Shown here: in pieces, positions 1-64,000 of the stretch
Position numbering within the stretch: position 1 is the first letter of the stretch
Layout of the letters: every line of letters starts with the position of its first letter
Source of the DNA: Candidatus Fervidifonticultor quintus
GTDB taxonomy: Bacteria > Sysuimicrobiota > Sysuimicrobiia > Sysuimicrobiales > Humicultoraceae
Direction: 5' to 3'
DNA: 64,000 bases
Assembly: GCA_031459535.1 (NCBI GenBank)
Contig: JAVKIJ010000006.1
Coordinates: forward strand, 1-64,000
Notes under the pieces: generated by a model
The model's database searches: none
What the model was told of the DNA's origin: nothing
The model's input: only the letters and a program-made list of their open reading frames with translations
Made by a program: the position numbers and the translations under genes

Positions 1-745
<745 letters not shown>

Positions 746-767
746 CTACTGCAGCCAGCGCCCTCTC

Positions 768-1058
768 TTACGATAGCACGGTGTCGCAGCCGCCTGCCAT
801 GGCCGGGATGATGGAAACCTCGCTCTGCTCCTGCAGCGGGGTCTGGAGGCCCTGCTGCAGCCGCACATCCTCCTCGCCGACGAAGATGCTCACGAAGCGG
901 TGCAACTGGCCGTCTCCGTCCACCAGCCGGTCCCGCAGGCCGGGAAAGCGCCGGTCCAGCTCGGCGATCGCTGCGCCCACCGTGGGGGCCGAGACGACGA
1001 TCACCCGCTCGCCGTTGGTGAAGCGCCGCATGGGGGTTGGGATGCGAATGATGGCCAT
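768..1058 (-). CDS. MoaD/ThiS/CysO-family ubiquitin-like sulfur carrier protein
   Basis: IRIPTPMRRFT...IIPAMAGG signature, followed by a CDTVLS extension. Confidence 0.9.
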   Translation of the reverse strand: MAIIRIPTPMRRFTNGERVIVVSAPTVGAAIAELDRRFPGLRDRLVDGDGQLHRFVSIFVGEEDVRLQQGLQTPLQEQSEVSIIPAMAGGCDTVLS

Positions 1059-1070
1059 GCCCCACTCTCC

Positions 1071-2300
1071 TTACGCTGACACTGAAGCCAGGACGGCTTG
1101 CTCGAAGGCGCGAAGCGTGGGCCGGATGCGAATCGACGCGGGCAGGCTCTGGGCCACGGCCTCAGTGGTCTTGAGGCCCATGCCTGTGATCAGGGCGACG
1201 GTCACGCCGTCAGGGTCCAGCAGGCCGGTGGATGCCAGCTTGCGCAGCACGGCGACGGTGACGCCGCCTGCGGTCTCGGTGAAGATGCCCTCCGTCTCGG
1301 CCAGCAGCCGCATCCCCTCCACGATCTGCTCGTCGCTCGCCGCCTCGATGACCGCCCCGGTGGCCCGGGCCGCCGCGATGGCGTAACGTCCGTCGGCCGG
1401 GGTGCCGATGGCCAGCGAGTGCGCGATGGTCCTGGGGCGTACGGGCCGGATCTCGCCGCCGGTCGCGAACCCATCGGCCACCGGCGCGCATCCCGCCGCC
1501 TGCGCGCCGTGAATACGGGTGGTCGGCGCGGCGATGAGCCCCAGCGCTGCCAGCTCCTGGAAGCCCTTGTGAATCCTCACGTAGAGGTTGCCCGAGGCGA
1601 TGGGCACCACCACGGCGTCGGGCGCGCGCCACCCCAGCTGTTCGGCGACCTCGTAGGCCAGGGTCTTGCCGCCCTCGCTGTAGAACGGCCGCATGTTGAC
1701 GTTGAGGAAGGCCCAGTGGTGCTCCTCGCCGATCTCGGCGCACAACCGGTTGACTTCATCGTAGCCGCCCTCGACCTCGATGACGGTGGGACCGTAGATG
1801 GCCGAGGCCAGGATCTTGGCCGGCTCGATCCCCGCAGGGACGAACACGCAGGCCCGCATGCCCGCCCGCGCGGCGTGGGCTGCGACCGAGTTGGCCAGAT
1901 TGCCCGTCGACGCGCACGCCAGCACCGCATACCCGAAGCGCCTGGCGGCCGCCGCGCCGACCTCCACCGCCCGATCCTTGAACGACCACGTGGGGTTCAC
2001 CGAGTCGTTCTTGATGTAGAGCCGGCGTAGGCCCACCGCCTGACCCAGGCGCGGCGCCGGAATGAGCGGCGTGAGCCCCGGCGAGAGGTCCACGGCCGGG
2101 TCGTAGTCCACCGGAAGGAGATCAGCGTAGCGCCAGATCGACGGCGGCCCGGCCTCGATGCGCCGGCGCAGCGGCCGGCGCCGCAGCGCGCCCAGATCGT
2201 AGACTGGCTCCAGCGGACCCAGGCACTGCTCGCAGACATATACCGGGGCTGCGGGCACCTCCGCGCCGCACTCCCGACATCGTAACCGGTCGACCCCCAC
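1071..2300 (-). CDS. Threonine-synthase-family PLP enzyme; possibly O-phosphohomoserine sulfhydrylase (homocysteine synthase)
   Basis: NPTWSFKDR PLP-lysine motif, ASTGN, and N-terminal CxxC..CxxC. Context is a SAM riboswitch and a sulfur carrier. Confidence 0.85.
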   Translation of the reverse strand: MGVDRLRCRECGAEVPAAPVYVCEQCLGPLEPVYDLGALRRRPLRRRIEAGPPSIWRYADLLPVDYDPAVDLSPGLTPLIPAPRLGQAVGLRRLYIKNDSVNPTWSFKDRAVEVGAAAARRFGYAVLACASTGNLANSVAAHAARAGMRACVFVPAGIEPAKILASAIYGPTVIEVEGGYDEVNRLCAEIGEEHHWAFLNVNMRPFYSEGGKTLAYEVAEQLGWRAPDAVVVPIASGNLYVRIHKGFQELAALGLIAAPTTRIHGAQAAGCAPVADGFATGGEIRPVRPRTIAHSLAIGTPADGRYAIAAARATGAVIEAASDEQIVEGMRLLAETEGIFTETAGGVTVAVLRKLASTGLLDPDGVTVALITGMGLKTTEAVAQSLPASIRIRPTLRAFEQAVLASVSA

Positions 2301-2322
2301 CTCCGACCTCCTCTCCCGACGC

Positions 2323-3234
2323 TCAGCTGTCCAACGCGCCGCGTGACTCGATTGCGGTCACGATCACCCGGCTACTGACCCCTACCTGCGCAAACGCGCG
2401 ACGCATGGCCTCACCCACGGTCTGCGCCGCCTCCGGCGGGGTCAATGCGGCCACGGTGGGGCCTGAACCACTCAACGCCGCACCGTACGCGCCCGCCCGG
2501 GCGGCGGCCTCCACCACCGACGCAAACCCCGGCACCAACGGTGCGCGATAGGGCTGGTGGAGCCGGTCGCATAGCGCCCCGCGCAACAGATCGGGACGGC
2601 CCTGGGCCAGCGCCGCCACCAGCAGGGCGGCGTGTCCCAGGTTGAACACCGCATCCTGGAGCGTGACCCGCTCGGGCAGGACACGTCGCGCCGCAGCCGT
2701 CTCGATCTCGAGGGCCGGGACCGCCAGGACGACGGCCAGCGGCAGCGACGGGACGATGCGCGACCAGCGCAGCGCCTCGCCGTTGCGGGCGATGACCACC
2801 AGGCCCCCCAACAGGGCGGCAGCCACGTTGTCCGGATGGCCTTCGAGGGCGACCGCCAGGTCCAGCAGCGCCTGGGTGCCCAGCGGCGCCTCCAGCAGCC
2901 GCGCCGCGGCCACCGCGCCTCCCACGATGGCCGCGGCACTGCTGCCCAGGCCGCCCCGCAGTGGAATGGGGAAGTACGCGCGCAGTTCGAAGGCATCGGG
3001 GTATCCCACCGTCCGTGCCACGGCCGCCGCGCTCCGATAGATGAGATTGCTGGCATCCTGCGGGACGCGCACGCCGGTCACTGCGACTTCCGGCGTGCTG
3101 GCCCGGGCCAGTGTGATCTCCGCGCGCACGCCGATGGCCGCAGCCAAGCAGTCGAAGCCCGCGCCCAGATTCGCCACCGACGCCGGAACGCTCACCCTGA
3201 CCTGCTCGGATGGAATGGCCACGTGTGCCCCCAT
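2323..3234 (-). CDS. thrB: Homoserine kinase
   Basis: VPASVANLGAGFD, IPLRGGLGSSAA, EGHPDN and LSGSGPT motifs. Start moved to ATG 3234 because the longer start lies inside the riboswitch terminator. Confidence 0.92.
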   Translation of the reverse strand: MGAHVAIPSEQVRVSVPASVANLGAGFDCLAAAIGVRAEITLARASTPEVAVTGVRVPQDASNLIYRSAAAVARTVGYPDAFELRAYFPIPLRGGLGSSAAAIVGGAVAAARLLEAPLGTQALLDLAVALEGHPDNVAAALLGGLVVIARNGEALRWSRIVPSLPLAVVLAVPALEIETAAARRVLPERVTLQDAVFNLGHAALLVAALAQGRPDLLRGALCDRLHQPYRAPLVPGFASVVEAAARAGAYGAALSGSGPTVAALTPPEAAQTVGEAMRRAFAQVGVSSRVIVTAIESRGALDS

Positions 3235-3242
3235 GTATACAG

Positions 3243-3275
3243 AAATCCCCTCCACTTCCTGCTGCTGGAGGGGAT
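3243..3275 (-). terminator. Intrinsic terminator of the riboswitch expression platform
   Basis: Minus strand ATCCCCTCCA-11 nt-TGGAGGGGAT followed by TTCT, directly after aptamer helix P1. Confidence 0.75.
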
Positions 3276-3281
3276 CTCACC

Positions 3282-3383
3282 CTCTTATCCGCCGGAACCG
3301 GATTCCGCGGGGGTTGGCACCTTACCGGATCGGCAGGTTGCCGGGGGTCATCGGGCCCGTCCCTCACCCACTCTTGATAAGAG
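3282..3383 (-). ncRNA. SAM-I (S-box) riboswitch
   Basis: Minus strand CTCTTATCAAGAGTGGGTGAGGGACGGGCCCGATGACCCCCGGCAACC...AAGGTGCCAACCCC...GGATAAGAG. P1 closes CTCTTATC/GATAAGAG and the S-box core words are present. Confidence 0.93.
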
Positions 3384-3402
3384 AACGTATTCGGTTGCGG
3401 TT

Positions 3403-3431
3403 AGCGTACCATACTCCTGCGGGAGCGTCAA
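3403..3431 (-). promoter_or_regulatory. Sigma70-type promoter for the riboswitch operon
   Basis: TTGACG-17 nt-TACGCT with an extended -10 TG, about 20 nt upstream of the aptamer. Confidence 0.7.
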
Positions 3432-3455
3432 CGCAAGTCGGGCGTCGACGCCAGC

Positions 3456-4751
3456 TCAGGCGGCGGTCACCCCCATGCCTTGCGCCGACGGCGCGTGCAG
3501 GTTGCGCGCGGCCACGAACGCGAGCCCGGCCTCGGTCAGCGCCCGGGCCGTGGCGTTCATCGCGTTGTGCTTGTCCAGGTAGTTGCGCTCCAACAGCGGC
3601 ATCTGACCGCTGGCCAACACTTCCGCCTTCTCGCGGAAGTAGTCCAGGACATCGGACGGATGCTCGCGGGTCTGCTCGACCTCCGGGTCGCCTCCCTCGT
3701 GCTTGGCCGAGATGTTGGGCACGCGCGGGGCGATCTCGACCAGTTCAGCCCGCCGGTTGTAAGGCTGGCGCACGATGCTCTTCCACGTCTCGGTGATGTG
3801 GTGCTCGAAGCGCACGACGCCCTCCAGCCCGAGGGCCCGTCGAACGTACGCGCACAGCTCGATGGTCTGGTTGTTGACCGAGTTGCTGAAGTTGAAGCCG
3901 ACCAAGGGCGTCGTGCCGTCCGGGCGGGCGAAGAGCCTGGCGCCGATCAGCGTCCACAGCACCGAGTATGGGTTGTCGTTGCCCATGAACACCGAGATCT
4001 TGAACTCGAGGTTCACGCCGAGCCGGTAGAGGAGATAGCCGAGCAGCACCGTGCCCGGGTTGATGTTCAGCGCCTGGGTGATTCCATACGTGGTGTAGTA
4101 ATAGAGAAACTCCTCGAGCCACATCAGGGCATGGTCGTTGGGCTGACCGATGCCACCGAAGTACCCGGTGATGGTCTCCGGGCCGCCCAGGTGCACGTTC
4201 GAGCCGTCGGTGCCCTTGGTGTCCAGCGTCTCGACGTGGCTGGCGCCGATGATCTGCGCCGCGGCGGCCATGGCCAGCAGATCGTCGGCTTCTGACTCCT
4301 TCATCCTGCGCACCCGGATGATACGGCCGGGCATGAGCTCGCCGTTGGCTGCGGCCTGCCGGGCCTCGGCGATCAGCCAGGGGAAGTACTGGCAGGCGCT
4401 GATCTCCAGGGTCACGGCCGTGCGCTCGTCGAACGCCATGGCGTCCGCGCGCGGGCCCAGCACGCGCCGGCGGTAGTCCGGGATGCTGATGAACGCGCCA
4501 CGGTCGCGCGCCTCGATCAGCCAGCGCAGGTCGGTCAGGTACGGCGACTGCTGGGCTTCCAGGCGCCCAAGCCGCGCCGACAGGTCGGAGGCGGCGTCGG
4601 CGCGGCGGTTGATCTCCTGGGGGCCCCCGTACTTGTGCACGATGTCCAGCACGGCCCGCACGACTGGGTTGTGGGCATCCAGGAGCAGCGCGTTGATGGC
4701 GTCAAGGTTCTCTTCCGGGATGCGCAGCCGCTCTTGCAGCAGGTCGGTCAT
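3456..4751 (-). CDS. Uncharacterised 431-aa protein
   Basis: Long soluble-looking ORF. ATG 4751 overlaps the upstream stop (ATGA) and has a GGGAGG RBS. No family recognised. Confidence 0.8.
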   Translation of the reverse strand: MTDLLQERLRIPEENLDAINALLLDAHNPVVRAVLDIVHKYGGPQEINRRADAASDLSARLGRLEAQQSPYLTDLRWLIEARDRGAFISIPDYRRRVLGPRADAMAFDERTAVTLEISACQYFPWLIAEARQAAANGELMPGRIIRVRRMKESEADDLLAMAAAAQIIGASHVETLDTKGTDGSNVHLGGPETITGYFGGIGQPNDHALMWLEEFLYYYTTYGITQALNINPGTVLLGYLLYRLGVNLEFKISVFMGNDNPYSVLWTLIGARLFARPDGTTPLVGFNFSNSVNNQTIELCAYVRRALGLEGVVRFEHHITETWKSIVRQPYNRRAELVEIAPRVPNISAKHEGGDPEVEQTREHPSDVLDYFREKAEVLASGQMPLLERNYLDKHNAMNATARALTEAGLAFVAARNLHAPSAQGMGVTAA

Positions 4752-5782
4752 GGTATCCCTCCCTCTCGCATGCGCATCGACACCCCGGCCAGCAACTCCA
4801 GGGCGCGTGCCGCCCCGTCCTCTGAGAGGGTGGCGGTCCCGCACGCCGGGGTCAGGAGCGCGGCGGACCGGAGCGCGGCGGGCGACACCCCTTTGGACGC
4901 CACGAGCCGCATGGCGGCCCGGAACCGCTCGGTCAGGCTGTCCACCGACTCCCGCATCACCTGCGCGTCGTCACCCGTGGGGACGATCCCCCACGCGATG
5001 AGGCCGCCGCGCTCCAGGAACGCGCTGACGGCCGCAGGATACAGCGACAGGGTCTCGGCGAAGTTGTAGGCGTCGAAGTTCAGGATGTCGACCGAGGTCT
5101 CCAGGATTAGCGACCAATCGGTGTTGCCGCAGCAGTGGATGCCCTTCAAGCCTTCCAGGCCGCGGAAGACCTCCTCGAGCAGCGCGATCACCTCGTGGCG
5201 CTCAATGGCCACAAACGCGGAGCCGAACGACGCCAGGTAGGGCTCGTCCACGAAGATGATGGTCTGGGGGTGGAGCTGGCGAAGTTCCCGCTCCTGCCAG
5301 GCGGCCTGCAGGCGCAGGTGCTTGGCTACCGCATCGGCCAGGACGTCGTCGTAGAGGACGGCGCGGCGGTCCTGGTCGGTCACCGTGAGGCCCCAGCTGA
5401 TTGGGCCCACGATCTGGCCCTTTATGGCCACGGCAGAGTCGAAGCGCAGTGTCAGGAAGTGCGCGAGCCCTGCGGCGTCGGCGAGGTCCATCGCCGATCC
5501 GTCCAGGTCGTTGTCGAGATAGCGCACATACAGCCGCTCGAGGTCTCGGTCCAGGTCGCGCCGGCGATCCACATACACCCGCCCACCTTCCACCACGATG
5601 CCTGGGAACCCCCGGCTGAACTGGGCGTACATGCTCTCCCGCAGCCCGCGGCGGGGCAACTGCGGCCAGGCGGGAATCTCGGGGAGGTATCGCCGGACCA
5701 GGGCGCAGGCTGCCGCAGGATCGCTGTGCGGCAGGCTGCCCACCGCGGTGGCGAGGAACCCTGGGTGAAAGGCGGGGTTCAC
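4748..5782 (-). CDS. Core (catalytic-domain-only) cobalamin-independent-type methionine synthase, MesB-like
   Basis: TAVGSLPH, KGQIVGP, FVDEP, and Zn ligands GIHCCG and LTPACG. At 344 aa it lacks the folate-binding half of MetE. Confidence 0.82.
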   Translation of the reverse strand: MNPAFHPGFLATAVGSLPHSDPAAACALVRRYLPEIPAWPQLPRRGLRESMYAQFSRGFPGIVVEGGRVYVDRRRDLDRDLERLYVRYLDNDLDGSAMDLADAAGLAHFLTLRFDSAVAIKGQIVGPISWGLTVTDQDRRAVLYDDVLADAVAKHLRLQAAWQERELRQLHPQTIIFVDEPYLASFGSAFVAIERHEVIALLEEVFRGLEGLKGIHCCGNTDWSLILETSVDILNFDAYNFAETLSLYPAAVSAFLERGGLIAWGIVPTGDDAQVMRESVDSLTERFRAAMRLVASKGVSPAALRSAALLTPACGTATLSEDGAARALELLAGVSMRMREGGIP

Positions 5783-6627
5783 AGCATCCGCTTCAGTTCC
5801 TCAAACTGCGCGTCGTCGATCCCGAACCAATGCTCCGGCTGCGGGAACTGGCGGCCGACCACCTCCGCCACATAGGTCTTCAGCCCCTTGAGGATGACCT
5901 CGCCGGCGTTGCCGTAGACCTTGGCCATCTTGGGCTTGAAGCGCGGGTAGAGGCCGAACATATCGTGGAAGATCAGCAACTGCCCGTGGGCGTGCGGACC
6001 CGACCCCAGGCTGATGATGGGGATGCCAGCCCGCTCGGTAATGAGCTGGCAGACCCGGTCGGGGACCAGCTCCAACAGGATCGAAAACGCCCCGGCCTCT
6101 TCCAGGGCCCGGGCGGAATCCACGATCTTCTTGGCACGGGCTGCGTCGCGACCCTGCACCCGGAAACCGCCCAAGGCGGTGGCGCTCTGCGGGGTCAGCC
6201 CGAGGTGACCCATCACGGGGATCCCGGCCCGGGCGATGGCTTCCACCCGGTCGGCCATCTCCCCTCCGCCCTCCAGCTTGACGGCATCGCACGCGGCCTC
6301 GGCCATGAAGCGGCCGGCATTGCGCACCGCGGCCTCGATCGAGGGCTGATACGACATATACGGCATGTCGCCGATGAGCCAGGACGTCGGCGATCCGCGC
6401 CGGACGGCCTGGGCGTGACGGATCATGTCCTCCATGGTCACGGGCAGCGTGGTCTCATAGCCCAGCAGGGTCATCCCCAGGCTGTCGCCCACCAGGACCA
6501 TGTCCACGCCGGCCTTCTCCACCAGGTCGGCCATGGCGTAGTCGTAGCACGTGATCATGGTGATGGGGATGCCGTCGGACATCTTCTTGAGGAGAACGGG
6601 GAGGGTGACCTTCTTGCGCTCGCTCAT
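5779..6627 (-). CDS. panB: 3-methyl-2-oxobutanoate hydroxymethyltransferase
   Basis: MITCYD, LVGDSLGM, DMPYMSY, AVKLEGG and GHLGLTPQ motifs. Confidence 0.97.
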   Translation of the reverse strand: MSERKKVTLPVLLKKMSDGIPITMITCYDYAMADLVEKAGVDMVLVGDSLGMTLLGYETTLPVTMEDMIRHAQAVRRGSPTSWLIGDMPYMSYQPSIEAAVRNAGRFMAEAACDAVKLEGGGEMADRVEAIARAGIPVMGHLGLTPQSATALGGFRVQGRDAARAKKIVDSARALEEAGAFSILLELVPDRVCQLITERAGIPIISLGSGPHAHGQLLIFHDMFGLYPRFKPKMAKVYGNAGEVILKGLKTYVAEVVGRQFPQPEHWFGIDDAQFEELKRML

Positions 6628-6714
6628 GGCAGCGCCCCCTTTCCCCTTCAGTGTGGCAGCCTGCCCGCGCCGATGCCTATCGGATGCAGACCGTACCGGC
6701 CCTCAACCGGCCCA

Positions 6715-7110
6715 TCAAATGGACCCGCCGAGCACGAACCCCAGGACCAGCAGGGCCAGCACGATGGCGGACGCCAGCGCATAGCCCCTCTCGCCGTTCC
6801 GCAGGAAGAAGTACCCGGCGGCGGCCACCCGCAAGATCGGCGTGCCGATCAGCAGCAGCACCCCCAGCAGGATCACCGCCACCGGATCGCCACGGGCGGC
6901 ACCGCGGACCGCCGCGCCGACCGAGGTCGGCGTCCCGGCCAGCGTCACCCCCCGTTCCGAGAGGAGCTGGCCCAACAGCGCCCGCGTGCCGGATCCGGCC
7001 AGCATCAGCAGGCCCAGGCCCAGGGCGATCACCGCGGCCGAGGCCAGGACGCCGCCCAGCAGGATCGCCCCCACAACGTCCTCGAGGTCACGACGAGGCC
7101 GCGCGCTCAC
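6715..7110 (-). CDS. DUF1634-like membrane protein
   Basis: Three TM helices and LLLIGTPILRV; overlaps the TSUP gene stop. Confidence 0.8.
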   Translation of the reverse strand: MSARPRRDLEDVVGAILLGGVLASAAVIALGLGLLMLAGSGTRALLGQLLSERGVTLAGTPTSVGAAVRGAARGDPVAVILLGVLLLIGTPILRVAAAGYFFLRNGERGYALASAIVLALLVLGFVLGGSI

Positions 7111-7946
7111 ACCCGCAGCCCTCGCAGCACCATGGCGATCCCCACATAGAGCAGCACGGGCACGAACAGCAGCCGCAGGGTTTGGGATCGCAGCCGGACC
7201 ATCACCCTGGTCCCTATCAGGGCGCCGACCAGCACCCCGAGCGCCACCGGCGCGGCCACCAGCGGGTTGATCTCACCCCGCGCGACGTAGACGCCTGCGC
7301 TGGCGGCCGCCGTGACGCCGATCATGAAGTTGCTCGTCGCCGTGGACACCTTGAGGGGCAGGCGCATCATCACATCCATGGCGAGCACGTTGAAGATGCC
7401 GCTGCCGATGCCCAGCAGACCCGAGAGCACGCCGGCAATGTACATCATGCCGCTCCCCAGCCCCACCCGCCTGGCTACATACGTGACCTCCCGGCCCGAT
7501 GGCCCGTCCACGAACGTCCCCCGCAGGCCGAGCCGGAGCGCCAGGGGGTCCGGCGGACCGAGCTCGGGCAGGTCCACGCCCCGCCGCAACACCATCGCCA
7601 CCGCCGAATAGACCAGCAGGCCGCCGAAGATGAGGTACAGCCAGCGGGGCGCCAGCAGTCCGGCCAGGTAGGCGCCGGACAGCGCGCCGGCGACCGAGGT
7701 CACCTGCAGGACCGTGCCGATCCGGACGTTCGTGAGCCGGTCGCGCACGTACGCCGCGGCGGACCCGCTGCTGGTGGCGATCACCGACACCAGGCTCGCA
7801 CCGATGGCGTACTTGATGTTGACGTGGAAGAGCAGCGTCAGCGCCGGAATCAGGAAGATGCCGCCGCCGAGCCCGAACAGCGCGCCAAGGAGGCCCGCCC
7901 CTACTGCCAGCGCGGCGACGGTGGCGATGAAGACCAGAGGGTCCAT
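7107..7946 (-). CDS. Sulfite exporter TauE/SafE (TSUP) family transporter
   Basis: Repeated GLGGG/GIGSG halves, AIGASLVSVIATSSGSA and STATSNFMIGVTA. Confidence 0.9.
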   Translation of the reverse strand: MDPLVFIATVAALAVGAGLLGALFGLGGGIFLIPALTLLFHVNIKYAIGASLVSVIATSSGSAAAYVRDRLTNVRIGTVLQVTSVAGALSGAYLAGLLAPRWLYLIFGGLLVYSAVAMVLRRGVDLPELGPPDPLALRLGLRGTFVDGPSGREVTYVARRVGLGSGMMYIAGVLSGLLGIGSGIFNVLAMDVMMRLPLKVSTATSNFMIGVTAAASAGVYVARGEINPLVAAPVALGVLVGALIGTRVMVRLRSQTLRLLFVPVLLYVGIAMVLRGLRV

Positions 7947-7985
7947 CAGGCGCGCCTCCGCGGCTCGATTCGTCGCGCCGCGCGC

Positions 7986-8840
7986 TCAGGCGGCGTCACT
8001 GCGGAAGATGGGCTCCAACGACTGGCTGCGCGCGGCCAGATCCACAGCCTCCTCGGCGGAGAGCGGCGCAAACCGGTCTGCGGCGTCACACATCCACCAC
8101 AGCAGGTCGGGGTAGCCCGGGCTCAGGGCCGCGGTCACCGGCAGGGAGAGCACGAACCGCAGCGCCAGGGCGGCTTCCTTGTACGACTCCACCGGAGCAT
8201 ACCAGCACTTGGGGCGGACGCGCGCCTCACCCTCTGCGAGCCGCCGGCGGCCCAGCGCCTTCAACCCCAGGATGCCCGCGCCGCGCGCACGGGCCCGCTC
8301 CACCACCCGCGGACCGAAGCGCCCGTGGTGCCACGAGACCCAGTTGAGCGGAAAGAGCACGCTGTCAAAGTCGAACCGGTCCACCAGGGCCAGCGCCGCC
8401 GGCTCCGAGTGGGCGGAGAACCCGATGAACCGAACCAGGCCGCGCGCTCTCGCCTCGAGGAATGCCTCCATCGCGCCGCCGGGTCCCAGGATCCGCTCGA
8501 CGTCCTCTCTCGTGGTGACGGCGTGGTGCTGGTAGAGGTCAACATGGTCGGTCCGCAGGCGCCGCAACGACGCCCGTAGTTCGGCGGCAGCCTCCTCCCG
8601 GGTGCGCTTGAGGGTCTTGCAGGCCAGGAACACCTGGTCGCGGTACGGTTCGAGCGCCGGGCCCAGCCGTTCTTCGGCGTTGCCGTACGACGGCGCTACA
8701 TCGAAGTAGTTGATGCCGCGCTCGATGGCGGCCGCCACCAACCGGGCGGCCTGCTCGGGGGTCTCGTCCATGACGAGGATGCCGCCGAACCCCACGACCG
8801 ATAGCGCCTCGCCCGTGCTGCCCAACATTCGTCGCTCCAC
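7986..8840 (-). CDS. Aldo/keto reductase
   Basis: GINYFDVAPSYG, LRRLRTDHVDLYQHH and VRFIGFSAH. Probable GTG start at 8840 after GGGAGGGAG. Confidence 0.9.
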   Translation of the reverse strand: MERRMLGSTGEALSVVGFGGILVMDETPEQAARLVAAAIERGINYFDVAPSYGNAEERLGPALEPYRDQVFLACKTLKRTREEAAAELRASLRRLRTDHVDLYQHHAVTTREDVERILGPGGAMEAFLEARARGLVRFIGFSAHSEPAALALVDRFDFDSVLFPLNWVSWHHGRFGPRVVERARARGAGILGLKALGRRRLAEGEARVRPKCWYAPVESYKEAALALRFVLSLPVTAALSPGYPDLLWWMCDAADRFAPLSAEEAVDLAARSQSLEPIFRSDAA

Positions 8841-9302
8841 GACGCTCCCTCCCCAATCGCGGCCCGCACGGTGCGCCTCTGTACAGGCAAGCGCCCGCAC
8901 CCGCAGTGCTGACCCCGATAGGTAAGTTACGCCGTCGACCGACACCGGCCCTGGGAAGAGACCACCACCCTTCCCTCATGGAGGCTCCCTGCGCACTATT
9001 TCCTAGATTCCCGCGCCAGATGGACGATTGGCTGGAGTGGCCAGCGTGGAGCGGGCCGTTGCTGAAGACACGTGCGCCAGGCCCAGCGGGTGCCGACCAA
9101 CAGCCGGCGCACTAGCCAACAGGCGACAACCGGTCTGGACAGCTGCAAGTATGCGAGGCGGCAAAGTCGCCTGCGCGGGCGAGACGGCGCCCCCATCTGG
9201 CTCGGCCTGGGAGTGCTGGTCGCGAACACAGACCCACCGGTGTGCTCGTCAAGGCCGCACGCAGAAGGGAAATGGAGATCGCTATCGGCGTTCCTCGATT
9301 CG

Positions 9303-10655
9303 TCATTCCGTCCGGTAGTAGCGCCGCTTCGGGTCCTGCGGTCCCGTGCCGACCTCACGCACAAGTCCGCCGGCGACCAAGCGCGCAAGCCGCGTGCGCG
9401 TGGCGCGCGGCGTGAGGCCGATCGCCTTAGCGATCTCGCTCGTGAGCAGCCCCTTGCCGGCCCCCAAGGCATCCACGATGGCCCGGTCGGTCTCGTCGAG
9501 GATCGATGGCCCGACGCGCGCGGTCGACAGGGTCACCCGGAAGCGCGTGCCGATCTCCTCGAAGACTGGAGGGGCGAGCCCCGCTTCGCGGCAGGCCCGC
9601 GTCATGCGCTGCACGCCGCTGCCCCACTGCTCGATCAGCCCGAGGAGGTGGAACACTCGCCCGATGACGCGATTGCGAAGCTTCGAGACCCCGCGTGGGA
9701 GGTCCTCGATGGTAAGTCCGAAGGGCAGGAGCCCGGGGTTCTCGACCTCCAGCCGGTCGTCGAAGATCGCGATGCGAAGCGGGCCGCCACGCTGCGCGTA
9801 GTCGGCGTGCGCGACCGCGTTGATGACGGCCTCTCGTACCGCCACGGGAGGCAGGGTCCAGCGCTCGCGGCGACGCACAGCGCCGATCTCGGCCCCGTGG
9901 AGCCCATGCTTCTGCACAAAGGCGATAGCTTCTTCGATTGCGCGCACGGGATGGGACCGGATCTCGATGCGGTCGTCGATGCGGCTTCGGTCGGTGCCCC
10001 GGAACCGTCCGGCCTGGATCCAGGCGTCGGGGAAGTGGCACTCGCGATCTCGGCCGAAAAGGAGGACCCCGCCTACGGTGGGCACCTTGCGCCCCTGGTG
10101 GTGCGTCACGAGCCGGAGCGTTTCGAGATCGCGGCGACGGATCTCGCGGACGGGCGCAAACGACTCGGAAGCGGCTCGGAAGTCCAGCGCTTCCGGGTCG
10201 AGATCTGGCATCGGCTGCTCGTCGAAGGTCTCGCCGCGCGCGAAGCGGAGAAGCCCCTCGACGAGCTCCCGGTCGGCTCGCCGGTTGGTGGAGCCCACGC
10301 GCACATAGACGCCGCTGTCGGATCCCTCGCGTTTGAGGTAGTGCGGGCGGCTCGGGCTCGGATGGACCCGCACCGCCACGACCTGCGTGCGCCGCCAGGG
10401 CAGGATCTCGATCTCCGGCACGAGCCGAGGGGTCACCTGATCGCTGATCAGATTGGCCAGGCGCTCCTCCAAGTCGAGAGGTTCCGTGACGCCGCGCACG
10501 TGGCCAGTCCTGTTCTCGACGCCGACGAGGAGCGTCCCGCCCGCGGTGTTCGCGAAGGCCACGATCGTCCTCAGCGCGCCGTCCGGCGCGGACAGTTCGC
10601 GCTTGAACTCGAGGGTCTTGCCCTCCGGCCGCTTGAGCAACTCGACGAGGTCCAT
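9303..10655 (-). CDS. Schlafen/AlbA_2 domain + HATPase_c_4-like + C-terminal wHTH protein (cassette 3)
   Basis: EGKTLEFKRE..IVAFANTAGGTLLVGV (AlbA_2), REAVINAVAHADY..LEVENPG..RNRVI..IEQWGSG, and a terminal HTH. Confidence 0.88.
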   Translation of the reverse strand: MDLVELLKRPEGKTLEFKRELSAPDGALRTIVAFANTAGGTLLVGVENRTGHVRGVTEPLDLEERLANLISDQVTPRLVPEIEILPWRRTQVVAVRVHPSPSRPHYLKREGSDSGVYVRVGSTNRRADRELVEGLLRFARGETFDEQPMPDLDPEALDFRAASESFAPVREIRRRDLETLRLVTHHQGRKVPTVGGVLLFGRDRECHFPDAWIQAGRFRGTDRSRIDDRIEIRSHPVRAIEEAIAFVQKHGLHGAEIGAVRRRERWTLPPVAVREAVINAVAHADYAQRGGPLRIAIFDDRLEVENPGLLPFGLTIEDLPRGVSKLRNRVIGRVFHLLGLIEQWGSGVQRMTRACREAGLAPPVFEEIGTRFRVTLSTARVGPSILDETDRAIVDALGAGKGLLTSEIAKAIGLTPRATRTRLARLVAGGLVREVGTGPQDPKRRYYRTE

Positions 10656-10722
10656 CCTGCTCGGAAGTCTACTTGGAAGGGCCGGGCAGCGTTAAGCTTC
10701 CGAGCGCGAAGCCTTTCGGGGC

Positions 10723-10814
10723 GCCCAACGGCAAGCATGAGCGGCGGGGCGGGTATTACAAGCACGCCCGAATTAGCAGGGCGGTAGCCCCGTCCGCTCC
10801 ACGCAGTGTTGGGC
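10723..10814 (-). other. attC site closing cassette 2
   Basis: Minus strand GCCCAAC actgc GTGGAGCGGACGGGGC...GCCCCGCCGCTCATG cttgcc GTTGGGC: R''/R' cores and an imperfect palindrome with extra bases on the first arm. Confidence 0.85.
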
Positions 10815-10899
10815 GGCCTCTTCGAGATCGGCGCGACTCATCGTCAGCCTGTTGAGATCAAGCTGCTCCGCCTGTTTTGACCTTGCCCACTGCAAGCGG

Positions 10900-11106
10900 T
10901 TATTGCTTGCGGGTGGAAAGCCCGAACGGCAGATACGTTGGGCAAAAGCCAACGAGGCTGGTGACGACGAAGGCGACGGCCAGAATGCCCAGAATGATAG
11001 CCGCCAGCCCAGAAAGATTGCCGGTGAAGTACAAAACAGCGATCACGGCGGCAATCACCAGCCGGATAATGCGGTCTAGCGTTCCCATGTTCTTGTTGAG
11101 TTTCAT
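10900..11106 (-). CDS. DUF2892 (YgaP-like) small membrane protein (cassette 2)
   Basis: NMGTLDRIIR...GFCPTYLPFGLST signature with an AAGGAG RBS. Confidence 0.9.
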   Translation of the reverse strand: MKLNKNMGTLDRIIRLVIAAVIAVLYFTGNLSGLAAIILGILAVAFVVTSLVGFCPTYLPFGLSTRKQ

Positions 11107-11129
11107 TGATTCATCTCCTTCTTGCTTAT

Positions 11130-11234
11130 TTATCGGATGAGGGATTGAATGAGCAGGGCCAACCCAGTGACCAGCCCAATACAGATCAGGCAGACCAGAA
11201 GCAGTTTCAGTAGCTTGCGTCTCGTATCATCCAT
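11130..11234 (-). CDS. 34-aa single-TM peptide (cassette 2)
   Basis: Manual translation MDDTRRKLLKLLLVCLICIGLVTGLALLIQSLIR*, with an AGAGGA RBS. Below the ORF-track cutoff. Confidence 0.55.
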   Translation of the reverse strand: MDDTRRKLLKLLLVCLICIGLVTGLALLIQSLIR

Positions 11235-11277
11235 AGTCCTCTCTTTCTTTTGCACCGTTCAACAGACAAGACGGACC

Positions 11278-11344
11278 GCCCAACGCCACCATTAACCCGG
11301 AGCGCGCGTTTTGGCGCGCGATCGGGTCGAACGGTCTGTTCGGC
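11278..11344 (-). other. attC site closing cassette 1
   Basis: Minus strand GCCGAAC agacc GTTCGACC cga tcGCGCGC caaaa CGCGCGC tccg GGTTAAT ggtggc GTTGGGC: R''-L''-L'-R' layout with an extra C in L''. Confidence 0.88.
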
Positions 11345-11368
11345 AACAGCTAGATTGGCCGCTCATGG

Positions 11369-11755
11369 TTACAACAACGTATGGGCATCGCGGGCGAGGA
11401 GCCAACGGCCGTCGGGCTGTTTGCGGTAGATCGTGATTCGATGACCGGCGAGCTGCCTCGCTTCCCCACCAGCGTGCGGGGTTATAGACAAGGTGTCACG
11501 GCTCCGTGTGTAGGCGACGTCGCCGACGACCACAATCTCCTCCAATTCGCTGATGCATCGGATTCGAACCTGTTGGTGAGCGGTCGAGAAGTTAGCAGAA
11601 AGTTGATCTCGGCCGAACGGCGCTTGGCCCGGACTGAGGAACACGACATCGTCCGTCATCAAGGTAAGCAAGCGGACCAGATTGCCGGCATTGACGGCGT
11701 CGATCCAGGTCGAATGAGCTTCCCGGATTTCTCGTTCATCAGGCCTCATCTGCAA
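11369..11755 (-). CDS. DUF4440/SnoaL NTF2-like protein (cassette 1)
   Basis: WIDAVNAG..LMTDDVVFL..GDVAY..IYRKQPDGRWLLARD. The true start may be ATG 11749. Confidence 0.88.
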   Translation of the reverse strand: MQMRPDEREIREAHSTWIDAVNAGNLVRLLTLMTDDVVFLSPGQAPFGRDQLSANFSTAHQQVRIRCISELEEIVVVGDVAYTRSRDTLSITPHAGGEARQLAGHRITIYRKQPDGRWLLARDAHTLL

Positions 11756-11763
11756 TCTCCGCT

Positions 11764-11830
11764 GCCGAACTCGTGTTTAGGCTGACCAGCCTAATCTAAC
11801 ACCCCACCATCGTCAGCCTAACACCCCGAG
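11764..11830 (-). other. attI-like site
   Basis: Minus strand GGTCAGCCTAAACACGAG/TTCGGC resembles attI1 GCCCTAAAACAAAG/TTRRRY. It is preceded by direct repeats GGGGTGTTAG x2 and TTAGGCTG x2. Confidence 0.7.
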
Positions 11831-11953
11831 GCCAGAGGCTTCCTCGGGCGCAACTACCCGCCCAGTACTAGTCTTCGTCAACCTGCGCGCCCCCTTATCG
11901 CGCATTATACTGCGATGCCGGTCAGTCTAACATCTTCAAGTGTGCCTGAGCCC

Positions 11954-12270
11954 TTACGGTAGCGGCCCGTCCATGAGATACTTGACAACTCGCCCACCCC
12001 GGTGCAGCACGCGAGTGTAGACGATTGGGGCTAGGGTACTTCCAAGGTGGGGGAGTTCGCCAGCGAAGCCCGACCAACCCCCGGGCTAGGTCCTGCTCGC
12101 GCTGGCAGCCGCCCGCGCTCCAGGTACGCGGCCGGCACCGCCTGCACGGCCGCTGGGAGCATCGTCACCCGGTCTTGGCCTCCTCTTGTCGTCGCGGACG
12201 GTGATCTCACGGCACTGGAAGACCGCGTCCCTGATTCACGGGCGCAGCGCCGGCGGCAGCCGGTAGTTGC
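11954..12270 (-). pseudogene. intI: Integron integrase remnant (frameshifts and deletions)
   Basis: Fragments across frames: REITVRDDK / GGQDRVTMLP / EQDLARG / GRASLAN / KYP / IVYTRVLHRGGRVV..MD. Confidence 0.8.
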
Positions 12271-12305
12271 GGCGGAGGTGGATACCTTGAGCCCCCTCAT
12301 CCCCG

Positions 12306-13076
12306 GTGCTACACTTCCTGGCGGCCATGGACCCGGTGATCGTTCAGATCGGCCCCGTCGCCATCCGCTGGTACGGCGTCCTGCTGGCTGCCACCGTCGG
12401 CGTCAGCCTGCTGGTCGCCTACCGCGTGGGACCCCGGTTTGGTGTCTCACCCGACGTCCTGGATCGCACGGCGATCACCTTCGTCATTGTGGCCCTGATC
12501 GGCGCCAGGGTGGGCTACATCCTCTCCCACCCGGCGGAATTCTCCACTTTGGTTGATCTGGTGCGCATCGACCGCGGCGGCCTCGCCTCGCACGGTGCTA
12601 TCGCCACCGGTCTGCTGTACCTGGCCTGGGCCGGGCGCCGCTACCGCCTCTCGACATGGACGCTGGCCGACGTGGCCAGCTGGGCCATTCCCATCGGGAA
12701 CGTCTTCGTGCGGATCGGCAATTTCATCAACGGCGAGTTGTACGGCGATCCCACGGCGCTGCCGTGGGGCGTACGGTTCCCCACCGCGCCCGATGCGCCG
12801 CGTCACCCGCTGCAGCTCTACGAGGCGCTGCTCGCCGCCGCGATCCTGCTGTGCGCCAGGAGAGTCGCCGCGCGCCCGCGCTTCGCCGGCCAGGTGTTCT
12901 GGACGATCATGGTGCCCACGTCGGTTTGCCGGGTGCTCTTCGATGCGCTGCGCAGCGATGCGCGCGCGCTGGGGCTCTTGACGCTGGGCCAGCTCCCCGC
13001 GCTGGCCCTGGCGATCTGGGGCGTCTGGGCGCTGCGGCGCGGGGCCGCGTCCAGTGCCCGCACCGCGCCCGGCTAG
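12306..13076 (+). CDS. lgt: Prolipoprotein diacylglyceryl transferase
   Basis: IGPVAIRWYG, GARVGY, RIGNFINGELYG and RHPLQLYE motifs. Confidence 0.93.
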   Translation: MLHFLAAMDPVIVQIGPVAIRWYGVLLAATVGVSLLVAYRVGPRFGVSPDVLDRTAITFVIVALIGARVGYILSHPAEFSTLVDLVRIDRGGLASHGAIATGLLYLAWAGRRYRLSTWTLADVASWAIPIGNVFVRIGNFINGELYGDPTALPWGVRFPTAPDAPRHPLQLYEALLAAAILLCARRVAARPRFAGQVFWTIMVPTSVCRVLFDALRSDARALGLLTLGQLPALALAIWGVWALRRGAASSARTAPG

Positions 13077-14590
13077 TTCTGAGCGGCCAGCGAGCCGGTG
13101 AGCACCTCGTAGCGCCCTTTGCCGCGGCGCTTGGCCGCGTACATGGCGAGGTCGGCGCGCCGCAGCAGCTCGCCGGCGTCGTCGCGGTCGGGCGAGGCCA
13201 CCGCCACGCCCACGCTGGCGCTGATGGTCACCTCGCCAACACGCAACCGGAACGGCCGGCGCAGGGCCTCGGTGATGCGCGCGGCGATCTGTGCCGCATC
13301 GTCGAGCGTCTGCGAGCCCAGGAGAATGGCGAACTCGTCGCCACCCAACCTGGCCACCGCATCTGAAGCGCGCACGCTGGCCCGTAGGCGATCGGCCACC
13401 GCCGCGAGCAGCTCGTCTCCCACCTCATGGCCGTAGGCATCGTTGATCTCCTTGAAGTCGTCTAGATCTATCAGGATTGCGCAGGCGGTCGGTGACGACC
13501 CGTCGGCGAAGCGTTCAGACGCCAGCGTGTAGAACCCACGCCGGTTGGGCAGCCCCGTCAGACTGTCGGTAATGGCCAGCGCGTGCAGGTCGGCCATCAA
13601 CCGCATGTTCTCGTGGATGACCGTGATCTGACGCGCCATGACCAAGCCCGTGATGCCCACCGCGCCCACGATGAGGCCGCCCAGGGCCAGCGGCACCTGC
13701 TGGCGGGCGGCCACCAGCAGCAGGAGCACGTTGCCTACCAGCACCGCCGCGTACGGCACCAGGCTGTACGACGATGCCGGTACCGACGCCCCGCTCTCGA
13801 CGACACCCCGCGAGGCGCACTGGTGCTGGCACTCGGCCGCGGCCGCGGCCAGCACGTAGGCCGCCATCCAGAGGGCATCGGGCCAATCCCCGCTCTCGTA
13901 CCGACTCAGCACCGAGAGCGCCCCGTACCCGAGGTCAGCCACCACGTAGAGCAGCAGGCCCCCCGCCAGGATCGCCAGCGCCCGTCGGCTCCCGGCCTCG
14001 GGCCGCCGCAGGACGGTGGCGACGATCCCGAAGAGCAGGAGCAGGTCGCCCAGCGGGTAGGCGACAGAGAGCACAGTCGCCAGATCGCTGGCCTTCGCGG
14101 CCACCGCGACGGGTCCGATGATCAGGTGCCAGACGACCATCCAGCCCGCCAGGACCACGGTGGCGCCATCCAGCCAGAACTTCACCCGCTCCGCCCGCCC
14201 GCGACGGGCGACGGGGAACGACAGCAGCCCCAGCATCATCATCGGATAGAAGAGCAGATATCCGACGTCCGCCGCCGAGGGAAACGGCTCGACGCCCAGG
14301 ACGAGTTCGTAGTAGACCCAGAGCAGATCGGCGACCCAATATGCGAGAAACGCCAGGCCGACCAGACGCCAGCCGCGCCGCGCTCTGGGGTCGAGCCCGC
14401 CGTGCGCCGCGGTCCTCCAGGCGAACAGCGCGGCGATGAGCGCCCCCGGCAGAGTCACCAGATCGGCGATGAGGACCTTTCGATCTGGGCCGCCCCACTG
14501 GAAGGCCTGCCACAGCCAGAATCCCGTGGCATAGAGGCCGAAGGCCCCGACCGCAGCAGCTCCCCGGCTACGGAGCTTCTCCAGCCACAT
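13073..14590 (-). CDS. Membrane-anchored diguanylate cyclase
   Basis: Multi-TM N-terminus, TDSLTGLPNRR, RASD I-site and GGDEF. Confidence 0.92.
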   Translation of the reverse strand: MWLEKLRSRGAAAVGAFGLYATGFWLWQAFQWGGPDRKVLIADLVTLPGALIAALFAWRTAAHGGLDPRARRGWRLVGLAFLAYWVADLLWVYYELVLGVEPFPSAADVGYLLFYPMMMLGLLSFPVARRGRAERVKFWLDGATVVLAGWMVVWHLIIGPVAVAAKASDLATVLSVAYPLGDLLLLFGIVATVLRRPEAGSRRALAILAGGLLLYVVADLGYGALSVLSRYESGDWPDALWMAAYVLAAAAAECQHQCASRGVVESGASVPASSYSLVPYAAVLVGNVLLLLVAARQQVPLALGGLIVGAVGITGLVMARQITVIHENMRLMADLHALAITDSLTGLPNRRGFYTLASERFADGSSPTACAILIDLDDFKEINDAYGHEVGDELLAAVADRLRASVRASDAVARLGGDEFAILLGSQTLDDAAQIAARITEALRRPFRLRVGEVTISASVGVAVASPDRDDAGELLRRADLAMYAAKRRGKGRYEVLTGSLAAQN

Positions 14591-14614
14591 TCATCTCACC
14601 GTTGGAATCTTGCC

Positions 14615-15016
14615 CTACCGACCCCGCAGCCAGACCAGCCAAGCCAGGCTTCGCCACACGAGGAGGAAGGCCAGCGTCAGGCTCCCGGCCACGCCCACGA
14701 AGAGCAGGAAGCTGGCTGCGAACGGGCGGCCCAGCCAGAGCTGCCGGATCGTCAAGCCCACGGGGACGGCCAGCGCCCAGGTCAGCGGCAGCCGCCAGCG
14801 ACCGGACCGCGCGTAGGTGCCCAGCAGGCGCGCGAAGAGGAACCACGCCGCCAGCAACGGTCCTGCGGTTTCGAGGACCTGGGCCGGCGTGATCGCGACC
14901 CGGTGAAAGCGGAGCCCGACGAGGGTGAACAGGACCAGGCTGGCCGCATCTCCCCATGGGAGCCAGCGGGCCGCGGCGGGCGCTGCTCCGCGGCCGGCTC
15001 CGCGACGAGCGATCAC
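14615..15016 (-). CDS. DUF3054-like membrane protein
   Basis: GTG overlaps the nuoN stop; four TM helices with GD..VG..FH..ETAGP...W pattern. Confidence 0.7.
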   Translation of the reverse strand: MIARRGAGRGAAPAAARWLPWGDAASLVLFTLVGLRFHRVAITPAQVLETAGPLLAAWFLFARLLGTYARSGRWRLPLTWALAVPVGLTIRQLWLGRPFAASFLLFVGVAGSLTLAFLLVWRSLAWLVWLRGR

Positions 15017-16473
15017 TTCAGGAGAGCGCCGACCTGCTGGGTGAAGGCCACGAGCGGGCCCGGGAGCACGCCCATCTGCAGCACCGCGGCAGCCGCGAGC
15101 AGCAGCGCCAGACTCACCAGCGGGCTGGGGTGCAGCCGGACCGTCGCGGCGGCCCCACCGTTGGATCCGGCGGTCGCAGCAGGCGCGGCAAACATCATGT
15201 AGGCAACCCGCAGATAGTAGTAGACCGAGATCACGCTGGTCAGCACGCCCACGAGCGCCAGACCCAGGCCCAAACGACCGGACTCCACCGCCGCCAGGAA
15301 GACGCCCAGCTTGGCGATGAACCCGCCGGTCGGCGGCAGGCCCGCCAGCGACACCATGAATAACGCCGTCGCCACAGCCAGCAGTGGCGCACGCGCGGCC
15401 AGGCCCGCGTAGTCCTCGATCCGGTCGGCCTCGCCCCCGCCGCGCTCCAGCGCGATGGCCACGGCGAACGCGCCGGTACCCATGGCGGCATACGCCGCCA
15501 GGTAGGTCACCACGGCCGCAATCGCCGCGGGGCTGGCGGCCACCACGCCGACCAGGAGGTACCCGGCGTGGGCGATGCTCGAGTAAGCAAGCATGCGCTT
15601 GTAGCTCGTCTGCACCAGGGCGGCCAGGTTCCCCACGATCATCGTGACCACGGCGAGCGCGCCCAGCACCAGGGTCCACTGCGCGGCCAGCGCCGCCAGC
15701 GTGACCGGGAAGACCCGCACCAGGGCCGAAAACGCGCCGACTTTCGCCACCACGGACATGAACGCCGCCGCCGGGAACGGCGCGCCTTCATAGACATCCG
15801 GGGCCCAGGTGTGGAACGGCACGACGGCGGCTTTGAACCCCACCCCGATGACCAGCAACCCCACGCCTCCGGCCGCAGCCAGGTTGGGGGCCCGCTGGCC
15901 CAGGGCGACGGCCACGTCCGGCAGCCGGGTGGTGCCCGAGGCTCCGTAGAGCAACGCGACACCGTACAGGAAGAACCCGCTGGCAAACGCGCCCAACAGG
16001 AAGTACTTGATGCCGGCTTCCTGGGACCGTACGTTGGTGCGCGCGAACGCGGCCAGGACATACAGGGGGATCGACAGCGTCTCAAGGGACAGGAACAGCA
16101 TGAGGAGGTCGCGGCTGGCCGCCATCAGCATCGCGCCGGCCGCGGCCACCAGCACGAGGAAGTAGTACTCGCCGCGCTCGAGCCGATTGCGGCGCAGGTA
16201 CTCGGGCGCCACCAGGACCCCCAGCGCTGCGGCGGCTGCGGCCACGGCCCCGCCGGCCCGGGTGAGACCGTCGCGCACGTACATGCCGCCGAACCCGACC
16301 CCGTCCGGGAGCGCGAGCCCGACCCAGGCAGCGACCCCGAGACCGACGACGCTGATGGCCACCAGCAGCCCCCGCCGAGCCGCCGACAGCCACAGGTCCA
16401 CCACCAGGACCAGCAGCGCCGTGACCAGGACAATGGTCTCCGGAGCGACGAGCTGCAGGGGTATCGGCGTCAT
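15013..16473 (-). CDS. nuoN: NADH-quinone oxidoreductase subunit N
   Basis: EAGIKYFLLG, FKAAVVPFHTWAPDVYEGAP and KRMLAYSSIAHAGY; ATG 16473. Confidence 0.95.
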   Translation of the reverse strand: MTPIPLQLVAPETIVLVTALLVLVVDLWLSAARRGLLVAISVVGLGVAAWVGLALPDGVGFGGMYVRDGLTRAGGAVAAAAAALGVLVAPEYLRRNRLERGEYYFLVLVAAAGAMLMAASRDLLMLFLSLETLSIPLYVLAAFARTNVRSQEAGIKYFLLGAFASGFFLYGVALLYGASGTTRLPDVAVALGQRAPNLAAAGGVGLLVIGVGFKAAVVPFHTWAPDVYEGAPFPAAAFMSVVAKVGAFSALVRVFPVTLAALAAQWTLVLGALAVVTMIVGNLAALVQTSYKRMLAYSSIAHAGYLLVGVVAASPAAIAAVVTYLAAYAAMGTGAFAVAIALERGGGEADRIEDYAGLAARAPLLAVATALFMVSLAGLPPTGGFIAKLGVFLAAVESGRLGLGLALVGVLTSVISVYYYLRVAYMMFAAPAATAGSNGGAAATVRLHPSPLVSLALLLAAAAVLQMGVLPGPLVAFTQQVGALLK

Positions 16474-17986
16474 GGGCGAGCCCCCGGCTCGCGCGCGGGC
16501 ACGACCACCACGCTGGCCGGCCGCTCGAGGCGTTCGAGTGCCGCGCGTACCGTGGTCGCCGACCGGTCGAGCAGCGGACGAGGATAGATGCCGATGGCGA
16601 AGATGAGCGCCACCAGCGGCGCGAACACCGCCAGCTCGGTGCGCGTCACCTCCACCAGGCGCTCCGGCTGCCGGGCTACCAGCGGCCCGTGCATGACCTG
16701 CTGGTACGCCCACAGCAGGTAGGTCACCGACAGGATCACACCGCCGGCGCCTAGCGCCGCCCACCACGCCGACGACCGAAACGCGCCCAGCAGGATCAGG
16801 AACTCGCCCACGAAGCCGTTGGTGCCCGGCAACGCGACGGACGACAGCATTACGATGGTGAAGATGGCGGCAAAGCGCGGCATCACCGCCGCGACCCCGC
16901 CGTAGTCGGCAATCTGGCGCGAGTGGGTGCGGTCGTAGAGCACGCCGACGATGAGGAACAGGGCGCCGGTGCTGATGCCGTGGTTGATCATCTGGACGAG
17001 GCTGCCCTGGAGGCCCTGCTCGTTGAGGGCGGCGATGCCCAGCATGACGAACCCCAGGTGGCTCACGCTGGAGAAGGCGATGAGCCGCTTGAGGTCGGTC
17101 TGGGCCCACGAGACCACGGCACCGTAGAGAATCCCGACGATCGCCAGGGCGGCCAGCAGCGGGGCCGCGGCCTCCAGGGCGGCCGGGAAGAGCATGGGGC
17201 CGAACCGCACGAACCCGTACGTGCCCATCTTCAGCAGCAGGGCGGCCAGGATGACACTACCGGCCGTCGGCGCTTCGGTGTGGGCGTCCGGCAACCAGGT
17301 GTGCAGCGGCCAGACCGGCACCTTGACCGCAAACGCCAGCGCAAACGCCGCAAAGAGCCAGGCCTGCGTGCGGGCAGGCAGCGTCGCATCGGCCAGTCGG
17401 AGCAGATCGAACGTGGGCTCGCCGAGCTGCCCGGCCGCGGCCGCCCGCAGCGCGAAGATGGCCACCAGCATTAGCACGCTGGCCGCCATCGTGTACAGGA
17501 AGAACTTGATGGCCGCATACCGCCGGTTGGGGCCGCCCCAGATGGCGATGAGGAAGACCATCGGAATGAGGACGGTCTCCCAGAACACGTAGAACAGGAT
17601 CAGGTCCAGGCTCAGGAAGGTTCCCAGCACGGCGGTCTGCAGGCCCAGCATGGCCATGGTGAACGCCTTCACGCGCTCGGTGATCGACGCCCACGACCCG
17701 AGCAGCGCCACCGGGAAGATCACCGCGGTCAAGCCTACCAGCAGGAGCGAGATGCCGTCAGTGCCCACGTGATAGCTGACGCCGAGCGCGGGAATCCAGG
17801 TGACCTGCTCGGTGAACTGAAAGCCCCGGGCCGCAGGGTCGAACACACAGAACAGCCGGGCGGCGACCAGCAGGGCCAGCAGGCTGACAGCCAGGCCGAT
17901 TCGGCGGATGGTGTCCTCGCGGTCCGGCGGGATGAAGGCAAGGAGGACTGCACCGGCCAGGGGAATGAAGATCAGCGCCGACAGGA

Positions 17987-17990
<4 letters not shown>
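16470..17990 (-). CDS. nuoM: NADH-quinone oxidoreductase subunit M
   Basis: PLHTWLPDAHTEAPT and LLLKMGTYG; ATG 17990. Confidence 0.95.
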
Positions 17991-19858
<1,868 letters not shown>

Positions 19859-19862
19859 CGTC

Positions 19863-20165
19863 CTATCCCCGGAGCAGGTCCACGTCGTCGATGTCCACGG
19901 TCTCGCGCGACCGGAAGATGTCCACGATCAGCGCCAGGCCCACCACGACCTCCACCGCCGCGACCACCAGCACGAAGAACACCACCACCTGCCCGTCGAT
20001 GGACAGGTGCTGCCGGGCGAAGGTGACGAACGCCAGGTTGACGGAGTTCAACATGAGCTCCACGGACATGAAGATGATGAGCGCGTTGCGCCGCACCAGC
20101 ACGCCCACCGCGCCCATGGTGAAGAGCACGGCGCTGAGGACCAGGTAGGCCGCCGCAGGCACCAT
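19863..20165 (-). CDS. nuoK: NADH-quinone oxidoreductase subunit K
   Basis: [32 protein letters not shown]. Confidence 0.95.
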
Positions 20166-20672
20166 CTACCGTTCCTCCTCGGGGACCACCCGCCGGCCCA
20201 GCACCGCAGCCGCCACGATCCCGACCAGGAGGATGATCGAGGCCAGCTCGAACGGCAGGACGTAGTGCACGAACAACGCCTCCCCCACCCGCTGGGCCGT
20301 GCCGAAGCGGGCCGGCACCGGAGGGAGCCTTCCGGCCGCCGCCAGCACCGCCGCCAGCAGCACGGCCAGGTAGAGGGCGGCGAAGAGCGCGACGGCCGCC
20401 CGCTGCCGTGGGAGCTTGACCAGCGGCCCCTCGCCACTGCGCGCGTGCACCAGCAGCACGACGAAGAGGAACAGCACGACGATTGCGCCGGCGTAGACGA
20501 TGATCTGCAGCGCGGCGACGAACGGCGCGGCCAGCACCAGGTAGGTCACGGCCAGCGCGGCGAGCACGATGAGCAGGGCGATGGCGCTGTGCACCGGCTG
20601 CCGCGACACGATCACGCCAACCCCCCCGGCAATCGCCAGTGCCGCGGCCGGCAGGAAGACCGCCCACTCCAT
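20166..20672 (-). CDS. nuoJ: NADH-quinone oxidoreductase subunit J
   Basis: QIIVYAGAIVVLFLF and YVLPFELAS; ATG 20672. Confidence 0.94.
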   Translation of the reverse strand: MEWAVFLPAAALAIAGGVGVIVSRQPVHSAIALLIVLAALAVTYLVLAAPFVAALQIIVYAGAIVVLFLFVVLLVHARSGEGPLVKLPRQRAAVALFAALYLAVLLAAVLAAAGRLPPVPARFGTAQRVGEALFVHYVLPFELASIILLVGIVAAAVLGRRVVPEEER

Positions 20673-20677
20673 CTCGA

Positions 20678-21151
20678 TCAGACCTCGCGCCCCGGATCGC
20701 GGCCCGACGCGCCGGGGTAGGGTTCGGTCAGCATCTCCTTGGTGTAGATCAGCGACTCGCGCGTGTAGCCCGAGAGCTCGTAGTCCCGGCCCAGGACGAT
20801 GGCCCCGGTGGGGCACGCCTCCTCGCAGAACCCGCAGAAGATGCAGCGGAGCATGTTGATCTGAAACTGCTCTGCGTGACGCTCGCCCTTGCTCACCTGG
20901 TGCTCGGGCGTGTTCTCCGCCGCCTTGACATAGATGGCCTGAGAGGGGCAGACGATCACGCACAGCTCACAACCCACGCACCGCTCCACGCCGTCCTCGT
21001 AGCGGGTCAGCCAGTGCCGGCCCTTGAACCGCGTCTCGACCCGGGTCTTGACCTCGGGGTAGCGGATGGTCACCGGCCGGCGGAACAGGTACCGGCCGGT
21101 GATCAGCAGGCCGCGCAACATGGCCAACGATTGTTTGACGACCCCGGGCAC
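20678..21151 (-). CDS. nuoI: NADH-quinone oxidoreductase subunit I
   Basis: Two CxxCxxCxxxCP motifs. Confidence 0.95.
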   Translation of the reverse strand: MPGVVKQSLAMLRGLLITGRYLFRRPVTIRYPEVKTRVETRFKGRHWLTRYEDGVERCVGCELCVIVCPSQAIYVKAAENTPEHQVSKGERHAEQFQINMLRCIFCGFCEEACPTGAIVLGRDYELSGYTRESLIYTKEMLTEPYPGASGRDPGREV

Positions 21152-21160
21152 GTCCCGCTC

Positions 21161-22144
21161 CTATCCGGCCAGCGTGACCACAATGGCCGTGGCGATGACG
21201 TTCAACAGACCCACCGGCACCAGCACCTTCCAGCCCAGCGCCATCAGGTGATCGTGACGGACCCTGGGCAGGGTCGCCCGCAGCCACACGAACAGGAAGA
21301 CGAAGGCCAGGGTCTTGAGGACGACCCAGTGCGGGCCGTCGGCGATGGGGCCGTGCCAGCCCCCCAGGAACAGCGTCGAGGCCAGCAGGCTCACCGTCAC
21401 GATCCCCACGTACTCTCCCACGTAGAACATGGCGAACTTGAACCCACCGTACTCGGTGTGGAACCCGGCGATGAGCTCCTGCTCGGCCTCGGGCAAGTCG
21501 AAGGGCGCCCGGTTGGTCTCGGCGATGGCCGCGACCAGGAACAGGACGAAGCCGACAGGCTGCAACACCACGAACCACAGCCGCTGCTGCGCGTTCACGA
21601 TGTCCACCAGGCTCAGCGACCCCGCCGTCAGGACCACGGAGACCACCGCGAGCCCCAGCGCCAGTTCATAACTGATGACCTGGGCCGAGCTGCGCAGGCA
21701 CCCCAGCAGCGCGTACTTGTTGTTGGCCGACCATCCCCCGAGAATGATCCCGTAGACGCCGATGGACGAGGCGCCCAGCACGACCAGGATGCCGATGTTC
21801 ACGTCGGCCACGTAGAGGGAGACCGTGCGGCCGAACACCGTGATCTCAGGCCCGAGTGGAATGACCGCGTACACGAACAGCGCGGTGATCATGGAGATGG
21901 CGGGCGCGATCCAGTAGACCAGCAGGTCGGCGCCGGCGGGCCTGAAGTTCTCTTTGAAGATCAGCTTGGCCGCATCAGCCAGCGGCTGCAGCAACCCGTT
22001 GGGTCCCACGCGCACCGGCCCGTACCGGAGCTGGAACCGTGCCACCAGCCGACGCTCCAGCAGGGTCATGTACGCGCAGACCATCAAGATCAGCAGCGCC
22101 ATCACGCCGCTCTTGATGACCGCCTCGACGAGAAGACTCAGCAT
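21161..22144 (-). CDS. nuoH: NADH-quinone oxidoreductase subunit H
   Basis: LERR..QLRYGP..GLLQPLAD and AETNRAPFDLPEAE; ATG 22144. Confidence 0.95.
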   Translation of the reverse strand: MLSLLVEAVIKSGVMALLILMVCAYMTLLERRLVARFQLRYGPVRVGPNGLLQPLADAAKLIFKENFRPAGADLLVYWIAPAISMITALFVYAVIPLGPEITVFGRTVSLYVADVNIGILVVLGASSIGVYGIILGGWSANNKYALLGCLRSSAQVISYELALGLAVVSVVLTAGSLSLVDIVNAQQRLWFVVLQPVGFVLFLVAAIAETNRAPFDLPEAEQELIAGFHTEYGGFKFAMFYVGEYVGIVTVSLLASTLFLGGWHGPIADGPHWVVLKTLAFVFLFVWLRATLPRVRHDHLMALGWKVLVPVGLLNVIATAIVVTLAG

Positions 22145-22154
22145 TGGGACTGCC

Positions 22155-24539
22155 TCACGACCCGCCGGCTGCGGCTGGCACGAGGGGCGCCACGTCCACC
22201 GCAGCCGCCGGGTAGGGCCATCGCACCAGCGCGTGCGCCGAGGCGCTCTCGTAGCCACGCGGCATCAGGACCTGCCCCGGTGGGGTCGCGTCGCTGATCC
22301 TGGCCGCAGCGACGGCGCGGCCAGACGCGGTCGCCAGTTCCACCAACGCCCCGTCGGTCACGCCCAGCCGGCTCGCGTCGTCGGGATGCACGAGGCAGGA
22401 CGCGGCGCCGGCCAGACCCGCGACGCCGCGGCACCGTCCGGTCATCGTCCCCTGGGTGAACAGGTGGTCGACGGCCACCAGCAGCAGCCCCGACGGGTTC
22501 CCCGACGCCGGCCCTGGCGTCCCCGCTGTGGCCAGCGCCTCGCGGAGCGGCCCCACCGGCGGAATCGGCGCGATGACGCCGACCTCCACCTCGCCGGCCC
22601 ACGCGCGCATCCCGTCCAGCACCTCGTCCGCCGTCCCGTACGTGAAGAGCGCGCCCAGCCGACCGGCCAGCAGGCTGAAGATCTCGCGGTCGGCCCGTGC
22701 CTCGCCGAGGCCGTGCGCCGCCCGCCGAATGGGAACCGTCCGGCCTTCCAGATTGGTCATCGTGCCGTCTTTCTCGGGGAGCACCAGCGCGGGGAGCACC
22801 ACGTCGGCCGACCGGGCCGTGGCCGAGAGAAACGCCTCGTGGACCACCAGGAAGCCGACCCCGCGGCGCGCGGCGTCCCACGCGGTGGCGTCCGCCACCG
22901 CCGTGGCCGGGTCGGCCCCCGCCACGTAGAGCACATCGAGCGCGCCGGCGGCGGCCTGGCGCAGGATCTCGGGCGCGGTCCAGCCGCCCGGGGCCGGCAG
23001 CAGCCCGAACCGCTGCGCGCCGACGTCGTTGCCCTTGCCGCGCAGGATGTGGAGCACGCCGCCGGTGGCGGCGGCCAGACGGTGTGCGTCGCGCAGCAGC
23101 GCCCGGCCGTCCGGGCCGTCGAGGGCCAGCCGGCCCAAGAAGATGTGAACGGCCCGGCCGGCGGCGACGGCCGCGGCGGTGGAGCCGGGGACGCTCCCAC
23201 GCTCCACCCCGGTTGTGAGCTCGGTGACCGCCGCCGCCATCTGATCGTACCGGACCACATGCTCCCACCGCACGTGTCGGTGGATCTCCAGGCGTTTGCA
23301 GTGCACCGCCACCAGGACGGCTCCACGGTCCACCGCCGCCTTGATCCGCAGCCACAGGATCGGGTACTCCTCGGTGAGGTCGCACCCGATCAGCACGAAG
23401 ACGTCACCGCGGCCGATCTCCTCGAGCGAGGCCCGCAGGCCCCAGGGCACCTCCAGGCTGGCACTGCCCGGGGGGGCGTCCACCCGATGATCCAGATGCG
23501 GCGTGCCCACGACCTCGCGGAAGAGCCGCGCGGCGAAGAACGCGTCCTCGTTGGACAGGCGCCGCCCGCCCAGGAAGGCCACCCGGCCGGGGTCGCGCTG
23601 GCGCGCCGCGCGCACGCGGGCGGCGACCAGCTCAAGCGCCTCGTCCCACGTCGCCTCCTGGAGGCGTCCGCCGCGCCGCACCAGCGGTGCCGTCAGCCGG
23701 TCGCGCGACGCCACGTAGTCGTGGCCGAAGAACCCCAGGTCGCACAACCAGATGTCGTTGAGGGCTCGCTCCTCGCGCGCACGGGTCCGCACGATCTCGC
23801 CGCCCCGCACGTCGAACCACACGGCGCAGCCCAGGCCACAGTGCGCGCACGACGACGCCACCGGCTGGTTGTCCCAGGGCCGCGCGCGGAACCGGTAGGT
23901 GCGGCTGGTGAGCGCACCGACCGGACAGATGGCGATGGTGTTGCCGATGAACTTGGACTCCACGGGCAGGGTGTGCGGCGTGCCGATCTCGCTGGTGAAC
24001 GCGCGCTCGAACCCTTTGAGCGCGTCGTCGCCGGCGATGATCTCTCCGAAACGCACGCACCGCCAGCACAGGATGCACCGCTCCCGGTCCAGGGCCAGCA
24101 CCGGGCCCAGGGAGACCGGTTTGGCGAAGTCGCGCTTGGGCTCCACGTAGCGGCTGCGGCCCGGCCCCCACCGGTAGGTCTGGTCCTGGAGCGGGCACTC
24201 GCCGCCTTTGTCACAGATGGGGCAGTCCAGCGGGTGATTGATGAGCAGGAACTCGAGGATCGCCTCCTGCGCGGCCCGGACCTCGGCGTCCTGGGTGCTC
24301 ACCACCATGCCGTCGGTGGCCACCAGGGTGCACGCGGTCTGCAGCTTGGGCATCTTCTCGACCTTCACCAGGCACATGCGGCAGGCCCCTAGCGGCGGCA
24401 TGCGGTCGTGATAGCAGAAGATGGGGATGTCGATCCCGGCGGCCCTGGCGGCCTGGTACACCGTGGTCCCCCGGGGGACCGTCACGGCACGCCCGTCGAT
24501 GGTCAGCGTTACGGTGGCGGTCGTCGGGCTAGTGGCCAT
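22155..24539 (-). CDS. nuoG: NADH-quinone oxidoreductase subunit G
   Basis: IPIFCYH..GACRMC, NHPLDCPICDKGGECPLQD and CILCWRCVRF. Confidence 0.95.
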   Translation of the reverse strand: MATSPTTATVTLTIDGRAVTVPRGTTVYQAARAAGIDIPIFCYHDRMPPLGACRMCLVKVEKMPKLQTACTLVATDGMVVSTQDAEVRAAQEAILEFLLINHPLDCPICDKGGECPLQDQTYRWGPGRSRYVEPKRDFAKPVSLGPVLALDRERCILCWRCVRFGEIIAGDDALKGFERAFTSEIGTPHTLPVESKFIGNTIAICPVGALTSRTYRFRARPWDNQPVASSCAHCGLGCAVWFDVRGGEIVRTRAREERALNDIWLCDLGFFGHDYVASRDRLTAPLVRRGGRLQEATWDEALELVAARVRAARQRDPGRVAFLGGRRLSNEDAFFAARLFREVVGTPHLDHRVDAPPGSASLEVPWGLRASLEEIGRGDVFVLIGCDLTEEYPILWLRIKAAVDRGAVLVAVHCKRLEIHRHVRWEHVVRYDQMAAAVTELTTGVERGSVPGSTAAAVAAGRAVHIFLGRLALDGPDGRALLRDAHRLAAATGGVLHILRGKGNDVGAQRFGLLPAPGGWTAPEILRQAAAGALDVLYVAGADPATAVADATAWDAARRGVGFLVVHEAFLSATARSADVVLPALVLPEKDGTMTNLEGRTVPIRRAAHGLGEARADREIFSLLAGRLGALFTYGTADEVLDGMRAWAGEVEVGVIAPIPPVGPLREALATAGTPGPASGNPSGLLLVAVDHLFTQGTMTGRCRGVAGLAGAASCLVHPDDASRLGVTDGALVELATASGRAVAAARISDATPPGQVLMPRGYESASAHALVRWPYPAAAVDVAPLVPAAAGGS

Positions 24540-25800
24540 GGGCGCCTGCCTGGGCGATGTGACGTTCGTACTCGTGCCGGAAGTGCTTCAGCGACGCCAC
24601 CAGAGTCGGTGGGACGCTCTCTCCCAGCGGACAGAAGCACGTCCCGGTCATCCCGACGGCCACGGACTCCAGCAGGTCCAGGTCCTCTGCGCGGCCGCCT
24701 CCCCGCAGGATGCGTTCCAGGATCCGGCTGATCCACACGGTGCCCTCGCGGCACGGTGTGCACTTCCCGCAGGACTCATCCCGGTAGAACTCCACGGTCC
24801 GGGCGACTACCTCGACCATGTCCGAGGCGTCGTCGATCACGATGACCGCCGCCGACCCGAGCATGGAGCCCAGGGCGCGCAGGCTCTCGTAGTCCATCCT
24901 GGCGTCGAGGGCCGCCTCGGTGAGCGGCACAGACGACGTCCCGCCCGGGAACGCCGCTTTGAAGGTCCGACCGGGCCTCAGCCCGCCCGCATAGTCGAAG
25001 ATGAGCGACCGCAGCGTAACCCCCAGGGGCGCTTCGTAGACGCCGGGGCGCATCACGGCGCCGCTCACGGAGAACAGCGCCGGCGGGCCGTACGCCTTGT
25101 AGCGCTCCGGGCCCAGGGCCAGGATCACCGGCACGTGACACAGCGTTTCGACATTGTTAAGCAGCGTGGGCTGGCCGTAGAGCCCGGCCTGGGCCGGGAA
25201 CGGCGGCCGCAGCCGGGGCATGGCGCGGCGGCCCTCCAGTGACTCCAGCAGCGCGGTCTCCTCGCCGGCAATGTAGGCGCCGGCGCCGGAATGGACCACG
25301 ATCTCCACGTCGTGCGCGGATCCGAAGACGGCCCGGCCGACGAATCCCGCAGCATGGGCCTGCTCCAGCGCCCCCTCCAGCAGCCGGCGTCCGCGGTAGA
25401 ACTCCTTGCGCAGGTAGATGTACGCCCGGCGGGCGCCGATCGTCATGGCGGCGATCAGGACGCCCTCGATCAGCAGGTGCGGGCAGCCTTCGATGAGCGT
25501 GCGGTCCTTGAACGTGCCGGGCTCGCCCTCGTCGCCGTTGACGACCACGTACTTGGTGGGCGCCTGGCGCGGAACGAACTTCCACTTCTGCCCGGCGGGG
25601 AATCCCGCACCGCCCTTGCCGCGCAGGCCCGAGGCGATGAGCATCTCAATGATCTGGTCAGGGGTCCACTCGCCGGCGGCGACGCGGCGCGCGCTCTCGT
25701 ACCCGCCCGCCTGACGGTACGCCTCGAGATCGTGCATGCCGGGCGTCTGCGCCCAGCGCAGGATGATGGACTCGGGCATGGAGAACGCAGGGCCCGCCAT
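24529..25800 (-). CDS. nuoF: NADH-quinone oxidoreductase subunit F
   Basis: GLRGKGGAGFP, DEGEPGTFKDR, GAGAYIAGEETAL and ESCGKCTPCREG. Confidence 0.95.
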   Translation of the reverse strand: MAGPAFSMPESIILRWAQTPGMHDLEAYRQAGGYESARRVAAGEWTPDQIIEMLIASGLRGKGGAGFPAGQKWKFVPRQAPTKYVVVNGDEGEPGTFKDRTLIEGCPHLLIEGVLIAAMTIGARRAYIYLRKEFYRGRRLLEGALEQAHAAGFVGRAVFGSAHDVEIVVHSGAGAYIAGEETALLESLEGRRAMPRLRPPFPAQAGLYGQPTLLNNVETLCHVPVILALGPERYKAYGPPALFSVSGAVMRPGVYEAPLGVTLRSLIFDYAGGLRPGRTFKAAFPGGTSSVPLTEAALDARMDYESLRALGSMLGSAAVIVIDDASDMVEVVARTVEFYRDESCGKCTPCREGTVWISRILERILRGGGRAEDLDLLESVAVGMTGTCFCPLGESVPPTLVASLKHFRHEYERHIAQAGAHGH

Positions 25801-25802
25801 GG

Positions 25803-26294
25803 CTAGGAGTACCGGGCCAGGATGGCGTCCACGTCGTCGGGCCCGACGCGTGCCCACCGATCCTCGTCCACGATGACCGCGGGCGCCTCGTCGCAGGCCG
25901 CCAGGCACTCGACGGTGCGCAGCGTGAACCGACCGTCAGGGGTCGTCTGGCCCGGCCCCACGCCCAGCCGCTGCTGCAGTCGCTGGACGACCGCCCCGCA
26001 GCCGTTGATCATGCACGAGAGATTGGTACACACTTGGATCACGTGCCGGCCCACGGGCTCCAGGTAGAACAGGCTATAGAAGGAGGCGACTGAGGCCACC
26101 TCGGAGATCGGCAGGTCGAGGGCCCGGGCGACTCCCTCCAGTGCCTCGGGAGGCAGGTACCCGTACTCGTGCTGCGCCACGAATAGGGCCGGCAGCAGCG
26201 CCGACTGCCGGTGCTCGTAGAGCCCAACCAGACGCCGGATCTCCGCCAGCGCGGCCTCGCTCAGGCGCGGGGTCGTCGTGCGTGCCGTGTTCAT
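25803..26294 (-). CDS. nuoE: NADH-quinone oxidoreductase subunit E
   Basis: VCTNLSC..ECLAAC [2Fe-2S] ligands. Confidence 0.95.
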   Translation of the reverse strand: MNTARTTTPRLSEAALAEIRRLVGLYEHRQSALLPALFVAQHEYGYLPPEALEGVARALDLPISEVASVASFYSLFYLEPVGRHVIQVCTNLSCMINGCGAVVQRLQQRLGVGPGQTTPDGRFTLRTVECLAACDEAPAVIVDEDRWARVGPDDVDAILARYS

Positions 26295-27469
26295 CGGTCC
26301 ACGTCCCCCAGGATGATGTCCAGGCTGGCGATGGCCACCACCACGTCCGCCACGTAGCTCTTGTAGATCATCACCGGCAACGCCTGCAGGTTGTTGAACG
26401 ACCCGGACCGGACCCGCACGCGCACCGGCCGGTTGCTGCCGTCGCTGACCACGTAGTAGCCCTTCTCGCCCCGCGGGGCCTCCACCGCCGCGTACACCTC
26501 GCCGGCCGGTGGGTGGATGCCCTCGCTCACCAGCTTGAACTGATGGATGACCGCCTCCATGCTCCGCACCAGCTCGTGGCGCGGCGGCAGCGCCACCTTG
26601 CGGTCGTCGACGATGTACGGCCCATCGGGCAGGCGATCGAGGGCCTGAAGGATGATCCGCCGGCTCTGGCGCATCTCCTCGAGCCGGATGAGGTAGCGGT
26701 CGAACGCGTCGCCCCGTTCACCCAGCGGCACGTCGAAGTCGTACTGGTCGTAGCCGCTGTAGGGGAACGCCTTCCGGACGTCATAGTTGATCCCGGAGCC
26801 GCGCAGGATCGGGCCGGTGCAGCCGTACGCCAGCGCATCCTGGGGTGTCAGGACGGCGATCCCCTCGGTGCGTTTCCGCCAGATCAGGTTGTCGGTGAGG
26901 AGCCGGTCGTACTCGTCGATGCGGCGCGGCAGCCGCTCCAGGAAGGCCCGCACCCGCGCTTCGAACCCCTTGGGGAGGTCCCACTGCATGCCGCCGATGC
27001 GCAGGAACCCGTGCATCATCCGCTGGCCGGTCACCATCTCGAGGATGTCCAGGACTTCCTCCCGGTCCTGGAAGCAGTAGATGAAGACGCTGGTCACGTT
27101 GAGGTCGATGGCGCTGCTACCGAGCCAGACCAGGTGGCTGGCGATGCGGGAGAGCTCTGAGAGGATGACCCGGGTGGCCTGGGCCCGCGGCGGCGGGGTG
27201 ATGCCCAGCAGCTTCTCCACGGCCAGCACGTAGGCGGTCTCTTCGATGAATGTGGCCAGGTACTCAATCCGGGCGGGAAAGACGATGTTCTGATGGTAGG
27301 TCCGGTGCTCCATCTCCTTCTCGAAGCCGGTGTGGAGATAGCCGATCACGGGCTGGCAACCCAGGATCACCTCACCCTCCAGCTCGAGGATGAGGCGCAG
27401 CACCCCGTGGGTCGAGGGGTGCTGCGGACCCATGTTGATCGTGACCGTTTCCGCCCGGACCTCTGGCAT
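26291..27469 (-). CDS. nuoD: NADH-quinone oxidoreductase subunit D
   Basis: NMGPQHPSTHGVLRL, EAPRGE and C-terminal GDVDR; ATG 27469. Confidence 0.95.
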   Translation of the reverse strand: MPEVRAETVTINMGPQHPSTHGVLRLILELEGEVILGCQPVIGYLHTGFEKEMEHRTYHQNIVFPARIEYLATFIEETAYVLAVEKLLGITPPPRAQATRVILSELSRIASHLVWLGSSAIDLNVTSVFIYCFQDREEVLDILEMVTGQRMMHGFLRIGGMQWDLPKGFEARVRAFLERLPRRIDEYDRLLTDNLIWRKRTEGIAVLTPQDALAYGCTGPILRGSGINYDVRKAFPYSGYDQYDFDVPLGERGDAFDRYLIRLEEMRQSRRIILQALDRLPDGPYIVDDRKVALPPRHELVRSMEAVIHQFKLVSEGIHPPAGEVYAAVEAPRGEKGYYVVSDGSNRPVRVRVRSGSFNNLQALPVMIYKSYVADVVVAIASLDIILGDVDR

Positions 27470-27480
27470 CGCCCGAACCG

Positions 27481-28008
27481 CTACGACCGCGGTGCCGTCT
27501 TGGGAATGATCTGACTCGGGGTCCTCGGCGTGTGGCCGATGAACGCCACCGGTTCCTCCGTCAGCGGGAAGTCCTTGCGGAGCGGATGGCCTTCCCACTC
27601 ATCGGGCATCAGGATGCGCGTAAGGCGCGGGTGTCCTGCAAACCTGATGCCGAACATGTCGTAGACCTCGCGCTCCAGCCAGTCGGCCGCGGCCCACAGC
27701 GGGACGGCGCTGGCGATCACCGGATCCGCGCCGCCAACGAGGGCCCGGACCCGGATTCGCATCGGCGGCGCATACCAGGTGAGCAGGTAGACCACCTCGA
27801 ATCGCGGCTCGGCCGGAAAGCGATCTACCGCGGTGAGGTCGGTCAGCACCGGCGGGCCCTCGGGTGCGTCGCGCAACGCCCGCAGGGCATCCAGATTGCG
27901 CTCGCCCGGTACCACCAGGGTGATCTCGTCCCGGAACTGCACGATGGAAGCGTGGGCCGGACCCAGGCGCTCGGCGACCAGCGCGGCGAGGTCGGCGGCG
28001 CGGCTCAC
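27481..28008 (-). CDS. nuoC: NADH-quinone oxidoreductase subunit C
   Basis: [30 protein letters not shown] 28008. Confidence 0.94.
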
Positions 28009-28502
28009 CGGCGGCCCCCGGTCTTCTCGATCTTCTCCAACAGTTTGAGGAACCCGTGGAGCAGGGCCTCCGGCCGCGGCGGGCACCCGGCGACGTAGAC
28101 ATCGACCGGCACGACTTTGTCGACGCCCTGGACGAGCGCGTAGTTGTTGAACACGCCGCCGCAGGAGGCGCAGTCGCCCATGGCGATGACCCACTTGGGC
28201 TCCAGCATCTGGTCGTAGATGTGCCGCAGCACCGGGGCCATCTTCTGGGACAGGCGGCCGGAGACGATCAGCAGGTCGGCCTGCCGGGGCGAGGCGCGGA
28301 ATAGCTCGCTGCCGAACCGGGCGATGTCGAATCGGGCCGCCGCGGTGCTCATCATCTCGATGGCGCAGCACGCCAGCCCGAACTGCGCCGGCCAGACGCT
28401 GCTCTTCCGGGCCCAGGCCACCATCCGGTCCACGGTGGTGGTCAGCACCCGCCGCTCGAACTCGGCGGACTCGCGCTCCAGCGTGGGGGTGGCTACTGCC
28501 AT
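28005..28502 (-). CDS. nuoB: NADH-quinone oxidoreductase subunit B
   Basis: [18 protein letters not shown] and [13 protein letters not shown] 28502. Confidence 0.95.
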
Positions 28503-28873
28503 TCCAGGGCTCTCCGCTTCCAGGCGTAGAGCAACCCGATGCCCAGCACGCCGACGAAGACCAGCATCTCCACCAGACCGAACAGACCGAGCTGCCGGTA
28601 GATCACCGCCCACGGGTACAGGAACACGGTCTCGATGTCGAACAGGATGAACAACATGGCGATCACGTAGTACCTGATCGGGATGCGCTCTCTGCTCGAT
28701 CCAATGGTCCACACCCCTGACTCATAGGGCTCGAGCTTTGGTGGGAGCGGGCGGCTGCCGCCCAGCACGGCGTGGGCCGCAAGCAGCGCAACGGTGAAGG
28801 CGACGACCAGGACGAAATGGACGAGAACAGGCAGGTAGTCAGCGACGGCGACGGTGGTCATCGGTGCCTGCAC
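28493..28873 (-). CDS. nuoA: NADH-quinone oxidoreductase subunit A
   Basis: [28 protein letters not shown]. Confidence 0.95.
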
Positions 28874-28906
28874 GACGCCGGCGGCGCCGGCGACGCGTTC
28901 TCCACC

Positions 28907-28935
28907 ATCATGGCAAAGGGCTGTAGGGGTGTCAA
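28907..28935 (-). promoter_or_regulatory. Sigma70-type promoter of the nuo operon
   Basis: TTGACA-17 nt-CATGAT with an extended -10 TG, 34 nt upstream of nuoA. Confidence 0.65.
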
Positions 28936-29110
28936 TCAGTAGGACACCGGGTCCGAAGACGGCTTGCCATTTGTTCTTAAAAAGCCACGTGTGTCAGCCA
29001 CGTGTTTCAGAAGGCGCGATTCGATGGACCGGCGGTCGCCGCGCGGGCGTGTACACGCGAAGTTTACGAATTGCAAGAAACTGCGCTGACTGCGCCGAAT
29101 AGGAGTGACC

Positions 29111-32100
29111 GTGGCCGAACGAATGGTTCGTGTCGGTGACCGTGTTGCCGTCCGCGACCGACCCTGGCGCGTTGAGGCGGCCAGGGACTTAGGTGGGGGC
29201 AAAACCCTCCTGACGCTCCTTCCTGCCCGTGGCGATGGACTGTCACCGCTGTCCGTTGTCGCCCCACCCGAACGCGTCGTCCCCCTACCCCCGGAAGAGC
29301 TTCGCTTCGACCCCGCCGGGATCGGCCCCGTCGTCCCGTGGCTCCGCGCCCACCAGGCCCTCGCGCTCAAGGCAATCGAAGACGGGCTAACGGCGATTCA
29401 AGAGGGAGCGCTGAGCGGGGCCCGCTTTGGCCGGGTTACCCTCGAGGCCTATCAGATCGCCCCCGTCCTGCGAATCCTGGCCAAGCCGAAGCCACGGCTA
29501 CTCATCGCCGACGATGTTGGCCTTGGCAAGACCATTGAGGCTGGCCTGTGCCTGCTCGAGCTCATGTCCAGACACCGCGCCGATCGGGTCCTCATCGTCG
29601 TTCCTCCTGGGCTCATCGTGCAGTGGCAGGAAGAGATGCTCGATCGCTTCGGCCTCAAGTTCATGGTGATCGAGAACGCCGCCGGACTCGCCCGCGAGCG
29701 GACCGAGTTGCCGGCGGGCGTGAGTCCCTGGGACCTGCCTCAGGTCCGGATCATCACCTCCATGGACTATCTCAAGAAGGACGAGGTCCGACGCCGTGCG
29801 CTGGCCAGGCCCTGGGACGTGGTGATCGTGGACGAGGCCCATGCCCTGGCCGAATCCGGATCACCCCAGAACCCCTACCGGACCCGCCGCACACGCCTGG
29901 GCGAGGACCTCCGCGACCGTTCCCGGGGCCTGCTCCTGCTCACGGCGACCCCGCACAATGGATATTCACACTCCTTCCGGTCGCTGATTGAACTCGTAGA
30001 GCCGACTGCTGCCACCCTCACCGGGCCCCAGACGCGGGACCGGATCGAGCGGGCCATGATCCGGCGCATGAAGCGTCAGATCGTCCGTCCCGACCCGCAG
30101 GATGGCTGGATTCCTGCGTTCCCAAAGCGCACCGTCACGCCCATTCCAGTGATTGTGTCGGCCCGGGAGGCTGAGCTCTTCCGGCTGATTTCTGCCTACT
30201 GCAGTCGGACGGCCAGCGAAGCCAGGGGCGAAGAAGACGAGGAACTGATCTCCTTCGCCATGCAGATCATCAAGAAGCGGGCCATCTCCAGCCGACTTGC
30301 CCTGGTCCGCACGCTGGAGAACCGGCTGCGAGCCCTGAAGAGAGAGGAGGAGCGCGAAGAGAAACCCGAACGGTCCGAACTGCGCGACTATCAGGCCGGG
30401 TTGCCCCTCTCGGACCAGCAGGCGGAACGCATCAGCCGAAGGATCCTCCGCTCCGCCATCCCCAAGGATGAGCGGCGGCGGAAGGCCGAGGTCCGCAAGA
30501 TCACCGAGATCCAACGGCTCCTGGCGAAACTTCCTCCTGCCGATCCCAAGGTGATGGCACTCATCGCGCACCTGCGGGCCGTGCTCGCGGAGGATCCATC
30601 GGCCAAGGTCATCGTCTTCACCGAATACCTCGACACCCTGGAGGCGATCAGGAGTGCGCTTGAGAAAGCAGGCCCGCCCCTCGCCGCCGCCCACGTGGAA
30701 CTCCGCGGCGGGCTCACGATGCGCCAGCGCCAGCAGCGCCAGCAGCGCTTTGAAGCGCCCGATGTGCGCGTGCTGCTGGCGACTGACGCGGCCAGCGAGG
30801 GGCTCAACCTCCAGCGGGCGTGTCACCGCCTGGTCCACTTCGAGCTGCCGTGGAACCCCAACCGCCTGGAGCAGCGCAACGGACGGATCGACCGGTACGG
30901 ACAGGCGCACCCTCCCGACATTCGCTACCTGTACTACCCCGATTCCCCGGAGGATGACGTCCTGGCCCGGCTGGTGAAGAAGATCGAGGAAATGGCCGAG
31001 GCCCGCGTCTCGACCCCCGACGTGCTGGGCGTGGCGCTCGGTCTGGACCTGGAGCGCCGTCTGGTCCAGGTGGACCCCGGAGACCCTGCGGCCGCGGGCC
31101 GCCTGCTCCGTGACTTCGAAGACCGCACTGGCGAGTTCGTGGGCGAGGTTCAGCCCCTACTGCTCCCTTCGGGCGATCCCCGTGACGAGATCCGCCGCGG
31201 TCTGCGGGTCCTGACGCAGGCGGTCCCGCTGCTGGGAGATGACCTGGAACTCGAGCAGTTCCTGCTCGATATCCTGGGCCCGACTGCCGTTCGCCAGAGC
31301 GGTGAAGAGGGCGTCTTTCGCATTGAGGTGCCCCGGGTCTTCCGAGGGCCCGGCGTCGCAGAGCGTTACGAGCGGGCCACAGTCCGCCGGTCCATTGCTG
31401 CGCGCACCCGACCCACGGAAGTGGAATACCTGACACCACTGCATCCTCTCGTTCAGGCCATTGCCGCCGAGGCGCGGCGGCGGTTCATCCAGGTCTATCC
31501 CGACGACCGCGGCCTGCCCCCCAGGCGCCTGGCGGCCCGGAGAATTCCCGCCGTCGAGAGGGCTGGCATTCTCTTCACGTTCTACGGAACCATACAGGGG
31601 CGCGAGGGTGTGATTGAGGAAGCGATCCTCCCGGTCCGTGTGGACCTGAATGGTGCCGTCACCGGCGATCTGGAGACCGACAGCCGCATCCTGCGTGACC
31701 GCAGTCGCCCCGGCGAGGTGTCCGCCGAGTCGCTGGCCCCGTACGGAGAACGCTTCGACAATCTGCTGCGCGCTGCCCGCACGGAGGCCGCCCGGCGGCT
31801 GGCCGCGCGCGCCGAACAGATCCGCACGCACCGGCGCGACCTGGCGGAACGCCTTCGGGTCGACGCCGAAGCCTACCACGCCGACCGGTTGAGGGAGCTG
31901 GAGGAGGAAGAGATCCGCGCCCGCGGGCTCATCAAGGACACCGGCCAGGTCCTGCTCCGCATCGCCGAGGAGCAAGCCCGGTACAGCATCGACGCCAGGC
32001 GGGCGGCGGTGGAGGCGCACCTCAAAGCCCGCCTCGAGGAGATCGAGGCCTTTGCGCAGGTGGATGAGCCCGAGCCTCCTCAGCCGGTGGGCGCCCTCTT

Positions 32101-32122
32101 CCTGGTGCCGGAGGGCCAGTGA
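29111..32122 (+). CDS. SWI2/SNF2 helicase (DrmD-like)
   Basis: LIADDVGLGKT, DEAH, LTATPH, TDAASEGLNLQ and WNPNRLEQRNGRIDRYGQ; C-terminal coiled region. Confidence 0.92.
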   Translation: MAERMVRVGDRVAVRDRPWRVEAARDLGGGKTLLTLLPARGDGLSPLSVVAPPERVVPLPPEELRFDPAGIGPVVPWLRAHQALALKAIEDGLTAIQEGALSGARFGRVTLEAYQIAPVLRILAKPKPRLLIADDVGLGKTIEAGLCLLELMSRHRADRVLIVVPPGLIVQWQEEMLDRFGLKFMVIENAAGLARERTELPAGVSPWDLPQVRIITSMDYLKKDEVRRRALARPWDVVIVDEAHALAESGSPQNPYRTRRTRLGEDLRDRSRGLLLLTATPHNGYSHSFRSLIELVEPTAATLTGPQTRDRIERAMIRRMKRQIVRPDPQDGWIPAFPKRTVTPIPVIVSAREAELFRLISAYCSRTASEARGEEDEELISFAMQIIKKRAISSRLALVRTLENRLRALKREEEREEKPERSELRDYQAGLPLSDQQAERISRRILRSAIPKDERRRKAEVRKITEIQRLLAKLPPADPKVMALIAHLRAVLAEDPSAKVIVFTEYLDTLEAIRSALEKAGPPLAAAHVELRGGLTMRQRQQRQQRFEAPDVRVLLATDAASEGLNLQRACHRLVHFELPWNPNRLEQRNGRIDRYGQAHPPDIRYLYYPDSPEDDVLARLVKKIEEMAEARVSTPDVLGVALGLDLERRLVQVDPGDPAAAGRLLRDFEDRTGEFVGEVQPLLLPSGDPRDEIRRGLRVLTQAVPLLGDDLELEQFLLDILGPTAVRQSGEEGVFRIEVPRVFRGPGVAERYERATVRRSIAARTRPTEVEYLTPLHPLVQAIAAEARRRFIQVYPDDRGLPPRRLAARRIPAVERAGILFTFYGTIQGREGVIEEAILPVRVDLNGAVTGDLETDSRILRDRSRPGEVSAESLAPYGERFDNLLRAARTEAARRLAARAEQIRTHRRDLAERLRVDAEAYHADRLRELEEEEIRARGLIKDTGQVLLRIAEEQARYSIDARRAAVEAHLKARLEEIEAFAQVDEPEPPQPVGALFLVPEGQ

Positions 32123-35100
32123 TGGCGCTCTTCCCCAACCTCCGCAACCGCCAGGGGTTCTTCTCCGACTACTACCTGGGCACCGTGTTCGGCCGGGCGT
32201 CCGGACGTCAGCGCACCCTGGTCACCAGGGAGATCGAGGCGGCCTATCGGACGCTCGGACGTCTGCATGACCGGGCCGAGGGCCGGGCGCTCGATGCACC
32301 GTCCGTGCGGGACATGTTCGCCCGCCCGCTGCTTCGCGACGTCCTGGGTTTTCACGTGGGAGCCGGGGACCGACGCGTCCACCCGCTCTACGCGTCCGCG
32401 GACGACGAGGCGACCGGCCGGCCGCCCCTGCTGCTCGCCTACATCGGGGACTGGGACGAGGACCTCGATGCGGGCAGGAACTCCCCGCACAGGATGTTGG
32501 CCGAGCTCCTCGCCCGAGCGACCGCGGACCTCCGCTACGGCATCCTGGTCACTGGCGAGCGCCTCCGCCTGATCCGCCGCAAGGGCGACGGTCCAGCCGG
32601 CGCCTGCGTGGAACTCGACCTGCCGGCGTGCCTGGAGGCCGGCGACCGCGAGTCCTTTGCCGCCGCCTGGCGGCTGTTCTCGGCCCGAAACTTCACCCCC
32701 GGCCCCAATGGTGAATTGCCCATCCAGGCCATCGAGCGAGAGAGCCGCGAACACGCCGAGAAGGTCTCCGAGGATCTCAAGCGTGCCGTCTTTCAGGCCG
32801 CGGAGACCCTCGTGCAGGCGATCATCGCCGACCGGACCGCGCACGCCGAGGGGCCGAACCGGGATCCTGCCGCCATGTCTCCCGGCGAACTCGAGACCTA
32901 CCGCGACGCCGCCCTGACCTGTCTCTATCGCATCCTGTTCATTCTCTACGCTGAAGCCAGAGATGAGCCGCTGCTCGGCCACGCGCTCTACCGGGACTCC
33001 TACTCGCTGGACGGATTGGTGCGGGAGTTCCTCAATAACCGGATGGTGCCGTCTCCCAACCGGTTCGGTCTTTGGGAGCGCCTGCGGGCATTGTTCGCCA
33101 TCCACCACGGCGGCATGCCTGCCATCAACGGGCTGGAGCGCATTCCCGCACGGGGCGGCGACCTCTTCGACCCGGCAACGCCTCCCGGCCGGTTGCTCGA
33201 GGAAGTGCGGCTGGACGACGCCACGGTGGCCCGCCTGCTCCTCGACCTGGCGACCACGACGGCGCGCCGGGGCGTCGGGTACGAGCGGGTCTCCTTCCGC
33301 GAACTGGACATCGAGCAACTGGGCGCGGTCTACGAGGGTCTGCTGGAATTCGAGCCCAGGATCGCAGGTGGCACCACGTTCGAAGTTCGCGTCCAGGGTC
33401 GCACCTACGCTCTGGCCCCCGCCGAGCTCGTGCGCCTGTGCAGGGAGAAGAAGCTCACCCTCACAGGCGACGCGACGCTGGTCGAGGGTACCGGGGCGGA
33501 GGCCCTGCGCCCGCGGGCCGATCTTGAAGCCACGGAAGACAATTCGAGTGACGATGACGAGGAAGCCTCCGAAGACGAGGATACGGTCGAGGAAGAGAAC
33601 GAGGGCGTGCGGCGCGGCGCGTCGGTCGTGCTTGTGCGCCGACTGGAGCGCGGCCAGTTCCACTTCGTCCCGGGTCCCGGGCGCAAAGGCAGCGGATCGT
33701 TCTACACTCCGCTGCCCCTCGTACAGGACCTCGTCCGCCACGCGCTGGACCCGCTCGTTGAGGGCAAGACGGCCGCCGAGATCGAGTCGCTGCGCGTCCT
33801 CGACCCGGCCTGCGGCAGCGCCCACTTCCTGGTGGAGGCGATGCGCTTCCTGGGCCAGGCGCTGCACCGCGCCTACGTGCGCGAGCACGACGGCAAGGCG
33901 CCCCCGCACTTCCGCGCCACGGGTCGCGGATGGGACGCCGAATGCGAGGCCTCCGACGAAGAGGCACGAGCCTCGGGCTCCGAGGCCCGCGCCTGGTGCA
34001 AGCGACGGATCGCGGAACGGTGCCTGTTCGGCGTGGACCTCAACCCCACGGCGGTCAACCTGGCGCGCGTCTCGCTGTGGATCGAGTCCCTGGCCGGCGA
34101 CCGCCCGCTCACGTACTTCGAGCACCACATCCGCTGCGGCAACTCCATCCTGGGGACGTGGCTCGACCGGCTCGGCTCACCGCCGCTACCGGACCTGGGC
34201 ACTGGCCTGCCTCCGGCCCAGACGGGTCTGTTTGCCGAGAAGGCGAAAGAGCAGATCCGCGAGGCCGCCCGCATCCGCCGTCTCATCGACGTGGCCGCGG
34301 ACGCCGGCGCCGTCGAGCCCGACACCCTCGAGGAGTTGCGGTTCAAGGAAGAGCAGCGCCGTCAGGCCGAGACGCTCCTGGCCGACGCCCGCCTGCTGTT
34401 CGACCTGCGCTCGGCTTCTGCATTCCTCCCCGAGATCTGGGCAGAGCGAGAGGTCCTGCTCGGCCTCCTCGGCGGACCCGGCCGCCTCGCATCCTACGCG
34501 CGCAGCCGCCCCTGGTGGCAGCGCTTCGAGGAGATCAGAGCCCGCGAGCGCTTCTTCCACTGGGGACTGGAGTTTCCGGAGGTGTTCCTCGGGGATGGCG
34601 GGGCCGGTTTCGATGCCGTCCTGGGCAACCCGCCGTGGGACAAGATCAAGCCCGACCGCAAGGAGTTCTACGGCCGCCACGACGTGCTGATCCGCGCCTT
34701 CGTGGGCGGCGAGCTGGACCGGAGGATCCGCGAACTTCAGGTCGAGATCCCTGGGCTGGACGCGGATTTCGAGGCCTACGAGCAGCGGGTGAAGACCATC
34801 GCCGCCTACCTGAAGAAGGGCGGCGACTACCGGTTCCAGGACTGGGAGGTGGACGGCAAGTCCACCGGTGGCGACCCCGACGCCTTCAAGTTCTTTGTCG
34901 AGCGCGCCTGGGGGCTCGTCCGCGAAGGCGGGCGTGTCGGGTTCGTCGTGCCCTCGGCCATCTACAACAACGAGGGCTGCACCGGCCTGCGCCACCTGTT
35001 GTTAGAGGAAGCGCAGGTCGAGCGCTTCTACGCCTTCGAGAACCGGAGGAAGATCTTCCCAATACACGCACAGTACAAGTTTGTCAGCCTCGTCTTCCGC

Positions 35101-36174
35101 AAGGGTCGCCCCGACGGCGACGGCTTTCTGGGCGCCTTCATGCGCCACGACCTCGCCGAACTCGCCGACCCTGCGCCCAAGGACTTCATGGTCCTCGTCC
35201 GCCGTTCCGAACTCGAGCGCCTCTCGCCCGGCACCCTGGCCTTCCTGGAGTACCGCCACCCCCGCGACCGGGAGATCCTGCTCAAGATGTACGGCTACGA
35301 CAAGGACGGCAACCCCGTGAACCCCCGGCCGCTGTTGGGCGACCAGGGGCCTGGGACGTGGAACGCGCGGTTCTACACAGAGTTCCACATGACCAACGAC
35401 CGTGACCTGTGGACCGACCCGAAGACCGGCAAGCTCTACAACCCGCGCCAGATCCTCGGTCCCGTCTCCGGCACCACGACGGAACCGCCCTACTACGACC
35501 CCCGCGCCTGGCCCGAGATCCGCGCCCGCATGGCGGAGAAGGGTTTCTGGCCGCTGTACCAGGATGCGCACATCCACCAGCATGTCTTAGAGTTCAAGCC
35601 CTTCATGCGGTGGGTCAGCCTCGAAGAGCACCGCCGGAAGTATGGTGGCTTGCCGGCGTCTGAACCGAAGTTAGTGCTTCGTGACAGAGGCACGAATACT
35701 CACGAACGCATGGTCGTGGCAGCCGTCCTGCCGCCCCACTCCTGCTTCGGCCACTCCCTGAACGGCATTGAGGTCACGCACGGACTTCTTGATCGGCTCT
35801 GCGCCATTCTGAATACGCTTTCGTTCGACTTCCTTGCACGCCAGAAGAACAGCGGGCTCCATGTGAGCCCTTACATCTTGAAATTCTGCGCGGTGCCTCC
35901 GCCCGTAGCGTTCGAAAGCTTCAGTCGTATTCAGCCAATTCATGCGCCGCATCGAAAAACGTGGATCTATGAGATGCCCGAGTACTGGGAAACGCTGTGG
36001 GCTGTGGAGGAGAGCGTCGGATCAGCCTACGGGCTAGGAGCGGAGGATCTTTTCCACATAGTCGGATCGTTTCCGGTCTTTCAACGAGAGAGGCCCGAGT
36101 TCCACTCCTTTCTTCAAGACCGGATCACCAACCTTATACGTGGAGGCCACCTCCAAGCGGCTACAGGAGGGTAG
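32122..36174 (+). CDS. Large Eco57I/type IIG-like N6-adenine DNA methyltransferase (DrmMI-like)
   Basis: LGAVYEGLLE, GSFYTP, LDPACGSAHF, FGVDLNP and GNPPW; C-terminal target-recognition region. Overlaps the SNF2 stop. Confidence 0.92.
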   Translation: MALFPNLRNRQGFFSDYYLGTVFGRASGRQRTLVTREIEAAYRTLGRLHDRAEGRALDAPSVRDMFARPLLRDVLGFHVGAGDRRVHPLYASADDEATGRPPLLLAYIGDWDEDLDAGRNSPHRMLAELLARATADLRYGILVTGERLRLIRRKGDGPAGACVELDLPACLEAGDRESFAAAWRLFSARNFTPGPNGELPIQAIERESREHAEKVSEDLKRAVFQAAETLVQAIIADRTAHAEGPNRDPAAMSPGELETYRDAALTCLYRILFILYAEARDEPLLGHALYRDSYSLDGLVREFLNNRMVPSPNRFGLWERLRALFAIHHGGMPAINGLERIPARGGDLFDPATPPGRLLEEVRLDDATVARLLLDLATTTARRGVGYERVSFRELDIEQLGAVYEGLLEFEPRIAGGTTFEVRVQGRTYALAPAELVRLCREKKLTLTGDATLVEGTGAEALRPRADLEATEDNSSDDDEEASEDEDTVEEENEGVRRGASVVLVRRLERGQFHFVPGPGRKGSGSFYTPLPLVQDLVRHALDPLVEGKTAAEIESLRVLDPACGSAHFLVEAMRFLGQALHRAYVREHDGKAPPHFRATGRGWDAECEASDEEARASGSEARAWCKRRIAERCLFGVDLNPTAVNLARVSLWIESLAGDRPLTYFEHHIRCGNSILGTWLDRLGSPPLPDLGTGLPPAQTGLFAEKAKEQIREAARIRRLIDVAADAGAVEPDTLEELRFKEEQRRQAETLLADARLLFDLRSASAFLPEIWAEREVLLGLLGGPGRLASYARSRPWWQRFEEIRARERFFHWGLEFPEVFLGDGGAGFDAVLGNPPWDKIKPDRKEFYGRHDVLIRAFVGGELDRRIRELQVEIPGLDADFEAYEQRVKTIAAYLKKGGDYRFQDWEVDGKSTGGDPDAFKFFVERAWGLVREGGRVGFVVPSAIYNNEGCTGLRHLLLEEAQVERFYAFENRRKIFPIHAQYKFVSLVFRKGRPDGDGFLGAFMRHDLAELADPAPKDFMVLVRRSELERLSPGTLAFLEYRHPRDREILLKMYGYDKDGNPVNPRPLLGDQGPGTWNARFYTEFHMTNDRDLWTDPKTGKLYNPRQILGPVSGTTTEPPYYDPRAWPEIRARMAEKGFWPLYQDAHIHQHVLEFKPFMRWVSLEEHRRKYGGLPASEPKLVLRDRGTNTHERMVVAAVLPPHSCFGHSLNGIEVTHGLLDRLCAILNTLSFDFLARQKNSGLHVSPYILKFCAVPPPVAFESFSRIQPIHAPHRKTWIYEMPEYWETLWAVEESVGSAYGLGAEDLFHIVGSFPVFQRERPEFHSFLQDRITNLIRGGHLQAATGG

Positions 36175-36182
36175 AAGAACGG

Positions 36183-38096
36183 GTGGCGTGGGACGACAAT
36201 CTGTCAGAGGAGCAGCGACGGGCGGCAGCACATGTCGGCTCACATGCTCGCGTGTTGGCGGGTCCTGGCACGGGAAAGACCCTGGCGCTAACGCGGCGGG
36301 TGGTCCATTTGGTCAGCGTACGCGGAGTGGATCCTGACAGGATTATGGTCCTCACGTTCACACGCGCCGCCACCGCTGAGCTCAAACGCCGAATACGAGC
36401 AGAACTGACGGACGAAGCAGGCAGGGTCTTAGTCTCGACCCTACACTCATTTGCGCTGAGGATGATTCTTCAGCAGGGCGCGGGAACCCGACTGCCGGCT
36501 CCTGTTCGAATCGCCGACGACTTTGAGGAACGTTGGATCATTGAAGAGGATCTCAAGGAGTTGCTTGGGCTACCTAGAGTCCAGAAGGCTCGCGAGCTAC
36601 TCAAACTCCTCTCCGCCGACTGGGAGCGTTTGGCAGCCGACGACCCGGGCTACGAACCCCGCTTCCCCAATCCGCGCTTCCTTGGCGCGTGGCGAGAGCA
36701 TAGAGCTGTCTTCGGGTATACACTTCGGGCGGAGCTTGTATACCAGTTGAAACATGCGCTGGAGGAGGGCAGCATAGCCATGAGCCGCCCACCTCTGCAC
36801 ATCTTGGTCGACGAGTATCAGGACCTCAACGCGTGCGATCTGGCTGTCATCAATAGGCTAACATCGACGGGTGCGGAGTTGTATGTGGCTGGCGACGACG
36901 ACCAGAGTATCTATGGTTTTCGGTTTGCCAACCCCGAGGGAATTAGACGATTTCATCATGATTACGTGCCCAGCACTCCCCTTAATCTCGAGGAATGCAG
37001 GAGGTGCGACTCTCGCATCTTGGATGTAGCTCTCTACGTGGCTGAACAGGACCCTCGGCGTGAACCCAAGCGCTTGTTCGCAGCCGCGGGCGCCGGTACG
37101 GGAGAAGTACGAATTCTCGGTTTCACGGATCAGACCGAAGAAGCGATTGGCATCGGGCGCCTTTGCCGGTGGCTCGTGGGGAGCAGAGGCATTGCCCCGT
37201 ACCAGATCCTTATTCTCCTTCGAAGCGACCGCAACCGAGTGTTCTCAGATCCTGTGCGAAAAGCCCTTGAGAGGGAAGGCCTACCGGTCGCCACAGTCTC
37301 TGATCCACTGGAGCCTCTGGAGGTGGAACAGGGCAGGGAATTCTTGAGCATCCTCCGACTGGTTGTGAACCCCATGGACCACCTCGCTTGGCGCACGCTC
37401 CTGCAACTTCGGAACAATGGTGTGGGGGATCAGGCTCTAAGAGGTCTCTACGAACTCGCCAGGAAGGAGGGTCGTGGTTTCGCCGGAGCCGTAGAAGCTG
37501 TAACGGCGAACCCCTCCATGCTCGGTCGGCTTGGCACGAGGGTTGCTCAAGATGCAACGTCAATCGCAACGACCATCGGGAAAGCGGCGGGGAGACGGAA
37601 CGGTGACCTCGCCAGGTATGTTGAAGACCTAGCCGGGGTCCATGTGGCAGATCCTGAGCTTCGATCACGCGTGGTCGCCCTATTTCGTCGGGTTCTATCC
37701 GCTTCACCCACGGATGATCTTGCTCACCTTCTACGCGCCATCAATGTATCGTTGGATGACGTGGAGCAAGAGATTGATGCGGGAGCCATCAACATCATGA
37801 CAATGCATCAGGCCAAGGGGCTCAGTGCGGATGCGGTTGTCGTCATGGCCGCAGAAGACGAGTACATTCCTGGTCGGGCGACGGGCGATACGGAGGGTGA
37901 CGAGAGAAGGCTGCTGTACGTGTCTCTGACCAGAGCGCGGCACTACCTCTACGTTACTCATTGTCAGCGCCGCACCGGGGCTCAGGCGCATACTGGTCGG
38001 ATTCCTGGGCAGATACGAAGGACACTAACAAGATTCCTCAGCGGCGGCCCGATACTGTCCGCCCCTGGTGCTAACTACATTGATACCTTGCGCTGA
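36183..38096 (+). CDS. UvrD/Rep SF1A helicase
   Basis: AGPGTGKT, VDEYQD, GDDDQSIYGFR, MTMHQAKG and ERRLLYVSLTRAR. GTG start 8 nt after the MTase stop. Confidence 0.92.
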   Translation: MAWDDNLSEEQRRAAAHVGSHARVLAGPGTGKTLALTRRVVHLVSVRGVDPDRIMVLTFTRAATAELKRRIRAELTDEAGRVLVSTLHSFALRMILQQGAGTRLPAPVRIADDFEERWIIEEDLKELLGLPRVQKARELLKLLSADWERLAADDPGYEPRFPNPRFLGAWREHRAVFGYTLRAELVYQLKHALEEGSIAMSRPPLHILVDEYQDLNACDLAVINRLTSTGAELYVAGDDDQSIYGFRFANPEGIRRFHHDYVPSTPLNLEECRRCDSRILDVALYVAEQDPRREPKRLFAAAGAGTGEVRILGFTDQTEEAIGIGRLCRWLVGSRGIAPYQILILLRSDRNRVFSDPVRKALEREGLPVATVSDPLEPLEVEQGREFLSILRLVVNPMDHLAWRTLLQLRNNGVGDQALRGLYELARKEGRGFAGAVEAVTANPSMLGRLGTRVAQDATSIATTIGKAAGRRNGDLARYVEDLAGVHVADPELRSRVVALFRRVLSASPTDDLAHLLRAINVSLDDVEQEIDAGAINIMTMHQAKGLSADAVVVMAAEDEYIPGRATGDTEGDERRLLYVSLTRARHYLYVTHCQRRTGAQAHTGRIPGQIRRTLTRFLSGGPILSAPGANYIDTLR

Positions 38097-38235
38097 CTAT
38101 CTTCTGAACAGTGAAGGCGGCGCGAGAACACGTAGAACTCAACGGAGTCGGCCGCTAATGGCCCGAGAGCCGGGGTAGTAGTTGGGCAAGGATCAGCATT
38201 TGGTCACGCCGAGGCGGCTCTTGAACCCGGCGGGT

Positions 38236-41200
38236 TCACTGGTTGAGGTCCTCTCTGAGCCGGGCTCTTTCGTCCTCGCGTAGCGCCTCCCTCCAGTAAC
38301 CATCTGCAATACGGCGTAACAAGGCCGCGGTGCGCGGCCAGCGGTCGGAGGCGACCGTGGCATGACCTTGGTACCGCTCTGCATGTTTTCGCTCCTGTGC
38401 GCCTCCCTCGTAGGGATCCTTAACGATAGTCCCCCGGCTGTTATACACGCCGATCTCGATGCCGCGCTCGAGGTCTGGACTGGCTACTTCCTCAACGACG
38501 TCGCACACTGCCGGGTGTGGCCATCCGCCGTCGGGGCCGTGCGGTGAGCCGCTCAGCATCTGCCCGATCATCTCGTCACCTATGACCGCGCGGCCCCGTG
38601 CCTGAAGGAGCTCACGTGCCCGCCGGACCCATTCCTTGAGTCGGTCGCGGTCAACGGCGCCGTCTTCAGAAATCCCAGGAACAGTTCGCGAGGAGCTAAG
38701 GAGTTCGTAGCCGCGCTGCGCTTGGTCACGCTCATGGTCGGATACTTCCTTAGGTTCCTCGCCGGCAGCCCGGAACACGGCGCTGACGACCTCGACGAAG
38801 AAATCAGGGTTTCGCGCCAGCTCTCGGTGGAGGAGTTTTGGCGTGCGCCTGTTCCTAAGAAGAGGCAGGAAAGCCCACTCCAGCCTCGCAATCCACCCCT
38901 CCTCGACATCACCAGAGCTCGCAAGGCGGTCGAGAAGTTCGCCTACTTCATATCCAAACGAACTGTCCGGCCGGTCAGTGGGTGTTGATGTCTGTAGAAC
39001 ACTCTCCAGCGCCTCGGCCGCCAGAGAGGCAGGCGTCACCTCGCGATGGGCTAGAAGCTTGATCGCCGCAAACGGGCGGTCGTGCTTCAGGAAATTTCGC
39101 ACGGCCTGTGCAGCGTGAGTGTTGTTGATGCCGTAAGGCGAGACCAGGCGCCAATAGCAACTCTCGATCTCTTGCCCCAGGGTCGCGGCGAGATCCCAGG
39201 TCTCGGGGTCAGTTGGCATGCAGACAAGCATCTCGGCTCGCTGTGCAGGTGTCCAGCCTTGTCCGATTCCCTTGAGCTTCGCCGTGGCCCATTCCCGACC
39301 GCGGCTCGCAATGCGGCCGATGGCAAACCCCCGAGCAAACTGAGCACGGGAAACGTCGTTCGCAGCCAGATGTTCGGAGAGAAGGCCATCCTCTTCGACC
39401 TCGGCGAGTCCACTTCGTCCCAGGGTCACGCCTAGTTCGCCAGGGACTTCTACGGCGCCCACAATTGCCATGATTTCAGCGAGTCCGCCTTTGTTGTAGA
39501 GGGTGCGGACTGCTTCGAGGCGTGCGTGGGCTACGGCCTGCTCATGCGCAGCCCAATTCGCCTCGAGACCTTCGGGTAGGTCGGGCGAGTGACTGAAGAG
39601 CCAGCCATAGCGCGCCGTAGGCTCAGCAGGCTCCCAGCGCTCCATGATCGCAGCCAGGGGTTCTAGACGTACCTCGGGGAGCGCCCAATCCGCGTCGGGA
39701 AATGAGCGGTGACGGGCCACCAACTTGCGCAGACCATCCCAGATCCTCGACCGGTCCTCCGGACGTATGCCCTCGGGGTCGAGAGACCGCAGGCGATCCA
39801 CAGCGGCCTCGTGCGTGGCAGGTGGCAGACTGGGAAGAGCTGCGATGAGATCCTCCCAGCGACTACCACTCTCTCCGACATCCTCAAGCAGTCTTGCGGC
39901 TATCTCCTGGACGCCCTTGCGGAACTCAGCATGAGTGACCTGCTCTGGCTCGTCGGGGCGCCATTCACGCCACTGGGGCTTTGCCGTGGGATGCCCTACG
40001 TCGTGGGTCCTGGGGAGCAGCTGCATCATGAGAGTCCACGCAACCTCCGGCTCCCGATCCCGTAACGAATCGAGGACACTCAGCCTCTGCTCAAGGGTAG
40101 CCGCAGTCTGCGGTAGCCAAAGGAGGAAGATGGCGCGCAGGCTGGCTTGGGGACGATTCGCCAGTCTGCCGCCGGGATCCAACCGAGCAAGGGTGGCGAG
40201 CAGACGCGCGACGTATCCCAGGTACTGCGGGTTCCATGCGAGCGCCTCAAGTGCCCAAAGGAGTCCCGTGTGCGGCGAGGAGGCGAAGAGTCCATCGTCT
40301 CTGTCCGTGAAGACGTTCAGAAGGACAGGTTGGTCACCCGCGAGGCCTCTGTCGACCGCTTCAAGGAAAGCGTCTGGCGCAGCCTCGGCGAGAAGAGGAA
40401 GGACTGGCGAGAGAGAGGCCCAGATCCGCCAATCGGCGTTTGCACGCGCGAGAAGCCCGCGGACAATCAGCATCGCAAAATCGCGGACTGAACCACCGGA
40501 GCCGATCGCGACTTGTTCTCCCCTGGCTCCCATGATCGCAAGCGATCCTGCAAAGCCCTCCCGGATCAGGTCCGACCAACGGTGAGCATGGCCGAGGACG
40601 TTGGCCATCCACCGCTGTTCTACAGGAACGTCGAATCGGGGATCTGGGGTGCCGAGCACTTCCAGCGCAACCCGCTGGAAACGCTCCAAGTCGTTACGTG
40701 TGAGATAGCGGGCAAGCAGCGGCCAGGCATCTTCCCTTGAAACAAGATACCATGCGTCGCCGAATCGCCGGACCGGCGCGTCGGGCTCGTTCGCCCAACG
40801 CCCCAGAACCGTGACGACTTCATCGTACGAAGCTCCAGAAAGAGCAGCAATCGCCTCCTGGTCGCCTTCCGTCTTCTTGTCGTTCCAGGCGCCCGCGAGC
40901 AGTGCGGGCAGCAATGAGGAGCCATGCTCAGCTCGGGCCCAGACCGGTTGCTGTGCCTCAGGACTCACTGCCAGTTTCCTCCGGAAGGCAGTCAAACTTC
41001 TGCGGGCGAGCGCAGCGAGGTCACGCGCCCGTTCCGCGGGTAGCCCTGCAGCAACCAGAGCCGTCTCGACCTGATCCCGTGAGAGCGGAGGAACTGTGAC
41101 GGTATTCTGGTGGGCGCTGTCCCCGCGACCGAGAGGGATGAGGACTCGGTGACCGGCGCGAACGGCGTGTCCTACCGCAGTAGTGCTATCAAAGTCCCTC

Positions 41201-41994
41201 ACGAGGATCAACGGATCTGCACCTGCGGCCACTTGGTGCCATGCTCCTTCGCTTCTCACGACGACCGCTCTTGAGAGGTAAGCACGCTGCTCGTCCTCAG
41301 GGAGCATCTTGACCGCGGCCGCGAAGATTGCGAGGGCTTCCTCACGAGTTTCAGCCTGCAAAGCCAGCGCGCCTGACGGCGCACGTAGCCAGTCATGGAT
41401 ACGGCTGACGGCCTCACCACGTCCCGCCAAGACAAGAGCGGGAGTAGCCGCTGGCAGCGTCGTGGCTGCCCAATCTTCCCAGAAACCACCGAGGTCGCAG
41501 GAATCCAGTGGGCGCTTTCCGAGCAAGGTCGAGATCCAGAGATAAACGGCTGGTGCTTGCACGAGCCAAGCGGCGAGGTCATCGGCGTCGTAGGCACGGA
41601 CGTCGCGCCAGACGTGTTCGGCACGTCGTTCACCAGCCCACTGATCCTTCCCGGCCCATCGTCTAGGTGTCACGAATACGAACGTGCTGCGTGCAGGATC
41701 GAGGCCGCTGGGGGCCGCCGTGCGCCTCTCGTAGTCTTCCTGCGCCTTTCGCCTGACATCACGACTCGTTCCTAGTTCCCACCCCGAGATGCCGCCCGGG
41801 ACGAACACGTTGCCTTGCTCAGCCTCGACAATACCGTCCCACCCGCCGAGCTGGATTCCCTCTCCTGAGGGGAAGCTCGCCCGCGAGATCCGTGGGCTCG
41901 TCGCGATAACCAAACGCCGCACAAGCTCTGGAAGGACCTCCTGAGAGCCCCGGCGGTCCGCCCAGCGCTCAAGGTCAGTGGCGTTCACTAACAT
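38236..41994 (-). CDS. 1252-aa protein: N-terminal PD-(D/E)xK-like nuclease domain, possible degenerate NTPase-like region, long helical C-terminus
   Basis: GGWDG...GWELGT..K..DY..R and FVFVTPRRW pattern; intact long ORF with a GGAG RBS. Function inferred only. Confidence 0.75.
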   Translation of the reverse strand: MLVNATDLERWADRRGSQEVLPELVRRLVIATSPRISRASFPSGEGIQLGGWDGIVEAEQGNVFVPGGISGWELGTSRDVRRKAQEDYERRTAAPSGLDPARSTFVFVTPRRWAGKDQWAGERRAEHVWRDVRAYDADDLAAWLVQAPAVYLWISTLLGKRPLDSCDLGGFWEDWAATTLPAATPALVLAGRGEAVSRIHDWLRAPSGALALQAETREEALAIFAAAVKMLPEDEQRAYLSRAVVVRSEGAWHQVAAGADPLILVRDFDSTTAVGHAVRAGHRVLIPLGRGDSAHQNTVTVPPLSRDQVETALVAAGLPAERARDLAALARRSLTAFRRKLAVSPEAQQPVWARAEHGSSLLPALLAGAWNDKKTEGDQEAIAALSGASYDEVVTVLGRWANEPDAPVRRFGDAWYLVSREDAWPLLARYLTRNDLERFQRVALEVLGTPDPRFDVPVEQRWMANVLGHAHRWSDLIREGFAGSLAIMGARGEQVAIGSGGSVRDFAMLIVRGLLARANADWRIWASLSPVLPLLAEAAPDAFLEAVDRGLAGDQPVLLNVFTDRDDGLFASSPHTGLLWALEALAWNPQYLGYVARLLATLARLDPGGRLANRPQASLRAIFLLWLPQTAATLEQRLSVLDSLRDREPEVAWTLMMQLLPRTHDVGHPTAKPQWREWRPDEPEQVTHAEFRKGVQEIAARLLEDVGESGSRWEDLIAALPSLPPATHEAAVDRLRSLDPEGIRPEDRSRIWDGLRKLVARHRSFPDADWALPEVRLEPLAAIMERWEPAEPTARYGWLFSHSPDLPEGLEANWAAHEQAVAHARLEAVRTLYNKGGLAEIMAIVGAVEVPGELGVTLGRSGLAEVEEDGLLSEHLAANDVSRAQFARGFAIGRIASRGREWATAKLKGIGQGWTPAQRAEMLVCMPTDPETWDLAATLGQEIESCYWRLVSPYGINNTHAAQAVRNFLKHDRPFAAIKLLAHREVTPASLAAEALESVLQTSTPTDRPDSSFGYEVGELLDRLASSGDVEEGWIARLEWAFLPLLRNRRTPKLLHRELARNPDFFVEVVSAVFRAAGEEPKEVSDHERDQAQRGYELLSSSRTVPGISEDGAVDRDRLKEWVRRARELLQARGRAVIGDEMIGQMLSGSPHGPDGGWPHPAVCDVVEEVASPDLERGIEIGVYNSRGTIVKDPYEGGAQERKHAERYQGHATVASDRWPRTAALLRRIADGYWREALREDERARLREDLNQ

Positions 41995-43099
41995 GGCTCC
42001 GATCCCTCACTACGAGACCGGCCGGCGACAACCCCCTCTGGGCGTCGCGGTGGCCCTCGCCAGGTTGTACGGGATGTCCCTTTCGGAGCTCCTGGCGGGA
42101 GCCGAGGAGAGGGCCGAGGGCCCGACCGCCAGCGAGATCCTGTACCGCGCCGCACCTCAGGAGCTGGGCCAGCGTGGCAGGGCTGGCGTGCAGCAGTTCT
42201 CCCAGCTTGTCAACAGCTATGTCGAACTCCTGGAGGATCTGGGCGGCCGGCCACCCGGGCGGAGTGTGAGCCCGTTCCCCTCCGCGAAGCCCCGCCCGAC
42301 GCGGCGGGATGCTGCCCGCCTCGCCCAGCGGGTCAGGGAACTGCTCGGTCTCGGGGCAGGCCCGATCGACGATCTGTTCCGCCTGGTCGACGAACACGTG
42401 CTGGTCCTTCGCCTCCCCCTGGGAAGTGACCTGACCTCGGCACCTTCGGGGCTCTTCTACAACCATCCCAAGGCTGGGTTCTGCATCGTCGTCAACTCCG
42501 AGATGACCCTGGGCCGGCAGGTGTTCACCCTCGCCCACGAGCTGGCGCACGCCTTCTTTCACTCCCATGAGGTCGATGCCCTGATTTCGATGCCAGGCGC
42601 GTCGATGGAACGTGAACGATTCGCGGACCTGTTCGCCGGTGAACTCCTTGTCCCGGGCGATGCGCTGGCCCGCGTGATTGACGAGCTGGAGGCATGGGAA
42701 GACATTGCCGACCCCGTTGTCGTGGTCCACCTGCAGCGTCACTTCGGGGTGAGCTACGCGGCGCTACTGGTGCGGCTGAAGCAGGAAGGCTTTCTCACCC
42801 AGGAGCAGTACGAGGCTCTCGGCAGGATCTCTCCGAGCACCCTGGCCCGCCATCTCGGCTATCCGGTCAACCCGGCGGACCTCGGAGACTACGAACTGTC
42901 CCCCCTCGATCGATTCCCGGATCGTTTTCTCAGGCTCGTGCAGGCCGCCATCCGTCGCAAGGTGATTACGCCCGGCGATGCAGCGGAGACGCTGGGGGTG
43001 AGCGTCGAGGACATTCTGGCCCTGCTCGCGCGTCCGGGTGCGAGTCAATCAGAGCGGCGAGTGCTCAAGGATCTTGAGAGTGCCGCGCGCGCGGAGTAG
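41993..43099 (+). CDS. XRE-HTH (N-terminally truncated) + ImmA/IrrE Zn-metallopeptidase
   Basis: HYETGRRQP..LARLYG is a partial HTH; RQVFTLAHELAH (HExxH), ERFADLFAGELLVP and HFGVS follow. May be a pseudogene. Confidence 0.8.
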   Translation: MAPIPHYETGRRQPPLGVAVALARLYGMSLSELLAGAEERAEGPTASEILYRAAPQELGQRGRAGVQQFSQLVNSYVELLEDLGGRPPGRSVSPFPSAKPRPTRRDAARLAQRVRELLGLGAGPIDDLFRLVDEHVLVLRLPLGSDLTSAPSGLFYNHPKAGFCIVVNSEMTLGRQVFTLAHELAHAFFHSHEVDALISMPGASMERERFADLFAGELLVPGDALARVIDELEAWEDIADPVVVVHLQRHFGVSYAALLVRLKQEGFLTQEQYEALGRISPSTLARHLGYPVNPADLGDYELSPLDRFPDRFLRLVQAAIRRKVITPGDAAETLGVSVEDILALLARPGASQSERRVLKDLESAARAE

Positions 43100-43108
43100 T
43101 GCGCACCG

Positions 43109-43708
43109 TTGCTTGTGGACACATCCGTGGCGAGGAACTTCGCCATCGCCGGGTGGACCGATCACCTGGTGACGTTAGGTGAGGGCAGGATCCGGGTCGC
43201 GCAGGGAGTCCTCGGGGTGGCACCGGATGAGCCGGGCGAGCTGGACCGGGCGAAGGAGTTCTTCGAGCGGCAGACCCGGATGCATCCGGCTGGATTGCCA
43301 GAATACACCCACGCGTTCATGGCGGCGATGCAGCTCCACGAGTTGATCTCGCGGAGGTCCACAGATCTTGAGGTGGTGGTCCCCAGCCTCGAGGAACTGG
43401 ACCTGGCGATTCGGCTCCAGGCCCGAGAGGCGCGAGAGTGGCGCACGAGTCTTGGTATGAGGACGAGACGCCTCGACGCGGGCGAGGCGGTCTCTCTGGC
43501 CATCTGTGTGTCACGGAACGAAGCGTTTTGGTGCGACGACGAAGACGCACGCATCGCCTACGAGTCCCTGGGAGGCCGAGAGTGCCTGACGACGCTGGAC
43601 CTCGCGCGGCTCGGAGTGGAGAGGAGACTCCTCTCGCGGACCGAGGCCAGGGCGGAATACGAGAAGCTCCGACGCGTTTACCGCTTCTTCGGACCTCCCT
43701 GGCCGTAG
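43109..43708 (+). CDS. PIN-domain protein
   Basis: LVDTS..NF, E, LDAGEAVSLA and WCDDEDAR acidic tetrad. Confidence 0.75.
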   Translation: MLVDTSVARNFAIAGWTDHLVTLGEGRIRVAQGVLGVAPDEPGELDRAKEFFERQTRMHPAGLPEYTHAFMAAMQLHELISRRSTDLEVVVPSLEELDLAIRLQAREAREWRTSLGMRTRRLDAGEAVSLAICVSRNEAFWCDDEDARIAYESLGGRECLTTLDLARLGVERRLLSRTEARAEYEKLRRVYRFFGPPWP

Positions 43709-43778
43709 CGGTCTCACGCTCCCGCGGAAAGGGAAGGAAGAGGAAAATGAGTTACAGTGGCAAACTGAATTTCCGACC

Positions 43779-46226
43779 GTGCTCAAGTTCCCTCTTCTTG
43801 ACAAGGTGACGCAGGCCGGTGCATTCGCCGGCAAGAGCCTTCTGATCGCCGCGCCGACGGCCACGGGCAAGAGCAAGATCGGCATTGATCTGTTATTCTA
43901 CTACCTGGCGTCGAAGCCAACTGGTGCGGCGAATGTCTACCTTGTCCCGTACCGGGCGTTAGCCAGGGAGGTCTTTGCCGCAGTCCTCGAGCGCGGCCGT
44001 AGCGAGGCTCCCAGGGCCACAATCAAGGTAGCGACCGGAGACTACGCTGACCCCGAACTCGATCTCGGTCATACGGATATCCTGGTCGCGACGTACGAGA
44101 AGTGTGACTCGCTCCTACGGGAGGAACCCGACTTCCAGCCCAACGTTATCGTCGCCGATGAAATTCACCACCTGGGCGATGCCGCCCGTGGCGCGCGCAT
44201 CGAGGGATTGCTCACCCGTCTGACTACCGGGGGCAGGACCCCGCTGCTCTTTCTGCTCTCGGCGACGGTCGGGAATGCGGAGGAGCTTGCTCGCTGGCTA
44301 GGGATCAAGCCGGTGATCGGAGATGAGACAGATCGCGTTGTCGCACTGTTGTTCAAACCACGGTTTACGGATGATAAGGCAAGTGTCGTCGAACGTGAAG
44401 TCATACGGACGTTGAGGGCAGGTGGGCAAGTTCTCGTCTTCTGCGGCACGCGAAAGCGAGCCGAGCACCAGGCTACCGAGTTGGCCGGCGCGGTGGGAAA
44501 GACGCTCTCAGCAGTCGAGCACCAGCGGCTTTCAACTCTCGCAGGCCGTGTCAGGGAAAGTCCGGGGGCGACCGAGCAGATGGTGCGCCTTACCGCTCAG
44601 GGTGTTGCATACCACCATGCTGGCTTGGACAGCGACCTCCGAGCCCTCATCGAGCAAAGCTTCAGAGAGCGGGACCTGAGGGTCATCGCCTGCACGCCGA
44701 CGCTGGCGGGTGGCGTGAACCTACCGGCCCGCCTCGTCATCGTCCGGGACGCCTACCGGATGACGTTCTTTCGAGGACGGGTGAAGAAGTCGTTTCTAAA
44801 GGCCGGGGAGGTTCTCCAGATGCTGGGGCGCGCCGGGCGCCCGGGACTGGATACCGAAGGGAGGGGGCTGGTTCTCTTCGACGTACAGGACGAGTCGCGG
44901 CCCGAGGTGCAGGCGCTCTGGCAGGCGATCGAGGCAAAGCAGGCCGAGCATGTGGAGAGCCAGATCGAAAAGCGGTTCAACTACCTGATGGAGTTTCTTC
45001 TCGGCGGGGTGAACCTGCACGGGCCGTGCGAGATCGAGGTGCTCGCAAGCCTTGTCAAACGCACGTTCTGGTACTTTCAGAAGAGGCCGCGGATGGGTGA
45101 TGAAGACGCCCAGGCGATCCAGGCGATCATTGACGGGTGGGAAGCAACGGATCGCATCACCGGTGCCTTCCGCCTCGAGGAGCTGGTCGCGACGGCCTCG
45201 GGGATCTCCGCCAAAGTGCAAAATGTGAACAGCACGTACGCAGTCAAGGTATCCCTCGCCCACTTCAGTTGCGAGTGTCCGGCCTTCCGCTTCACCCCAG
45301 GACGACTTGAGCCCTGCAAGCACATCGCGTATCTCTTCCACGAGCTACTCCTCGGCCGACGGTCGGACGACCCCGAACTGAGGAATGTCGCAGTTCAGCT
45401 GTTTCTCGATCTGTTTGGCGAGAAGGTTGGAGTGCTCGCGAAGCTAAGGGAGGCCCTGCGGATCCTCAAGCGGTGGCAGTTCATCAGCGAGCGGCAGGAA
45501 AGGTTCTCGATCACGAAGCCTGGGCGCGTAGCATTGGCGTCTTACCTGGACCTCTCACTCACCCACGAAATCTCGCTGCGCGTGCTGCATGACCGCGGGC
45601 ATGCTGCTGAGTCACGTCTCCTCAAGTGGGCGACACAGGATGCGCTTGGACCCGAGGAGACCTCAGAGGACTGGATCGAGATCTTGGACCGGTGGATGAG
45701 TGAGGTGCCGCGGGAGGAGATCGAGCGGGAAGTCGGCTATTTCCCGGATTTCCTGGCGATGCGAGATCAGGTGACGTGGGTTCTCCTGACCTACTATCGG
45801 TTCGCTGGCCTATACGAGAAGGCGGGGATGCTGAATCGTGTGAAGACATTGATGCGGCGGCTCCAGTACGGGGTGAAGGAAGACCTCCTCCCGCTGGCGG
45901 TTTTGGATCTGCCCGATATCGGGAGGGGACGGCTGAGGCACCTGGCCCGGAAGGGTATCGGGAGTCTGTGGGACCTGGCGCAGGCGGTGCCGGAGCGAAT
46001 CACCGCGCGGAGCATCTTGCCTCGGGCTATCGCCGAACGGTCCGTAGGGCTGGCGCGGGAGCGGGCCGGTGCCGTCGAGGCCCTTGTGCGCGGATTCCCC
46101 ACCCGGGAGCTCCGCGATCGGGAACGAGAGGTCGCCCGTGAGATCGGCCGTGTGATCTTCGTCTCAGCCGAGAACGTTCGGGACCTTCTCTATCCGGAGA
46201 TTGTAAGACGGTATGGCCGCGGATAA
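43779..46226 (+). CDS. Ski2/Hel308-like DExH helicase with inserted SWIM zinc finger
   Basis: APTATGKS, DEIH, LSAT, AYHHAGL, TPTLAGGVNLPAR and QMLGRAGRPG; CECP..CKH; RLQYGVKEDLLPL..IGRGR HhH. Confidence 0.88.
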   Translation: MLKFPLLDKVTQAGAFAGKSLLIAAPTATGKSKIGIDLLFYYLASKPTGAANVYLVPYRALAREVFAAVLERGRSEAPRATIKVATGDYADPELDLGHTDILVATYEKCDSLLREEPDFQPNVIVADEIHHLGDAARGARIEGLLTRLTTGGRTPLLFLLSATVGNAEELARWLGIKPVIGDETDRVVALLFKPRFTDDKASVVEREVIRTLRAGGQVLVFCGTRKRAEHQATELAGAVGKTLSAVEHQRLSTLAGRVRESPGATEQMVRLTAQGVAYHHAGLDSDLRALIEQSFRERDLRVIACTPTLAGGVNLPARLVIVRDAYRMTFFRGRVKKSFLKAGEVLQMLGRAGRPGLDTEGRGLVLFDVQDESRPEVQALWQAIEAKQAEHVESQIEKRFNYLMEFLLGGVNLHGPCEIEVLASLVKRTFWYFQKRPRMGDEDAQAIQAIIDGWEATDRITGAFRLEELVATASGISAKVQNVNSTYAVKVSLAHFSCECPAFRFTPGRLEPCKHIAYLFHELLLGRRSDDPELRNVAVQLFLDLFGEKVGVLAKLREALRILKRWQFISERQERFSITKPGRVALASYLDLSLTHEISLRVLHDRGHAAESRLLKWATQDALGPEETSEDWIEILDRWMSEVPREEIEREVGYFPDFLAMRDQVTWVLLTYYRFAGLYEKAGMLNRVKTLMRRLQYGVKEDLLPLAVLDLPDIGRGRLRHLARKGIGSLWDLAQAVPERITARSILPRAIAERSVGLARERAGAVEALVRGFPTRELRDREREVAREIGRVIFVSAENVRDLLYPEIVRRYGRG

Positions 46227-46235
46227 GACGTCAGC

Positions 46236-49200
46236 ATGACGGTCCATCTCTCTGCGAGGCTGGCATGGCATGATCGGGCGTGGGACGGCCATGTGTGCGA
46301 TGCGCCGAGCCGGAACTCGTCGTGCATCGTCCACCAGGTCATACGGGAGTTCCGTGACGACGCCAGAGAGGATGCGGCGGCCGGGCGCCCGCTGGCGGAG
46401 CTTCATGGCTGGTTGCCTCCGTGCTCACGAGACACAGCAGCATTCGCACCCGTCGGATATAGGGTGACCCATCGTGATCCGCTGGAGCGTGGGGATCTCC
46501 TTCCCGTCGACGAAACGATTCCACCCTACTCTTTCAACCCGGCTCCGTACCGGTGGATGCGCGAGGAGCACTTCCGCGACGTTTGCGAAGCAGAGGGTTT
46601 GAATATCCCGGGCCCGACGAACCCGCGGAAAGAGCGGGGTTGGGTCTCCGAGCCAGACCGGCAGGCCGCGCTTCTTCAGCATTTCTGGGGGAAGCTGGAG
46701 AAGGGGCGCTCCCTCGTGTTCTTCTATGTGAACCAGGGCAACCCGCTCGACGAGACAGCCAGCCGAATCCTGGTCGGCGCCGGTCGGATCGCCGACATGG
46801 GACCACAGCTCTACTTCAGTTCGAGGAGCGGGGCATCAGCTCGATACCCGGTCTGGTCGCGGCGCATCACGCACGCCTGGCCTGAGGAGGGCGTACTCCT
46901 GCCCTATCAGGCGTACTTGAGAAACGGATGGAGCGTATCTGAGATCGTGTGTCGAGTCCCGCCCGGATCCCTCAGCGCCTTTAAGTACGTCGGCGAGCAC
47001 GTGACCGACGACGTCGCCGTGGGCTGTCTTGAGCGGTTGATCCAATCGGTGGAAGCCGTGAAGAAGGCCGGTAAGGTCCCTGGCGACTGGGACCACGCCC
47101 TGGCGTGGCTCAGTCGGGTCCTGGAAGAGGTGTGGAGCGAACGCGGCCCATATCCCGGCCTGGGTCCACTTCTCCACTTCCTCGGCTTTGACCAGGGTAT
47201 GGCATGGATGCGCACCACGCTCGCGCCTCGGATGATGAAGGGCGAAGACGTTTGGCCCGAGGTGAAGACGATACTGGACAGCAAGACAGGGGCGTCGGCA
47301 GCTGCCCCGCCGGGCCTGCGGACCGCTTCGACGAAATGGAAGAAGTTTTCGGCTGCGACCCGCAAGCTACTCGAGACCCTAATTCTGTTTGAGCTCAGCT
47401 CCGATCAGATCGAACGGCTTGCCGATCCCGCCCGACGCAAGGCCAGTGGGGTCATGGCCGATGAGGACGCCATCCGGGACAATCCGTATCTTCTGGCCGA
47501 GCAGGACTGGGGGACACCCAAGTCCGAGACGGTCAGCGTCGACGAAATTGACAGAGGACTCCTCCCCGATGGGGTTGCCCGTACCATCCTGCGGGCGCGG
47601 GGGTACGAACTACCGGCGAACGATGACCCGCGGCGGGTGCGCGCGGTTGCCCTGCAAGTACTGCGAGACGCCGCAGCCGAAGGACACACCCTTCTTTCCC
47701 TCGGTGATCTCCTCACCCGCGTAGAACGCTACTTCCCGGAGCATCGTGTCTGTCGGGTGAACGCAGACCTGTTCAAAGCCGATGCTGACTTCCACCGTGA
47801 GGCACTCGCCCTCCACGTCGATACGACGCCGCCCGTCGTGGCGTTGCCTGAGCTGGAACGATGTGAACGAGAGCTGGCTGAGATCATACGACGGCGGATG
47901 ACGCGGAGCAATCCCCCCTGCCCGCCGGGTTGGTCGTGGGAGCGGCTGCTCGCAGAACGGTTCGACAAAGACGACCAGAAGGCATCCCCCGGTGACGACG
48001 CCGAGCGTCGGGCGCGGGCGGAGAAGGTGCGCGCCCTAGAGATACTCTATGAGAGCAGGTTCAGCGTGCTGGCAGGGCGAGCCGGAACAGGCAAGACCTC
48101 GGTCCTATCGGTGTTTTTAGACGGCCTGGAACAACTCCATGGCAAGCGTGATGTCCTCCTCCTGGCTCCCACCGGCAAGGCCCGTGTCCGCCTTTCGACG
48201 CTGACGAGACGGACCGCGAGCACGATTCACCAATTCCTACTCCGGCAGCGCTGGTTCGATCCGGAATTGTTCCACCTGAAGCAGGAGGGGGGCGAGCAGG
48301 CGGCGGCCCCGACGGTGATCATTGATGAAGCTTCGATGATCCCTATGGACCTGCTGGGTGTCCTCTTCCGTGCGCTGGATCTGAACAAGGTGGAAAGGCT
48401 GGTGTTAGTGGGAGATCCCAACCAGCTGCCGCCCATTGGTCCCGGACGGCCGTTCGTCGACATCATCGCGTGGCTGGAGTCCGACCCTGAGCGCTCGCGG
48501 AGGCTCGCCCGCCTCACTGAACGCGTACGACAGAAAGCCCGCCAGGAAGATAGCCTCGCGCTGCGACTTTCCGACGGCTACCTCAGAGGGCCACCGAACC
48601 CTGGTGACGATGAGATCCTCAGTCTGGTCGCGCGCGGGCAGGCCGGCGGCGACCTGGAGGTGCACTTCTGGCAGGACATGTCTGAATTGCGCACCCTCCT
48701 CTCGGACCGGCTCGAGGCGCTCCTGGGACTCCCGCAGGACGCTACCGATGACAAGGCCCTCAACCGGTCGCTCGGAGGCGACGCGAAGGAATGGCAGCGC
48801 GCTGAAAGCTGGCAGATTCTGTCTCCAACCCGTCAGCAACCCTACGGTACGGACGCCCTGAACCGAGAGATCCAGGCCAAGTACAAGGCCAACCGCTTAC
48901 GGTGGGCACGAGAGTGGGGAGGCCGTTGGTACAATGGCCGACGACAGTGTCGGCCGTTCGGCGAGCAGGAGATTGTCTGGCTCGACAAGGTGATCCAGAT
49001 TGTGAACCGTGCCAGAAAGGCCTGGCCGAGACGCGGGGGCTCGACTACGTTGCAAACGGGGAAGTTGGGCTGGTTGCCAAGACACAGGCGAGTGAAAACG
49101 GTGATTCGCTCGACGTGGCGTTCTCCACGCAACCGGCGGTGACGTACCGATACTATGCCAACGAAGTCGATGACAATCTGGAGCTGGCCTACGCGCTGAC

Positions 49201-49825
49201 AGTCCACAAGGCGCAGGGGAGCGAGTTCGATGTTGTTTTCCTCGTCATTCCCAAGAGTGCCGCCACGCTATCCCGGGAGCTCTTGTATACAGGCCTCACG
49301 CGGTTCCGCCAGAAACTCGTTCTCCTGATCGAAGGCCGCGACACCCGTGTGCTGGAGGCGCTTCGGAATGCGAGAGCCTCTGACACGGTTCTTCGGAACA
49401 CTCACCTCTTTGAGTTGGCCCTTCGCGACGAGACGAGCGACATACCGTACGTACACCACCTGATTCACCGAACACGGAGGGGCGTTCTCGTCAGGTCCAA
49501 GTCAGAGGTCATCGTCGCCGACGTTCTTACTTCCCTCGGCATCAGCTATGACTACGAGCGACCGCTTGCCTCTCCCACAAACCCCCGGGACTTCCGCCTG
49601 CCGGACTTCACCGTGAGCTACGAGGGGGACACTTGGTACTGGGAGCACCTGGGAATGCTCGCGGTGCCGTCCTATCGCGCAGCGTGGGAACGGAAGAAGC
49701 AGTGGTATCAAGAGAACAACTTCTGGGATCGTGTCATCGTTTCGGAGGATGGGGAAGATGGCAGCATTGACGCGGCCGCGATCGAGGCCGTTGCACGGGA
49801 ACGGATTCTCGGTGCAAGTTCCTGA
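46236..49825 (+). pseudogene. RecD-like SF1B helicase with C-terminal PD-(D/E)xK nuclease; one frameshift near 49035
   Basis: ORF 46236-49142 has GRAGTGKT, IDEASM and GDPNQLPPIG. ORF 48902-49825 continues with YALTVHKAQGSEF, LYTGLTR and RSKSE..LPDF..WEHLG. Confidence 0.85.
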
Positions 49826-49977
49826 GTAGCGTCCGTAGGTTGGTGTCATGCCGTGCAGCAAACGGTTTCCTCCGAAGACTTGGCATTCCACCAATGCGTC
49901 TGGAAGCAATTCCAGGGCGTGAGGGCTGCAGATGTTTCGCGTGAGATATTTCGAAACTCGGGTGGCGGGCTAGCTGC

Positions 49978-50106
49978 ATGCTGGCCTCCGCCCCCGCCGC
50001 CGTTCGTCACATCGTCGAGGAATATGAGCGCTTGCTCCGGACCTCTTTCCGGTTCCTCGACCCCCACCTGCGCGATCAGTTCGAGGCCCACCTTCAGCAG
50101 ATGGAT
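49978..50106 (+). pseudogene. 5' fragment of a second allele of the YprA/DUF1998 helicase
   Basis: 36 of 41 residues identical to the N-terminus of 51035-56173. Confidence 0.88.
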
Positions 50107-50332
50107 TGGGGCTTCCTGGCTCAACCTGGTGGAACGGTGGTTCGCCGCCCTCACCGAAAAGCAGCTCCGACGGGGTGTGCACTCGAGCACGCGGGAACTC
50201 GAAGAGGCGATCAAGCGATACCTGGCCATCTCCAACGAACACCCCAGACCCTTCGTGTGGACGAAAACGGCAGACCAGATCTTGACGACCGTGGCAAGGT
50301 TTTATCAACGAATCTCTAACTCAGGACACTAG
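50107..50332 (+). mobile_element. IS630-family transposase 3' remnant with right end
   Basis: ASWLNLVERWF..LRRG..S..EL..N..PRPFVWTKTADQIL..SGH*, ending in CACTAG. Confidence 0.85.
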
Positions 50333-50360
50333 GCCGAGCTGAAAGAGAAGTCCGGGAGAG

Positions 50361-50395
50361 TTGACGAATCGCTCGGTATGAAGTATGGTCATACC
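50361..50395 (+). promoter_or_regulatory. TA promoter with overlapping inverted-repeat operator
   Basis: TTGACG-17-TATGGT; GGTATGA-7-TCATACC. Confidence 0.7.
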
Positions 50396-50411
50396 AGGCG
50401 AGGTGAGGGCA

Positions 50412-50654
50412 ATGGCCCGGTCCAAGGTGGCGATCTCGCTCGATAGGGGCACGCTCAAGCGGCTTGACCGTCTTGTCCGGCAGGCGGTCTTTCCGAACCG
50501 CAGCCAGGCGATCCAGGCCGCGGTGGAAGAGAAGCTGGCGCGGCTGGAGCGACGCCGGCTGGCGCAGGAGTGTGCCAAGCTCGACCCCGCGTTCGAGAAG
50601 GCCCTGGCAGAAGAAGGGATGTCCGAGGTCCTGGCCTCGTGGCCCGAATATTGA
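50412..50654 (+). CDS. CopG/ribbon-helix-helix antitoxin
   Basis: KVAISLD..LDRLV..NRSQAI RHH pattern; overlaps the toxin gene. Confidence 0.88.
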
Positions 50655-50977
50655 GAGGAGAGATCCGGTGGGCCGACCTGAGCCCTGTCCGTGGGCGGGA
50701 GCAGGCCGGGCGACGTCCCGTCCTCATCCTGAGCCACGACGTCTTCAACGAACGCTCGGGCACGGTGATCGCCGTCGCCATTACGAGCCAGCCCCAACGG
50801 GCTGGCTTTCCGCTGACCCTGGAGTTAAAGGCGAAGGGGTTGCCGAAGCAGTCCTGGGCGAAGATCAGCCAGATCCGGACGCTGTCCGTCGAGAGGCTCG
50901 GTGGGCGGATCGGCGAAGCGTCGCCGGAGGAGATCACCCAGATCATCGAAGGCCTCAACGAGATCATCGGGGATTGA
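50639..50977 (+). CDS. mazF: PemK/MazF endoribonuclease toxin
   Basis: [40 protein letters not shown] 50639. Confidence 0.9.
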
Positions 50978-51034
50978 CCGTGGCGACGTGTCTCGATATA
51001 GGCCCTGCCGACTCCGCGTAGTCCGGGGAGAGAC

Positions 51035-54000
51035 GTGAGCACCTCCGCGCCTGCCGCCGTCCGTCACGTCATTGAGGAGTACAAGCGCTTTCTCCGGACC
51101 TCATTTCGCTTCCTCGACCCTCATCTCCGCGACCAGTTCGAGGCCCACCTGCAGCAAATGGACGTCCTGGTGCGTGGGCCGTACGTGACCCTGGCCCGGG
51201 ACTTCGAGCGGGGCGCCCGGTTGAGGGATCTCGTCGAAGAGGGCCTGCTCGCCCCGGAGATCCTGCGCGCCCGCTGGCCCTTCGGCGACGGCGCCCTCCA
51301 CCTACACCAGGATCTCGCCATCCGTGCTGGCGTGGCCGGCCGCCCCTACCTCGTCACCACCGGCACCGGGTCGGGAAAAACCGAAGCGTTCCTCATTCCT
51401 ATCCTCGACCACTGCCTGAAGGCCAACGGCCGCGGTGAGGCTGGCCTCAAGGCCATCTTGCTCTATCCCATGAACGCCCTGGCCAACGACCAGCTGGAGC
51501 GCCTGCGGGCGTTGCTGCGCGAGACGGGGCTGCCGGTGTCCTTCGGGCTTTACGTCCAGCAGGACGCCGAGAAGCTCGACCTCCCCGAGCCGCCGGTGCC
51601 GGAGCTGGAACGTGTGAACCGAGGGCAAATCCGCGCGGAGCCTCCCGACATCCTCTTGACGAACTACAAGATGCTCGAGTACCTGCTCGTGCGAAAGGAG
51701 GACCGCCACCTCTTCACGCCGAGCCTGCGGTTCCTGGTCCTCGACGAGATCCACTCCTATCGGGGGGCCCTCGCCTCCGAGATTGCCTGCTTGATCCGAC
51801 GCCTCAAAGCCCGAGCCGGACTGGCTCCGGGGCGGCTGGTCGGTGTGGGGACCTCGGCCACGGTGGCGGCAGGCGAGGAAGGCATTCGAGCGTTGGCTCG
51901 TTTCGCCACCGCGTTGTTCGGCGAGCCATTCGACCCTGGCGACGTGTTTGCCGAGCGGCTGGCACCACGAGTCGATGCCACGGCCACCCGCTGGGTTCCG
52001 CCCGCCCCTCCTGTGCGGGTCGAGGACATCAGCGGACTCGATGTGGCAAGCGACGACCAGGTCGTGGCCCTGGCGGAGCTGCTGACAGGCAGGCGTGCAC
52101 CTCGAGAGGGCCCTGTCGCCCGGCGGGTCGGGGGACTGTTGGAAGGCAACGCCATCGTGCAGGCGCTCGAACAGATCTTCACTCGACCGAAGACAGTCAT
52201 GGAAGCGGCTGAGGAGCTGGCCAGACTGGTTCCCGAGCGCGCTGAGATCCCGCCGGCCCAGCGAGCGGCTGAAATCGAGGCGTATCTGGTGGTGGGTTCG
52301 GTGGGTTCCGACGAGCACCCGCCGCGCCTCCGGCCCAAGCTCCACACGTTTTTCCACGGCGTCTACGACGTCTACCTGTGCCTGAACCCCGACTGCCGCA
52401 CGCTCGTGCCGCACGGCGAGGCTACCTGCCTCCGGTGTGGTTCGGTCGCCAGGCCGGCGGTGCTGTGCCGCACATGCGGGCAGGACTTCGTCAAGGTTCG
52501 GGCGACAGGCGACTCGGAGCCGCCCGAACCCAGCGCGGAATTCCGCAGCGACGACCGCACGATGTTCCTCACCCCGAAGATCCACGTTTTTGCCGAGCGG
52601 TCCGAAGAGGACGAAGCGGAACTCGAAGAGCTAGATGACGGCCTGGAGGGTACGCATGTCTGCCCCGGCTGTGGCGGCGTCGGTTCCGCGTCCTGCCTCC
52701 GGTGTAATCGAGACACCGTTCCATACCGCCTGCACCGGGGCCCGCTTCACAAGTGTCCGGCCTGTGGCGACACCTATCCGAGGCGTGATGTGGTGACCCC
52801 GCTGTGGAGCGCGACGGCCGCCAGTGTCTCGGTGCTCGCGACCCACCACCTCGACTACCTTGACGGTAACGATCATAAGCTCCTGATCTTTGCGGACAGC
52901 AGGCAAGAGGTCGCCCACCAGGCCGGGTACTCCGCCGACCGACACCGCGCGTTCGCGGTCCGTCATCTCATCGAGGCCGAGGTCAGGGCGGCGGGGCCGG
53001 CCGGCCTGGCCCTGGAGGACATCCCACAGCGCCTCCTCGACGGGTTCCGCAGACTGAGGTTGGTCACCCCGGCGCCGACCAAGGGCGAGCAGGAGAAGTG
53101 GCTGCAGGTCTTCAGTTACGAGGCCGCGGCCGAGTTCTGCCGCTCCACCGGGCGACGGGTCTCTCTGGAGAACCTGGGGCTGGTGGCCGTGGACTACGAG
53201 TTCCTCGATGCCCTGGTGGCCGACCCCCGGTTTGCCGCAGCCGCCTCCGACGCCGGTCTCTCGCCTGAGGAGGGCGGGCGGCTTGTGCGGGCCATGCTCG
53301 ACTTCATGCGTCGGCGGAGGGCGGTATCCTTCGACTTCTTCCAGCGTTACATCGACACCTCGGCTCTTCCCTGGCGCGACCTGGAGCGGGAGCCGTATTC
53401 GTTACGCATTCCGGACCGGGAACTAAATCCCGTGGCGTTCATGCTCGACCGGCCCAAGCATCTCAAGAAGCGTTTTCAGGGCATTGCCAGGGAAGAAGGT
53501 GCGAAGGGACGCCTGCCGGGGTTGCATAGACTGGCTGCACGGGTTATTGGGGATCCCGATGTTGCCGAGTTGTTCTTGCGCCGGGTCGTGGCCATGGCCA
53601 AGGAGCACGGCCTGCTCGAGGTGGTGCGGATCAGGGTGCCGGCCAAGGAGCGCGTGGCGGGAGTAGAGCCTCTCCAGGTGGCGAAGCGGGTCGTCCGCCT
53701 AGTTCCCGCGCAGGCGGGCTGGCGCTGCGTGGCCTGCCAGGAGTGGCGGCCCTACGACTTCCGCGGGTGTCCGTCGCCACGGTGTGAGACCGGAAGGCTG
53801 GAGCCGGCGTCTGCCGATCCGGACCACTACTACGTTCGCTTCTACCGAGGCAGGCCCCAGCGCTTCGCCGTACTCGAACACTCGGCCCAGATTTCCGGCG
53901 ACGATCGCGCCAGGCGCGAGAAGGACTTCAAGGAAAGCCGCCTGGACGTCCTGGTCTGCACGCCGACGCTGGAACTGGGAGTGGATATCGGCCCCCTCCT

Positions 54001-56173
54001 GACGGTCGTGCTCAGGAACGCGCCGCCCATGCCGGCCAACTACCTCCAGCGGGTCGGCCGCGCCGGACGGAGGCTTCGCATCGGATTCGTCTCGACCTTC
54101 TGCGGCCCCGGCCCGCACGACCGCCATGCCTTCGAAAACCCTCCCTGGTTGGTGGCGGGCGAGTTTCGTCCCCCGCACGTCCGGCTCGACAACCGCCGTA
54201 TCGTCGAGCGCCACCTGCGCTCCTTCGTCCTCGAAGAGCTGGATGTCGGACTGCCGAGTCGGATGGCGGACTTCCTCGACGACGTCCGCCATCCGACGAC
54301 CCGAAAGATCGATTGTCTGGACCGGCTCTACCACGAGGTGACCACCAAGCGGGATGCGCTGGTTGATCGCCTGGCCTCGCTGTTCGAGGCGGACCGTGCG
54401 GCGGGACGCGTCAGCGGATTGGACGCTGAGGAGGTCAGGCCCATCGTCGACCGGTTTCGAGAGGATATGGAGCAGGCTTTCGATTCATGGTGGGCACAAG
54501 TCCAGCGCCTCAACGAGGAGTTCCAGCTCTACTCCAAGATCGGATCCACCCAGTACGACAAGCGCAAGGCGGCGGCCCGCCAGCGGGCCTACTTTGAGAT
54601 CACGCAGGACCGCGAGCGCGCCTACTCCCTGAGCTTCCTTGCCGAAGCCGGCCTGCTCCCTTCCTACCAGTTTCCCACCGACACCTTTTCGTTGGATCCA
54701 GGCGTGCAGGACACGCCGACCCTCTTCCGGTCAGCGGCGCTCGCAGTTGAAGAGTTCGCGCCCGGCAACCTCGTCTACGCTAACGGCCACAAGCTCAAGA
54801 CAATCCGCGCCATCTTCGCCGGCAGCTGGACGCCGTACGGCATCGTGGGAGCCAAGACGAACCTCGAGTCGTCGGGGTTGGCCCGCGCGTTCTACTTCTG
54901 TGAGGCCTGCGACATGAGTACGGAAACAGCCCGGAATGAGTGCCCTGTGTGCGGGCAGGCACTGGGCCGTCACACCAACGTGGCCTTCGTCAAGCAGTTC
55001 GAAGCCGAAGACCAAACCCGTATCACGGCCGACGAGGACGTCCGTGAACGCCGCCGCTTCGATATCCGCCAGACGCTTGTGGAGGAGGACGGTGCTAGCG
55101 CGAGGCTCTTCGAATACCCCCTCCTGCCTCTCGAGCACCGCCGGGATGCACGTATCCTGATTACGAACTGGGGCCAGCAAGATCCTAAGAGCGGGGAAGG
55201 AGAGCACTTCTGGATCTGCACGGAGTGCGGTCGCCACCGCCCGTCCGACGACGAGCGGACGAAGCGGTGGGACGAGGACCATGCCCGGATCTGTCCAGGT
55301 CAGTGCGAGGAGCTGATCCTGGGTTACGAGTTCCGCACAGACGCGCTCGTTGTGACCGTCCCCCCGCAGCCGGGGGGATCTCTTTATGACGCAGCCCTTC
55401 TCGCCTCAGCTGCCGAAGCCTTGCTGATTGCCGCAACCGCCTATCTGGAGACCGAGCCCACGGAGATCGCGGCCTTTCCCCGCCGTCTGGGCGAGGGGCA
55501 GCCCGGTCAGGTTGTGCTGTACGAGACGGTTCCTGGAGGTGCCGGTTATCTGGAGGAACTTGCCGCCAACCTGCCCGCGGGCGCGGCGGCCGCCTATCAG
55601 CGCCTGTTCGGCCATGACTGTGCCCGCGCCTGCTATCGGTGCCTCAAGCGCTTTGGCAATCAGCGCTGGCACGGGCTTCTGGACAAGGAGCTCGTCAGAG
55701 GAATGCTGTTCCATCTGATCCACACGGAGCCGGTGATCCCCACCATGCTTCCGGCCGGGAGCGGCGCACGCACCCTTCAGGCCCACCTGGCGGCCCGGCA
55801 GGAAGAGCGTCAGAGAGGTGTCTATCCGAAGGGGCACATCGAAGAAGTCCTGCTGGACGCGCTGCGGACATTTGGCGATGTCCCGAGCCCTGTACGAGAT
55901 TACGAGATCCGCCATCCTGACGGAGCGCTGGTAACGGTCCCTGACTTCACGTGGCCCGACGTCCGCCTTGCGGTCTACTGCGATAGTTATCAGCATCACG
56001 CCGAACGAGAAGTATTGGAGATGGACGCTGCTAAGCGCAACTACCTGCAGCGCGACGGCTGGGTGGTCCTGCAGTATTGGGGGCGAGTCATCTTGAGCAA
56101 GCCGGAACGCTGTGCTGCGGAAATTGTGGACACGTGGCGCCGGAGGAGGAATCGCAGCACATCGCCGGCCTGA
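51035..56173 (+). CDS. YprA-family DExH helicase + Zn ribbons + DUF1998 + DUF559/Vsr-like nuclease fusion
   Basis: TGTGSGKTEAF, YPMNALANDQ, DEIH, TPTLELGVDIG, NYLQRVGRAGRR, YETVPGGAGY..CARACYRCL and PDF..VYCDSYQHH. Confidence 0.9.
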   Translation: MSTSAPAAVRHVIEEYKRFLRTSFRFLDPHLRDQFEAHLQQMDVLVRGPYVTLARDFERGARLRDLVEEGLLAPEILRARWPFGDGALHLHQDLAIRAGVAGRPYLVTTGTGSGKTEAFLIPILDHCLKANGRGEAGLKAILLYPMNALANDQLERLRALLRETGLPVSFGLYVQQDAEKLDLPEPPVPELERVNRGQIRAEPPDILLTNYKMLEYLLVRKEDRHLFTPSLRFLVLDEIHSYRGALASEIACLIRRLKARAGLAPGRLVGVGTSATVAAGEEGIRALARFATALFGEPFDPGDVFAERLAPRVDATATRWVPPAPPVRVEDISGLDVASDDQVVALAELLTGRRAPREGPVARRVGGLLEGNAIVQALEQIFTRPKTVMEAAEELARLVPERAEIPPAQRAAEIEAYLVVGSVGSDEHPPRLRPKLHTFFHGVYDVYLCLNPDCRTLVPHGEATCLRCGSVARPAVLCRTCGQDFVKVRATGDSEPPEPSAEFRSDDRTMFLTPKIHVFAERSEEDEAELEELDDGLEGTHVCPGCGGVGSASCLRCNRDTVPYRLHRGPLHKCPACGDTYPRRDVVTPLWSATAASVSVLATHHLDYLDGNDHKLLIFADSRQEVAHQAGYSADRHRAFAVRHLIEAEVRAAGPAGLALEDIPQRLLDGFRRLRLVTPAPTKGEQEKWLQVFSYEAAAEFCRSTGRRVSLENLGLVAVDYEFLDALVADPRFAAAASDAGLSPEEGGRLVRAMLDFMRRRRAVSFDFFQRYIDTSALPWRDLEREPYSLRIPDRELNPVAFMLDRPKHLKKRFQGIAREEGAKGRLPGLHRLAARVIGDPDVAELFLRRVVAMAKEHGLLEVVRIRVPAKERVAGVEPLQVAKRVVRLVPAQAGWRCVACQEWRPYDFRGCPSPRCETGRLEPASADPDHYYVRFYRGRPQRFAVLEHSAQISGDDRARREKDFKESRLDVLVCTPTLELGVDIGPLLTVVLRNAPPMPANYLQRVGRAGRRLRIGFVSTFCGPGPHDRHAFENPPWLVAGEFRPPHVRLDNRRIVERHLRSFVLEELDVGLPSRMADFLDDVRHPTTRKIDCLDRLYHEVTTKRDALVDRLASLFEADRAAGRVSGLDAEEVRPIVDRFREDMEQAFDSWWAQVQRLNEEFQLYSKIGSTQYDKRKAAARQRAYFEITQDRERAYSLSFLAEAGLLPSYQFPTDTFSLDPGVQDTPTLFRSAALAVEEFAPGNLVYANGHKLKTIRAIFAGSWTPYGIVGAKTNLESSGLARAFYFCEACDMSTETARNECPVCGQALGRHTNVAFVKQFEAEDQTRITADEDVRERRRFDIRQTLVEEDGASARLFEYPLLPLEHRRDARILITNWGQQDPKSGEGEHFWICTECGRHRPSDDERTKRWDEDHARICPGQCEELILGYEFRTDALVVTVPPQPGGSLYDAALLASAAEALLIAATAYLETEPTEIAAFPRRLGEGQPGQVVLYETVPGGAGYLEELAANLPAGAAAAYQRLFGHDCARACYRCLKRFGNQRWHGLLDKELVRGMLFHLIHTEPVIPTMLPAGSGARTLQAHLAARQEERQRGVYPKGHIEEVLLDALRTFGDVPSPVRDYEIRHPDGALVTVPDFTWPDVRLAVYCDSYQHHAEREVLEMDAAKRNYLQRDGWVVLQYWGRVILSKPERCAAEIVDTWRRRRNRSTSPA

Positions 56174-56221
56174 TGTTCATGTGCCCACGACCCTGGAGCG
56201 CGAATGGCCCGTGGAGCACCA

Positions 56222-57436
56222 TCACGCGCCCCGCGACGTCCGCCCCGTCGATTGACGCGCCCGCGCGCCCACTCGGCGGACCGATGCCACGATGCCCGGC
56301 AGCACCTCCAGGAGCCGGTCGATGTGCTCCGGGACGGTCCAGCGGCCCAGCGAGAACCGCAGCGTACCCGCCGCCAGATCGTCGGGCAGGCCGAGCGCGG
56401 CGATGACGTGGGACGGCTCCAGGCTGCCCGAGGTGCAGGCCGAGCCGCTGGAGGCGGCGATCCCCTCCAGGTCGAGGGCCAGCAGCAGTGACTCGCTGTC
56501 GGCTCCGGCGAACGAGGCGCTGACGATACCCGGCAGGCGCTGCTCGGGATGGCCGTTGAGGCGGGTGCCCTCGATCGTCGCCAGGCCGGCCACCAGGCGG
56601 TCGCGCAGCGCAGCGATGCGCGAGGCCTCCTCGGCCATGCACTCCCGGGCGAGCTGCGCCGCCGTCCCGAACCCCACAACGGCCGGCGTGTTCTCAGTGC
56701 CGCCGCGGCGGCCGCGTTCCTGGCTCCCGCCGCGGAGGAGCGGCTCGATGGCCACGCCCGCGCGCACGTAGAGCGCACCCACCCCCTTGGGCCCGTAGCG
56801 CTTGTGGGCCGACAGCGAGAGCAGGTCCACGCCCAGGGCCCGCACATCCAGGGGCACGATGCCCGCGCTCTGCGTGGCATCGGTGTGGAAGGTGACGCCA
56901 CACTCCCGCGCGACGGCCGCGATCTCGGCGATGGGCGCCAGCGTGCCGATCTCGTTGTTGCTGTGCATGATCGTGATCAGGACGGTCTCCGGCCGGATCG
57001 CGCGGCGCACCGCGTCGGGGTCCACCACCCCATAGCCGTCCACCGGCAGCACCGTGAGCTCCGCGCCGTGTTCGGCCCACCACCGGCAGGGCTCCAGCAC
57101 CGCGTGGTGCTCGGTCGCCGCGGTGATGATGTGCGGTCGCGTCTTGCGGCTGGCACGGACGGTGCCGGAGATGGCCGTGTTGTTGGACTCGGTGGCGCCG
57201 GAGGTGAACACGATCTCCTGCGGGGTGGCTCCGATCAGGCGGGCGACGTCCCGGCGCGCCTCGTCCACGGCGGCCCTGGCGGCCTGACCGAAGGCGTGCA
57301 CGCTGCCGGCATTGCCGAAACGCTCGACGTGGTACGGCACCATGGCCGCAAGCACCCGGGGGTCCACCGGGGTCGTCGCCGCGTAGTCCAGATAGATGTC
57401 GCGGCCCCGAACGTCTGCGGGAATGCTGTCCATCAT
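56222..57436 (-). CDS. iscS: Cysteine desulfurase (IscS/NifS group I)
   Basis: IYLDYAATTP, SGATESNN, SAHKRYGPKG and SSGSACTS. Confidence 0.93.
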   Translation of the reverse strand: MMDSIPADVRGRDIYLDYAATTPVDPRVLAAMVPYHVERFGNAGSVHAFGQAARAAVDEARRDVARLIGATPQEIVFTSGATESNNTAISGTVRASRKTRPHIITAATEHHAVLEPCRWWAEHGAELTVLPVDGYGVVDPDAVRRAIRPETVLITIMHSNNEIGTLAPIAEIAAVARECGVTFHTDATQSAGIVPLDVRALGVDLLSLSAHKRYGPKGVGALYVRAGVAIEPLLRGGSQERGRRGGTENTPAVVGFGTAAQLARECMAEEASRIAALRDRLVAGLATIEGTRLNGHPEQRLPGIVSASFAGADSESLLLALDLEGIAASSGSACTSGSLEPSHVIAALGLPDDLAAGTLRFSLGRWTVPEHIDRLLEVLPGIVASVRRVGARARQSTGRTSRGA

Positions 57437-57495
57437 GGGCCCATTATACGGGTGGTGACCCCTCGCGGTGGAAATGAGGCGAGGAGGAGGCGTGC

Positions 57496-58680
57496 ATGGA
57501 CAACAGGTGGTGCGGGCGTCGACGGCCGGGACCGGTGGGCCGCGCGGCCCTGGTCGCGGCCTCGCTGTGCGCGGTCGCGCTCGGCGGGTCTGGGGTCGGC
57601 GCGCAGGAGGGCCGGGCAGCGCCGGGGGCCCTGCAGGTGCGTCTGCAGCCCGTCATCCGGGGCCTGGACCAGCCCGTCTACGTCACGCACGCCGGCGACC
57701 GCTCGGGCCGGCTTTTCGTGGTCGAGCAGGGGGGACTGATCCGCGTCGCGCGCGCTGGCCAGCTGCGCCCCGCGCCCTTCCTGGACCTGCGGCGTCGGGT
57801 CGTCGCCGGCGGTGAGCTGGGCCTGCTCAGCGTCGCCTTCCACCCGCGCTACGCGAGCAACGGCCGCCTGTTCGTCAACTATACGACCCAGGAGGGGGGC
57901 CTCAAGACGGTCATCGCCGAGTACCGCACGCCGGCCGCAGGTGCCGACACGGCGAATCCGACCGAACACGTGCTGCTGGATATTCCGCAGCCCTTCCGCA
58001 ACCACAACGGCGGTCTGAACCTCTTCGGACCCGACGGCATGCTCTACATCGGAATGGGCGACGGCGGGTCCGCCGGGGACCCGTTCAACAACGGCCAGCG
58101 CCTCGATGTGCTGCTGGGCAAGCTGTTGCGCATCGACGTGGACGATGACGGTCGCTACCGGGTGCCGCCCGACAACCCGTTGGTGGGCCGCCCCGGCGCC
58201 CGGCCGGAGATCTGGGCCTGGGGCCTGCGCAATCCCTGGCGGTTTTCGTTCGACCGGGCCACGGGCCGGCTGTTCCTGGCAGACGTCGGGCAGAACGCCG
58301 TCGAGGAGATCGATCTCGTCGAGCGGGGCGGGAACTACGGCTGGAACATCATGGAGGGCTCGCGCTGCTTCAAGGCGCCCGACTGTGAGACGGCCGGACT
58401 GCAGTTGCCTATTGCGGAGTACACCCATGAGCAGGGCTGCTCGGTCACCGGGGGCTACGTCTACCGGGGCCGCCGGATCCGCGAGCTGGTGGGGCGGTAT
58501 CTGTTCGGCGACTACTGCAGCGGTCGCCTCTGGACGCTGACCGAGACCCCCGGCGGGCGCTGGACCATGACCCTGCTGCTGGAGAGTGAGCTGCGCATCA
58601 GCTCCTTCGGCGAGGACCAGGACGGCGAACTCTACGTCGTCGACCACCGCGGCGCGGTCTACCTGCTCACCGGGCGCTGA
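57496..58680 (+). CDS. PQQ-dependent sugar (glucose/sorbosone) dehydrogenase family, secreted
   Basis: Signal-like N-terminus, NHNGG..FGPDG.LYIGMGDGG and GLRNPWRFSFD. Confidence 0.9.
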   Translation: MDNRWCGRRRPGPVGRAALVAASLCAVALGGSGVGAQEGRAAPGALQVRLQPVIRGLDQPVYVTHAGDRSGRLFVVEQGGLIRVARAGQLRPAPFLDLRRRVVAGGELGLLSVAFHPRYASNGRLFVNYTTQEGGLKTVIAEYRTPAAGADTANPTEHVLLDIPQPFRNHNGGLNLFGPDGMLYIGMGDGGSAGDPFNNGQRLDVLLGKLLRIDVDDDGRYRVPPDNPLVGRPGARPEIWAWGLRNPWRFSFDRATGRLFLADVGQNAVEEIDLVERGGNYGWNIMEGSRCFKAPDCETAGLQLPIAEYTHEQGCSVTGGYVYRGRRIRELVGRYLFGDYCSGRLWTLTETPGGRWTMTLLLESELRISSFGEDQDGELYVVDHRGAVYLLTGR

Positions 58681-58707
58681 GGCGCGCCGGCGCCTGGCCG
58701 GGCGGCG

Positions 58708-59205
58708 TCACCGAGCGTCGGCGTCTACGTAGTCGAGGACGTCGGTCAGCTTGTATATGTCCACGCCGTAGTGCAGGAACCGGATGGGGCCCACCTCACG
58801 CCGGATCGCCTCAAGGTGGATGCGGCGGTCGTCCACGTAGAGCACCTCCGAGGGGACCAGCGCCGCGCCGCGGCGGGCGAGCTCGTCCAGCAGGGCGCCG
58901 ATGGTCCGGTGCTTGTCCGGATGCGGCTCCACTTTGCGGTAGTCGAAGTAGCCTCCGATCTCCAGCAGGGCGAAGATCTCGTCAACCGGGGCCGGCTCGT
59001 TCCACGACGCGCACGCCACGATCACTCCTCTCTGCCGCAGGCCCGCCAGCAGGGGGCGGGTCTGTGGGAACAGCGTGACGCGCACGCCGGCCTGATCCTC
59101 CACGGTGTCGGGGCCGACCCGTCGGAACGGCCGCGCCAGTCCCGTGACGTCGCGGTGATCCCAGAGGGTGCGGTCGCAGTCGAGGATGACCAGGCGGACG
59201 GCCAT
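58708..59205 (-). CDS. Magnesium-dependent phosphatase-1 (HAD IIIC)
   Basis: LDCDRTLWDH, ASWN, K and YVDDR motifs. Confidence 0.85.
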   Translation of the reverse strand: MAVRLVILDCDRTLWDHRDVTGLARPFRRVGPDTVEDQAGVRVTLFPQTRPLLAGLRQRGVIVACASWNEPAPVDEIFALLEIGGYFDYRKVEPHPDKHRTIGALLDELARRGAALVPSEVLYVDDRRIHLEAIRREVGPIRFLHYGVDIYKLTDVLDYVDADAR

Positions 59206-59783
59206 TACGTCCCGGCCGGCTCGCCGGTCAGCACCGCCACGAGCCGGCGGACGATGCGGGCGGTGACCCCCCAGATGACGTGGGGCGGGTAGTCGTAGAA
59301 GAGCAGGTCGAACTCACGACCGTCGCGCGCCACGCGTTCGGTGCGCAGGTTCGCCGGGTCCATGAAGAACCGCAGCGGCACGGTCACGATGGCCTCGGTT
59401 TCGGCGGGGTTGGGGCGCGGCGCCACCGGTGGGGGGAGGAACCCGACAAACGGGGTGATGGCGAACCCGGAGACGACGGCCTCGACCTCGTCCAGGCGAC
59501 CCCAGATCTGTACCGACTCCGGCGGCACGCCGATCTCTTCATAGGTCTCCCGGAGGGCGGTCGCGAGCAGGTCGGGGTCGCGGGCCTCGTGTCGGCCGCC
59601 CGGGAAGGAGATCTGGCCCTTGTGGTGCTCGACGTCCTCCGTGCGCTTTGTGAACATCAGGCAGGGGACGCCGCCCGAAACATACACCGGCACCAGGACG
59701 GCGGCGCGGCGGTACGGGTTGGGAGGCAGGTCGCGAGCGGTATAGGCGGCCAGGCGGGCGCGCAGCTGCTCCAGCAGATCCAC
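59205..59783 (-). CDS. CoA pyrophosphatase-type Nudix hydrolase
   Basis: AAVLVP, HKGQISFPGG..ALRETYEEIG and IWGVTA. Confidence 0.9.
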   Translation of the reverse strand: MDLLEQLRARLAAYTARDLPPNPYRRAAVLVPVYVSGGVPCLMFTKRTEDVEHHKGQISFPGGRHEARDPDLLATALRETYEEIGVPPESVQIWGRLDEVEAVVSGFAITPFVGFLPPPVAPRPNPAETEAIVTVPLRFFMDPANLRTERVARDGREFDLLFYDYPPHVIWGVTARIVRRLVAVLTGEPAGT

Positions 59784-59973
59784 ACCCGGGTCTTGGCCGC
59801 GTGATGCGCGCTCTCCTCCACGGCCACGGCGCGAGGGGTCCGTCGCTGAGGGCTACACCCACCCGTACTAGATATCGGTGGTCAGCCTACAGGGGGACAC
59901 AATATCCTGAAGACCCGAAGCAGGAGTTCCGTCACCGACGGGGAATGAAAGGGAGACCCCGGGGGGAAGGCCG

Positions 59974-61491
59974 ATGCACCCACAATACGCCTCGATAGAC
60001 GGCTCTCCGTCAGAGCGCCAACGCCACATCTATCTCCTCAGCCCCAGGCTCCTTCCCCCTGAGGTCATTGCCGTGGCCTTCGCGAAGACCTCGCGCAGCC
60101 CCAGGCCGTTCCACGAGATCGCCGCAGAGCTCACCGAGGCCACCTCCAGCGAGTTCCACGAGAAGTGGGTCGTGGGGTACGGGCACGCCTCGGTGGCCGA
60201 GCACGCGGTGCTGCACCTGGCCGTGGAGAACGTCTCGCGGCTGGCGATCGAGAGCCTGGAGAGCAACCGGCTGGCCTCCTACACCGAGAAGTCCACGCGC
60301 TACCAGATCTTCGACACGTTCTACGTGCCGCCGGCGATTGCCGCCTCGCGGCACGCCGACCGGTACGTGGCGACCTGCCAGCACCTGTTCGAGACCTACC
60401 GGGCCAGTCTGGAGCCGGTGCGGCGGGTCATCGAGGCGCAGCACCCCAGGCGGGACGACGAGCCGGAACGGGCGTATACGGGCCGCATCCGGTCCAAGTA
60501 CGTGGACGTCTGCCGCTTCCTTCTGCCCTGCGCCACCGTCGCCAACGTGGGCATGACGGTCAACGCCCGCGCGCTCGAGCACGCGCTCACCAAGATGCTC
60601 TCCCACCCGCTCGAAGAGGTCCGGGCCGTGGGCGCCGAGGTGAAACGGGTGGCCCAAACCGAGGTGCCCACGCTGGTCAAGTACGCCGCGCCGAACCGCT
60701 ACATGACCGAGACCGCCTCCGCGCTGGAAGCTGCCGCGCGCACCGCAGCGGCCCAAGACAGCGACGCGGCCGGTGCCGCCAGCGAGACGCCTGGGGCCGG
60801 CGTGCGACTCGTTCAGTACGACCGCGACGCCGAACTGCGCGTGGTGGCCGCCTGCCTGTACCGCTACGGGGCCATGGCCTACCACGAGGCTTGGAGGCGG
60901 GCCAGTGCCCTCGGTCCGTCGGGGCGGCTGGCTGTGATCGCGGCGGCGCTGGAGCGGCTGGACCGATTCGACACGCCGCTACGGGAACTGGAGCACACGA
61001 GCTACACCTTTGACATCGTCTGCGACCAGGGCGCCTACTTCGACTTGAAGCGTCACCGGATGATGACGCAGAGCCCTCAGGCACCGACGGTAGACCTCGG
61101 CTACGCCGTGCCCCGCGCGATCGACGACGCGGGGCTGGGCCGGCGGTTTCGGGAAACGGTGGACCGGGCCACCGAGGCCTACCGGGTCATCGCGCGCGAC
61201 CTGCCCCACGAAGCCGGCTACCTGATGACCAATGCCCACAACCGCCGCTTCTTGGCCACGATGAACCTCCGCGAGCTCTACAGCATGGTGCCGCTGCGGG
61301 CCCGCGAGGCCGGCCACTTCTCGTACCGCCGGGTGGCGCTGCAGATCTACGAAGCGGTGCGCGCCGTTCACCCCGGGCTGGTCGCGCACGTGAGATTCGG
61401 GTACCAGCCGCCGTCAGCGGCGGCACTGGAGGCGCAGTTCTTCTCCGAGGTGGCCCGCGGCCTGGAGCCGATTCCCACGCTGACCACCTGA
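59974..61491 (+). CDS. thyX: FAD-dependent thymidylate synthase family, tandem Thy1 domains
   Basis: GYGHASVAEH..EKSTRY in domain 1; RELEH..LKRHR..NLREL in domain 2. Confidence 0.8.
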   Translation: MHPQYASIDGSPSERQRHIYLLSPRLLPPEVIAVAFAKTSRSPRPFHEIAAELTEATSSEFHEKWVVGYGHASVAEHAVLHLAVENVSRLAIESLESNRLASYTEKSTRYQIFDTFYVPPAIAASRHADRYVATCQHLFETYRASLEPVRRVIEAQHPRRDDEPERAYTGRIRSKYVDVCRFLLPCATVANVGMTVNARALEHALTKMLSHPLEEVRAVGAEVKRVAQTEVPTLVKYAAPNRYMTETASALEAAARTAAAQDSDAAGAASETPGAGVRLVQYDRDAELRVVAACLYRYGAMAYHEAWRRASALGPSGRLAVIAAALERLDRFDTPLRELEHTSYTFDIVCDQGAYFDLKRHRMMTQSPQAPTVDLGYAVPRAIDDAGLGRRFRETVDRATEAYRVIARDLPHEAGYLMTNAHNRRFLATMNLRELYSMVPLRAREAGHFSYRRVALQIYEAVRAVHPGLVAHVRFGYQPPSAAALEAQFFSEVARGLEPIPTLTT

Positions 61492-61540
61492 GAGTCGTCG
61501 CCACCCGGCCGGCACGGCCGGGACTGCGAGGCCAACTGCC

Positions 61541-62188
61541 GTGAGCGATCCCGCCACGCGGGCGTTTGTCGCGGTCTGCATCCTGCTGATCGGCGGGTAC
61601 CTGATCGGGCTGCGGCTCAACCGACGTGCCGGGCGCGGCATCGCCCGATGGGTGCGCGAGGGCCTGGCGGTGACGGGTGGGTCCGCCACGATCAGATGGC
61701 TGGGGGCATCGGGCCTCACCGTCGAGGCCCGGGACCTGTCGCCACCGATGGCCGCGCTTCGGGCCACCGCACTGCTGCTACCCCGGGAGATCACCCTGCT
61801 GTGGCTCTACTACTGGCTGCGCGGGCGACCCGATCTGCTGGTCCTGCGCTTTCAGCTTCGGGCCCCGCCGCGCCACGACATCGAGGTCGTCTCGCGCGGC
61901 TCGCCGTTCGCACGCGGTGCGCTGGCCGAGATTGCGGCCGACCACCGGTGGGCGACGCAACCTGTCGGCCGGTTCGCCGTCGCCACGAGGGACCCGGACC
62001 GCGACACGGCCGAGCGGATCTGGAGCCTGCTGGAACCGGCCTCGGCCGGGATACTGCAGGTGTCCATCCGGCCAGGTGCGCCCCACATGCAGATCGGCGT
62101 GGCACCTGCCCACATTTCGGACGCAGCCGCCTTCTGGCGCGCCCTGGTGGGGGCCGCGCGGCTAGTCACCGGAGAGGCTGGGCATTAG
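61541..62188 (+). CDS. Membrane-anchored hypothetical protein
   Basis: N-terminal TM helix followed by a soluble domain; converges on the next gene with a 4-nt overlap. Confidence 0.65.
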   Translation: MSDPATRAFVAVCILLIGGYLIGLRLNRRAGRGIARWVREGLAVTGGSATIRWLGASGLTVEARDLSPPMAALRATALLLPREITLLWLYYWLRGRPDLLVLRFQLRAPPRHDIEVVSRGSPFARGALAEIAADHRWATQPVGRFAVATRDPDRDTAERIWSLLEPASAGILQVSIRPGAPHMQIGVAPAHISDAAAFWRALVGAARLVTGEAGH

Positions 62189-62670
62189 CCCGGCGCCAGG
62201 GGCGCCTGCGGACCATGACACCGGAGGTGACCCAGGGCCTCCAGCAGCGTCCGCAGGTCATCCATGGAGACGGCGCCCGAGAGTTCCACGGCGATCAGCC
62301 GCTGCGTCTGCGGGCAGTAGTGCCGCATGCGCAGCGCCGCCACCGTCCGTCGCCGCAGCCAGCCGTCGCGCCGCCGACCCAGCCGGTACTCCCCGGGGTG
62401 CCCCCCAATCTCCACCGGGCCGCCTGCCGTAGCCTCCGCCAGCGGCCGCAGCGGCCGGCGCGCTGGCCGCCCGGGGGCCACCGTCACGACCAGGTCCGCG
62501 CGCACGCGCCGCTCGGGGTCGAACACCACGTGCCTGGTCTCCCCCGAGGCCACCCAGTACCGGTCGCCTTCCCGCACCGTGGTGTGGACCTCGGGCATCA
62601 CCGTGGCCCGGCTCAGCCGCCACGGCGGCGGCAGCGGGACGGAGACGAACCCGCTGGCGCCGACGAGCAC
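62185..62670 (-). CDS. Hypothetical protein downstream of the ArsA-like pair
   Basis: ORF fills the gap. The frame stays open upstream, so a CTG start near 62700 after GGAG is possible. Confidence 0.55.
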   Translation of the reverse strand: MLVGASGFVSVPLPPPWRLSRATVMPEVHTTVREGDRYWVASGETRHVVFDPERRVRADLVVTVAPGRPARRPLRPLAEATAGGPVEIGGHPGEYRLGRRRDGWLRRRTVAALRMRHYCPQTQRLIAVELSGAVSMDDLRTLLEALGHLRCHGPQAPLAPG

Positions 62671-62713
62671 GTTGTAGGCTTCCAGCAGGTGGTAGATCAG
62701 GGTGCTCTCCGCG

Positions 62714-63742
62714 TCAGGCGAACAGCAGACCGGCCAACCGCTCGAGCATGGGCACGCCCCGCACCTCGGTTTCGAACAGCGGGATCACCGCGCGCACCAT
62801 GTCGGGGAAGACGCGGGCGATCTCGTCGCGGTAGGCCTCCTGCATCGCGATCCGGTTGAGGACGAACTCCGAGGTGGCCGCGGTCTGGGGCCGTTCGATC
62901 ACCCCGTTGACGATCACGCCGCCCACCGGAATCCCGAAGTCGTGGAACCAGTCGATGAACCGGCGGATCACGGCGATGGGGAGCGCCTCGGGTAGTGTCA
63001 CGAAGAAGAAGGCCGTCAGCGCTTCGTCGGTGAGCAGGCGCTTGGCCTGGCCGATGCGCTCGCGGAACTTGAGCAGGTACTCGAGCAGCGGATCCCGCTC
63101 GTCTTCCCTCTTGCTGTAGGACAGGATCTTGCGCAGCGACCGGGCCTCCTCCCGGCTCTGGACCATCTTCTGCACCCACATGGAGTAGACCGCCGACATG
63201 CCGAGCAGGCGCCGGGCGTTGGCCGTAGGCGCGGTGTCGAACACGTAGACCTCGTACTCGTCCCGAAAGATCACGTCGATCATGCTCTCGAACATGGCCG
63301 ACTCTTCGAAGGCCGGGTTCATGGTGGCTGACTCGACGAAGGCATCGGCCTTGGTGCGGATCTCCGCGTACTTCAGGAACCAGTCGATCTTCTCTTTGAT
63401 CTCCCGCTTGGAGCGCTCGATGGTGTCCCGGGTGTCGATCTCGTGGGCCCACAGCGAGGGTGCGCCGGCCACCGGCGTCGCCCGCCCGAACACGTCCTGG
63501 TCCAGCAGGCCGCTGAGGCTGTGCACTGGGTTGGTGGAGACCAGCAGCACGCGTCGGCCCCGGCGCGCCATGCCCAGCGCCACCGCGCCGGCCATCACGG
63601 TCTTGCCCACACCGCCCTTGCCGCCGAGGAACAGGTACTTGAGCGTGGGCCGGGCCTCCACGACCTGTCGCATGGACTGCTGGATCAGGTCGGTCCAGCG
63701 CACAAGGCTAGCGAGCTGCTGCACGGTCGCCGTCTCCTCCAA
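62714..63742 (-). CDS. ArsA/Get3-family ATPase (single domain)
   Basis: GGKGGVGKT, STNPVHSL, FDTAPTAN, VTLPE and IVN. Confidence 0.9.
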   Translation of the reverse strand: MEETATVQQLASLVRWTDLIQQSMRQVVEARPTLKYLFLGGKGGVGKTVMAGAVALGMARRGRRVLLVSTNPVHSLSGLLDQDVFGRATPVAGAPSLWAHEIDTRDTIERSKREIKEKIDWFLKYAEIRTKADAFVESATMNPAFEESAMFESMIDVIFRDEYEVYVFDTAPTANARRLLGMSAVYSMWVQKMVQSREEARSLRKILSYSKREDERDPLLEYLLKFRERIGQAKRLLTDEALTAFFFVTLPEALPIAVIRRFIDWFHDFGIPVGGVIVNGVIERPQTAATSEFVLNRIAMQEAYRDEIARVFPDMVRAVIPLFETEVRGVPMLERLAGLLFA

Positions 63743-64000
63743 ACATGGCCTCGGCCATGCGCTCGATCATGGGCAGGCCGGTCACGTCCCGCTCGAACTC
63801 GGGCACATAGGCCAGGACCTGATTGCCGAAGAGCGTCTCGATCTTCTCCAGGTAGGTGCGCTGCATCTTGAGGCGGTTGCGCAAATAGTCGGGAATCTCC
63901 TGGCGGGCCAGCTCTTCGGGAAGCACGCGGTTGACCACGTAGCCGCTGAGCGGCACCTGGAACTTAGCGAAGAGCTGGGCGGCCTTCTGCGTGTCGATGA
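63708..64000 (-). CDS. Second ArsA/Get3-family ATPase, C-terminal part (start outside the window)
   Basis: IDTQKAAQLF..VVNRVLP..Q..YL..I..F..VPEFERDVTG parallels the C-terminus of the neighbouring gene. Confidence 0.85.
   Translation of the reverse strand, partial: IDTQKAAQLFAKFQVPLSGYVVNRVLPEELARQEIPDYLRNRLKMQRTYLEKIETLFGNQVLAYVPEFERDVTGLPMIERMAEAMFGGDGDRAAAR

Follow-up and report, generated by a model that had tools for sequence, protein, structure and literature searches.

A two-cassette integron array without an integrase gene, a likely integron remnant, in a probable Armatimonadota chromosome

Clusters of gene cassettes that lack an integrase are thought to act as cassette reservoirs and to represent relics of integron decay. 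In Treponema-type integrons, the integrase gene, intI, lies in the same orientation as the cassettes. The sections of the IntegronFinder description on which we draw (PMC4889954) assign clusters of attC sites lacking an integron integrase to a category named CALIN. Sites are grouped there with a clustering distance of 4 kb, and 252 of 279 CALIN were kept when the distance was set at 10 kb. Loss of intI, rearrangement, and insertion at secondary sites are listed in the same sections as possible origins of CALIN, and an intI pseudogene was present near only 15 of the 279 (PMC4889954). The attI1 site is characterized, in the part of the literature used here (PMC3146285), as a simple site, whose two core-like domains are oriented inversely to each other, combined with two upstream direct-repeat binding domains, the latter being missing from many other attI classes.

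The locus described here belongs to a known kind of integron remnant, and its host group is one for which such remnants have been little documented. It was analyzed within a 64-kb window, a term that we use for the whole stretch of DNA under study. We consider it likely that the locus is a two-cassette integron array minus its integrase, that is, a CALIN, and most probably what is left of an integron that used to be complete; it occupies a chromosomal intergenic region bordered by lgt and by the gene for a Schlafen/AlbA_2-type regulator. The minus strand carries two attC sites within 4 kb of each other, and an integron integrase is absent from the 64-kb window. Since no integrase is present in the window, the locus is a CALIN and not a complete integron, which would combine an intI gene encoding the IntI-specific domain with a neighboring attI site and cassettes; no such combination occurs here. 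The preliminary description of this DNA had announced a hidden integron array, and the cassettes, attC sites, and attI-like junction are all there, with the integrase as the missing component.

In several respects the locus resembles the CALIN described in the IntegronFinder sections cited above: the array is small, contains attC sites that differ from each other (67 and 92 nt), carries no resistance genes in its cassettes, and, like most CALIN, has no supported intI pseudogene nearby. It differs from them in retaining an attI-type junction and a leader before the first cassette, and in residing in a genome that is probably armatimonadotal. The phylum is not mentioned in the portions of the two IntegronFinder papers considered here (PMC4889954, PMC9024848); the string "Armatimonad" occurs zero times in the text of PMC9024848, and supplementary tables may list cases. 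A full-text literature search combining integron with Armatimonadetes or Armatimonadota returned, judging by titles and abstracts, none on integrons in this phylum.

The class 1 platform, exemplified by attI1 in In2 of R100, provides a second point of comparison. Both sites contain two direct GTTA-type repeats, an inverted core, and a G/TT crossover in the same order and orientation, and the geometry of the attC sites is shared with class 1 sites. The spacing of the direct repeats is 22 nt here versus 19 nt in R100 attI1, and the distance from DR1 to the crossover is 30 nt versus 32 nt. Unlike R100, in which intI1 starts 139 nt from the crossover, the locus has no intI at that position; it also lacks a 3' conserved segment and resistance cassettes, and its overall sequence similarity to attI1 is not significant. 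As in attG insertions, at least in the part of the preprint available to us (bioRxiv 10.1101/2022.09.11.507474), chromosomal cassettes are found away from any integrase. Whereas those insertions comprise one cassette at an arbitrary site, two tandem cassettes follow an attI-like multi-site junction in DNA of foreign composition in the present case. Weak recombinase-like pieces that lie upstream of the junction, on the strand of the cassettes, are reminiscent of the Treponema-type arrangement, but here such pieces are without statistical support.

What is the relevance of such a locus? An attI-type junction has been preserved here in a phylum of which integron surveys contain very few members, and the loss of integrons, as well as the question of whether orphan cassettes stay mobilizable, can be approached on a concrete example. 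It does not point to a new mechanism.

Read along the minus strand, the region from 11827 to 10723 leads from the attI-like site through two cassettes, each of which is closed by an attC site (Table 1). The rest of the 64-kb window is ordinary chromosome, with ligA, a thrC-like gene, panB, and the nuo operon. The host phylum is probably Armatimonadota, because the NuoD protein encoded in the window is 85-89% identical to proteins named by NCBI as belonging to Armatimonadota metagenome-assembled genomes. A contig search based on Lgt recovered 80 loci at 30-39% identity, with close relatives absent among them.

Table 1. Features of the cassette array and its immediate surroundings, in window coordinates
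Feature	Position	Strand	Content or basis
lgt	ATG 12327	+	Pfam LGT 4.6e-53
Spacer, host-like GC 68.7%, 366 nt	11961-12326	.	Extends up to lgt start; ORFs without family match
Leader, low GC 57.4%, ~190 nt	11771-11960	-	Upstream of crossover; contains attI-like site and TATAAT
attI-like site	11764-11827	-	Direct and inverted repeats, crossover core GTTCGGC 11770-11764
Cassette 1, 486 nt	11284-11769	-	RBS, DUF4440-family ORF, attC1
attC1, 67 nt	11278-11344	-	Covariance models R1, R2, R3
Cassette 2, 555 nt	10729-11283	-	Small ORF, YgaP-like ORF, attC2
attC2, 92 nt, array end	10723-10814	-	Covariance models R2, R3; free fold
Spacer after attC2 last base (10723), 68 nt			Followed by Schlafen/AlbA_2-type regulator gene
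Schlafen/AlbA_2-HATPase_c_4-wHTH protein, 450 aa	start 10655		Family search

The composition of the insert sets it apart from its surroundings. The GC content is 57.4% both in the array (10723-11770) and in the leader (11771-11960), compared with 68.7% in the adjoining stretch (11961-12327) and 67.3% in the window as a whole; host genes range from 67 to 70% GC, in contrast to 57% for the insert of about 1.2 kb. The GC content at third codon positions (GC3) follows the same trend, with values of 0.63-0.71 for the three cassette ORFs versus 0.86-0.92 for five host genes. The cassettes are hence AT-richer than their flanks, as had been remarked at the outset, and the insert is compositionally foreign.

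For the identification of attC sites, covariance models were built from real class 1 attC sites. The sources were R100 and 12 more plasmids with class 1 integrons, in which 12 attC sites were defined by eye. The first model (R1) contains five 60-nt sites with a hand-written structure, the second (R2) comprises seven more varied sites aligned by R1, and the third (R3) has 19 rows. A MAFFT alignment of the 12 sites was left out of model building because the 3' arms were misaligned. The site closing cassette 1, attC1, was matched over the full model length by R1 (25.7 bits, E 3.1e-5, the best match in the window with filters off), R2 (28.3 bits, E 8e-6), and R3 (30.3 bits, E 4.4e-6), and the site closing cassette 2, attC2, was matched by R2 (37.2 bits, E 1.4e-8, with non-standard pairs absent) and R3 (36.7 bits, E 6.4e-8) and, partially, by R1 (10.4 bits only); all of these E-values are rough, since the calibration was shortened and the models were self-built from few rows, which are clinical class 1 attC sites only. 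With R2 and R3, the two best matches in the window were the two proposed sites, both at full length and on the cassette strand. The next-best match in the 64-kb window reached 17.3 bits (R2) or 13.4 bits (R3) and is missing the AAC/GTT cores, leaving attC1 and attC2 11-20 bits above the best other match.

Performance on real sites places these scores in context. R1 assigned 20-27 bits to the real dfrA12, blaVIM-4, and dfrA27 sites, the same range as for attC1, and missed 4 of the 12 hand-defined sites. R2 recovered eight of nine hand-defined sites outside its training (30-69 bits), missing dfrA1, and all 25 of its matches on 13 integron loci fell on the cassette strand. In 1.36 Mb of unrelated control DNA, taken from the 80 Lgt-containing loci, R2 produced a single match of 15.4 bits and R3 a single partial match of 21.8 bits. 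A search of Rfam at E <= 10 across 10400-12400 gave six matches, all far under their gathering scores. The preliminary description had proposed attC sites at these positions that covariance models ought to detect, and our self-built models R1, R2, and R3 do match them, with nearly empty controls. The two attC sites, which are on the same strand with their starts 530 nt apart, are more than a product of chance.

The core sites and the predicted secondary structures are informative as well. In the attC core consensus, R'' reads RYYYAAC and R' reads GTTRRRY. The R'' and R' sequences are GCCGAAC (11344-11338) and GTTGGGC (11284-11278) in attC1, and GCCCAAC (10814-10808) and GTTGGGC (10729-10723) in attC2; the R'' of attC2 fits the consensus, and that of attC1 is off at one position. 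According to the model alignments, both sites consist of a 7-bp R box, a spacer of 4-5 nt, an L box, a variable loop, and a 6-nt spacer before R', with the L box composed in both cases of three paired segments of 3, 6, and 5 bp, in this order, set apart by single bulged bases. In attC1 the bulged bases read C and A on the top strand and G and T on the bottom one, which is the plus strand; in attC2 they read G and A on the top strand and C and T on the bottom one. In both sites these bases occupy the bulge positions of the model, and on the bottom strand they fall within the arm formed by R'' and L'', as expected for attC.

Folding of the bottom strand of attC2 (92 nt) as unconstrained DNA yields the whole hairpin with its bulges at -25.3 kcal/mol, and the surrounding 111-nt stretch has a fold z-score of -3.46. 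The free fold of attC1 (-19.2 kcal/mol) contains local hairpins in which the R box is not formed, and the form in which the R box is forced has an energy of -17.7 kcal/mol; its z-score is -2.0, and 8 of 200 shuffled sequences fold equally well. Top and bottom strands fold about equally. As it stands in the array, attC1 has a chimeric R', formed in part by the following cassette, which accounts for a single mismatch in the R box; with the start of cassette 1 itself in that place, all 7 bp would pair. Bottom-strand hairpins with extrahelical bases, anticipated before this analysis, are borne out by the free fold of attC2 and by the model alignments of both sites, but not by the free fold of attC1, which lacks the R box.

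Do the cassette boundaries carry a record of integration? Cassette 1 has TTCGGC as its first bases after G11770, and its attC site opens with GCCGAAC at 11344; counted from the G, the complementary run extends over 8 bases. Cassette 2 starts with TTGGGCGG after G11284, and its attC site opens with GCCCAAC at 10814, with CCG before it; the complementary run here is 9 bases. We compared the start of each cassette with its own R'' at the four variable R-box positions, using 15 class 1 cassettes as a benchmark. All four positions matched in 12 of the 15 known cassettes and are complementary in both cassettes of the window. The two pairs of complementary cassette starts and attC openings in the preliminary description are present as described. 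For cassette 1, the upstream junction agrees at all four positions versus three of four for the downstream junction, and a full match on the upstream side only is the mark left by a circular cassette when it inserts. The test does not discriminate for cassette 2, whose junctions on either side agree at four of four positions, since the three GTTGGGC-type junctions resemble one another. The bases at the boundaries are in line with insertion of circular cassettes at G/TT; this earlier proposal gains a junction-specific match from cassette 1 and a compatible, non-discriminating one from cassette 2.

The first junction has a different organization. It contains a 10-nt exact direct repeat (11827-11818 and 11805-11796, 22 nt apart), in agreement with the direct repeats announced upstream of the first site, and a 10-nt exact inverted repeat (11821-11812 and 11786-11777). 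The GTTA-type cores of the direct repeats occupy 11822-11816 and 11800-11794, with a start-to-start distance of 22 nt, and an inverted core (11782-11775) ends 4 nt before the crossover GTT. Recombination would have taken place between G11770 and T11769. The attC models give only 9-11 bits at this junction, on the opposite strand, and the site is not an attC. It had been called not palindromic, but the 10-nt inverted repeat makes it not wholly non-palindromic.

Exact 10-nt repeats of the two kinds, direct and inverted, rarely occur together in one 70-nt segment: 2 of 6,393 segments sampled in the window, both overlapping the attI-like site, and 27 of 135,422 in controls. A rule derived from attI1 requires two direct GTTA motifs 15-30 nt apart, located 21-66 nt upstream of GTT, together with TAAAC or TAAAAC within 16 nt of the GTT. 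The rule selects exactly one site in each of eight class 1 loci (8/8), at or next to the attI1 crossover. Among the 1,136 GTT sites of the window it picks G11770 alone, and in controls 4 of 39,685, figures to be read with the rule's partly post hoc nature in mind, since TAAAC was allowed beside TAAAAC after the site had been seen. In a global alignment to attI1, with crude scoring and free end gaps, 394 of 1,135 other GTT-anchored segments score at least as high as the first junction. The resemblance to attI1 that had been suggested is thus one of architecture, seen in the rule and the layout of repeats, and not of overall sequence, for which the global alignment is at background. The architecture of the first junction is more than chance. 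We conclude that the junction has an attI1-type architecture, with detectable sequence homology to attI1 absent.

In our search for an integrase, no recombinase family was detected at E <= 1e-5 among the 104 ORFs of at least 170 aa in the 64-kb window, which covers only 10.7 kb on the low-coordinate side of the array, and the best result of a tblastn search of the window with IntI1 had an E-value of 0.093. Relatives of IntI1 among the matches listed numbered at least 120 proteins, all at least 74% identical, and a plasmid tblastn search yielded at least 5,000 IntI1 records. These matches did not yield a broad IntI profile.

Taken together with the features of the junction and cassettes, we propose the following model for the origin of the locus. 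An integron integrase would have inserted each cassette by recombination of its folded attC bottom strand with the attI-like site at G11770/T11769. Insertion at the attI-like site would make cassette 1 the more recent arrival. The integrase gene may later have been deleted, or it may be located elsewhere in the genome. Transcription of the cassettes, if any, could start in the low-GC leader of about 190 nt with its TATAAT, or could result from read-through, and an integrase provided in trans might still be able to excise the cassettes. The TATAAT, put forward at the start as a candidate -10 element of the cassette promoter Pc, is present on the minus strand at 11909-11904 and is one of two copies in the window, both strands counted. 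A scan for sigma-70-type promoters with a spacing of 16-18 nt returned 0 sites in 10500-12400; the nearest -35-like hexamer to the TATAAT, read by eye, is 15 nt away.

How might the array have come to stand without its integrase? One version, which we regard as unlikely but consequential, is a split integron, in which an integrase whose gene lies at another place in the genome would act in trans on an intact armatimonadotal module of attI, leader, and cassettes, with an attI of the attI1 four-site type. If true, working integrons and attI1-type architecture would extend well outside Proteobacteria. Alternatively, the cassettes could have been inserted in trans at an ordinary secondary site of the attG type, in which case the attI-like repeats would belong to the host or to chance and no platform would ever have existed. 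Cassette insertion outside att sites has been reported, as set out in the part of the preprint considered (bioRxiv 10.1101/2022.09.11.507474), and secondary-site insertion figures among the origins of CALIN in the IntegronFinder sections used (PMC4889954). Such an origin would also agree with the failure to find an integrase or a supported remnant nearby and with an overall similarity of the junction to attI1 that is not significant. However, the foreign low-GC stretch runs about 190 nt past the first cassette boundary, the combination of 10-nt direct and inverted repeats in the leader is rare in the window and in controls, and this junction is the one selected by the attI1-derived rule (window, 1 of 1,136 GTT sites; controls, 4 of 39,685). 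We hold attG-type insertion to be distinctly unlikely; loss of intI, or else a split platform, is favored over secondary-site insertion by the leader of foreign composition and by an attI-type junction that is still preserved.

A decayed intI was sought in the DNA upstream of the junction as well. A candidate remnant at 12235-11957 on the minus strand, seen by eye and recovered by tblastn, would make the locus an inverted-type integron with a pseudogenized intI in cassette orientation. It is composed of three collinear weak matches to R100 IntI1 on the minus strand, which correspond to residues 155-169 (at about 12235-12190), residues 171-196 (12187-12110, pairwise E 0.013), and residues 310-332, the region of the catalytic tyrosine (12025-11957), the last ending at a stop codon; its last bases extend into the low-GC leader. 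The candidate fails its controls, and we rejected it as unsupported. Searches of Pfam, NCBIfam, and PDB gave no matches even at E <= 10, a word-indexed search for longer relatives was empty, and an exhaustive phmmer search of the 43-aa piece against 1.84 billion representatives led only to an 873-aa tandem-repeat ORF, with no recombinase. Chance chains assembled from the window, its reverse, and 30 shuffles reach 75-100 bits, compared with about 54 bits for the candidate, and the pieces amount to less than a quarter of an integrase and lie mostly in DNA of host-like GC content. A pseudogenized intI at this position is highly improbable. The attC-like sites themselves might be questioned as GC-rich hairpins of another kind, for instance terminators or genomic repeats, with a chance likeness to attC. 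High-GC genomes are rich in imperfect palindromes, the models also matched a GC-rich palindrome at 30781-30722 with 13-17 bits, and the fold z-score of attC1 is modest. Yet both sites score 11-20 bits above other matches in the window, with controls nearly empty; their AAC/GTT cores, spacer lengths, and bulge positions agree with the model; and both are on the same strand, each right after a set of ORFs. Furthermore, three observations do not depend on the models, namely the complementarity at the boundaries, the foreign composition, and the attI-type junction, and we consider it extremely improbable that the likeness to attC arose by chance.

The contents of the cassettes are in keeping with those of other environmental cassettes, for which small proteins such as those of the DUF4440/SgcJ-EcaC type and YgaP-like membrane proteins are typical. 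Both cassettes are compact and promoterless-looking, their ORFs are co-directional, and a recognizable resistance or virulence function is absent from both. Cassette 2 encodes a small hydrophobic protein of 34 aa (11234-11133, minus strand; 41 aa if started from the GTG at 11255), for which no Pfam family match was found, and a protein of 68 aa (11106-10903, minus strand) with a transmembrane domain (Pfam YgaP-like_TM, 3.4e-20), preceded by an AAGGAG site at 11120-11115; the GC3 values of these two ORFs are 0.63 and 0.71. The purine-rich stretch ahead of the 34-aa ORF ends just 2 nt from its ATG, and Shine-Dalgarno-like sites are located 7-8 nt before the starts of the YgaP-like ORF and the ORF of cassette 1. 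The latter (11749-11372, minus strand, 126 aa, stop codon at 11371-11369, GC3 0.67) follows a GGAG ribosome-binding site at 11760-11757 and encodes a member of the SnoaL-like/DUF4440/SgcJ-EcaC family (Pfam DUF4440, 4.3e-16; SnoaL_2, 2.6e-10; NCBIfam TIGR02246, 1.2e-16). Its protein is at most 45% identical to products of plasmid genes from Ralstonia and Rhizobium, and a plasmid DNA search with the whole locus yielded two Rhizobium matches at 72% identity, both inside the cassette 1 ORF only.

An exact 12-nt repeat, AGGCTGACGATG, occurs twice on the minus strand. One copy (11819-11808) falls in the outer of the two direct repeats at the attI-like site upstream of cassette 1, and the other (10850-10839) is located in cassette 2, flanked by the YgaP-like ORF on one side and attC2 on the other; that the attI-like site and cassette 2 have this repeat in common may be due to chance. 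We also observed an inverted repeat of 27 nt, 74% complementary (10711-10737 versus 10904-10930), which pairs the end of the YgaP-like ORF with the stretch immediately beyond attC2. The gene directly downstream of the array is host-like in composition, and its product weakly matches Argonaute-associated models of PADLOC (3.5e-11).

Outside the array, the third-best match in the window to the attC covariance models is a GC-rich palindrome at 30722-30781 on the minus strand, with 17.3 bits for model R2 and 13.4 bits for model R3, situated within the DrmD-like gene. The AAC/GTT cores are absent from this palindrome, and as an attC site it is regarded as a false positive. One of the reference loci, the Alcaligenes plasmid locus L083, carries an IS110-family element (CDS 1279-2322), which separates the beginning of the attC in the smr cassette from a 60-nt match at 1159-1218 (regions 1159-1218 and 2322-2629). 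In its opening bases this 60-nt match departs from the core site R''; the training set of R2 (seven rows) nevertheless took it in. The 43-aa translation of 11957-12085 on the minus strand has eight matches to P0241, a tandem-repeat ORF of 873 aa in the representative library (E 2e-12, 43% identity), in what looks like a chance match amplified by the repeats.

The window also holds a large defence island (29105-56173), whose PADLOC matches include those in the table and in which a 1,252-aa ORF (38239-41994, minus strand) has no family in Pfam or PADLOC. Farther along, the ThyX-family ORF is about twice as long as the Thy1 profile (191 positions).

Features of the window beyond the cassette array, with their database matches
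Feature	Position	Strand	Match
Schlafen/AlbA_2 + HATPase_c_4 + wHTH protein gene	9303-10655	-	
DrmD (DISARM)	within 29105-56173		PADLOC, 8e-134
DrmMI (DISARM)	within 29105-56173		PADLOC, 3e-113
GajB-like UvrD helicase	within 29105-56173		PADLOC
RmrA-like M78 peptidase	within 29105-56173		PADLOC
HamB-like helicase	within 29105-56173		PADLOC
PDC-S68	within 29105-56173		PADLOC, 4e-258
DruE-like helicase, 1,712 aa	within 29105-56173		PADLOC, 7e-135
ThyX-family ORF, 505 aa	59974-61491	+	two Thy1 stretches

Follow-up and report, generated by a model that had tools for sequence, protein, structure and literature searches.

A 27-kb horizontally acquired defence island with a probable ARMADA type I-like core split by cargo genes in Candidatus Fervidifonticultor quintus

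The stretch analysed here, the first 64,000 nucleotides of contig JAVKIJ010000006.1 of Candidatus Fervidifonticultor quintus (hereafter the window), carries a horizontally acquired defence island, present as a single 27.3-kb insertion at 28.94–56.26 kb. We consider it probable that the foundation of this island is a system resembling ARMADA type I, not DISARM, whose genes, ordered A-B...C, have been split by cargo and would function jointly.

The borders of the island (28936–56273, no strand assigned) were defined by empty-site comparison with five genomes of the same genus. In all five (G004–G008), the island was missing at the same spot, and its flanks, corresponding to window positions 24004–28935 on the left and to those from about 56257–56274 on the right, lay 27–39 bp apart. 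The insertion is bordered by nuoA/B/C/D (minus strand) on one side and by a class-V aminotransferase (cysteine-desulfurase-like) gene on the other. GC-content within it is 0.59–0.68, against about 0.70 outside. These borders agree with the interval 29111–56173 that the original prediction, made from the nucleotide letters, had outlined. A search of the island ends for direct repeats longer than 8 nt found none, ARAGORN detected no tRNA in the window, and scans of the island ORFs against Pfam, PADLOC and NCBIfam revealed no integrase or PLD families, in keeping with the predicted lack of a PLD DrmC, an integrase and a tRNA.

The left part of the island opens with a gene for an ArmA-like SNF2 helicase of the DrmD/BrxHII kind (29105–32122, plus strand; 1005 aa), recognised by Pfam (SNF2-rel_dom, Helicase_C), PADLOC and NCBIfam. 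Its PADLOC matches were to DrmD (8e-134) and BrxHII (1e-106) across residues 100–931. The following gene (32122–36174, plus strand) encodes an ArmB-like N6-adenine DNA methyltransferase of about 1350 aa (Eco57I/PglX/DrmMI-like; Pfam, PADLOC, NCBIfam), with Pfam matches to Eco57I, N6_Mtase and MmeI_Mtase, a PADLOC match to DrmMI (3e-113) and an NPPW motif readable in the translation. The methyltransferase ATG overlaps the SNF2 TGA (TGATG), and armA and armB are, as their sequence indicates, translationally coupled. The SNF2 helicase and the methyltransferase were 30–34% and 26–30% identical to ArmA and ArmB, respectively, of four annotated plasmid ARMADA loci. A scan of viral contigs with the methyltransferase returned no relative.

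The third gene of this block, which is arranged as one tight operon, encodes a UvrD/GajB-like SF1 helicase (36183–38096, plus strand; 637 aa; Pfam, PADLOC, NCBIfam). Its true start is the GTG at 36183, 8 nt past the methyltransferase stop, with AGGAGG at 36165. Because the UvrD-helicase domain begins at residue 11 of the reading from 36171, the protein has no N-terminal domain; the RelE-like N-terminal domain is absent from it, and comparison with Streptomyces ArmD gave short helicase-motif matches only (E 1e-5). The island UvrD is not an ArmD orthologue. Its nearest homologues sit in other contexts, some of them SNF2-x-UvrD-DUF1156-DUF499 loci, as in L008, where a DUF1156 methylase and a DUF499 ATPase adjoin the UvrD homologue. 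Among the 80 loci of the best UvrD homologues, neither YprA nor this methyltransferase was found at E ≤ 1e-10 and ≥80 bits, weak partial matches only (two YprA, two methyltransferase) appeared at E ≤ 1e-3, and none of the neighbourhoods held an A-B-UvrD...C relative. Since the RelE-like domain is lacking and the closest relatives occur in other contexts, we infer that UvrD was recruited independently of type II ArmD.

At the right end of the island, 12.9 kb from uvrD and 14.9 kb from armB (end 36174), lies the gene for an ArmC-like YprA-family helicase-nuclease (51035–56173, plus strand; 1712 aa) with DEAD, Helicase_C, MZB/DUF1998 and a C-terminal Vsr/DUF559-like nuclease. ArmC of ARMADA is described as having a BrxA-like helical insert and a zinc beta-barrel behind RecA1; the island protein has many CxxC pairs, several of them readable between about residues 445 and 575 of the translation. 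Residues 1636–1699 matched MTES_1575 (E 2.9e-6, with a score under the Pfam cut-off) and DUF559 (E 1.8e-4, 21.8 bits, just over the cut-off of 20.6), and the C-terminus matched the endonuclease-like PDB entry 3hrl (E 0.004). The best PDB sequence matches of the protein were 9tu7 and 9wae, both large DEAD/DEAH helicases, and MrfA/YprA 6znp (1e-19). The predicted layout, with SNF2, N6-methyltransferase and UvrD genes on the left and a YprA/DUF1998-nuclease fusion about 13 kb away on the right, was thus recovered by ORF calling, Pfam, PADLOC and NCBIfam. All five predicted helicases (SNF2, UvrD, Ski2, RecD and YprA) were found as well, and their translations show Walker A and DExx motifs.

Bell et al. 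2025 (bioRxiv, PMC12458937) define ARMADA by three components: a BrxHII-like SNF2 helicase, a PglX-like methyltransferase and a YprA-like helicase that ends in a Vsr-type nuclease. For type I, the order A-B-C is reported there for many archaea and cyanobacteria. The island holds the same set: an ArmA-like helicase, an ArmB-like methyltransferase next to ArmA, and an ArmC-like helicase-nuclease with a single Vsr-type domain and 1712 aa. The original prediction had likened SNF2, methyltransferase and YprA, together with UvrD, to ARMADA, which holds for the first three, UvrD being an addition and not ArmD. Unlike in type I, the array (C-A-B or A-B-C) is not contiguous, the long distance separates armC from armB, UvrD is coupled to armB, and the stretch between armB and armC holds a gene on the opposite strand as well as five or more further modules.

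Four plasmid loci drawn from the top 11 plasmid matches, all beside SNF2 and methyltransferase genes, served for comparison: Streptomyces (A-B-C-D), Natrinema (A-B-C), Thermus (A-B-C) and Pseudanabaena (A-TA-B-x-D-C). The island A, B and C proteins were 26–34% identical to the proteins of these loci, and, by summed bits, Natrinema came closest of the annotated plasmid loci in a comparison of five reference sets. Of the sampled loci, the Chloroflexota locus G787 (A-B-x-C) gave the best score for all three proteins, with 434, 532 and 746 bits compared with 315, 398 and 541 bits for the next reference; this shared best match argues that the split parts belong to one lineage. The core genes also co-occur elsewhere, a check proposed with the original prediction: of the 27 YprA loci sampled (two phyla), 11 have both SNF2 and methyltransferase homologues next to the YprA gene.

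Type II ARMADA, represented by Streptomyces plasmid NZ_CP108327, has the same four enzyme classes (SNF2, methyltransferase, YprA-nuclease and UvrD), but its genes strictly follow the order A-B-C-D, its ArmD joins a RelE-like domain to a GajB-like UvrD helicase, and its ArmC is longer, reaching 2267 aa in Streptomyces; in the island, UvrD precedes armC and has no RelE-like domain. The Pseudanabaena plasmid NZ_AP017561 and Chloroflexota locus G606 (A-x-B-x-D-C) both place UvrD between armB and armC, as the island does, and also hold toxin-antitoxin or GmrSD genes inside the array. However, their UvrD carries a ParE/RelE-like N-terminus and abuts armC, and the proteins of these loci belong to a separate lineage.

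A non-canonical class 1 DISARM (drmD, drmMI and separate drmA, drmB and drmC genes) was also considered for the island: beyond the DrmD and DrmMI matches given above, the SNF2 helicase aligned over its full length with NF038317 (DISARM_DrmD) at 473 bits, and an adenine methyltransferase and a YprA-family helicase with DUF1998 are common to both systems. That score falls under the NCBIfam cut-off of 610 bits, however, PLD DrmC is missing, and the DrmA and DrmB parts (helicase and DUF1998) are fused into one polypeptide to which a Vsr-like nuclease is added. In PADLOC, the YprA protein matched DruE profiles best (1e-134) and DrmA far less well (2e-19), as Bell et al. describe for ARMADA. We regard a DISARM identity as already refuted, with hardly any probability left to it. 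Druantia III shares the best PADLOC profiles for YprA (DruE) and the large DEAD/DEAH helicases among the best PDB matches, but no DruH was found in the best 25 families per protein, the C-terminus is Vsr/DUF559-like with no PLD-type nuclease domains, and SNF2 and methyltransferase partners are present. Hma-like systems of SNF2, DUF1156 methylase and DUF499 ATPase differ in that neither DUF1156 nor DUF499 occurs in the island. The DISARM, Druantia III, BREX and Hma readings were all dropped because their defining partners are missing.

The distance between the two blocks leaves room for another account, in which independent modules accreted side by side: SNF2-MTase-UvrD would be a self-contained system associated with methylation, with DISARM/Hma-like logic, and YprA-Vsr, the IrrE/PIN-like pair and MazEF would form a separate unit, brought near it by the usual clustering of defence genes and not by the splitting of an operon. 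One minus-strand gene and at least nine other ORFs lie between armB and armC; given this opposite-strand gene and the 12.9 kb between UvrD and armC, the full set of genes cannot be transcribed together. Homologues of UvrD adjoin SNF2 in DUF1156/DUF499 loci that have no YprA. The closest armC relatives (76–88% aa identity) were found on seven metagenome contigs with no SNF2, methyltransferase or UvrD gene, although these contigs, at ≤12.5 kb, are too short to show absence. Wherever enough sequence was present, IrrE, the 199-aa PIN-like protein and/or MazEF always lay upstream of YprA in these relatives, and in L098 the genes further upstream differ and include a SMODS-like NTase. The congeners G004 (armC at 93% aa identity, genome 84% complete) and G005 (58–60%, genome 94% complete) yielded nothing ArmB-like at E ≤ 1e-30, so this armC lineage may exist without armA and armB, or the assemblies are incomplete. 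Against accretion stand the best sampled match that the A, B and C proteins have in common, the A-B-x-C locus G787, the sampled loci in which SNF2 and methyltransferase genes flank YprA, and the dependence of E. coli ARMADA II on all four genes as well as on ATPase and NPPW motifs, its protection being non-abortive (PMC12458937; PMC13463889). Weighing both sides, we give the accretion account roughly one chance in a few and prefer an ARMADA type I-like core whose separated parts would act together.

A mechanism for this core can be proposed because of the E. coli type II findings and the DISARM/BREX-like parts. ArmB would place a mark on an adenine motif in the host's DNA, both ArmA and ArmC would act as ATP-driven motors on incoming unmarked DNA, and the ArmC nuclease would cut that DNA, giving direct, non-abortive defence; UvrD probably fills the role of type II ArmD. 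ARMADA was named only in 2025. Experimental proof of defence exists only for type II, with armABCD from E. coli NCTC 12900, ATCC 8739 and EDL933 (PMC12458937, PMC13463889), and type I is not known to have been put to an experimental test (PMC12458937).

Under the preferred explanation, the armB-armC interval would have been filled with modules: a stand-alone 1252-aa protein, an XRE-IrrE/PIN-like pair and a MazEF pair, the last two travelling with armC. The pair begins with an HTH (XRE) and IrrE/ImmA (Peptidase_M78) protein, similar to RmrA and the spr1629 antitoxin (41978–43099, plus strand; Pfam, PADLOC, NCBIfam), which is kept upstream of YprA in L098 and L099 (85–91% aa identity). Its presumed toxin partner is a putative 199-aa PIN-like nuclease (43109–43708, plus strand). 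Residues D4, E44, E126 and D143/D144 of the latter are conserved in 24 sequences, one of which (P0121) is a 554-aa form with the 199-aa domain at its C-terminus. Pfam gave no match to the 199-aa protein; its model (pLDDT 96.3) returned top Foldseek matches that were nearly all PIN/VapC, at weak values (E about 1e-2, TM 0.42–0.64). Next to armC lie a MazE-type ribbon-helix-helix antitoxin (50385–50654, plus strand; RHH_1, E 1.4e-5), kept upstream of YprA in L099 and L101–L104, and a MazF/PemK endoribonuclease toxin (50651–50977, plus strand; PemK_toxin, E 2.9e-30). Two RNase toxins had been predicted for the island; MazF proved to be one, while the 199-aa protein appears PIN-like from its conserved acidic residues and fold. 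To judge by gene neighbourhoods, IrrE, the PIN-like protein and MazEF are conserved companions of this armC lineage and not freely swapped cargo.

Between the 199-aa gene and mazE lies a nested insertion of 6.6 kb (43710–50358, no strand assigned) containing a Hel308-like helicase gene, PDC-S68, a YprA 5' fragment and an IS630 remnant. The cassette is missing in L101 and L099, where the end of the 199-aa gene joins the MazE region directly; in L101, 30 bp separate that end from the MazE upstream region. Runs X1 and X4 also contain contigs that lack 6664 and 6632 bases at the cassette, with short sides that make this evidence weak, and the cassette is apparently polymorphic. Direct repeats were searched for at its ends and none were found. 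The Hel308/Ski2-like SF2 helicase (43779–46226, plus strand; 815 aa; PRK02362, 314 bits; PADLOC) has a HamB-like PADLOC match (4e-43), with no HamA present, and a weak SWIM-like zinc-finger match. PDC-S68 (46236–49825, plus strand), a PADLOC candidate (PDLC05065), is a RecD2-like helicase with extra domains at both the N- and C-terminus. It is frameshifted at a G5 run (49035–49039): PDLC05065 is covered at 5–969 and 949–1217 by two frames, with no single full-length open frame, and contigs from runs X1, X2 and X4 show the frameshift too. A two-gene Hel308/PDC-S68 system was considered and dropped, because PDC-S68 had no Hel308-like partner in the two plasmid contexts inspected.

Downstream, a second ArmC/YprA gene is represented by a 5' fragment of 43 codons (49978–50106, plus strand), which is 86% identical in amino acids to the resident gene and abuts the C-terminal remnant of an IS630-family transposase (50107–50332, plus strand; NF033545 positions 259–295 of 299, E 1.4e-5). 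The frameshift, the second YprA fragment and the IS630 remnant had gone unmentioned in the original prediction. One insertion step can be reconstructed from the absence of the cassette in relatives, the donor armC scar and the IS630 remnant: the cassette would have arrived later than the other modules, bringing along the 5' end of a different armC gene, and IS630 would then have hit it, the frameshift now being present.

The same lesions could mark the island as a decaying remnant, with the ARMADA parts separated by insertions and no longer functional as a system, and with activity left in the toxin-antitoxin pairs and perhaps in modules of a single gene. The PDC-S68 frameshift, the IS630 remnant and the truncated armC copy fit such decay, as do L102–L104, where MazEF stands beside an armC of which the first 64 and the last 42 codons are left; this lineage therefore does lose armC. 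In the island, however, the frames of armA, armB, uvrD and armC are open over their full length, their Walker A, DExx and NPPW motifs are intact, the tight coupling of armA-armB-uvrD is kept, and other genomes hold 1.4–10 kb of cargo in the interval with flanking genes intact. We consider decay improbable and retain the reading of a split type I-like system.

The original prediction had proposed that the interior of the island is an exchangeable slot, to be checked by cataloguing the interval between methyltransferase and YprA across genomes. This interval indeed varies: the cassette is missing in close relatives, and other loci hold unrelated defence genes. Extra genes were present between methyltransferase and YprA in 6–7 of nine other loci of A-B...C order, which supports the cargo slot reading. 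The 10.3-kb interval of G370 contains DarT, Macro, GmrSD_N and DUF87, GmrSD_N also occurs in the intervals of G726 and G606, G787 and G164 have two genes and one gene, respectively, and the Pseudanabaena interval holds DUF559 plus RelE-UvrD. Defence genes inside other operons are familiar from BREX, which can hold a type IV restriction gene, and from type I R-M, which can hold PrrC; compared with these, the nest in the island extends over 13 kb and comprises several modules, one of them itself a recent insertion. No description of cargo between armB and armC was found in the main text of PMC12458937, and its supplementary tables may already list such neighbourhoods.

A type I-like system seems to tolerate, or even attract, foreign defence genes that fill 13 kb between the methylase gene and the gene for the helicase-nuclease. 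A broader proposal, which we put forward tentatively and think somewhat more likely to fail than to hold, is that the armB-armC junction is a general, recurrent site of cargo exchange by recombination, with the conserved armC 5' end as one homology arm and the 43-codon fragment as the scar of such an event, that ARMADA serves as a scaffold for islands built from inside, and that the 1252-aa family is a new Avs-like sensor-nuclease without a P-loop. If the interval were such a regular exchange site, it would offer a simple search rule, to look between armB and armC for new defence genes, and a case study for the growth of defence islands. Two candidates for phage defence are the IrrE/PIN-like pair travelling with armC and a family of proteins of about 1250 aa, which is widespread but unannotated.

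The 1252-aa uncharacterised protein (38236–41994, minus strand) belongs to this widespread family and has no Pfam domain. Its layout comprises an N-terminal alpha/beta domain, a second alpha/beta domain without Walker A and an alpha-solenoid of about 800 aa; D53, E73 and K83 are invariant in the N-terminal domain of the family, and GxxxxGK[ST] is absent from the family consensus. Neither the whole protein nor its first 170 residues gave a meaningful match among PDB sequences, and Pfam yielded nothing usable for its N-terminal and middle parts or for the C-terminus of PDC-S68. ESM Atlas returned unnamed or HTH-fused clusters only, and VIA generic HEAT/ARM repeats (Z ≤ 9.4), which are uninformative for helical repeats. 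Three PD-(D/E)xK-type domains had been predicted for the island. The one at the YprA C-terminus has family-level support, while the two others, at the C-terminal end of PDC-S68 and the N-terminal end of the 1252-aa protein, are candidates by motif and fold. The architecture of the 1252-aa protein suggests a likeness to Avs proteins, with no P-loop. The top Foldseek matches were Avs3 and Avs4 (E 1e-7 but TM only 0.14–0.18, for the whole model), and weak co-linear matches to PD-Lambda-4_A (Avs8) were seen in three of eight family members.

The 27.3-kb island (window 28936-56273) is probably a variant of the known anti-phage system ARMADA, with its armB-armC interval filled by other modules, and is an insertion relative to all five same-genus genomes. 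In a DNA search with the left flank (window 24004-28935; nuoD/C/B, minus strand) and the right flank (from window ~56257-56274; a class-V aminotransferase gene), both lay on one contig in 5/5 congeners, only 27-39 bp apart, as at the empty site of genome G007 (contig C3, between 40146 and 40177). The 27-kb island proposed in the original prediction at 29111-56173 is thus borne out. GC content is 0.59-0.68 within the island and ~0.70 outside it, and a search of its ends revealed no terminal repeat above 8 nt. The source is a 3.1-Mb metagenome-assembled genome in 138 contigs, and the window contig is high-GC. As had also been noted, the window contains no tRNA (ARAGORN), and profile searches of the scanned island ORFs found no integrase or PLD-family protein such as DrmC. 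Window 14000-22000 shows a strong positive AT skew (0.22-0.34) and contains long minus-strand ORFs upstream of nuoD/C/B, presumably the nuo membrane subunits.

The left end carries genes for a SNF2 helicase (armA, 29105-32122, +; Pfam, PADLOC, NCBIfam), a 1350-aa N6-adenine methyltransferase (armB, 32122-36174, +; Pfam, PADLOC) and a UvrD helicase (36183-38096, +; Pfam, PADLOC, NCBIfam). The SNF2 stop is overlapped by the methylase ATG (TGATG), and the UvrD GTG, preceded by AGGAGG, lies 8 nt past the methylase stop; this overlap and spacing make the three genes a tight operon, as their predicted coupling implied. At the right end lies the 1712-aa YprA-family helicase (armC, 51035-56173, +; Pfam, PADLOC) with DEAD, Helicase_C and MZB/DUF1998 domains (Pfam). 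Its C-terminus matched MTES_1575 below the cut-off, DUF559 at 21.8 bits against a cut-off of 20.6 (Pfam) and, at E 0.004, 3hrl, a solved endonuclease-like protein of the DUF559 type, in agreement with the proposed YprA/DUF1998-nuclease fusion.

The main text of Bell et al. (PMC12458937) describes ArmA as a BrxHII-like SNF2 helicase, ArmB as a PglX-like methylase and ArmC as a YprA-like helicase whose C-terminus is a Vsr-type nuclease; type II alone adds ArmD, in which a GajB-like UvrD helicase carries a fused RelE-like domain. Gene order is strictly A-B-C-D in type II, while type I loci run C-A-B or, in many archaea and cyanobacteria, A-B-C. The window SNF2 protein gave a full-length match to DISARM_DrmD (473 bits, under the 610 cut-off; NCBIfam) and one to BrxHII at 1e-106 (PADLOC), while the methylase contains NPPW and matched DrmMI and Eco57I (PADLOC, Pfam). 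The best PADLOC profiles for the YprA protein were DruE (1e-134) versus DrmA (2e-19), a preference stated for ARMADA helicases in the same paper. PADLOC 2.0.0 is older than ARMADA. As references we used four annotated plasmid loci: Streptomyces NZ_CP108327 (A-B-C-D, contiguous), Natrinema NZ_CP100758 (A-B-C, contiguous), Thermus AP031329 (A-B(split)-C) and Pseudanabaena NZ_AP017561 (A-[Phd/VapC]-B-[DUF559]-[ParE/RelE-UvrD]-C). With 26-34% identity to proteins of these loci, the window proteins fit ArmA, ArmB and ArmC by homology.

DISARM, Druantia III and the SNF2/DUF1156/DUF499 type were excluded because their defining parts are missing from the island. Unlike in DISARM, DrmA and DrmB are fused in one protein here and PLD is absent; Druantia III would call for DruH and PLD domains, and the island has neither. 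The core singled out in the original prediction thus fits ARMADA, on A/B/C homology and the Vsr-type C-terminus, and not DISARM itself.

Whether the separated halves belong together was assessed in two genome samples: 401 from Actinomycetota, of which 8 had a YprA match at E<=1e-60, and 401 from Chloroflexota, where 17 did so (19 loci). Up to 20 kb per side of each YprA locus was fetched. SNF2 and methylase homologues were found beside YprA in 4/8 and 7/19 loci, respectively, so the core genes do co-occur elsewhere; one further locus had a weak SNF2 match only. The A, B and C proteins of Thermus-type loci scored best with Thermus/Natrinema proteins, and those of genome G606 all with Pseudanabaena. 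In genome G787 (A-B-[3.2 kb]-C), all three scored best with the window proteins (434/532/746 bits versus 315/398/541 for the next reference). These scores indicate that armA, armB and armC co-vary by lineage. Such concordance, together with the co-occurrence, makes it rather unlikely that the armA-armB-UvrD and armC blocks do not form one system, as might be supposed from three findings: the closest armC relatives, on seven metagenome contigs (76-88% aa; contigs <=12.5 kb), have no SNF2, methylase or UvrD beside them; the congeners G004 and G005 (completeness 84% and 94%) gave no ArmB-like match at E<=1e-30; and YprA or a window-type methylase was present in 0/80 of the fetched flanks of the best UvrD loci (E<=1e-10, >=80 bits).

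Across the phylum, YprA matches at E<=1e-50 occurred in 6/94 genomes and methylase matches at E<=1e-30 in 4/94, the window's own genome counted in both. In G004 the window's insertion site is empty, yet a 93%-identical YprA gene lies on another contig; G005 has a YprA gene at 58-60% identity. The G004 armC sits at a contig end (L093, G004:C12:1-8825) beside an AAA_16/TPR (STAND-like) gene, a context unlike that of the window.

The window UvrD shares with Streptomyces ArmD helicase motifs only (E 1e-5) and lacks an N-terminal domain, whereas type II ArmD has the RelE-like domain. By this comparison it is not an ArmD orthologue, and the UvrD part of the ARMADA match in the original prediction fails. 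Among its best 80 homologous loci (28-58% identity), SNF2 at 27-34% was present in 12/80, and at E<=1e-3 only weak partial YprA/methylase matches appeared. The order SNF2 - small gene(s) - UvrD - ~1000-aa protein recurred in at least four loci, with UvrD at ~10 kb in L008, 4.9 kb in L013, 5.3 kb in L018 and 7.7 kb in L028. In L008 the ~1000-aa protein is followed by one of ~930 aa, and these two match DUF1156 and DUF499, families associated with anti-phage defence; a UvrD member of this system type may be unreported. Because its best homologues sit in loci without a clear YprA or methylase match in the fetched flanks, some with SNF2-UvrD arrays, we take the window UvrD to be an accessory helicase that was recruited independently. 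UvrD-family genes also occur elsewhere in ARMADA-like arrays, as C-D-A-B in G169:C1 (L129/L130) and C-A-B-x-D in G685:C6 (L176/L177); with such differing positions, helicase recruitment looks recurrent.

ARMADA II of E. coli is reported to need each of its four genes as well as their ATPase and NPPW motifs, and to protect without abortive infection (PMC12458937, PMC13463889). By analogy with that system and from the parts themselves, ArmB would mark self DNA, ArmA and ArmC would translocate along and unwind unmarked DNA, and the Vsr-type domain of ArmC would cut it, with UvrD possibly assisting.

Contents of the armB-armC interval were catalogued in nine other loci of A-B...C order (five sampled genomes and the four plasmids), and the cargo varies among them. 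The interval holds 10.3 kb with DarT, Macro, GmrSD_N, DUF87 and others in G370, two genes in G787, GmrSD_N in G726, two genes including GmrSD_N plus RelE-UvrD in G606, one 387-aa ORF in G164, DUF559 and RelE-UvrD in Pseudanabaena, and small ORFs, between the two methylase parts, in Thermus; it is closed in Natrinema and Streptomyces. Unlike armB-armC, armA-armB is tight in 7/8 loci showing both genes. The main text of Bell et al. (PMC12458937) contains no statement that we found on genes lodged between armB and armC, and its supplementary tables may bear on this. Among the listed papers that name at least two of YprA, ARMADA, ArmC and Druantia, none has a title on this subject.

Part of the interval is shared with armC relatives. 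An HTH + IrrE/Peptidase_M78 protein (41978-43099, +; Pfam, PADLOC, NCBIfam; 85-91% aa) and a 199-aa protein (43109-43708, +; 75% aa) precede armC in metagenome contigs L098 and L099, and MazE (50385-50654, +; Pfam) and MazF (50651-50977, +; Pfam, NCBIfam) lie ahead of armC in L099 and L101-L104. Gene order and identity mark both pairs as conserved companions of armC. The observation behind the original prediction is confirmed and its interpretation supported, with corrections for UvrD and for this companion set: the exchangeable interior agrees with the variable cargo and a nested cassette, but not all of it is cargo. The 199-aa family is small (69 representatives among 1.84 billion, E<=1e-3) and keeps D4, E44, E126 and D143/D144. 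Nearly all best Foldseek matches of its model (pLDDT 96.3) were PIN/VapC, though weak (E ~1e-2, target TM 0.58-0.64). In the 554-aa representative P0121, the PIN-like domain is C-terminal (residues 356-552), which may mean that the IrrE-type partner is fused to it or that gene calling merged two genes. For the IrrE/PIN-like pair and MazEF, possible roles are stabilisation of the island or back-up toxicity.

Beside MazEF in L102 (4937-5215), L103 (1654-1925) and L104 (2266-2543), armC is cut to its first ~64 and last ~42 codons, an internal deletion of nearly the entire helicase-nuclease gene. In L100 (2-4489 and 5775-12055), a 76%-identical armC precedes a CBS-domain gene, a 754-aa protein without family match and a second YprA-like helicase (31% identity), possibly a Druantia III-like pair next to ARMADA of the kind reported for E. 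coli.

For the 1252-aa protein (38236-41994, -), neither Pfam nor NCBIfam nor a PDB sequence search gave a match. There are at least 645 full-length homologues at 45-59% identity across phyla, some with an extra N-terminal HTH and none with a Pfam domain in the body. In its AlphaFold model (residues 1-1200, 50 sequences; pLDDT 87.4), the N-terminal domain (alpha-beta-beta-beta-alpha-beta) bears the invariant D53, E73 and K83 and appears nuclease-like; a second alpha/beta domain and, from residue ~430, an alpha-solenoid follow. The top Foldseek matches were Avs3 and Avs4 (E 1e-7, TM only 0.14-0.18), then SAMD9 and generic HEAT proteins. PADLOC PD-Lambda-4_A, which a 2026 preprint equates with Avs8 (10.64898/2026.01.04.697583), gave weak co-linear matches in 3/8 family members, and the consensus of the family shows no Walker A. 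Plasmid homologues are stand-alone genes, one beside AbiE, a DUF87 protein and a reverse transcriptase and two beside ParA/ParB. A possible Avs-type link is a lead, not an assignment.

The Hel308/PDC-S68 block is a nested insertion. From the end of the 199-aa gene to the region upstream of MazE is 30 bp in L101, ~0.9 kb of different sequence in L099 and 6.6 kb in the window (43712 to 50359). This cassette contains a Hel308/Ski2-like helicase (43779-46226, +; Pfam, PADLOC, NCBIfam), the RecD2-like PDC-S68 gene in two frames (46236-49825, +; PADLOC), the final portion of an IS630 transposase gene and a fragment of a second armC (43 codons, 86% aa identity; ~83-86% nt identity with the armC 5' ends of relatives). 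One contig of public sequencing run X1 joins 43709 to 50374 and one of X4 joins 43707 to 50340, weakly hinting at co-existing variants without the cassette, since their shorter sides span only 31 and 20 letters. The PDC-S68 frame is broken at a G5 run. Contigs of X1, X2 and X4, possibly the runs from which the assembly was made, have the window's sequence there; one contig of X5, from another study and at a low depth of 2.9, has one extra G, which would restore the frame. PDC-S68 homologues stood alone in 2/2 plasmid contexts inspected. Summed contig depth over the MazEF region (window 50124-50945) exceeded that of the adjacent cassette ~5-15-fold in X1, X2 and X4, so these samples contain related MazEF in far more genomes or copies.
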